A DNA stretch of 32,000 nt from Nitrospira sp. (GCA_024331125.1 JANDJI010000001.1:1-32000), one strand, 5' to 3'; shown: positions 1 to 32,000, counted from the stretch's first letter. The notes: a model not told the origin generated them from the letters alone. A program made the numbers and translations.

Positions 1-124
1 AATACCCAAACGTCCGCTGATACAACACCCAAAAAATCCCAATCGCCAACATCGCAAACCACCCAATCTTCCACGGCCGCGAATCATACCACTGCGAAAT
101 GTCATAGCCCCGCTCTGCCGCCAT
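1..124 (-). CDS. amoC: Ammonia monooxygenase subunit C (AmoC/PmoC family), 5' end only; gene continues beyond the left edge
   Basis: Absent from the ORF track (under 60 aa). The reverse complement of 1-124 translates to [41 protein letters not shown]. This matches the conserved N-terminal block of betaproteobacterial-type AmoC as I recall it (YD.S.WYDS...K.G...ML....FW..YQR.F.Y). A Shine-Dalgarno AAGGAGGG (plus coordinates 132-139) lies 7 nt upstream of the ATG at 124-122. Confidence 0.75.
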
Positions 125-694
125 AATGAATCCCTCCTTACGATTAGGTTAAGTTATCGGGCTTACGACTCTTACTGTAAACACCATGAAGTAATGCGCT
201 TCTATAAAAGTCCACCTTGAATGACGAGAGTATCCGATAAAGCTCCATCGCGAGTCAAGCGAAAATATCCGCCTCTGACCATTAGGACATCTTGCTTCCA
301 ACCGAAGTTCAGCCTTGCTTTTTCACAATTCATGTCATGCATGAGCTTTTTAAGCTCCCGGTAATGGCCATTGCTCCAAATCTAATGGACAATCGACGAC
401 AAGGAGGTAGAGGTAATGGGTGACCTGTGGGTTGCACACAAAAATGCTTTCCAACATGAAAACGGTCTCTCTCGATCCTGACTCTCCAAAACCTCCTCCC
501 GTATTAACCCAAGCAATGACTGACGAACCCGCTTATTTGTTGGGATGTCGAATCAAAACTCGGTGGTGGTACCATACCAATTTTAGGCAGGTTCTTCAGA
601 AAGTCCCTCAAATTCCTTGACTAGATTTGCATCCGGCTATGCTGGTGCCCACGGTCGTCACCAGCCCCACATACGCGACTTGCAGGCACAGGCA

Positions 695-1921
695 TGAGGG
701 TTCTGCCCTGATTTTACGGGCGCCTGACTGAAGACCCATAATGGGGCAGGCGGGGTGTCATGGGAGCACGAGGGCAGTTTACAGCCGAGGACAAACGAGA
801 CGCGGTGGCGATGCTCGATGTACCGGGGGGATGACGGTGAGCCAAATCGCTGCGATTTAGGCATCGGAGCGAATGTCTTGTGTGGTGGCGCCGCGAGTTG
901 CGCCAAGCCCCCAAGCCGGTGTTCGTGGCAATGGGCGAGTTCGAGATGAAGAGATGCGCCAGCTCCATCGCGAGTTGGCCCGGATCACGAAGGAGCGGGA
1001 TTTGTTGCGAGAAGCGGCAGCGTGCTTCGCGAGAGCGTCGACGTGAAGGTTCGGATGATCCAACGATGCCGCGACGCATTTCCCATCCGATTGATGTGTC
1101 GGTGTTAACGAATGTCGGCCAGCGGGTCGTACGGCTGGGTGGCGCGCGTGCCGAGTACGCGGACCCCAGGAGAACGTCCAGCTCCTGACCCGGATTCGGC
1201 AGCTCCATGCTGATTCCGACGGCATCATCGGAAGCCCGCGCACCGGGGAGCATCTACGCTACGCTGGGGAGCGGTGTGGGCGGCATCGGGTCGCCCGCCT
1301 GATGCGCCAGGCCGACTTGCGTGGCGTCCCGCAGCGACGACGCTGACGCACCAAGACATCAGGGACACCTCCAGCTGAAACCTGCAACCATTTGGAGCAA
1401 GACTGCACGGCCACTGCCCCCAACACGAAAAGGGTGACCGATATCACGTATGTGCGGACGGCCGAACACTGGCTGTACTTGGGTGTCGCCCTTAATTTGT
1501 ATATTCAGGGCTCGTGGTGGGCTGGTCCATGAGTGCGCGGCAAGATCGCCACTTGGTCATCCAAGCGGTCCTCATGGCCATCGGCAGCGGCCCACCCGCA
1601 CACCGGTCATTCTCCATTCCGATCGGGCTGCCCGTTTACCTCTGACGGGTACCGGCGGTTTCTGGCCGCCCATCAGGTAATCGGGAGCATGAGTGCGGTA
1701 GGCAGTTGCGCCGACAACGCCACGGCCGAGAGTTTCTTGGGCCGCCTTAAACGGGAACGGGTAAACCGACGGCGGTACCGGACGAGGAGCGAGGCAAGAG
1801 TGGATAGCGTTGACGACATCGAGCGCCGGCACAATCCCCGGCAGCGGCGGAGACTCCATCAGCAGCAACAGGGGGAGAAACTCTTAACATAACTGTCCGT
1901 GGAAACGGGGGAGAACCCCTC
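695..1921 (+). mobile_element. Heavily degraded IS3-family insertion sequence (orfA/orfB remnants broken by several frameshifts and stops)
   Basis: Manual three-frame reading gives the following pieces.
- orfA-like: RGQFTAEDKRDAVAMLD, MTVSQIAA, and the leucine-zipper end EEMRQLHRELARITKERDLLREAAACFARAST*.
- orfB-like: FPIRLMCRC*, ENVQLLTRIRQLHADSDGIIGSPR, VTDITYVRTAEHWLYLGVALNLY, SMSAVGSCADNATAESFLGRLKRERV..YRTRSEA.
These lie in different frames and are interrupted by stops. Imperfect terminal inverted repeats: tgagggttctgccctgattttacgg at 695 versus the reverse complement of ccgtggaaacgggggagaacccctc ending near 1921. Boundaries are approximate. Confidence 0.7.
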
Positions 1922-2443
1922 CGGATTTCCAAACCCTGTGATTGCACAGAACCTCCCTCTCTTTCTACTCACGATCGAATTCCAATCGTCGCCCCTCTTA
2001 ACTCTTTTTGTTGGAGTTTACTTTTATTGTAGCGCCTTTCATAGGGCAAAATGACGGGCCTCTTTCGATGACAAACCTCACAGCCCATCCCATTTCTATG
2101 CCTAGAATTTGATTTTTCCATCTTGCTGGGCGACTATCCTTTGGCCTTTCACCTGCCGTTTCTCTCGCGTTGATGGAGCCTTGATGGGGCCCTTTTCGGC
2201 TGCGCCGCAGCTGTATCTGCTCTCGCATACGACTTCCACCTTCCGACTTCTCGGATGAAGAAAATCTCGCCTCGGTCTGTCTGTTGAGTAGATAGCTCCG
2301 CCCTTCTGAGGTGGGGACATCCCGCTAAAATGGCCGCCGATACATCCTTTTTCTCTAAGAGAAAAGAGCCACCTGCCCCAGATCGGTTTCCTCCGCCCAC
2401 GATTTCCTTGGGCACACCATGGGGCATACTGCTTCTGCAAGAT

Positions 2444-3610
2444 ATGGAGGTGACTCCGGCGAAATCGAAAGCGGAGCGAGACCGCTTTTTCTCGCGAAAG
2501 AAGACGGACGTGATGCTACAGGGCGAGGGTCTTGATCTGGTCTCCCCTAAAGGGGAGATCACCACCGCGACGGTATCGACATGGCCGAACCAGTTGGCCC
2601 TTAGGGGCCAGGCTGGCTTGAAAAACCGGCCACCGATAGATGCGGCGAGGCAGTTGGAACCCTCACGGGAGGCGGTCCAGCGGCTTCCAGATGATGCCCC
2701 TTTGATCCAGTGAGAGATCGACACGATGAGCCACGCCACGTCGCCTTCTATTCAGCGTCCGCCTGGTGTGGTTCGGATGTGTAACGAGTGGCACCAGGCC
2801 CGGTCCACGGGCTATCATCAACAGACCCGTGCCGAGGGGCTGCTTGCTGGCCCAGCCAAGCGCGGCTCAAAGACGGTGCCTACAGACGAGGGCTCACCAC
2901 GCCATTAGGCACGCGCTTGCGGCTTTGCCCTTTCTCGGCGAAGGGCATCAAAGGCTGGGCACGCCTGCCAGCACAGAGCATTTGCACGCCCAGCCCACGC
3001 GTGTTGCGGCTCATGCGGCAGGCCAATCTCTTGGCCCCCAGTCAGGCACCACGCGCTGTGGGGCTACGGATCCACCGAAGGCACCATCGCCACGGAGGGT
3101 CCGAGTCAGCGGTGGGGCACGAATGCAACCAGCACCGTGACGGGGCAGGACTGAGCGGTCACGGTCTTTGTTGGTATAGATCATTGCACCGTTGAAGGGA
3201 ATCGACATCCATGCTTCGAAGCGGGTCACCCGTTTCGAAGCCTTGGCGAATCGGCGCCAAGGCGTGTGGCAGCAGTTCGGCGCCGTCTCATCCGACATTG
3301 CGATGGGCCTGCAGGTGCGGCGTAATTATGGCAGTCAGTAGATGAACCAGGGTTTTCAGGGGAACTCTGGTTTCTCGATATCACATCGAGTCCGGCATGC
3401 GTGTGTGCCCCGGAAGGTAACGGTGTCACGAAACGGTTCACGCACACGCTCAAGGAGCAGATGCTGTGGGCGCGTTCCAGACCGTGGAGGTTCGATCTCC
3501 ACGACTGACTGCGTTGCTATTACAATGGCTCGTTGAACGGTATGGGTTTCGGCGCCCGTTCAGGTTCGCCGAGACTTCCTCGCGACGTCGGCCAACCGCA
3601 TGAGGGGACA
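2444..3610 (+). pseudogene. Degraded DDE (rve/integrase-core) transposase pseudogene with N-terminal HTH remnant
   Basis: Fragments are spread over all three plus frames.
- N-terminal: LQGEGLDLVSPKGEITTATVSTWPNQLALRGQAGLKNRP, ALAALPFLGEGHQRLG, RVLRLMRQANLLAPS.
- Core: EGTIATEGPSQRWGTNATSTVTGQD*AVTVFVGIDHCTVEG, RFEALA..RQGVWQQFGAVSSDIAMGLQVRRNYGSQ*.
- C-terminal: FQGE..FLDITSSPACVCAPEGNGVTKRFTHTLKEQMLWAR, FQTVEV...LVERYGFR.P.QVRRDF.
Together they reconstruct a transposase of the HTH plus rve type, but with multiple frameshifts and in-frame stops. Ends are approximate. Confidence 0.6.
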
Positions 3611-3956
3611 AATAAAGCAGCGAATCCGGAGGACCGGCGGATCACGTAGACACGACGCACACCGGTGACTTAGGAACAACCATTGCCGAGCAACGAACCC
3701 GGAAGTGGGATCGAATACGGCTACACCCGTGTCAAGCAACCACAAACGATACCGGTTTCAAAAGAACAAACAATGGTACGGTGAACCAATGGGGATAGCC
3801 GTTCGCTGAACGGTCGTAGTTGAGCAATCAAGAGCGGGACTGGGGTAAAATTGAATAAAACAATCGATTCTGTTCATAGGGACGGAAACGTCGCTTATGA
3901 ACCATCGACTTCATGGCAGATATTCTTTAGGTAGCTTGCAGAAGGAGGCTCTCTCC

Positions 3957-4718
3957 GTGGAAACGACTGATTTTATTATTCCACAACGTGGAGACGATAC
4001 AGCCGGTCAATTCTTGGTTGTCACGCTGCATTCAATTCAAGTCGGGATGCCTCGTACGTTCGGTAGCGTGGATGCGACAGACCGAATGGACTCTCCATGG
4101 ACAACCGGTTTCTTCAAAGAACCGGTTCGCGGACCAGTCGGAGTCGGACTATGTAACCTGGAGGGCGATGGGCAGGCAGATCTCGTGAATCATGGAGGTT
4201 CGGAAAAAGCAATCAATGTATATCCTCTAGAGCATTATAATTATTGGAAATGCACTCTTGGATTGGCAGATTTGCCCTATGGCGCCTTTGGAGAAAACTT
4301 TACGACGACCGGGTGCTTGGAATCAGACGTCTGCATCGGAGACATTTTTACGGTTGGAGAAACCGTCGTTCAGATCTCGCAACCTCGACAACCGTGTTGG
4401 AAATTGTCGCGACGATGGCGTATACGGGATCTTGCGCTGAGAGTCCAGGAGACGGGTCGTACCGGCTGGTATTTCCGTGTCCTGAAAAAAGGAACGGTCG
4501 AGGCGGGAGCACCGATGGTTTTGATCCAACGCCCTTGTCCGCAATGGACCGTGCACGAGGCCAATCAAGTGATGCACCAATGTGCACAGGATGTTGACGC
4601 GGCAAGAAGGCTGTTGAACTGCCATTTTCTCAGCGAGCGTTGGCGTGAAACTCTGAGAAAGCGCATCGCAACCGGCATGATCAGCAGCGGCACTGCCAGA
4701 CTTTTTGGCCCCAACTAG
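3957..4718 (+). CDS. MOSC domain-containing protein (YiiM-like, with C-terminal helical extension)
   Basis: The ORF contains VNHGGSEKAINVYPLEHYNYW and GAFGENFTTTGCLESDVCIGDIFTVGETVVQISQPRQPCWKLSRRW, which carries the invariant MOSC cysteine. I place the start at GTG 3957 because GAAGGAGG (3941-3948) lies 8 nt upstream. The ORF track's ATG at 3897 is the alternative. This gene is visibly less GC-rich than the backbone: positions 4201-4260 have 20/60 G+C. Confidence 0.8.
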   Translation: METTDFIIPQRGDDTAGQFLVVTLHSIQVGMPRTFGSVDATDRMDSPWTTGFFKEPVRGPVGVGLCNLEGDGQADLVNHGGSEKAINVYPLEHYNYWKCTLGLADLPYGAFGENFTTTGCLESDVCIGDIFTVGETVVQISQPRQPCWKLSRRWRIRDLALRVQETGRTGWYFRVLKKGTVEAGAPMVLIQRPCPQWTVHEANQVMHQCAQDVDAARRLLNCHFLSERWRETLRKRIATGMISSGTARLFGPN

Positions 4719-5099
4719 ACTGCTGATGATTGGTTATGGTTAGCCCGTGGTATTTTCTGACGCTGCACTCTTCCAACAAATAGCAAAATTGTGTCGATTC
4801 CCACTCCTTTCCGGATGGGAACCTGCCGTGTAATTAGGACCAAGAGGCCTTGGAGCAATTGTTTGCTCCGTTCTCGCAGCTAGCTCGCAGGGCTTTTCAT
4901 GAGGGCCGGGATGGTTATCATGAGATCACGGCGGGCGTTTCCGTCGAGCACACACGTGCAGCGGTGGCGATACAGCTCCCCTGATAGTCTGCTCCGGGGA
5001 CCGGCTCCCATGCCGCGATCCACAGGAGCGGTGAAGTATGGATTCCTTGCGTGATACCTGCGTGATACCTGGCCGACGGACTGTAGTGCTCCCCTGGAA

Positions 5100-5930
5100 T
5101 CAAGCCACCTGGGTTGACTGTTGCGCGCGGAATTGAACGGGACTCCGGTACCCGAGCGCTTGATGCGGCCGCTCCTGGTTGTACCACTGGAGCCACTGCC
5201 GAATGACCGGCCGCGCCTCCTCGAACGTCTGAAAGGCATGCTGCCAGACACACTCTTCTTTGAGACTGCGAAAGAACCGCTCGATGATCCCATTCTGCTC
5301 CGGCGTATAGGGCGTGATGAATTCCTGCTGCAGCCGATAGTCTCGACAGGCCTGCCGAAACCGGCGACTCTGGAAGATCAGCCCCTTGTCGCTGCGGAGG
5401 ACCGGCGCGCCCACCGGACGCACCGTCCCAAACCGCTGCCGGCACGCCGCTTCGACGGCCCGTTCCGCCTCCTTGGCCCGGCGACGTAACGCGAACTCCT
5501 AGCCGATGACTTCCCGATCGTGACAGTCGATCACCGCGGCCCGATGGGCCCAGCCATCGTGGCCACAGGGAATCTGCGTCACATCCATCGCCCACCGTTC
5601 GTTGCTCCGACTGGCCCGACTCACCCAGCCCCGGACGCGAGGACGCGGGGTGGCGACGCGTTGCTGGACGAACCAGCCGTGCTGCTTCAGCACGCGATCC
5701 ACGGCTTTGCGATTCACCAACAGTCGGTCCCGAAATCGCAACTGCACCCACAACCGACGATACCCACACGTCGGATGCTGTTGAATCCAATACCGCAACC
5801 GCTCCAGCCACGGCGGCTCCGTGCAGCCTCGGCGTCGTGCCGCTCCGGTGGCCCGGTGCAAGCCGGCTCGGCTCACGCGGAGCCCCTGACAGCTCCGTCG
5901 CGCGGAGACACCCGACACGCGGGCTCTCAC
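5100..5930 (-). pseudogene. IS3-family transposase OrfB (rve DDE integrase core) interrupted by an in-frame TAG
   Basis: ORFs 5499-5930 and 5100-5423 are in the same frame and are separated by TAG at 5501-5499. The joined reading is ...AVIDCHDREVIG*EFALRRRAKEAERAVE...SDKGLIFQS...TPYTPEQNGIIERFFRSLKEE...YNQERPHQALGYRSP. In IS2 InsD the aligned position is Trp (..CDREALHW..), so a TGG to TAG change is the simplest explanation. Confidence 0.8.
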
Positions 5931-6259
5931 GCGTCGGCTGTCTTCCGGTCCAAAGGGTAGGGGTTCAAGGCCTCCCGTAAGATGTCGTTGTCCAAGACCA
6001 GATCCCCGATCTGCTGCTTCAACTTCTTGATCTGTTCGTCCTTCAAGGCCTCATCGTCCTTGGGCCGAGTCCGGAGCGCGTTCTCCGCCCCCAGGAGAAA
6101 CTTCTCGCGCCACTCCTCTACCTCCGCCACGGTCAGGCCGTGCTGCCGGGCCGCCTCGGCCACGGAGGTCTCGCCCTTCAGAATGCTGACGATCAACGCC
6201 ACCCGGCGCTTCGCCATCCATCGTTCAATGGGTTCTGCTGCTTCTGCTGCCATCGCCAC
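5927..6259 (-). CDS. IS3-family transposase OrfA (HTH DNA-binding plus leucine-zipper)
   Basis: 110-aa intact ORF. It contains KGETSVAEAARQHGLTVAEVEEWREKFL (helix-turn-helix) followed by the heptad-like IKKLKQQIGDLVLDNDILREAL, typical of IS3/IS2 OrfA. Confidence 0.85.
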   Translation of the reverse strand: MAMAAEAAEPIERWMAKRRVALIVSILKGETSVAEAARQHGLTVAEVEEWREKFLLGAENALRTRPKDDEALKDEQIKKLKQQIGDLVLDNDILREALNPYPLDRKTADA

Positions 6260-6572
6260 CTCCTCGGTCCACGCCAGGACCTTGTCGTAGAGGTGGTCTC
6301 AATTTCAAGAGGAGCAGGATAACCTCGCCTTGGCGGGAGAGCTTACAAGACCAAACAGAACACCGATCCCGTCCTCTGCTCCGATCAAGAACAGTCCCAG
6401 AACGGGGGCAACATCACCAAGATCACACAATTCCTTCATTCGTGGAAATTTTTAGGGGAAGGGGATTGAATAGAAAAGCGATCTAACCAGCTATGACAGA
6501 GAAAGAGACCGATTTTTCTTCATTAAAAAGAAGAGTTCATCGATTTTGTTAAAACTATGACATAGGACCAAA

Positions 6573-6609
6573 GGAGGGTACCTGCCATGAATGATGCAGG
6601 TACCCCTCC
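6573..6609 (-). terminator. Candidate intrinsic terminator downstream of cycB
   Basis: GC-rich hairpin: ggagggtacctgc (6573-6585), a 10-nt loop, then gcaggtacccctcc (6596-6609; one bulged base). On the minus-strand transcript the stem is followed by CCUUUGGUCCU, a short and imperfect U tract. It lies 78-114 nt beyond the cycB stop. Confidence 0.45.
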
Positions 6610-6686
6610 AGCTCACGATTGCCTATGAAGCATCCGCCTCAATAACTGATAGCTGACCGATCGATGACCGGAAAAAGATGGCATAC

Positions 6687-7292
6687 TTAGTCGTCCTTTC
6701 CATCTTCTTCTTCGTCCTCATCCTTCTTCTTTTTCACTTCCTTCAACACAGGTTTCCCCTGTGCCAAACTGGCATTGAGATCGTGCTCCGGGACTTTCTT
6801 ATGCACTAGGTTCTGATGGCAATCAATACAGGTCGCACCCTCAGTTTGCATCTTTGCATGAGCCGCCTTAGCAGAGGCACCAGGTGGCTTTGTGTTTTTA
6901 TGGCAAGCCCGACATGTCAGACTATCCCATTCCTTGAGTTTCATTCGTGCCCGGTATGCAGCTGCCGGACGATGCTCATTGAATTTCTCGACCGTGGAGT
7001 AGTCCGTCGTGAATTCTTTGATCAAGAATGGTACGCCGTCCACCACGTGGGTATAAATCGCCTTGTGGAAGTTAGAAAAACCTTGCGGCACATGGCAATC
7101 CTTGCAACCTGGGTCCATCCCGAGGGCACCCCAATGAGAGGATTTCTTCAACTCTTCATAGGGATAAGTTTCCGAATGACAGCTAACACAAAACTCCGTT
7201 CTCGATATTGCAGCCTCGCCCCCAAACACGACGGCGACACCCACAATACCCAGAACCCCACCAAGAATGAGTGTACCGGCCTTTCCTGACAT
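6687..7292 (-). CDS. cycB: Membrane-anchored tetrahaem cytochrome c, NapC/NirT family (cytochrome cM552)
   Basis: N-terminal TM helix (GTLILGGVLGIVGVAVVFGG). Four CXXCH motifs: CVSCH, CKDCH, CRACH, CIDCH. It sits immediately after cycA, as in hao-cycAB clusters. Its ATG overlaps the cycA stop (TGATG), with GAGGAGGA just upstream. Confidence 0.9.
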   Translation of the reverse strand: MSGKAGTLILGGVLGIVGVAVVFGGEAAISRTEFCVSCHSETYPYEELKKSSHWGALGMDPGCKDCHVPQGFSNFHKAIYTHVVDGVPFLIKEFTTDYSTVEKFNEHRPAAAYRARMKLKEWDSLTCRACHKNTKPPGASAKAAHAKMQTEGATCIDCHQNLVHKKVPEHDLNASLAQGKPVLKEVKKKKDEDEEEDGKDD

Positions 7293-8011
7293 CAGTCCTC
7301 CTCGACCTTATCCGCTTTCACAGGCGGTTTGGCGTTCTTCTGGAATTCTTCATGGAACTTCGGAGTTGGAGGCCCGGTAAATGTGCCTGCCAACTTGAAA
7401 TGCTCATGCATAGCCTTGTCGTTCCGCACAGATTTATCAAAGTCAAACGCATACTTTTTATCGACAGCGGGAGTGAAAGGAGTATAGGGTTTCTTGACGC
7501 CTTTCCAGCCTGATCCTTCGTAGTTTAGATGACACGCATTACACTTCTCCACAAACTCGAAGTCTTGTCCCGCCTCAACGAGTGACTCGCGTGGAGTTTG
7601 TTTTTGAGACTTTTCAAATGCTTCTCCGGCTTTCCGATGGATTTTTCGATAATCACTCCCCGCCCCATGACAGGATTCACAACCTACGCCTATAAGGAAC
7701 TTGTCAGGCTCTTCAATTGTATAACCGCCTTCCATACCCCAGCCGGTCACATGGCATCCTACACAGTCCTTATCTTTTGTATAGTCCTTTTTGGGATCAA
7801 GCTTTGCTTTGAGCTTCGCTTCTTTCCTCGTATTGGGTTTGAGGGATTCCATAGCTTTGGCATGGAGCGTTTTATCCCAGGATTCTCCCTGGCTTTTGTG
7901 GCAGTTGTAACATTTTTTTCTACCCTCAAACGTTCCCTCGGCTGATGCAGTTCCCGCCAACACAAGAAAAACCGCCACCGCGGCAAGTGCGGATATTGCT
8001 CGATAGTTCAC
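7292..8011 (-). CDS. cycA: Tetrahaem cytochrome c554
   Basis: Four CXXCH motifs: CYNCH, CVGCH, CESCH, CNACH. Long stretches match my recollection of Nitrosomonas c554 (FEGRKKC..CHK, HAKAMESLKPN, KAKLDP.KDYT.DKDCVGCHV, GGYTIE, GVGCESCHG, CHLNYEGS.WKG.K.PYTPFTP, KAMHEH.KL). I place the start at GTG 8011 (AAGGAG 5 nt upstream), which gives the signal peptide MNYRAISALAAVAVFLVLAGTASA. The track's TTG at 8080 adds 23 implausible residues. Confidence 0.9.
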   Translation of the reverse strand: MNYRAISALAAVAVFLVLAGTASAEGTFEGRKKCYNCHKSQGESWDKTLHAKAMESLKPNTRKEAKLKAKLDPKKDYTKDKDCVGCHVTGWGMEGGYTIEEPDKFLIGVGCESCHGAGSDYRKIHRKAGEAFEKSQKQTPRESLVEAGQDFEFVEKCNACHLNYEGSGWKGVKKPYTPFTPAVDKKYAFDFDKSVRNDKAMHEHFKLAGTFTGPPTPKFHEEFQKNAKPPVKADKVEED

Positions 8012-8151
8012 GGTAACTCCTTTCACTAAAAAAGAACTTTTGTTCTTATCGAATAGCTGTACATCTTCAGTTGTCTTCAAATCGCTTATTTATAGTTAAA
8101 ATACCATGACTGCGTGCTGATTATCATCACAGTTTTTACGCCGTCGCATGC

Positions 8152-9201
8152 TTAGTTTTGCCGTTGAATCTGCTCAGCCGAAGGAATTTTGTATATCCAA
8201 TACCCGCCTTCTTTATGTATCAATTGCAACGCATCAAGATCCATTGGCCTAGAGTTGGAAAACGGCAACATTTTCGCTAACAGTACATTACTAGCCCCGC
8301 TTTCGCGGAGAAAATACGCACGCACTTGCTTCTCGGAGAGAGACTGAAGCGTATAGCTTGTGTAGTCGTTGTTCGTCAGCCAGGCCTTCACCTGTCCGCT
8401 GAGTCCATGTACATTTCCAGTCAAGGGAAAATCCTTGAACGCAACGTCTATGCGATCAGGGCGCATCAGCCCCAACTTATAAATATCGCTCACATGCACG
8501 ACCACGTATGCTTCTCGCGAACCAACCAGCTCGCGCAGCATTGCGGCACCTTGATGAGGGTAAGCCATGAGAGCTTCAATAAATCGGTTAAACTGTGCGC
8601 GTTCTTCCGAAGAAGCCTGCTTCCCCCAAAACCTCTGCTCGTACTGTTCAATCGTTTCAAATCGGTCTCTCCAGTACGACGGGGCGATAACGGGCGAACC
8701 AAGATAAGCGCTGAACAGTGTCGGTCGATCGGACAAAAGAGCCAATTTTCTTGAAGTGTCCCACCATGCGACGATGATGGCATCGTTCGGCACATGTTTG
8801 GCGATCGCCGATGATACGGCAATCGTTTCTGAAAGCCCCTCCTCCATGGACAAAATCGGCTCTGGAAACTTATTTTCCACATGTAAGAGGACAGGATCTG
8901 AGCCGGATCGGCTTGCGCGGTAGACAACAGCGAGCGGTTGATCGATTGCGTCTACTCGTACTTCAAGCTTACTGATTGTCAGATTCGGATAACTATCCAG
9001 TCCCAGGTTGGGGAATCTATCCGCAGCACCCTCCTCAACCGCACGATAATGATAGGGCGGTGGTTCTGGTTGAAACCACAAATAGACGAACCACCCTACT
9101 AAAAAAAGGCCTCCCGCCACTAGGAGAATTCCCAGCAACGGGAGGAACTTACTGGCTGAGCGAGCCTTAACAGGCTCGCTCAGCGTAGGTGTTGCAATCA
9201 A
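8152..9201 (-). CDS. haoB: HaoB-type membrane protein (HAO-associated)
   Basis: 349-aa ORF immediately after haoA. It has a single N-terminal TM helix ([25 protein letters not shown]) and a large extracytoplasmic domain. It has no haem motifs. Position and architecture match haoB of ammonia oxidisers. The start is TTG 9201, overlapping the haoA stop (TTGA); there is no ATG in the first third of the ORF. Confidence 0.75.
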
Positions 9202-10913
9202 CGATCTTTCCTCTCTCGTCGACGCCAGCCGGCAATTGCCAACGTACCAGCCAACATCATGCCTCCGCCCAATCCCCCGATCGACAGCTTCCCGCCCGGA
9301 CCATCGAGATCCAGCAGAGAGTGCTTTCGCTCGTTTTCGAGCTTATCGACACGGGCCAGCAGCTTTTGCATTTCTTTAAGTCGAGTGTCATCGTCCATGA
9401 TTTCCACATAGGCCCGATTCATTGCAGCCCAACCAACCGTATAGGTATATCCCCAATACTGGTGAGCCAAACTGACGTGTAATTGGACCAGATGGTCCTC
9501 CGCCATTTCAAACAGCTTGAGCTCGTTAGCCGCAGGGTTATTCCCCTTTGACCAATAAATCTGGAAGAACTGTTCGAAGCCGTCCTTCACTGGAGGAGGC
9601 GGTGCCGGCCTGTTGGTTTTTTGTCCTGTCAGCAACCCGGCCTTGTACTGCTCTTCGACTACGTGATGAGCCTCATCGTACTTGTCGAGACCGGAGTACG
9701 TACCCTTGTCCATGAATTCCATCCAGGCGCGAGCATAACTTTCCGAGTGACAGTTCGTACAGGTCTTGACCCACGCATCGAGTCGCTTTTCGGACCAATC
9801 GGTCGAGATATTCTCTCGGATACCAGGAACGAACGGATAGTTTGCCCATCGAACCTTGCGCACCACATTGTGGGTTATCTTACCTTGATATTCCATGTGG
9901 CAGAATTGGCATGTCGGGGCACTCAACCCACCCTTGGCGATGGCTTCTTTGATGGGAATGTTGAAATTCCACTTATCTTTGTCTCTCTGATACTTCAATC
10001 CGTGCTTGGAGAGGGAGTAGGCCTCCCAGTTATTGTGGTCGGCCCCACTGTGACACTGCGCGCAATTCTCAGGCTTGCGCGATTCCGCCACCGAGAATTC
10101 ATGACGCGAGTGACAAGTATCGCACTTGTTCTGATTGACGTGACAACCGGTACAGCCATCAGCGATTTCCCTTTGAGGCATCCCAGCATAAACGTCTACC
10201 TCCACGTTGGCCTTATAATCCAAAGCATGCGAGGGACGTCCCTTCGGCCACTGATCTTTTGGCCATGTGATGGTATCGCGTTCCGACTCCCGTTCAGCAA
10301 ATTCCTGCAGATGGCAAGTGCCGCAGGTGTTCGCCGTCGCCAGCTTAATGTCCTTGCGATGATCGGCCTTGCCCTTGGCATTGACTTCAAAGTGACAATC
10401 AATGCACCCAACTTCTTTTAGCTGCTCCCCCTTGCCCAACTTGCCCATCGACCGAAGGTTTTCCTCGATCTGCTCAAGCTTCGCCTTCTTGTAATAGGTT
10501 TCATCCTTCGGCGTCAGTTTACGGATTTTATCGAGATTGGCATGCGTACTACGCTTCCACGCAGCCACCCATCCAGGTGATTCATCCGTATGGCATTTGA
10601 CGCACTGCTCACGGCTTGCGACTTCTTTGACAGCCTGAGGCGGCTTGTAGAATGTCGTGGGATCGAAATACTTGCTGAAAGTGACGGGCTCCCAGTACTG
10701 ACCGTAAATTCCCTTTCCGGCCCCTTGCTCAGGATCGAGGTACCTCTTCACCAGAGCCTCGTACAACTCCTTTGGAGAAGCCGAACGGTCGATCTTCAGT
10801 GCCTCATAAGTTTCCTTCGGCACCGTCGGGAAGTCCGCTTGCGCCGGTGCGGCCAGTAAAACACCGCAGACGAGCATAACAAACTTCTGCGCAAACTTGC
10901 TGCTCATCGTCAC
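9198..10913 (-). CDS. haoA: Hydroxylamine oxidoreductase (hydroxylamine dehydrogenase), octahaem cytochrome c
   Basis: 571 aa with a Sec signal peptide (..[10 protein letters not shown]). Eight CXXCH motifs: CVKCH, CIDCH, CGTCH, CTGCH, CDTCH, CAQCH, CQFCH, CTNCH. A Tyr-rich segment, [12 protein letters not shown], lies near the C-terminal third. There is a C-terminal hydrophobic anchor ([21 protein letters not shown]) followed by [13 protein letters not shown] lies 7 nt upstream of the ATG. Confidence 0.92.
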
Positions 10914-10963
10914 GCTCCTTTTGTTGATAGTGGGTCACGCCCCACGTTTACTTCACGAATGCT

Positions 10964-10991
10964 GAAATATCTTTCAATTGAAAAAATTTTC
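10964..10991. promoter_or_regulatory. 28-bp imperfect palindrome centred on TTCAATTGAA in the putative haoA leader (possible operator)
   Basis: GAAATATCTTTCAATTGAAAAAATTTTC matches its own reverse complement at 22/28 positions. The core TTCAATTGAA (10973-10982) is perfect. It lies between the candidate -10 element and the haoA ATG. Confidence 0.3.
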
Positions 10992-11035
10992 AGACACAAC
11001 ACGCCGCGCACACCACGGTTCTTGAGCGCCGCGCT

Positions 11036-11065
11036 CATATATCTTAATGACTCGTCAATTGTCAA
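11036..11065 (-). promoter_or_regulatory. Candidate sigma70-type promoter for the hao-cyc operon
   Basis: On the minus strand: TTGACA (11065-11060), an 18-nt spacer, then TATATG (11041-11036). It sits in the AT-rich 233-bp gap between the ccmI stop and the haoA start. A second TTGAC hexamer lies immediately adjacent (cTTGACAATTGACg). This is sequence-pattern evidence only. Confidence 0.35.
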
Positions 11066-11146
11066 GAATATTTCGGATGTCACGAGAAACCGGCCTCCTG
11101 ATATTCGCGTGCATCTGTCTGTTAACGAAGATCCGGCAAGAGAACC

Positions 11147-12448
11147 TCACGGTCGCTGGCGATCGATTACAATCGTAATGCCTTCCGTTCCCGGTTTGAT
11201 CGGCTGGCTCATCCCTTCAAGGTCTCCGCTCCCAGGCATAGCCGTCCCAGATCGGGAAAGGCGCGCCACAATCACAACCGTCTCAAGGTCGGATAATTTG
11301 CGGGAGGGCATCGGGCTGGTCGAATCGTCCAGCCTAAAGGTAAACGGCAGATCCTTTTTCGTCGCGCGCACGATCGATACCGGCATCGGCGGGCCGTTCG
11401 GATCCTTTGCAAAGACGAACAATGTATCGGCTCCGGAAGACTTGGCTTCCATACCGGGCCCCAAAATCACCTTGCCGGTGATCGCATGCGATCCATCTCG
11501 TTTCTTGATCGGAGGATGATCGGCCGGAACCGATGACTGGGCGAGCGCGGCATTTGCCATCGCCATCAACGGAGCTCCGCCCATCCGCCGCTTCGCCTCG
11601 TTGATGCCGGCCATGAGTTGCTCGGTGGATTCCGGATCGGAATTCGGAGGGAGATTCGCGCGCGCGAGTTCCCAATCTTTGACGGCCGAGACAAAATCCT
11701 TCCGGTTAAAGGCCACGGTGCCCGAGAGCATCAACGCTTTCACGTTATTGGGGTCAAGCTGTAACGCCTTCTGAATCAGCGCCTCGGGCTTGCCTTCAAG
11801 TTTGCGTCCCTGATGAACCCCGAGCGCATCGGCATAATCCGCAAGCAGGCCCGCGTCGTTGGGACTCAGCGTCACGGCCCTTTCGAAAATGGGCACGGCC
11901 TCGGCATAACGATCCATCGCCATATAGGAGCGAGCCAAGAGGGTCCACCCCGTCACATCATCGGGATTCTGCTCCAGCTTCTGTTTCAGTCGTTCAATCA
12001 ATGTATTGAGCCCCTCCGCCATCAGACGATCATCTTCCACGTCACCTTGCGAAGCGGAGAACGCCCCGGCAGCCGGATGCGTCATGGCTACCGGATTGCC
12101 CAAGGACCAGTACAAGACCCCGCTTGCCATCGGAATAAGCACGACGAGCGCCAACGCAACGTATTTCACGTTCATCGGTTGGACCGCCGCCGCGCCTTTT
12201 TCTGTCACGCCCACCTCCTCCAACAGACGACGTTCCAATTCTTGGCGCGCCGTCATATATTGCTCCTCCGTCAGCAACCCGCTGGATTTGTCCTGCTCCA
12301 GTTCAGCGAATTGCTGTCGATAGACCGGCAGCGTCTTCTCCCGCTCCATGCCCGTTCCTCCAGCAGCCTGCTTTAAAAGCGGGCGCAGAAGAACTCCCAG
12401 AATGACCATAATCAGAGCCGTGGCGATCAATCCGAATGTGAGAGTCAT
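11147..12448 (-). CDS. ccmI: Cytochrome c-type biogenesis protein CcmI (CycH), TPR-containing
   Basis: 433 aa. It has an N-terminal TM helix, a second TM helix (YVALALVVLIPMASGVLYW), and TPR-like repeats (WTLLARSYMAMDRYAEAVPIFERAVTLSPND..). It is last in the ccm operon, and its ATG overlaps the ccmH stop (ATGA). Confidence 0.8.
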   Translation of the reverse strand: MTLTFGLIATALIMVILGVLLRPLLKQAAGGTGMEREKTLPVYRQQFAELEQDKSSGLLTEEQYMTARQELERRLLEEVGVTEKGAAAVQPMNVKYVALALVVLIPMASGVLYWSLGNPVAMTHPAAGAFSASQGDVEDDRLMAEGLNTLIERLKQKLEQNPDDVTGWTLLARSYMAMDRYAEAVPIFERAVTLSPNDAGLLADYADALGVHQGRKLEGKPEALIQKALQLDPNNVKALMLSGTVAFNRKDFVSAVKDWELARANLPPNSDPESTEQLMAGINEAKRRMGGAPLMAMANAALAQSSVPADHPPIKKRDGSHAITGKVILGPGMEAKSSGADTLFVFAKDPNGPPMPVSIVRATKKDLPFTFRLDDSTSPMPSRKLSDLETVVIVARLSRSGTAMPGSGDLEGMSQPIKPGTEGITIVIDRQRP

Positions 12449-12906
12449 GATTCTTTCACTCCTTGGGAGAGCAGCCGCTCCACGCGCCGATGCTCTTCAT
12501 CCGTAATGACCGCGTTCTCTACCATTCTTTGCCGACGCCTCAACGTCACTGCGAGCGCGATACCTCCTCCCACCAGCAACACGAAGGGCCCCGCCCATAA
12601 CAGGACGGTGGTGGTCTTGAGAGGAGGGCGATACAGGACAAAATCTCCGTACCGTGACACAAGAAAATCGACGATCTCCCGATCGCTCATATCCTTGACG
12701 ATCATCTCGCGGACTTCACGACGCAAATCCTCCGCCAGCGGCGCATTGGAATCGGCGAGGGTTTGATTCTGACAAACCAGGCAGCGAAGCTCTCCGGCCA
12801 ACTGTTTCAGACGCGCTTCAACGGCGGGATCGTCTCCCAGGGGCCTCGCTTCTCCGGCCCATGCCGACCCTGCGACAAGCAACAGCAGACAGAACAACCA
12901 GTTCAC
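12445..12906 (-). CDS. ccmH: Cytochrome c-type biogenesis protein CcmH (CycL)
   Basis: Signal peptide, the hallmark LRCLVCQNQTLADSNAPLA motif (LRC..CQ), and a C-terminal TM helix. The GTG start overlaps the ccmG stop (GTGA). Confidence 0.88.
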   Translation of the reverse strand: MNWLFCLLLLVAGSAWAGEARPLGDDPAVEARLKQLAGELRCLVCQNQTLADSNAPLAEDLRREVREMIVKDMSDREIVDFLVSRYGDFVLYRPPLKTTTVLLWAGPFVLLVGGGIALAVTLRRRQRMVENAVITDEEHRRVERLLSQGVKES

Positions 12907-13430
12907 TTCGCTTGCAGCTCCTGTATCAAGGGCAGGATTTTCTTGGTCACCGTTTCATCATCCAACGGTCCGATCTGTTTATAGCGGATGACGCCCTGCT
13001 TATCGATCACGTAGGTTTCCGGCACACCATAGACGCCATAGTCGATCCCGACCCGACCCGCCGCGTCGACGGCCACAACCTGATAGGGATTGCCCCACTG
13101 ATCCAACCATGCCAGAGCTTCATCCCTTTGATCCTTGTAATCCATTCCATAAATCGGCGCGATGCCGGATCGGGCGAAATCCATGAGGACCGGGTGCTCG
13201 GTCCTGCACCCACTACACCATGAGGCCCAGAAGTTAAGTAACCATACCTGGCCCTTCATATCGTCCAATGACAACGTCTTTCCGTCATCGTGCAGTTGGG
13301 GAAGCGAAAAAGCCGGCGCGGCCTTGCCGATCAACGGAGAAGGGATCTCCCGCGGATTCAACGTCAGTCCAACCGCGAGAAAACCCACCATGACTGCAAA
13401 GATCGTGAGGGGCAACAGAAAGCGACTCAT
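12903..13430 (-). CDS. ccmG: Thiol:disulfide oxidoreductase CcmG/DsbE
   Basis: N-terminal anchor, a thioredoxin fold with WASWCSGC (CXXC), and GVYGVPETYVIDKQGVIRYK. It lies between ccmF and ccmH. Confidence 0.88.
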   Translation of the reverse strand: MSRFLLPLTIFAVMVGFLAVGLTLNPREIPSPLIGKAAPAFSLPQLHDDGKTLSLDDMKGQVWLLNFWASWCSGCRTEHPVLMDFARSGIAPIYGMDYKDQRDEALAWLDQWGNPYQVVAVDAAGRVGIDYGVYGVPETYVIDKQGVIRYKQIGPLDDETVTKKILPLIQELQAK

Positions 13431-13435
13431 GCCAT

Positions 13436-15418
13436 TTACCGACCGGCCAGTTGTGCGTTCGCCGGCACCACTTGCGGTTCACGCCTCCAGGCGGGGCGGT
13501 AGCGCCGGTCGCTGACGGCCAACGCACCGCCCAAAGCCATAATCAAACATCCGCCCCAAATCCAATTCACGAACGGTTTATGATATAGCCGGACGCTCCA
13601 TGCTCCGTCCTCCAACGGCTCGCCCAAGGACACGTACAGATCCCGCACCACTCCGCTGTCGATTGCAGCTTCCGTCATCACCTGATTTTGAGCCGTATAT
13701 CGTCGTTTCTCCGGATACAGCAGGGCCGTTTCTCGACCATCGCGGCTCACATGGAACGTCCCGCGCACCGCCGTATAGTTGGGGCCTCTCACGTTCTGTA
13801 CGCCGTCGAACCGAAACGTGTATCCGCCGACGGTCGCGACGTCCCCCACGCCCATCCGAACGTCCTGTTCTGTCTCAAACCCCTTGACCATCGTGACCCC
13901 GACCACGAACACGGCGATCCCGCAATGGGCCAAGAGCATTCCCCAATAAGCTCGCGGCAATCTCGCAAGACGAGCACCGATGCCGCCTCCGATCAGATGG
14001 GCGAGTTGCTCACGCACCGATACGATGGCAGTCGCCACAATCCAGCATGCCAGGAGGAACCCTAAACTGAGCAACGGCGTCCATTCTCCCAGAACAATCG
14101 GCAAGCCCAATGCCGTCAACACACTGACGCCGGCGGCCCAGCGCACCCGTTTCGCCAAGTCAGGGATCTCGGCTTTTTTCCATTGAGCCAACGGGCCGAT
14201 ACCCATCAAAAAGAGCGCCGGCGTGATCAACGGAACGAAGACCGAATCGAAATAGGGCGGGCCGACGGAAATCTTCCCCAGGTCCAGCGCGTCAAGAAAC
14301 AGCGGATACAGCGTTCCCAACAGCACGGCCCCGGTTGCCGCAACCAAAAGCACGTTGTTGGCCAACAGGAAACCTTCCCTCGACACAGGAGCGAAGCCTC
14401 CGCCCAACCCCACCCGCGGAGCGCGCCAGGCGTACAACAGCAGAGATCCGCCGATCACGACGGCCAGGAACGACAAGATAAACAAGCCGCGCTTGGGATC
14501 CGTCGCGAACGCGTGGACGGACGTCAAGACACCGGAACGGACCAGGAAGGTTCCAAGCAAACTCAGCGAAAAGGCCATGATGGCGAGCAGCACCGTCCAC
14601 ACCTTGAATCCGCCTCGTTTATCGGTTACGGCGAGCGAATGGACCAGCGCGGTCCCTGCCAGCCATGGCATGAACGAAGCATTTTCGACCGGATCCCAAA
14701 ACCACCATCCGCCCCACCCCAATTCGTAATAGGCCCATCCGCTGCCCAGCGCGATCCCGATCGTCAGGAAACACCAGGCCACCGTCGTCCAGGGTCGTGA
14801 CCAGCGGGCCCATGCCGCGTCAAGGTTGCCGCCCAAGAGCGCGGCCAACGCGAAGGCGAACGCCACGGAGAACCCGACGTAGCCCATGTACAACATCGGG
14901 GGATGGAGCACCATGCCGGGATCCTGCAAGAGCGGATTCAAATCGCGCCCCTCGGCTGCGGCGGGGATGAGCCGCTCAAACGGATTGGACACACTCAACA
15001 TGAACAGAAGAAACCCCACGCTCACCAGCCCCATCACCCCGAGAATGCGCGAACGCATGGCCTCCGGCAAATGGGACGAGAACAACGTCACGGCAAACAT
15101 CCAAATCGTGAGAATGAACGTCCACAAGAGCAACGAGCCCTCATGCGCTCCCCAGATGGCCGCCAACCGATAATGGAGGGGCAACTGGGAATTGGACGTC
15201 GCCGCCACGTATAGCACAGAAAAATCCTTGTTCGCGAAGGCATAGGCCAGGCAGCCGAAGGCCGTGAGCACGAGGAAGAATTGGCAGCGCGCCGCCGGCA
15301 CCGCGAGGGCCATCAACCTGGAGTTGCCGACGGCCGCTCCATAGATGGGGAGAGTCCCCTGCACGAGCGCAACGCACAACGCAAGGATCAAGGCAAAGTG
15401 ACCGATTTCTGGAATCAT
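13436..15418 (-). CDS. ccmF: Cytochrome c haem lyase subunit CcmF
   Basis: 660-aa polytopic membrane protein with the WWD-type motif GWGGWWFWDPVENASFMPW. It lies in operon context after ccmE. Confidence 0.92.
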   Translation of the reverse strand: MIPEIGHFALILALCVALVQGTLPIYGAAVGNSRLMALAVPAARCQFFLVLTAFGCLAYAFANKDFSVLYVAATSNSQLPLHYRLAAIWGAHEGSLLLWTFILTIWMFAVTLFSSHLPEAMRSRILGVMGLVSVGFLLFMLSVSNPFERLIPAAAEGRDLNPLLQDPGMVLHPPMLYMGYVGFSVAFAFALAALLGGNLDAAWARWSRPWTTVAWCFLTIGIALGSGWAYYELGWGGWWFWDPVENASFMPWLAGTALVHSLAVTDKRGGFKVWTVLLAIMAFSLSLLGTFLVRSGVLTSVHAFATDPKRGLFILSFLAVVIGGSLLLYAWRAPRVGLGGGFAPVSREGFLLANNVLLVAATGAVLLGTLYPLFLDALDLGKISVGPPYFDSVFVPLITPALFLMGIGPLAQWKKAEIPDLAKRVRWAAGVSVLTALGLPIVLGEWTPLLSLGFLLACWIVATAIVSVREQLAHLIGGGIGARLARLPRAYWGMLLAHCGIAVFVVGVTMVKGFETEQDVRMGVGDVATVGGYTFRFDGVQNVRGPNYTAVRGTFHVSRDGRETALLYPEKRRYTAQNQVMTEAAIDSGVVRDLYVSLGEPLEDGAWSVRLYHKPFVNWIWGGCLIMALGGALAVSDRRYRPAWRREPQVVPANAQLAGR

Positions 15419-15430
15419 GGCGGGTATGTC

Positions 15431-15898
15431 CTATTGGGGTTGAACAATCAGCGTGTTGCTGCTCTGGGCGCCGGCGGCCTTGGCTTTGGCCAAAGCTTCG
15501 GCGGCCTCGGGCGGCATGTAATTTTCGTCGTGCTTCGCCAACACTTCACTGGCGACGAACGTCCCATCGGCATCAAGCTGTCCTTGGGCGACCGCCCCCT
15601 TCCCTTCCTTGAAAAGATCCGGCAGAATGCCTTTATAAACCACCGGCACGCGCTTGGCGGTGTCCGTCACCACGAAGCGGACGGTCAGGCCGTCGGCTTC
15701 GCGCTTGACACTTCCGTCTTCGACCATCCCGCCGATCCGAAAACTCCGCCCTTTCGGTACTTCGCCGTTGGCCACCTGCGTCGGCGTGAAAAAGAATACC
15801 AGATTGCTCTGAAACGCGTTCAACACCAGCGCCGTCGCCACTCCCAACACCAGCAAGCCCAACCCGACGAACGCAAACCGTTTTTGCCGAGGCGTCAT
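15431..15898 (-). CDS. ccmE: Haem chaperone CcmE
   Basis: [19 protein letters not shown] anchor, an OB-fold region, and the haem-binding motif [13 protein letters not shown] place the start at ATG 15898, overlapping the ccmD stop (ATGA). The track's 25-residue N-terminal extension is unlikely. Confidence 0.88.
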
Positions 15899-16065
15899 CC
15901 GATGTCCCTCACGATGCCCCGGCTTTCGGCGATCGCGGCGGCGCGCCGACGCCAGAGCGCGAGAATTTCCCACACCATGCAGAGCCCCGTGATGATGAAC
16001 GACGTCCAGACGTACAGACCATAGCCGCCCATCTCAAGAAATTCGCTCAGACTTCCCCAGTACAT
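15895..16065 (-). CDS. ccmD: Haem exporter small subunit CcmD
   Basis: 56 aa from ATG 16065, which overlaps the ccmC stop (TGATG): [41 protein letters not shown]. It has a single TM helix followed by a basic patch. Size and position between ccmC and ccmE are typical of CcmD. Confidence 0.75.
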
Positions 16066-16811
16066 CAGCGGACCCCCGCGACTTCCGGCACCGACGACGG
16101 TTTGCTCCACAACTGGAGACTTTCCCGCTCAAGGATCACGCAGCGAGCACGGCTTAGGATCACCGCCAGACTGTACATCCAGAAGCCGAACGTCATCAGC
16201 AACATGCCCGTCAGCATGATCGTCGCCATTTTCGGCGCCGCCGTCATACTGACCGACGCCCCTTGATGCAACGTGTTCCACCACTGGACTGAAAAATAGA
16301 TGATGGGAATGTTGACGACGCCGACCAACGCGCAGACCCCGCTCGCGCGATCGGCGCGACGCTGATCGTCGATCGACGTCCGCAACAGCATCACGCCGGC
16401 ATATTGAAACAGGAGAATCAATTCCGACGTCAGTCTGGCGTCCCACACCCACCAGGCTCCCCACGTCGGTTTCCCCCACATCGCCCCGGTCAACAGCGCA
16501 AGAAAGGTGAACATCGCGCCGGTCGGCGCGATGGCCTGCGTCATCATGAACGAGAGGCGCGCGTTGAGCCCCAAGCCCACGGCGGCCCACACCGCCATGA
16601 CGACATAGAGAAACATGGACATCCACGCGGCCGGCACGTGGACGAAAATGATCCGATAGGCTTCGCCCTGCTGAAAATCGGTCGGCGCGACAAGCAGCCC
16701 GATGTAGAGTCCCACGGCGATCGCCAGCGCCGCCACCGTCCCAAACCAAGGAATCATCCTCCCCGCCAGCGGATAGAACGCCAGCGGCGCCGAATACTTT
16801 GACCAATTCAC
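16065..16811 (-). CDS. ccmC: Haem exporter/handling protein CcmC
   Basis: Polytopic membrane protein with the tryptophan-rich motif WGKPTWGAWWVWDARL. I place the start at GTG 16811 (GGAAGGA upstream), 26 nt after the ccmB stop. The 479-aa track ORF owes its N-terminal 231 residues to an open frame overlapping ccmB. Confidence 0.88.
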   Translation of the reverse strand: MNWSKYSAPLAFYPLAGRMIPWFGTVAALAIAVGLYIGLLVAPTDFQQGEAYRIIFVHVPAAWMSMFLYVVMAVWAAVGLGLNARLSFMMTQAIAPTGAMFTFLALLTGAMWGKPTWGAWWVWDARLTSELILLFQYAGVMLLRTSIDDQRRADRASGVCALVGVVNIPIIYFSVQWWNTLHQGASVSMTAAPKMATIMLTGMLLMTFGFWMYSLAVILSRARCVILERESLQLWSKPSSVPEVAGVR

Positions 16812-16837
16812 CTTCTCAGAATCCTTCCGCTGTTTTC

Positions 16838-17521
16838 CTATTCGAGCGCGATGCGCAGCGCCGACGCCGTGGCCCAGGGCGCAAAAAACACCGATAAAAC
16901 GAGACAGGCTCCAAGCAACGAGAGGTTGGCCTCGCCGCCGATTCCGGCCATGCTGCTCGTGACGGCGCCGGCTCCGAAGATCAGCACCGGAACGTAAAGG
17001 GGAAGCACCAAGAGGGCGACCAACAGCCCGCTTCCGCGCACTCCAAGCACCAGCGCGGCACCAATGCTTCCAATCATACTCAACGTCGGCGTCCCAAGCA
17101 AGAGCGAGAGGACCAGCATGCCCAAGGCCTCGCCTTCCAAGCCGAATTGGAGGCCGAGCAGCGGCGACAGCAGCACTACGGGCAACCCGGACACCACCCA
17201 GTGCGCAAAAACCTTCCCCGCCACCAGAACGGGCAACGGCTGAGCGATCAACAGCATTTGCTCCAGCACCCCGTCGAGATAATCGGCCGTAAACACCCTT
17301 CCGAGCGACAGAAGGCAGGCCAAGAGCGCCGCCACCCAGAGCACCCCGGCGGCAATGGTCCTCAACACCGCCGGCTCCGGTCCCACTCCCAAGGGAAACA
17401 GACTCGCCACAATGACCAAGAACAACACCGAAATCGCCACGTCGGATCGACGGCGGATCGCCAGCAGGAGATCCCGCCAGATAATCCCGCGCAATGTCTC
17501 CCACAAACCCGGCTGACTCAT
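16838..17521 (-). CDS. ccmB: Haem exporter permease CcmB
   Basis: 227-aa six-helix membrane protein (WRDLLLAIRRRSDV.., FPLGVGPEP..). Its ATG overlaps the ccmA stop (ATGA), and it lies between ccmA and ccmC. Confidence 0.88.
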   Translation of the reverse strand: MSQPGLWETLRGIIWRDLLLAIRRRSDVAISVLFLVIVASLFPLGVGPEPAVLRTIAAGVLWVAALLACLLSLGRVFTADYLDGVLEQMLLIAQPLPVLVAGKVFAHWVVSGLPVVLLSPLLGLQFGLEGEALGMLVLSLLLGTPTLSMIGSIGAALVLGVRGSGLLVALLVLPLYVPVLIFGAGAVTSSMAGIGGEANLSLLGACLVLSVFFAPWATASALRIALE

Positions 17522-18138
17522 CCGTCCAGCCTCAAACGCTGAACCATCTCGGACGGGAGAGCCACCTCATGGTGCGTCACGACGACCGCGAGTCCTCCGC
17601 CCTGCAAATGCGACCGCAGCCGCTCCGTCACCAGAGCTGTCGCCGCCTGATCCAACGAGGTAAACGGCTCATCCAAGAGCCACAAGGGATGGGTCGAGAG
17701 CCAGAGGCGGGCCAAAGCCACACGCCGCTTTTGTCCTTGCGACAACACTCTGGTGGGCAGATGATGAATCCGATGCTTCAGACCGACGGCCTCCAGCGCA
17801 TCCCGGACGGAGGCGTCGGACGGACGATCGCCGGTTAAGGCGGCGGTGAGCAGGAGATTTTCCGTCGCCGTCAGATCATCCTTGATTCCATTGAGGTGGC
17901 CGATATAGGTCAATTGCGCGCAATACTGCTCTTTAAGCCGGCGAATATCGACCCCATGCCAAAGAACGGCTCCTTCCTCGGGGGCCAGCAGGTTGCACAA
18001 CATGCGAAGGAAACTCGTCTTTCCGCTTCCGTTTTCTCCGACCACGGCCAGCACGGTGCCCGGCTGCACCATCACGTTCACGTTGGAAAACAGCCGTCGA
18101 TCTCCCCGCCGGCAGCTCAACGAAACGGTTTGCAACAT
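17518..18138 (-). CDS. ccmA: Haem exporter ATP-binding protein CcmA (ABC ATPase)
   Basis: Walker A GENGSGKTS, ABC signature LSQGQKRR, Walker B LWLLDEP. I prefer the ATG at 18138 (MLQTVSLSCRRGDRRLF.., GAGGAG upstream). The track start at 18159 is a TTG lying within that ribosome-binding site. Confidence 0.88.
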   Translation of the reverse strand: MLQTVSLSCRRGDRRLFSNVNVMVQPGTVLAVVGENGSGKTSFLRMLCNLLAPEEGAVLWHGVDIRRLKEQYCAQLTYIGHLNGIKDDLTATENLLLTAALTGDRPSDASVRDALEAVGLKHRIHHLPTRVLSQGQKRRVALARLWLSTHPLWLLDEPFTSLDQAATALVTERLRSHLQGGGLAVVVTHHEVALPSEMVQRLRLDG

Positions 18139-18435
18139 GCCGATCGGAACTCCTCTCAACCCGGGCGGCGCATGTCGCCGCCGCCATCGATATCATCGAA
18201 TGAAACGGCTCAGATTAAGAGGAACAAGGCGCGGAAAACAAGAGGCGAGACGACATAACGGCGCGCCGCCGGATCGAACAACGGCATCAGAAGAATGTCT
18301 CTTGCCCTCGGAGCATCCCTGCTGCTAACTAGTAGCAATACGGCCATCGACGTTCACCCGTCGATGGCCGCCGAGTCCGAATCAATTCACACAGGCGTAT
18401 CATTTCGCCGCTTAAACCGGGTAAGGAGACAGACC

Positions 18436-18984
18436 ATGAGTCAACTCGTCTGCATCGCATTTAAGGATTCCGGCACCGCCGACCAGGTGCTCAATGAACT
18501 GCGGGCCATGGAATCACAATACGTCCTGGATCTGGAGGACGCGGTCATCGTCGTCCGGGATAAGGACGGAAAGGTCCACCTCAAGCAATGCGTCGATGTA
18601 TTCGGAGGCGCCACGACTCACGGAGTCGCACTGGGCATCTTATGGGGCGGACTTATGGGACTGCTCTTCATGAATCCCCTCGCCGGACTGCTGGGCAGTA
18701 TCGCGGGCGGAGCGGGAGCCGGAGCGCTGACCAAGGCCGCGGAGGAATTCGGGATTTTGAGCGATTATGGAATCCCCGATGCTTTCATCAAAGCTCTTGG
18801 GAGCACCATCGCGCCGGGCACCTCCGCGATTTTTCTCCTGATCCACTTTGACGAAGACAAGTTGCTGAGCAAAATCTCAAAATACGAGGGAACGGTCCTC
18901 AAGACTTCGCTCAGCAAAGAACAGGAAGAACGGCTGCGGGCGGCGCTTTCTCGGCATCATGACAGGCAACTGGGGAAGGGGTAA
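18436..18984 (+). CDS. DUF1269-family membrane protein
   Basis: MSQLVCIAFKDSGTADQVLNELRAMESQYVLDLEDAVIVVRDKDGKVHLKQ, followed by a glycine-rich hydrophobic segment (GILWGGLMGLLF..GSIAGGAGAGAL) and a second repeat-like half. AAGGAG lies 7 nt upstream of ATG 18436. The track's longer N-terminus is unsupported. Confidence 0.7.
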   Translation: MSQLVCIAFKDSGTADQVLNELRAMESQYVLDLEDAVIVVRDKDGKVHLKQCVDVFGGATTHGVALGILWGGLMGLLFMNPLAGLLGSIAGGAGAGALTKAAEEFGILSDYGIPDAFIKALGSTIAPGTSAIFLLIHFDEDKLLSKISKYEGTVLKTSLSKEQEERLRAALSRHHDRQLGKG

Positions 18985-19024
18985 AGAAGCTCCCGGCGCG
19001 TGATCACGACACAGGCCTGCTACC

Positions 19025-19585
19025 CTACGAAGGCCCGGAGCGTCGATCTCGGATCAGCCCCTCGACAGGGTAGCCCAATTCTTTGGCGCGTTGTACGAGC
19101 GCACCGTAGATCTCACCGTCAAGCCGAGGCGCACGGGCAAGGATCCAGAGATACCGCCGATCCGGCGTGCCCACCAAGGCCGTGCGGTACTCAGGATCGA
19201 GGTCGAGAATCCAGTAATTCCCCTCTCTGGACGATCCGAACAAACGGGCGAACCAATTGTCGAAGACCACCGCGAGTCGCGCGTTGGTCTTCGCGTCGAC
19301 CACCGTCGCGACACCATCGGCCATGGCCGTGCCACCGTCATCGGTCACACATTCGTTGTGCACGCCGATCCGTCCATCCGATCGAACCGTGTAGACCGCT
19401 TTTGAATCCACGCAATGACGCTGGAACCACATCGGCAACCGCGCGATTTCATACCAAGTCCCGGCATAGCGATTGAGATCAACCTGCGTCACCGTGGGCA
19501 AGTCCTCTCTCGATTCCATCCCCGCGCAGCCGCCGAGCAACCAGCCCGACAATGCAACGATCAACCATCTCTTCACGCTCTTCAC
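19025..19585 (-). CDS. blc: Bacterial lipocalin, outer-membrane lipoprotein Blc
   Basis: Lipobox LLGGC, the lipocalin signature YAGTWYEIARLP, and YLWILAR.P. Confidence 0.85.
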   Translation of the reverse strand: MKSVKRWLIVALSGWLLGGCAGMESREDLPTVTQVDLNRYAGTWYEIARLPMWFQRHCVDSKAVYTVRSDGRIGVHNECVTDDGGTAMADGVATVVDAKTNARLAVVFDNWFARLFGSSREGNYWILDLDPEYRTALVGTPDRRYLWILARAPRLDGEIYGALVQRAKELGYPVEGLIRDRRSGPS

Positions 19586-19640
19586 GTCAGATTTCTCCCG
19601 ATAACAGATGATACTTCAATTCCTGGAGAACATTTGGCTG

Positions 19641-20015
19641 TTACATGGCGCCGAAAGGATGATCGATGACAAAGCGCCACAAACCGTCCTGCCGTCTTCT
19701 TGCCACCTCGATGCTTTGGCCCTTCATGGTGACCGGTGCGCCATCCGGGGCCGAACTTTCAAGGATCCAGGAACCTCGCAGGAGGGCGATACCGTCGGCC
19801 TCGATCACGTACACGGTGTCGATGGCCATCTTTCCTTTCATGCCGATAAGGGCTTGAAAGGAAGTCCGAAGTTGTTCTGCGCCCGTCTGGGGCACCCCCT
19901 CCGGCGTAGCCAGAGCCGCGCCCGGCTCATATAAAGCCACAAGAGCACCGAGATCACCGCTGTTGAAGGCGGCGACAAAGAGGGAATGAAGCATCTGTGG
20001 CGTGGTCGCGGACAT
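19641..20015 (-). CDS. SnoaL/NTF2-like (DUF4440-type) small protein
   Basis: 124 aa from ATG 20015 (AGGAAAGGA upstream): MSATTPQMLHSLFVAAFNSGDLGALVALYEPGAAL...GLWRFVIDHPFG. The pattern is typical of ketosteroid-isomerase-like folds. The function is unknown. Confidence 0.55.
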   Translation of the reverse strand: MSATTPQMLHSLFVAAFNSGDLGALVALYEPGAALATPEGVPQTGAEQLRTSFQALIGMKGKMAIDTVYVIEADGIALLRGSWILESSAPDGAPVTMKGQSIEVARRRQDGLWRFVIDHPFGAM

Positions 20016-20213
20016 GAACAATCCTTTCCTATGATTTTCTGATTTTCGTTCCGTGGGCGACCGCATCTTACGCGAGCCGGCACGGAATCTCCATCTCAAA
20101 GACATGACGATCGATCGGAACCGACAAGAGGAAGACGCTGATCGACACTTCGACATGAGCATCGGACGACAAGACGACGCAGCAGGAAGCGATCAGGTGC
20201 TTCGACGCCTCCA

Positions 20214-21293
20214 TTACTGCAACGAGTCCGGCGGGGTTTTGAGCAGTTTTGCGAAGCGGTTCTTGTCGATGGCTTTTTCGTAGGCCTCCTCCGGCGAAAT
20301 CCATTTTTTATTGAGCAAGTCCTGAATCGCATCGTCCAAGGTCTGCATGCCCATCGCCTTGCCCGTTTGCATGACGGAGGCGATCTGAAAGGTCTTGGCG
20401 TCTCGGATCAAGTTCGCGACGGCCGAAGTGCAGACCAGAATTTCAAGCGCCGCGCAACGCCCCTTTTGATCCGCGCGCTTGAAGAGATTCTGCGCCACGA
20501 CCACCCGCAGCGCCGTGGACAACGTGTTGCGGATCTGCGCCTGTTCCTGGTGAGGGAACACTTCGATGACCCGATCGACCGTTTTCGCCGCGTTTTCCGT
20601 ATGCAACGTCCCGAACACCAAATGTCCCGTCGCCGCCGCTTCCACGGCCAGACGAATCGTTTCCATATCGCGCATCTCGCCGACGAGGATGATGTCAGGA
20701 TCTTCCCGCAACGCGCCGCGCAACGCGGAGGCGAACGATTGCGTGTGAACTCCCACTTCTCGATGGTTCACGACGCACCCCTGACTCCGATGCACGAACT
20801 CGATCGGGTCCTCAATGGTCAAAATGTGATCTTTCCGATGTTTGTTCGCATAATCGATCATCGCGGCGAGCGTCGTCGATTTGCCGCTTCCGGTCGGCCC
20901 CGTCACCAACACCAAACCTTTTTTGAGCATCGCCGCCTTGGTCAAGATGGGAGGCAGCCCCAGTTCCTCCGCCGTCAGCACCTGGTTGGGGATTTTTCGA
21001 AAGACGGCGGCGCATCCGTACTTTTGGTTGAACAAATTGGCTCGGAACCTGGCCAGACCTTGGATTTCGTAGCCGAAATCGACGTCTCCCGTCGCTTCAA
21101 ACTGGCTTTTCTTCGGAGCCGGGGTGATCTCATAGAGCAACTGTTTCAACCCCTCGTGGTCAAGCGGACCCTGAGTCGTCACCCGCTCCAAATCGCCGTT
21201 GATCCGCAAGATCGGCGCTTGTCCGGCGACCAGATGCAGGTCGGACGCGCCTCGATCAACCATCATGTGAAAGTACTCGTCGATTTTAGCCAT
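20214..21293 (-). CDS. pilT: Type IV pilus retraction ATPase PilT
   Basis: 359 aa. It contains GASDLHL..G..P..RI.G, Walker A GPTGSGKSTT, the Asp box and Walker B (ILVGEMRD), and the His box TGHLVFGTLHT. Confidence 0.88.
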   Translation of the reverse strand: MAKIDEYFHMMVDRGASDLHLVAGQAPILRINGDLERVTTQGPLDHEGLKQLLYEITPAPKKSQFEATGDVDFGYEIQGLARFRANLFNQKYGCAAVFRKIPNQVLTAEELGLPPILTKAAMLKKGLVLVTGPTGSGKSTTLAAMIDYANKHRKDHILTIEDPIEFVHRSQGCVVNHREVGVHTQSFASALRGALREDPDIILVGEMRDMETIRLAVEAAATGHLVFGTLHTENAAKTVDRVIEVFPHQEQAQIRNTLSTALRVVVAQNLFKRADQKGRCAALEILVCTSAVANLIRDAKTFQIASVMQTGKAMGMQTLDDAIQDLLNKKWISPEEAYEKAIDKNRFAKLLKTPPDSLQ

Positions 21294-21576
21294 AGACTCC
21301 TCTTGTCTTTCCGCAACCGAACCGAATTTTCTCCAGAGGAAGTATAGCAGGCGATCTCCGGCCGACTCGCAACACGCGCCCCGCGACCAAGGCCCTTCTT
21401 ATTTTCTTGTTCGGCGTGGGAATAGACCGGGCGGTCCGTCGAGCGGCAGTCGTTCGATTTCGGAATCTGTTCTGGAACGGAGCAAGGATGGATCGTCCCT
21501 CCTCCGAAACAGGGCCGCAGTCCGCAGGGGACGACTTCCGAACAGGAGGGCAAAGGGAGCCGTGTTTTCGGGTCCG

Positions 21577-23913
21577 TCAACCGGCTTCGCGGTAGCCGCA
21601 CGCTTCATTGCGGCATTGGACGCTCCGCCCGTCTTGCTTGCTGACTTTTTCGACGAGGAACGGGGCGTGGCACGTCGGACAGGCCTTCGGTACCGGTCGA
21701 TCCCAGATGGCGAATTCGCATTGGGGATACCTGCTGCAAGCGAAGAACGACCGTCCCTTCCTGGTTCGTTTTTGCACGAGGTCGCCGCCGCACCCCGGCT
21801 GCGGACATTTCACGCCCAGCGCCAGCGGCTTGGTCGTCTTGCACTGCGGATAGGCGGAACAGGCGATGAATTTGCCGAATCGTCCGCTCTTGACGACCAT
21901 CGGACTTCCGCATTTCTCGCACACCTGGTCCGTCGTGATTTCCTGCTTCGGCACCACCTTGATGGTGCCGTCCGGCAGACGTTCAAAGTTTTGCGTATTC
22001 TTGCAAGGCGGGTCTTCTTTGTAGCCGGGGCACGCCAGAAATTTTCCGTTCCGCCCCCATTTGATTTCCATCATCCTGCCGCATTTGTCGCAGGGAATGT
22101 CCGTGGGCGGCTCGACCGTATCCTTCGGGCCAGGAATCGTCTTGGCCCTCTCCAGATCGGCCGCAAAGGGATTGTAAAAATCGCGCACCGAGTCGACCCA
22201 TGGTTTGTTGCCTTCCTCTACTTCGTCCAGCTCCGCTTCCAATTGCGAGGTAAATCCGACGTCCACGATGTCCGGAAACCCTTTCACCAGAAAATCGTTC
22301 ACCGTGCGTCCGGTCTCGGTCGGCCTGAATCGACCTTCGACCTTTTCGACGTACTTGCGCTCTTGAATCGTGGAAATGATGGCGGCGTAGGTCGACGGGC
22401 GCCCGATGCCCTTTTCTTCCAATTCCTTGATCAACAGCGCTTCGTTGTACCGCGGAGGGGGTTGGGTGAAATGCTGTTTGGACGTCAAGCCCGGCACGGT
22501 TTGGCCTTCTTGGTCGACCAGCCGAAGATGATCGCCCTCCGAGAGAGCCGGCAACTGGCGCTCGCCGTCGTCTTCCGCCTCCTGATCGCTCCTCGGTCTC
22601 TGCGAAGGCGATTCCTTGTCGACGCCCTCCATGTAGACGATGGTGTGGCCCGGAAACTTCACAATCGTTCCGGTGGAACGAAAGACATACGTATCCGCCG
22701 TGCCGACCGGAGACGTGTCGATTCGCGTCACGTCCAACACCGCCGGCACCATCTGAGAGGCGACGAAGCGATTCCAAATCAGCTTGTACAGGCTGTACTG
22801 ATCATGATCGAGGTATTGCCGGATCGACTCCGGATCCCGCGCGGCCGACGTCGGTCGAATCGCTTCATGCGCCTCTTGCGCGGCTTTCTGGGTCTTATAG
22901 ACGTTGGGCGCGGCCGGCAGATAGTCCGGACCGAACCGAGACCGAATCAGCTCGCGCACCTCGGCCATGGCTTCGTCTGAAATGCGCGTCGAGTCGGTCC
23001 TCATGTACGTAATCAGGCCGGTCGGCCCCTCGGCCCCGATCTCGATGCCTTCATAGAGCTGTTGCGCCAGCATCATGGTTTTCTTGGGAGAAAAATGCAG
23101 CTTGCGGGCGGCTTCCTGCTGCAAACGACTCGTGATGAACGGCGCGACCGGATTCCGCTTTTTTTCCCGACGCTCGATCGACTGAACGACGAACGGCTTC
23201 CCCAGAATCGCGTTCACCACGCGGCCGGCCTGCTCGGCGTTCTCGATCACCGCCTCTTGGCCGTTCACGTTGTGGAGCTTGGCTTCGAACGGCGGCGGGT
23301 TCGCGCCGGCGAGCAGCGCGGTAATCGACCAGTATTCTTCGGCTCGAAAGGCCTCGCGCTCCGCCTCGCGCTCGCAAATCAACCGCATCGCGACGGATTG
23401 CACCCGCCCCATGCTGAGCCCACGCCGCACTTTGCTCCAGAGCAACTGGCTGCCTTGATAGCCGACGATGCGATCCAACACGCGGCGCGCTTGCTGCGCG
23501 TTGACGAGCCGCATGTCGATTTCGCTCGGAGACTGAATCGCGCGCTTGATCGCCGTTTCGGTGATTTCGTTGAATCGAACGCGAAAGATCTTGCGGCCGC
23601 TCTTCTTCGACTTTCCCAGCAGCTCCTGTTCGATGTGCCAGGCGATGGCCTCGCCCTCCCGATCGGGGTCCGGCGCCAGAAAAATTTTGTCCGCTCGTTC
23701 GGCCTTCTTTTTGATCTCGGCCAGCACCTTCGATTTGCCTTTGATCGTCACATACTGCGGCGCGAAATCGCGCTCAAGATCGACCCCCAATTTGCTGGTC
23801 GGCAAATCTTTGATGTGACCGACCGACGCCAGCACCTCATACCCGCGGCCGAGATACTTCGTCACCGTTTTCGCTTTGGTCGGTGACTCAACGATGACCA
23901 ATGACTTCGCCAT
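21577..23913 (-). CDS. topA: DNA topoisomerase I
   Basis: 778 aa. It has a Toprim start (MAKSLVIVESPTKAKT), an active-site region (GLITYMRTDSTR), and four C-terminal Cys4-type zinc ribbons (CDKCG..C..C, CEKCG..C..C, CPQPGCGG..C..C, CPTCH..C..C). Confidence 0.93.
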   Translation of the reverse strand: MAKSLVIVESPTKAKTVTKYLGRGYEVLASVGHIKDLPTSKLGVDLERDFAPQYVTIKGKSKVLAEIKKKAERADKIFLAPDPDREGEAIAWHIEQELLGKSKKSGRKIFRVRFNEITETAIKRAIQSPSEIDMRLVNAQQARRVLDRIVGYQGSQLLWSKVRRGLSMGRVQSVAMRLICEREAEREAFRAEEYWSITALLAGANPPPFEAKLHNVNGQEAVIENAEQAGRVVNAILGKPFVVQSIERREKKRNPVAPFITSRLQQEAARKLHFSPKKTMMLAQQLYEGIEIGAEGPTGLITYMRTDSTRISDEAMAEVRELIRSRFGPDYLPAAPNVYKTQKAAQEAHEAIRPTSAARDPESIRQYLDHDQYSLYKLIWNRFVASQMVPAVLDVTRIDTSPVGTADTYVFRSTGTIVKFPGHTIVYMEGVDKESPSQRPRSDQEAEDDGERQLPALSEGDHLRLVDQEGQTVPGLTSKQHFTQPPPRYNEALLIKELEEKGIGRPSTYAAIISTIQERKYVEKVEGRFRPTETGRTVNDFLVKGFPDIVDVGFTSQLEAELDEVEEGNKPWVDSVRDFYNPFAADLERAKTIPGPKDTVEPPTDIPCDKCGRMMEIKWGRNGKFLACPGYKEDPPCKNTQNFERLPDGTIKVVPKQEITTDQVCEKCGSPMVVKSGRFGKFIACSAYPQCKTTKPLALGVKCPQPGCGGDLVQKRTRKGRSFFACSRYPQCEFAIWDRPVPKACPTCHAPFLVEKVSKQDGRSVQCRNEACGYREAG

Positions 23914-23994
23914 GACGACTCCGTTTTCTTCGCTTCATAATTTCATCCGTATCAAATATCGGTGATTCGTGCAACTGGAAGAACGGATCACGAG

Positions 23995-25116
23995 TCACAA
24001 CTTGACATACTGTTGGCCGGGCAACTGGCGCACGCGCCCCGACAATTCGAGCGCAAGCAGGCTGGCGACGACCGTGGCGGCACGAAGTCCCGTTCGCTCA
24101 ATGAGCGCATCGACCGATTGGGCGTCGGAGGACAGGGCTTCGTAAACGGCGGCATCCTCCCGTCCGAGCGGTTCGCGCGGCGTCGCAGACTCGTCGCCGA
24201 GCGAGAGGGAAGCCCGCAGACGCGCGTCAAGCTGAGGGAGAATCTCCTCAAGAACGTCCCGCGCGTCCTCGACCAATTTCGCGCCTTCTTTGATCAGACC
24301 GTTCGATCCCCGGCACGCGTCGGTCGTCACCGGACCGGGAACGGCAAAGACGTCGCGCCCCTGCTCCAAGGCCAACCTCGCCGTGATCAACGATCCGCTG
24401 CCCTTCGCGGCCTCGCTCACCAGCACGCCGAGCGACAATCCGCTGATGATTCGATTTCGCCGCGGAAAGTGATGATTGAGCGGAGACGCCCCGATCGGCA
24501 GTTCGGACATCACGGCGCCCCCGGCCTCTTCGATGCCGCGCCGCAACGCCCGGTGTTCCGACGGATACGTGCGATCGACGCCGCACCCCAAAACGGCGAT
24601 CGTGCGGCCCTTGCCGGCCAGCGCGCCCCGATGCGCCGCCGCGTCGATGCCCCGCGCCAGTCCGCTCACGACCGTGACTCCTCTCTCGGCCAATTCTCTG
24701 GCGATCCGTTCCGTGACGACCTGCCCCGACGACGTCGCCCGCCGGCCTCCGACGATCGCCACCGCGACGTCCACGGACATCGGCCACGTCCCGCTCACAT
24801 ACAACAACGGCGGGGGATCGGGAATGGTCCTGAGCCTTGCGGGGTACGTCGGATCGAAGAGCGTGCAGACCTGAACGTTCAGACGTTCGACGATCGCCAG
24901 CCGACGCTCGATTTCCCGCATCACATCGGGCGGAGGTCCCCGCCGAACGGACTCGGCCAGCTCGGCGCTGAAACCGGCTTCGACCAAACGCTCGGCGCCG
25001 GCCGCCAACGCCGCATTCGGCGAGCCGAACGATTGAACCAGCTTGACCAGCGTTCGATCCCCCACCCCGTCGATCGCCTGCAGAGTCAGCCATGCGGCCA
25101 AGGACGCTTGATCCAT
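23995..25116 (-). CDS. dprA: DNA-processing protein DprA (Smf)
   Basis: I place the start at ATG 25116 (MDQASLAAWLTLQAIDGVGDRTLVKLVQSFGS). It has a Rossmann-like core (VAIVGGRRATSSG..VVSGLARGIDAAAH..GRTIAVLGCGVD..YP) and a C-terminal winged-helix region. The dprA-topA adjacency is common in bacteria. No clear ribosome-binding site, so the start is uncertain. Confidence 0.85.
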   Translation of the reverse strand: MDQASLAAWLTLQAIDGVGDRTLVKLVQSFGSPNAALAAGAERLVEAGFSAELAESVRRGPPPDVMREIERRLAIVERLNVQVCTLFDPTYPARLRTIPDPPPLLYVSGTWPMSVDVAVAIVGGRRATSSGQVVTERIARELAERGVTVVSGLARGIDAAAHRGALAGKGRTIAVLGCGVDRTYPSEHRALRRGIEEAGGAVMSELPIGASPLNHHFPRRNRIISGLSLGVLVSEAAKGSGSLITARLALEQGRDVFAVPGPVTTDACRGSNGLIKEGAKLVEDARDVLEEILPQLDARLRASLSLGDESATPREPLGREDAAVYEALSSDAQSVDALIERTGLRAATVVASLLALELSGRVRQLPGQQYVKL

Positions 25117-25213
25117 CGGACGTACCGGGGAAAATCCGCCGTCGTTTCGGCAACCATCCCGACGACCGTCGATCCGGGAGGGCCGAATCGTTTGCGATGT
25201 GCACCGCGCGGGG

Positions 25214-26722
25214 TTACAACACGACCAAATCGTATTGTTCCAGATGCAACTGGCCGTCCGGGACAACGACGATCTTGACTCCCCGTTCCTGCTCCAAAGC
25301 CTCTACGCCCGCGCGCTCTTCGTCTTGCAGCAATTCGGCCACCGTGGGATGGGCTCCGATGACGATGCGCCGTTGATCGGGTGAGGACTCGATCCGTCGG
25401 ATCTCCCGGAACACTTCATAGACCACCGTCGTGGGAGACTTCGTATACCCCCGGCCTTCGCAATAGCGGCAGGGCTCGGAGAGCGACCGCAGCAAGTCCT
25501 CGCGGACGCGTTCCCGCGAGATTTCGATCAGGCCGAGATCCGAGATGCGGGAGATTCTCGTCCGCGCCTTGTCGGACGCCATGGCGTCCACCAGCGCGTG
25601 ATAGACCTTCTCGCGATTTTTCTCGCGCTCCATGTCGATGAAATCGACGATGATGATGCCGCCGATCCCGCGCAGTTTGAGTTGATAGGCCACTTCCTTG
25701 GCGGCTTCCAGGTTGTTGCGGAGGATCGTCTCTTCCTGATCCCGCTTTCCGACGAACCGACCCGTGTTGACGTCGATGACCGTCATCGCCTCCGTGTGAT
25801 CGATCACGAGGTATCCGCCGGATTTCAGCCAGACTTTTCGACTCATCGCCCGCGTGATTTCCTGTTCGACGCCCAAGTGATCGAACAGCGGCTCTTCCTT
25901 GTCGTAGAAGTGGATCCGAGAGGTTTGTTCCGGGGAAAACCGTTGGACGAAATTCCGGATGGCGTCGTATTCCTCGCGAGAATCGATCCAAAGCTTGTCC
26001 ACTTTCTTGCCGAAGAGATCCCTCACGACGCGAAAGCTGAGGCTTAAGTCGCTGTGCAGCAAGGCCGGCGCGTCCAACCGTTCCCGCTTGGTCAGCACGT
26101 CCTGCCAGAGAACATGAAGAAACTCGACGTCCGATCGCAGCTCATCCTCTTTGACGCCTTCGCTGACCGTGCGCACGATGTACCCGCAGCCGGGACGGCG
26201 GACTCGGCGCATGATGTCCTTCAATCTCGATCGCTCCTCTTCCCGCGCGATGCGGCGCGACACCCCGATGTGCTCCACGTTCGGCATGAACACAAGGTAG
26301 CGGCCCGGAAGCGACACGTACGTCGTCACCCGCGATCCCTTGGTGCCGATCGGCCCTTTGGAAATCTGAACCATCACCTCCTGGCCTTCGCTCAACAACT
26401 CTTCAATGGGCTTCACGCTCTGGCGTTTTGGCCTGAGCACCTCGGCGTCTTTCTCATCTTCTTCCGCCTCGACCACCATGTCGGCGGGCTCCGCGTCCAG
26501 CGACAAGTCGGACACGTGCATGAAGGCGGCCTTCTCAAGACCGATATCGACGAACGCCGCCTGCATACCGGGCAGCACTTTGACCACGCGCCCTTTATAA
26601 ATGTTTCCGACAAAGTCTTTATGTTTCGCGCGATCACCGAACAAATCGGTGACCACGCCGTTGTCAAGAACCGCCACGCGGGTTTCCTCCCGCGTCACGT
26701 TAATGGCAATTTCAGTTCCCAT
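25214..26722 (-). CDS. rng: Ribonuclease E/G family endoribonuclease (RNase G-like, 502 aa)
   Basis: S1 domain (VGNIYKGRVVKVLPGMQAAFVDIG), a catalytic core (VIDVNTG..., IIIVDFIDM), and AAGGAG upstream of the ATG. It has no long C-terminal scaffold, so it is closer to RNase G than to RNase E. Confidence 0.88.
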   Translation of the reverse strand: MGTEIAINVTREETRVAVLDNGVVTDLFGDRAKHKDFVGNIYKGRVVKVLPGMQAAFVDIGLEKAAFMHVSDLSLDAEPADMVVEAEEDEKDAEVLRPKRQSVKPIEELLSEGQEVMVQISKGPIGTKGSRVTTYVSLPGRYLVFMPNVEHIGVSRRIAREEERSRLKDIMRRVRRPGCGYIVRTVSEGVKEDELRSDVEFLHVLWQDVLTKRERLDAPALLHSDLSLSFRVVRDLFGKKVDKLWIDSREEYDAIRNFVQRFSPEQTSRIHFYDKEEPLFDHLGVEQEITRAMSRKVWLKSGGYLVIDHTEAMTVIDVNTGRFVGKRDQEETILRNNLEAAKEVAYQLKLRGIGGIIIVDFIDMEREKNREKVYHALVDAMASDKARTRISRISDLGLIEISRERVREDLLRSLSEPCRYCEGRGYTKSPTTVVYEVFREIRRIESSPDQRRIVIGAHPTVAELLQDEERAGVEALEQERGVKIVVVPDGQLHLEQYDLVVL

Positions 26723-26858
26723 GCATGCTCCTTAGAAATCGAAGGCCCCGGCGCGCAAGACAAGGCCGACGCGGGCGTGCGCCCGATCAGTCGGCGCCCC
26801 TGCCCGGCGCGATCGGCCGGTCTTCTTGAAGATTCATCGTTTGTGTCTTCATCAAAAA

Positions 26859-27980
26859 TCAGTAGAACAGACTCAACCGTCTCCGTTTCACGTTCAACAA
26901 AAGCCCCAGCGACGCCATGGACATGATCGTGGCACTGCCGCCGTAACTCACCAGCGGCAAAGGAATCCCTACGATCGGAAACATGCCCGCCGTCATCCCG
27001 ATGTTGACTACGATGCAGAAGCACAGCATCGAGACGATTCCCACCGCCAACAACGCTCCGAGCTGGTCCTTTGCCTTGGACGCGATGTCCAGCGAAAGCC
27101 AAATCAACGATACAAACAACGCCAGAAGAACGAGCACCCCGACGAACCCCCATTCTTCCGCATACACCGCAAACACGAAGTCCGTATGCCCCTCCGGCAA
27201 AAATTTCAGTTGGCTTTGCGTGCCGCCGAACAACCCTTTTCCCATCAACTCACCGGACCCGATCGCGATCCTCGATTGCAACGCGTGATACCCTTTTCCG
27301 CTCGGATCGTAGCTCGGATCGACGAACGCCATGATGCGCTGCCGCTGGTAATCATGCAATGCTCCCCAGGCGCCCTCCCACACAAAGGGGAACAACATCA
27401 CGGAGAACAGAAGCGCGATGCCGAGGGCCTGGGAGCGAACGCCGACCATCAGCAACATCGCCGCGTAGACCGCGACAAAACTCAATCCGCTTCCCAAGTC
27501 AGGCTGCTTCAGAATCAAGAGCAGCCCCGGCAGCATCAGAAGTCCGGGCACGATCACACGCTGCAACCAGCCGACGCGGGGCGCTTTCGAATAATACTGA
27601 GCCAAGACCAGAATGAGGACGAGTTTGGCGAACTCCGACGGCTGAAAGCTGAAGGGTCCGAGGGCGATCCACCGTTGTGCGCCCTTGCTCGTCCGCCCCT
27701 CCAAAAGGACGAACGCGAGCAGAAACAACACGACGGCGTACGCGGGATACGCCAACCGGGCGATGGTGTGATAATCCCATGCCCACATGACGATGAACGC
27801 CAGAGTGCCGACGCCGATCCATGCCACCTGCTTCAAATAATACGGCGCGATGCCGCCATCTTGATCATGGGTGACGCTATGAATGGAAAGCAGGCCGATT
27901 CCCAAAATGGCCGCGATCAGCCCGATATAGCGGAGATCAAAGGTGTCAAAGCCCCGTGCTTCCGTCACGCGATCGATCAT
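26859..27980 (-). CDS. rodA: SEDS-family peptidoglycan polymerase RodA
   Basis: 373-aa polytopic protein with QPSEFAKL, TDFVFAV.AEE.GF and GIPLPLVSYGGS motifs. Its ATG overlaps the mrdA stop (ATGA). Confidence 0.9.
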   Translation of the reverse strand: MIDRVTEARGFDTFDLRYIGLIAAILGIGLLSIHSVTHDQDGGIAPYYLKQVAWIGVGTLAFIVMWAWDYHTIARLAYPAYAVVLFLLAFVLLEGRTSKGAQRWIALGPFSFQPSEFAKLVLILVLAQYYSKAPRVGWLQRVIVPGLLMLPGLLLILKQPDLGSGLSFVAVYAAMLLMVGVRSQALGIALLFSVMLFPFVWEGAWGALHDYQRQRIMAFVDPSYDPSGKGYHALQSRIAIGSGELMGKGLFGGTQSQLKFLPEGHTDFVFAVYAEEWGFVGVLVLLALFVSLIWLSLDIASKAKDQLGALLAVGIVSMLCFCIVVNIGMTAGMFPIVGIPLPLVSYGGSATIMSMASLGLLLNVKRRRLSLFY

Positions 27981-29845
27981 AACGGCTCCGAGGTCGCTCC
28001 AATCCGCTCTGCGGCGGGCGCATCGGTCGCGCCCGCCGACTGCCCCTCATTCAGCTTAAAATAGGCCTCAATGACTTCTTTCGCCAGGGGAGCCGCGGCG
28101 GATCCGCCGTGCCCCATGTGCTCGACCAACACGGCGACCGCGATCTTCGGCGACTCGACCGGAGCAAAGGCGATGAACCACGCGTGATCGCGGAACTTTT
28201 TGGGAATCGACTCCTGCGGCCCCGTTCGAAGCGCCGCGACCTGCGCCGTCCCCGTTTTCCCGCCGATCGTCACGACGGACGATTTCGCCCTCGTGGCCGT
28301 CCCGATTTTGACGACATCGGCCAGCGCTTCTTTGATGAGGCGAAACGTTTCGGGTTTCGCGTTGATTTTCCCCCGTGGAACCGCCGGCAGCTCTTGCAAG
28401 TTGCCGGTGATCCGATCCATCACCGCCAGCACCAGGCGCGGTCGATAATTGACGCCGTCATTGGCGACGGTGGCGATCAAGTTGGCCATTTGCAGCGGTG
28501 TCACCGTCACGTATCCCTGACCGATCGCCACGGAAATGGTTTCGCCGGGCAGCCACGGTTCTTTCTTCACCTTTTTTTTCCACGCGGTCGACGGCATAAT
28601 GCCGGCCCGCTCGGAAGGCAAATTCACGCCGGTGCTTTGTCCCAGTCCGAATTCTTTGCCGAATTCGGCCATCAGATCGATGCCCATGCGCTGGCCGACG
28701 GTGTAAAAGTACACGTCGCACGAGTGCACGAGGGCGCTGTGCAGATTGACCGCTCCGTGCCCGGTCGCTTTCCAATCGCGGAAAATCCGGTTCCCGAACT
28801 GGTAGCCGCCGTTGCAGGTTACGGTGCTGAACGGCGAGACGGTTTTCGACTCCAACGCGGCCACCGCCATCGGCACTTTGAACGTGGAACCCGGAGGATA
28901 TTGTCCCTGAGAAGCGCGATTGTTCAGAGGGCGTCCCTCGTCCTGGACGATTTCGACCCATTGTTTGGGGGTCAGCTCGCGCGAGAGCACGTTCGGATCG
29001 AAGGCCGGACGGCTGGCCATGGCCAAAATGTCTCCGTTGGTCGGGTCCAAGGCCACGATGGCGCCGTACTCACGACCCAGCAGCTCTTCAGCCAACTTCT
29101 GCAACCGAACGTCGATCGTGAGATAGAGATCGTTCCCCGCCTGGGGTTTCTCCACCACAACGGCCTTCTTTTCATGACCGTGGGCGTCGACCTCGACTCG
29201 TTTAGACCCGGCTTGGCCGCGCACGTACCGGTCAAAGGACTTCTCGATCCCGTACTGGCCGACGATACTGCCCTGATGAAGATCGGAAAACTCCGGCTTC
29301 TCCAGTTGTTCGGCCGATACCTCCCCGACGTAGCCCAACAAATGAGACGCCGTCACCCCGCCGGGATAGTTTCGCTGCGATTCGACCTGGATCATGACGC
29401 CGGGCAGGTCCAGGCGGTGCGACTCGATCAGGACGGCGTCGCGAAGCGTCAACCGATCCTTGATTTTGCGCGGCAGCAGTTTTCCACCCTTTCCCCCCAA
29501 TTTCTTGCGAATGAACGCCTGGTCCAGTTCCAGCAAATCGGACAATTGTTCAATCAACGCCTCCCGATCCTTCACTTCATCCAACGCGACGTACAGACTG
29601 AAGCTCGGAACATTGTTCGCCAGGAGCACTCCATGCCGATCATAAATCAACCCCCGGGCGGGTTCCATCAAGACTTGTCTGGTTCTGTTATTCTCCGAGA
29701 GATCACGGTAATAGGCTCCTTCCCGGATCTGCAAATGCCACAACCGCAGCGCCAGCAGCGCCACGACCAAGAGCAAGCCTATCCGAAGAAGAATGAGCCG
29801 TCGTTGGAAATCGCCGTACTCCGCTTCCGAATAACTTCCCAGCAC
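27977..29845 (-). CDS. mrdA: Penicillin-binding protein 2 (elongasome transpeptidase)
   Basis: N-terminal anchor (RLILLRIGLLLVVALLALRLW), the active-site STFK (PPGSTFKVP), then SCD and KTGTA motifs. I place the start at GTG 29845 (AGGAG 8 nt upstream, 12 nt after the mreD stop). The track's 77-residue extension overlaps mreD and contains no ATG. Confidence 0.9.
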   Translation of the reverse strand: MLGSYSEAEYGDFQRRLILLRIGLLLVVALLALRLWHLQIREGAYYRDLSENNRTRQVLMEPARGLIYDRHGVLLANNVPSFSLYVALDEVKDREALIEQLSDLLELDQAFIRKKLGGKGGKLLPRKIKDRLTLRDAVLIESHRLDLPGVMIQVESQRNYPGGVTASHLLGYVGEVSAEQLEKPEFSDLHQGSIVGQYGIEKSFDRYVRGQAGSKRVEVDAHGHEKKAVVVEKPQAGNDLYLTIDVRLQKLAEELLGREYGAIVALDPTNGDILAMASRPAFDPNVLSRELTPKQWVEIVQDEGRPLNNRASQGQYPPGSTFKVPMAVAALESKTVSPFSTVTCNGGYQFGNRIFRDWKATGHGAVNLHSALVHSCDVYFYTVGQRMGIDLMAEFGKEFGLGQSTGVNLPSERAGIMPSTAWKKKVKKEPWLPGETISVAIGQGYVTVTPLQMANLIATVANDGVNYRPRLVLAVMDRITGNLQELPAVPRGKINAKPETFRLIKEALADVVKIGTATRAKSSVVTIGGKTGTAQVAALRTGPQESIPKKFRDHAWFIAFAPVESPKIAVAVLVEHMGHGGSAAAPLAKEVIEAYFKLNEGQSAGATDAPAAERIGATSEPL

Positions 29846-29856
29846 GAGGATGACTC

Positions 29857-30357
29857 CTACATCCGATATTCCGCCAGCCAATGCTCCACGTTGAATCGAC
29901 TCCGTGCGACCCAGTAGAGCGCACCGCCGACCAGCGCGTCCAAAACTCCTTGGGGCAGCACGACGGCTCGAATCGCCCACCACAGGTCCTGCCGACCGTT
30001 GAGCGTCAGCAAGGACGCCGTCACCGATCCCGCCGAGCACGACAAGAAAAAGATCCCCAGCATAAGCATCGGCCACGAGAGATACACGACATGACGTCCC
30101 GCGAAACCGGCTGCGTATCCCACGGCGCCCTTGACCCCCATGGCCACAACGGGATCAATCGCCGAGAACAGACTCATGACCCATCCCAGCGTCAGACCGA
30201 CCAACAACCCGTGAAGCTCGCCTCCCAATAAACCGGCCAGACAGGCAGCAACCAACGCGATGTCCGGCGTCACACCCGCAATCTTCACATGAGGCAGCAA
30301 AACGGATTGCAGGGGAACCATCAGGGCGATGAAGGCGGACCACACCAGCACGTTCAT
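29857..30357 (-). CDS. mreD: Rod shape-determining protein MreD
   Basis: 166-aa, entirely hydrophobic multi-helix protein between mreC and mrdA. Its ATG overlaps the mreC stop (ATGA). Confidence 0.8.
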   Translation of the reverse strand: MNVLVWSAFIALMVPLQSVLLPHVKIAGVTPDIALVAACLAGLLGGELHGLLVGLTLGWVMSLFSAIDPVVAMGVKGAVGYAAGFAGRHVVYLSWPMLMLGIFFLSCSAGSVTASLLTLNGRQDLWWAIRAVVLPQGVLDALVGGALYWVARSRFNVEHWLAEYRM

Positions 30358-31229
30358 GATTTCTTCACCTTTGGAGCGCCGAGCCGTTCCCCTTCGCCGG
30401 GAACGGCGAGGGATTGAATCACCAGCACTTCTTCGACGCGCTCGCCGTCCACTTCCGGAACCAACTCGGCCGACAGAAACAATCCCTCGTCTTCTTTGTG
30501 GATGGCGGTGATGGTTCCGAGGGCCAACCCTTTGGGAAATCCACCCACAAGCCCGGACGTCACGACCCGGTCGCCAGGCCGCGCGTCCGACAACATGGGA
30601 ATATATTTCAGCCGCGCCGATCCGCTGGAGGTTCCTTCGACAATCCCCTCGTCCCTCGTCCGCTGCACCAACCCCGCAATGGCGTTGTTGGGGTCCGTCA
30701 CCAGCAGCACCACCGACGTCGCGCTCGTGGTCTTGACGATACGCCCCACGACACCGGCCGGTGTCACCACGCCCATGTCCGGACGGAGGCCGTCCGTTTC
30801 CCCTTTGTTCAAAATGATCGTTCGATACCAGTTGCCCGTATCACGGCCGATCACCTGCGCCGCGATCGTCGTCCCCCCGATTTGCTGCTTGAAATCCAAC
30901 AGAGCTGCGAGGCGGTCGGTCGCGGCGGCGGCTTCCCGAAGCTGACTGTTCTGCCCTTTCAGATATTCGAGTTCTTTCCGTAGTTCTCTGTTTTCGGCTT
31001 CCACCGTCCGCAACGCGACGTACCCGGCCCACAGATCGGCGATGCCGTCGCTGACGCCGGCCACGGCGCGGAGAGGCCAGCTCACAATCCACCCGACGGG
31101 ACTCCCGGCTCGTTGGAACAGGCCCTGGAATTGTGCGGGCAAAAGAAGGAAACCGACCAGAAGCACGACGGCCAGGAGAATGACCAGCCGCCCTGTATTG
31201 TAGGGTGCGCGAAAATTGACCATCCGCAT
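30354..31229 (-). CDS. mreC: Rod shape-determining protein MreC
   Basis: N-terminal anchor, a coiled coil (ENRELRKELEYLKGQNSQLREA), and beta-rich domains (GVVTPAGVVGRIV.., VVTSGL.G.FPKGL.LG). It lies directly after mreB. Confidence 0.88.
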   Translation of the reverse strand: MRMVNFRAPYNTGRLVILLAVVLLVGFLLLPAQFQGLFQRAGSPVGWIVSWPLRAVAGVSDGIADLWAGYVALRTVEAENRELRKELEYLKGQNSQLREAAAATDRLAALLDFKQQIGGTTIAAQVIGRDTGNWYRTIILNKGETDGLRPDMGVVTPAGVVGRIVKTTSATSVVLLVTDPNNAIAGLVQRTRDEGIVEGTSSGSARLKYIPMLSDARPGDRVVTSGLVGGFPKGLALGTITAIHKEDEGLFLSAELVPEVDGERVEEVLVIQSLAVPGEGERLGAPKVKKS

Positions 31230-31243
31230 CGCGGGATGGAACC

Positions 31244-32000
31244 TTACCGGAGATTGTTGGCCTGAGACATGACCGATACCTTTCGGAGGAGATCCAGCTC
31301 ATCCAAAATTTTTCCGACTCCCAACACCACGGACGTCAGAGGATCATCCACCGTAATGATCGGCAAATTCGTTTCTTCACGGAACCGCGTATCCATTCCC
31401 TTCAGGAGCGATCCTCCCCCCGTCAAGACGATGCCGCGATCGATAATGTCCCCCGCCAACTCGGGCGGAGTGTTCTCCAACGCGATCTTGATGGCGTTGA
31501 CGATCGTCGTGATCGGCTCGTGAAGGGCCTCACGGACCTCGGCGTCGTCGATGACCAGGGTGCGGGGAATACCTGAAATCAAATCGCGGCCCTTGATCAT
31601 CATGGTCTTTCGCTCTTCAAACGGGTAGGCGGAGCCGATTTCGAATTTGATCCGCTCCGCCATGTGCTCCCCGATGAGCAGGTTGTACTTCTTTTTGATG
31701 TAGTTCATGATGGCTTCGTCCATCCGATCGCCCGCCACCTTCACCGACTCGCTGTAGACGATGCCGCCGAGCGAGATCACCGCGATGTCCGTCGTGCCCC
31801 CGCCGACGTCGACGACCATGTTGCCCGACGGCTCCGTGATCGGCAGGCCCGAGCCGATGGCCGCGGCGACCGGCTCTTCGATGAGATAGACTTCCCGCGC
31901 GCCGGCCAGCTCCGCCGAGTCGCGCACCGCCCGTTGCTCGACCTGGGTAATGCGGGACGGAACCCCGATGATGATCCTCGGGCGAACGAAGGCGCTGCGA
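31244..32000 (-). CDS. mreB: Actin-like rod-shape protein MreB (3' portion; 5' end beyond the right edge)
   Basis: The frame is open to the window edge: RSAFVRPRIIIGVPSRITQVEQRAVRDSAELAGAREVYLIEEPVAAAIGSGLPI..MVVDVGGGTTDIAVISLGGIVYS...GIVLTGGGSLLKG. The track's M at 31927 is an internal GTG (Val). Confidence 0.92.
   Translation of the reverse strand, partial: RSAFVRPRIIIGVPSRITQVEQRAVRDSAELAGAREVYLIEEPVAAAIGSGLPITEPSGNMVVDVGGGTTDIAVISLGGIVYSESVKVAGDRMDEAIMNYIKKKYNLLIGEHMAERIKFEIGSAYPFEERKTMMIKGRDLISGIPRTLVIDDAEVREALHEPITTIVNAIKIALENTPPELAGDIIDRGIVLTGGGSLLKGMDTRFREETNLPIITVDDPLTSVVLGVGKILDELDLLRKVSVMSQANNLR

Follow-up and report, generated by a model that had tools for sequence, protein, structure and literature searches.

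A hao–cyc cluster and a ccm operon beside the topA end of a core gene block in a probable hot-spring comammox Nitrospira

The stretch of DNA analyzed here (32,000 nucleotides, GCA_024331125.1 JANDJI010000001.1:1-32000; hereafter the window) very probably comes from the chromosome of a comammox Nitrospira of hot-spring origin (clade A, related to Ca. N. inopinata) and encodes the periplasmic part of the bacterial ammonia-oxidation pathway (Table 1). An earlier note had read this DNA as consistent with a complete nitrifier of the comammox Nitrospira type; every feature that it listed is present where it had been placed, and its interpretation is supported by the host lineage, the type of HaoA, and a join between backbone and ammonia-oxidation genes that recurs across assemblies. 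The discovery of comammox Nitrospira in 2015 ended the view that nitrification needs two organisms, and regions of this type have been known since that year. With the species and its genes already described in 2023, nothing in the window is categorically new. It shows the genetic core of the ability for complete nitrification and provides a clean worked example of how an hao cluster of foreign composition, together with a ccm operon of host-like composition, is joined directly after topA to a synteny block of the Nitrospira core, along with two small leads for specialists, a YiiM-type MOSC gene in the amo–hao region and a bacterioferritin pair inside the module.

Table 1. Features of the window, with strand and supporting matches.
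Feature	Position	Strand	Basis or remark
amoC, first 41 codons, runs off the left end	1-124 (codons 2-124)	-	translation
IS3-family transposase copy, degraded, several in-frame stops	about 730-1892	+	stop-bridged translation: HTH_21 2e-13, rve_3, rve
YiiM-type MOSC-domain gene, intact	3957-4718	+	conserved part from 4032; PF03473 MOSC 5e-36; PF03475 YiiM_3-alpha
IS3-family element	5100-6259	-	orfA 5927-6259; orfB about 5100-5930; single in-frame stop 5499-5501
cycB, tetrahaem cM552, NapC/NirT family, 4 CXXCH	6687-7292	-	PF03264 E 9e-44
cycA, tetrahaem cytochrome c554, 4 CXXCH	7292-8080	-	NF043010 421 bits vs cutoff 400; PF13435
haoB	8152-9201	-	NCBIfam TIGR04392 haoB_nitrify, 352 bits vs cutoff 200
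haoA, octahaem hydroxylamine oxidoreductase, 8 CXXCH	9198-10913	-	ATG start 10907; PF13447 E 1e-138
ccm operon, nine System I genes	11147-18159	-	NCBIfam and Pfam matches above curated cutoffs
ccmI	11147-12448	-	
ccmH	12445-12906	-	
ccmG	12903-13430	-	
ccmF	13436-15418	-	
ccmE	15431-15898	-	
ccmD	15895-16068	-	PF04995
ccmC	16065-16790	-	
ccmB	16838-17521	-	
ccmA	17518-18159	-	
DUF1269 membrane protein	18295-18984	+	PF06897 E 4e-26
Lipocalin (Blc-like) gene	19025-19585	-	PF08212 E 5e-50
Variable stretch, SnoaL-like gene and pilT	19641-21293	-	
SnoaL-like gene	19641-20012	-	SnoaL_2 E 6e-9
pilT	20214-21293	-	
Core block topA, dprA, rng, rodA, mrdA, mreD, mreC, mreB	21577-32000	-	mreB cut by the window end

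The backbone genes place the host within Nitrospira and not within the Nitrosomonadales or Nitrosococcus, a check that the earlier note had proposed. All of the best 80 matches to TopA among species-representative genomes (80/80) belong to Nitrospira or Nitrospiraceae, with identities of 78-99% and with clade A comammox genomes from hot springs, recovered from metagenomes (MAGs), as the closest, and the order of the core block is kept, from mreB to topA, in those of the 80 loci that are long enough to show it. That the window is instead the locus of an ordinary ammonia-oxidizing bacterium is vanishingly improbable: among solved or cultured references the N. europaea proteins are the closest to HaoA, c554, and cM552, and betaproteobacterial ammonia oxidizers also typically carry a System I ccm, but Nitrospira sequences share 70-96% identity with the HaoA, compared with only 65-67% for Nitrosospira and Rhodocyclaceae. 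This alternative was rejected, as the TopA matches, the backbone synteny, and the HaoA identities all point to Nitrospira.

Within Nitrospira, the window has a nucleotide identity of 97.6% over 7.9 kb to JZ-4_Bin198, 92.8% to QZM_B4_3_Bin89, and 89.2% to DGJ02_3_Bin65, and the gene order from mreB to ccm is identical in all four. Judged by sequence, the window belongs to the same species as JZ-4_Bin198. The exact HaoA (with either of two start choices) and CycB sequences of the window had no record in the gene-position index, from which it follows that the window stems from a sister strain, or from another MAG, of that species, or that its genes were called differently. The three relatives are hot-spring comammox MAGs of clade A described in 2023 (ISME J; PMC10284858), a study that assigned the conspecific MAGs to clade A and reported amoCAB, hao, and nxrAB for 11/11 hot-spring MAGs. 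The pathway content of the window is the ammonia-to-nitrite half only and, because nxrAB, amoA, and amoB lie outside of it, the predicted capacity of the host for complete nitrification rests on the published account of the conspecific MAGs.

The hao–cyc cluster contains an octahaem HAO, HaoB, c554, and cM552, as the earlier note had described, with 16 CXXCH motifs (8+4+4) in 4.2 kb. The order of the four genes is the same as in the haoAB-cycAB of N. europaea, the c554 passes the Nitrosomonas equivalog model, and HaoA has 8 haem sites and a C-terminal membrane anchor in common with the N. europaea HAO (PDB 1FGJ, 4FAS, 6M0P). The window differs from N. europaea in host phylum and in having its hao cluster next to ccm and linked to amoC, whereas N. 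europaea has hao in three dispersed copies located away from amo. Other lineages have a small gene with an Ig_CycH domain separating ccmI from haoA; the window lacks it. Scans of positions 6200-11300 gave no convincing promoter or terminator signal (1 promoter-like site vs 4.5 expected; 8 terminator-like sites vs 5.0 expected).

HaoA aligns with the solved N. europaea HAO (E 1e-264, 64.8% identity) and keeps the equivalent of the cross-link Tyr467, with the second Tyr of WGYTYTVGW aligned to Tyr467 of 4FAS (numbering counted off this alignment). Equivalents of Asp267-His268 and Tyr334, which we take to be the catalytic residues, are also kept, with GADHNNW and WANYPF aligned to the N. europaea residues. 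In a neighbor-joining tree HaoA nests within the Nitrospira HaoA clade, with 96% identity to the sequence of a hot-spring Nitrospira MAG and 70-89% to other Nitrospira-type sequences. The protein groups with oxidative HAO, the outcome on which the earlier note had made its reading depend, and is predicted to be an oxidative, cross-linked HAO of the P460 type. A reductive octahaem enzyme was rejected based on the cross-link Tyr, the Asp-His and Tyr residues, and the position in the Nitrospira HaoA clade.

Immediately upstream of haoA, the full nine-gene System I operon that the earlier note had recognized is present, with each of ccmA-I above its family cutoff and with the signature motifs WWD in CcmC and CcmF, HDENY in CcmE, WCSGC in CcmG, and LRCLVC in CcmH. 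All nine components of the E. coli/Rhodobacter CcmABCDEFGH(I) were matched in the window but, unlike in those systems, the genes for the presumed main clients of the window's Ccm follow immediately downstream of the operon. In comammox genomes System I is the typical form, while canonical Nitrospira have System II (10.1101/138586). The expectation that nitrite-oxidizing relatives use System II is upheld, with the qualification that ccm is also present in a few strict nitrite oxidizers. Linkage of ccm to hao is likewise seen in the loci L081, L082-L086, L167, and L170.

The steps of the proposed mechanism are modeled on the well-studied Nitrosomonas homologs. By this analogy, hydroxylamine would be formed by ammonia monooxygenase (AMO), which is represented in the window by the start of amoC only, and a trimeric octahaem HaoA with a Tyr-cross-linked P460 haem would convert the hydroxylamine to NO or nitrite. 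Electrons would pass from HaoA through c554 (CycA) and the membrane-anchored cM552 (CycB) to the quinone pool, while the adjacent CcmABCDEFGHI System I would be responsible for haem export and for covalent attachment at the 16 CXXCH sites.

The layout that the earlier note gave for comammox, with hao abutting ccm and IS elements between hao and amo, agrees with the published AMO region, which has been mapped as amo, cop, bfr, cyc, hao, and ccm (PMC6852473). In the clade A comammox region of Ca. N. inopinata, Ca. N. nitrosa, and Rifle RCA (Daims 2015 and van Kessel 2015, both as presented in later papers; Palomo 2018; Poghosyan 2019), amoC, haoAB-cycAB, and ccmA-I likewise occur together, and a Nitrospira host, ammonia-oxidation genes of deviant composition, and transposases upstream of amoC (in N. 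inopinata they immediately precede amoCAB; PMC6852473) are shared with the window. The window stretch differs from the published region maps in the absence of copCD and bfr, and its IS remnants fill the place of the bfr-bfr of relatives.

The two parts of the module differ in base composition. The GC content is 60.3% from topA to mreB, in line with the high-GC housekeeping block that had been noted, 59.8% in ccm, and 50.4% in the hao cluster, and the tetranucleotide correlation to the backbone is r = 0.88-0.93 for ccm compared with r = 0.41-0.44 for the hao cluster. The hao cluster thus retains a foreign base composition and ccm is host-like. The compositional break sits at ccmI/haoA, and not at ccmA. 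The deviant composition of the hao cluster (GC 50% vs 60%, tetranucleotide r about 0.42), the IS elements in the region, and the nearby assembly breaks in amoC are the features that an assembly or binning chimera, joining an ammonia-oxidizer island to a nitrite-oxidizer Nitrospira backbone, would draw upon. Such a chimera is nonetheless very improbable and was rejected, since the ccm operon that bridges the backbone and hao is compositionally host-like and the join of topA, through the lipocalin/DUF1269 genes, to ccm (and hao) recurs in MAGs and metagenomes that come from different sites and were assembled independently of one another (L002, L003, L005, L006, L037, and L081).

The module directly follows topA, where the core cell-shape/replication block ends. 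Of the housekeeping genes that had been listed as one block (pilT, topA, dprA, rng, rodA, mrdA, mreDCB), all are present but pilT lies outside of the conserved backbone, which stops at topA; pilT is part of a variable stretch, and pilT with the SnoaL-like gene is found at the topA-side site in L001-L004 only. The lipocalin gene is syntenic in L002, L003, L005, and L081, and the DUF1269 gene adjoins ccmA in L002-L006 and L081. Two bacterioferritin genes follow topA in most other Nitrospira, and the module as a whole might tentatively be supposed to have entered the Nitrospira chromosome at this topA|bfr-bfr junction and been inverted later. The same bacterioferritin pair turns up inside the module in comammox contigs, which hints at the integration site. 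Rfam and tRNA scans of the whole window returned no match.

At the left end of the window, the start of amoC reported in the earlier note is borne out by 41 codons, 40/41 residues of which are shared with the AmoC N-terminus of the relative L081, a protein with PF04896. The 41-residue query matched only three short Nitrospira AmoC fragments (78-80% identical), too few for an AmoC tree to be feasible. In the relatives L120 and L170 the corresponding position is occupied by amoCAB, while the window itself has the 41 amoC codons only. Assemblies of relatives also end inside amoC, mostly at residues 38-58 and at residue 132 in L081, which indicates several amoC copies, so that the amoC in the window could stand alone as an orphan instead of leading an amoCAB set.

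Between hao and amoC, IS3-family elements have accumulated and identify the amo–hao gap as a rearrangement hot spot. The description of this interval as IS debris fits in that remnants are present, but one of the two IS3 copies is nearly intact, with a single in-frame stop, an orfB with rve_3 (2e-24), rve (6e-16), and HTH_21 domains, and an orfA with HTH_28 and HTH_Tnp_1 domains. An orfA remnant occurs at the corresponding site in L081. No terminal inverted repeats or target duplications of the IS copies were found, and stop-bridged translations of positions 1900-3900 in the three plus-strand frames had no Pfam match. By eye, 'PEGNGVTKRFTHTLKEQMLW' within 1900-3900 resembles a further decayed integrase-core remnant, a likeness that is unproven. 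The claim that positions 1-18138 are coded on one strand applies to amoC, hao–cyc, and ccm, all on the minus strand, but not to the YiiM-type MOSC gene and the degraded IS3 copy, which are on the plus strand.

Two IS3-family copies and more degenerate sequence between cycB and amoC, together with the absence from the window of the bfr pair found at this place in relatives, could be taken as signs of a decaying relic, in which IS elements erode the module of a host living as a nitrite oxidizer. The 2023 metatranscriptomes yielded neither hao nor amoAB transcripts for two close relatives (among the samples that were examined, nxrAB alone was transcribed in DGJ02_3_Bin65 and amoC alone in QZM_B4_3_Bin89; PMC10284858), and a few strict nitrite oxidizers have kept ccm alone. 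Against this, the hao, cyc, and ccm reading frames are all intact, every haem-binding and catalytic motif is present, and the IS copies are confined to intergenic space. Both haoA and ccmF are under strong purifying selection, with a dN of 0.025 and saturated synonymous sites for haoA (96% amino acid and 81.5% nucleotide identity to L081) and a dN/dS of 0.04 for ccmF. Further, nitrification genes were transcribed in situ in hot-spring comammox MAGs, with amoCAB, hao, and nxrAB expressed by others of the same set (PMC10284858). A relic is accordingly improbable, and a maintained ammonia-oxidation module is the preferred reading.

The intact gene that shares the amo–hao gap with the IS elements encodes a YiiM-type protein, YiiM being a MOSC-domain, molybdenum-cofactor-dependent reductase of N-hydroxylated bases. 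The protein matches YiiM over its full length (PDB 5YHH and 1O65; E 6e-54 and 9e-41) and has the conserved cysteine of QPRQPC; its gene, unlike that for the PDB YiiM, lies in comammox genomes with amoCAB on one side and cycB on the other. Based on this gene position, kept in comammox contigs, and on the purifying selection acting on the gene, the protein might tentatively be regarded as a dedicated accessory of complete ammonia oxidation, although this role is on balance doubtful: hydroxylamine leaking into the cell would give rise to N-hydroxylated by-products (bases), and these, or hydroxylamine, would be reduced by the YiiM-type MOSC protein. A whole-word literature search returned no paper linking MOSC to comammox. 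Many (dozens of) independent comammox contigs have the gene in this syntenic place, flanked by amo and cycB, and its product in the window is 100% identical to NCBI MCP9468359.1 from Nitrospira sp., encoded on a 797-kb contig.

The minus strand of the window carries one long run of genes in the open reading frame listing and translations, as summarized in the feature table. The translations and family matches bear out the earlier note's reading of the start of amoC and of haoAB-cycAB, with 16 CXXCH haem-binding motifs in haoA, cycA and cycB within 4.2 kb. The full nine-gene System I cytochrome c maturation (ccm) operon that it had placed directly upstream of hao was recovered with all nine genes above curated cutoffs and with signature motifs in the Ccm translations (WWD in CcmC and CcmF, HDENY in CcmE, WCSGC in CcmG, and LRCLVC in CcmH), and all genes of its housekeeping block (pilT, topA, dprA, rng, rodA, mrdA and mreDCB) were found.

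Features of the window, with strand and supporting evidence
Feature	Position	Strand	Remarks
amoC, first 41 codons	2-124	-	runs off left end of window
IS3-family element, second copy	~730-1892	+	heavily degraded
YiiM-type MOSC gene	3957/4032-4718	+	5YHH 6e-54; E. coli YiiM 9e-41
IS3-family element	orfA 5927-6259, orfB ~5100-5930	-	between cycB and MOSC gene; single in-frame stop
cycB	6687-7292	-	4 CXXCH; NapC/NirT family, 9e-44
cycA	7292-8080	-	4 CXXCH; NCBIfam c554 equivalog, 421 bits vs cutoff 400
haoB	8152-9201	-	TIGR04392, 352 bits vs cutoff 200
haoA	9198-10913	-	8 CXXCH; PF13447, 1e-138
ccmA, B, C, D, E, F, G, H, I	11147-18159	-	each above curated family cutoff; directly upstream of haoA
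ccmD (small)	15895-16068	-	family match above curated cutoff
DUF1269 gene (+), lipocalin, SnoaL-like, pilT, topA, dprA, rng, rodA, mrdA, mreD, mreC, truncated mreB			in this order past ccmA

The interpretation of this DNA as that of a complete nitrifier (comammox Nitrospira) is supported by the identity of the host, the oxidative type of HaoA and a gene arrangement in agreement with the published AMO region. When one genome for each species was scanned, the best 80 TopA loci had identities of 78% to 99% and all but one are labelled Nitrospira, Nitrospiraceae, Nitrospirota, Nitrospirae or Nitrospirales, the exception being a comammox bin, 'CMX', with the record title Nitrosospira sp. When all window proteins were compared with the 80 loci (tblastn), the order mreB–mreC–mreD–mrdA–rodA–rng–dprA–topA was kept in every long-enough locus. 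Based on these labels and the kept gene order, the host is a Nitrospira, as the comammox claim needs, and an origin in Nitrosomonadales or Nitrosococcus is ruled out. The loci nearest to the window belong to hot-spring MAGs, with nucleotide identities of 97.6% over 7.9 kb (JZ-4_Bin198), 92.8% (QZM_B4_3_Bin89) and 89.2% (DGJ02_3_Bin65). The MOSC protein of the window has a 100% identical counterpart in NCBI (MCP9468359.1, Nitrospira sp.), encoded on a contig of 796,760 bp from which the window probably derives. The hot-spring MAGs were published under the title 'Hot spring distribution and survival mechanisms of thermophilic comammox Nitrospira' (PMC10284858), where they are grouped with N. inopinata in comammox clade A, amoCAB, hao and nxrAB are reported in 11/11 MAGs, and full-pathway transcripts were detected for some of the 11. 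The window corresponds in arrangement to the comammox 'AMO genomic region' described earlier (PMC6852473), which comprises amo, cop, bfr, cyc, hao and ccm; as the species has also been published, this arrangement is already known.

Amongst solved structures, the best matches to the window HaoA are those of N. europaea HAO (6M0P, 4FAS and 1FGJ; E ~1e-264, 64.8% identity), with anammox and other HAO-like octahaem structures scoring far lower (1e-50 to 1e-17). Tyr467 of the N. europaea enzyme, the tyrosine cross-linked to the P460 haem, is conserved in the alignment, as are the catalytic Asp267-His268 pair and Tyr334. The top match in a large protein collection (96% identity) is from a hot-spring Nitrospira MAG, followed at 70-89% by sequences mostly without an organism name (those named being Nitrospira, Nitrospiraceae, Nitrospirota and one Deltaproteobacteria) and at 65-67% by Nitrosospira, Rhodocyclaceae and Ca. 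Desulfobacillus. The window HaoA is of the oxidative type, not a reductive octahaem enzyme, and is placed by a neighbour-joining tree inside the Nitrospira HaoA clade. Its identity figure agrees with the ~66% reported between comammox and betaproteobacterial ammonia-oxidiser HaoA (Palomo et al., 10.1101/138586).

All hao, cyc and ccm reading frames are intact in the window. Relative to L081, a hao-bearing relative (L-numbers denote relatives' loci or contigs found by searches with the window proteins), HaoA is 96% identical as protein and 81.5% as DNA (dN 0.025, synonymous sites saturated) and ccmF has a dN/dS of 0.04, so both haoA and ccmF are under strong purifying selection. These values and the intact frames make it highly improbable that the module is a relic in a host silent for ammonia oxidation, a reading favoured by two close relatives without hao or amoAB transcripts in published samples (PMC10284858). 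A working scheme is most likely, in which, by analogy with Nitrosomonas, AMO would generate hydroxylamine, HaoA would oxidise it in the periplasm, and c554 and cM552 would pass the electrons on to the quinone pool, while the adjoining System I would supply and attach the 16 haems of HaoA, c554 and cM552. HaoB is a conserved membrane-anchored partner, and System I has been argued to suit iron-poor habitats (Palomo et al., 10.1101/138586).

The topA–(lipocalin/DUF1269)–ccm arrangement is also present in independently assembled loci (L002, L003, L005, L006, L037 and L081), with haoA coming after ccmI in L006 (UBA2082). As the same join recurs in independent assemblies, a chimeric origin of the backbone–ccm join in the window is very unlikely. 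The conserved backbone stops at topA (21577 in the window), and pilT and the SnoaL-like gene (19641-21293, -) lie between topA and lipocalin/DUF1269/ccm only in the window and its four nearest loci (L001-L004, with ~5 kb extra inserted after pilT in L004); L005, L006 and L081 have neither gene there. The housekeeping block proposed previously therefore holds as conserved backbone from topA to mreB, but not for pilT, which belongs to a variable stretch. The DUF1269 membrane-protein gene (+) and the lipocalin gene (18295-19585) travel with ccmA in L002, L003, L005 and L081; in L006 the DUF1269 gene is beside ccmA without the lipocalin gene.

In base composition, the hao cluster (6687-10913) is an outlier (GC 50.4%, GC3 47-62%, tetranucleotide correlation with the backbone r 0.41-0.44), whereas the ccm operon (11147-18159; GC 59.8%, r 0.88-0.93) looks native to the host. 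The compositional break is located between the ccm operon and the hao cluster, away from the synteny boundary at topA, and the two halves of the 'island' thus seem to have different histories. This contrast fits the deviant tetranucleotide signature of the N. inopinata ammonia-oxidation genes and the presence of ccm in a few strict nitrite oxidisers (PMC6852473). Between ccmI and haoA, other comammox-type lineages (L082-L086) have a small gene (148-154 aa; e.g., L085 9261-9707) with an Ig-like CycH domain alone, whereas the window (10914-11146) and L081 have a 233-bp gap without this gene.

The MOSC gene of the window sits between amoC(AB) and cycB (L081 copy, 16382-17065). Approximately 30 of the 80 best metagenome MOSC homologues have amoC, amoA or bfr upstream and/or cycB-cycA-haoB-haoA downstream, and L104, L110, L119, L120, L167 and L170, among others, show the same setting; in a circular genome contig of 3.07 Mb the order is copCD-amoCAB…MOSC / cycBA-haoBA…ccm. 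The gene is usually convergent with cycB and, with a dN/dS of ~0.06 relative to L081, is under purifying selection. A search of the accessible literature found no paper linking MOSC to comammox. As E. coli YiiM and YcbX detoxify N-hydroxylated bases, it is an attractive idea that the MOSC protein may, by analogy, act on N-hydroxylated by-products of hydroxylamine.

Two ferritin-like (bacterioferritin, bfr) genes directly follow topA in 45 of the 80 TopA loci (e.g., L048 12601-13556), including RCB and CG24E, two comammox genomes of clade B, and a PagL-like gene follows topA in ~20 of the remainder. In L119 and L120 (7447-8405 in L120) a bfr-bfr pair lies close to the MOSC gene on its upstream side. 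No such pair is present there in the window, in whose lineage it has been lost. The bfr1 beside MOSC in L119/L120 is 81-93% identical to the topA-following bfr1 of other Nitrospira, and the two sets of pairs look orthologous by sequence, which suggests that the module may have entered the chromosome between topA and bfr and undergone an inversion afterwards. A pre-inversion locus was seen in none of the loci examined.

The spacer between amoC and cycB (125-6686) contains two IS3-family copies, confirming the IS elements noticed earlier between the hao and amo genes. The distance from cycB to MOSC is 160-230 bp in most related contigs and ~2 kb in the window and L081, and an orfA remnant is present in L081 at the same site as the IS3 orfA of the window, so this insertion looks old and shared by the two. 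In relatives, the amoC–MOSC gap has an IS4-like transposase (L104, 558-2009) or an intact IS3-like one (L167, 877-1923), and these varied transposases agree with those noted directly upstream of amoCAB (PMC6852473). The window, L104 and L167 mark the amoC–MOSC–cycB gaps as a hot spot for insertions.

The left edge of the window falls at amoC residue 41, five assemblies (L104, L097, L107, L090 and L119) end inside amoC at residues 38-58, the right end of L081 is at amoC residue 132, and at the corresponding position L167 and L168 stop in a gene fragment of 42 residues. That independent assemblies break within amoC points to multiple near-identical amoC copies in these genomes, and the copy in the window may be an orphan. 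In L120 and L170, amoA and amoB come after amoC on the same molecule.
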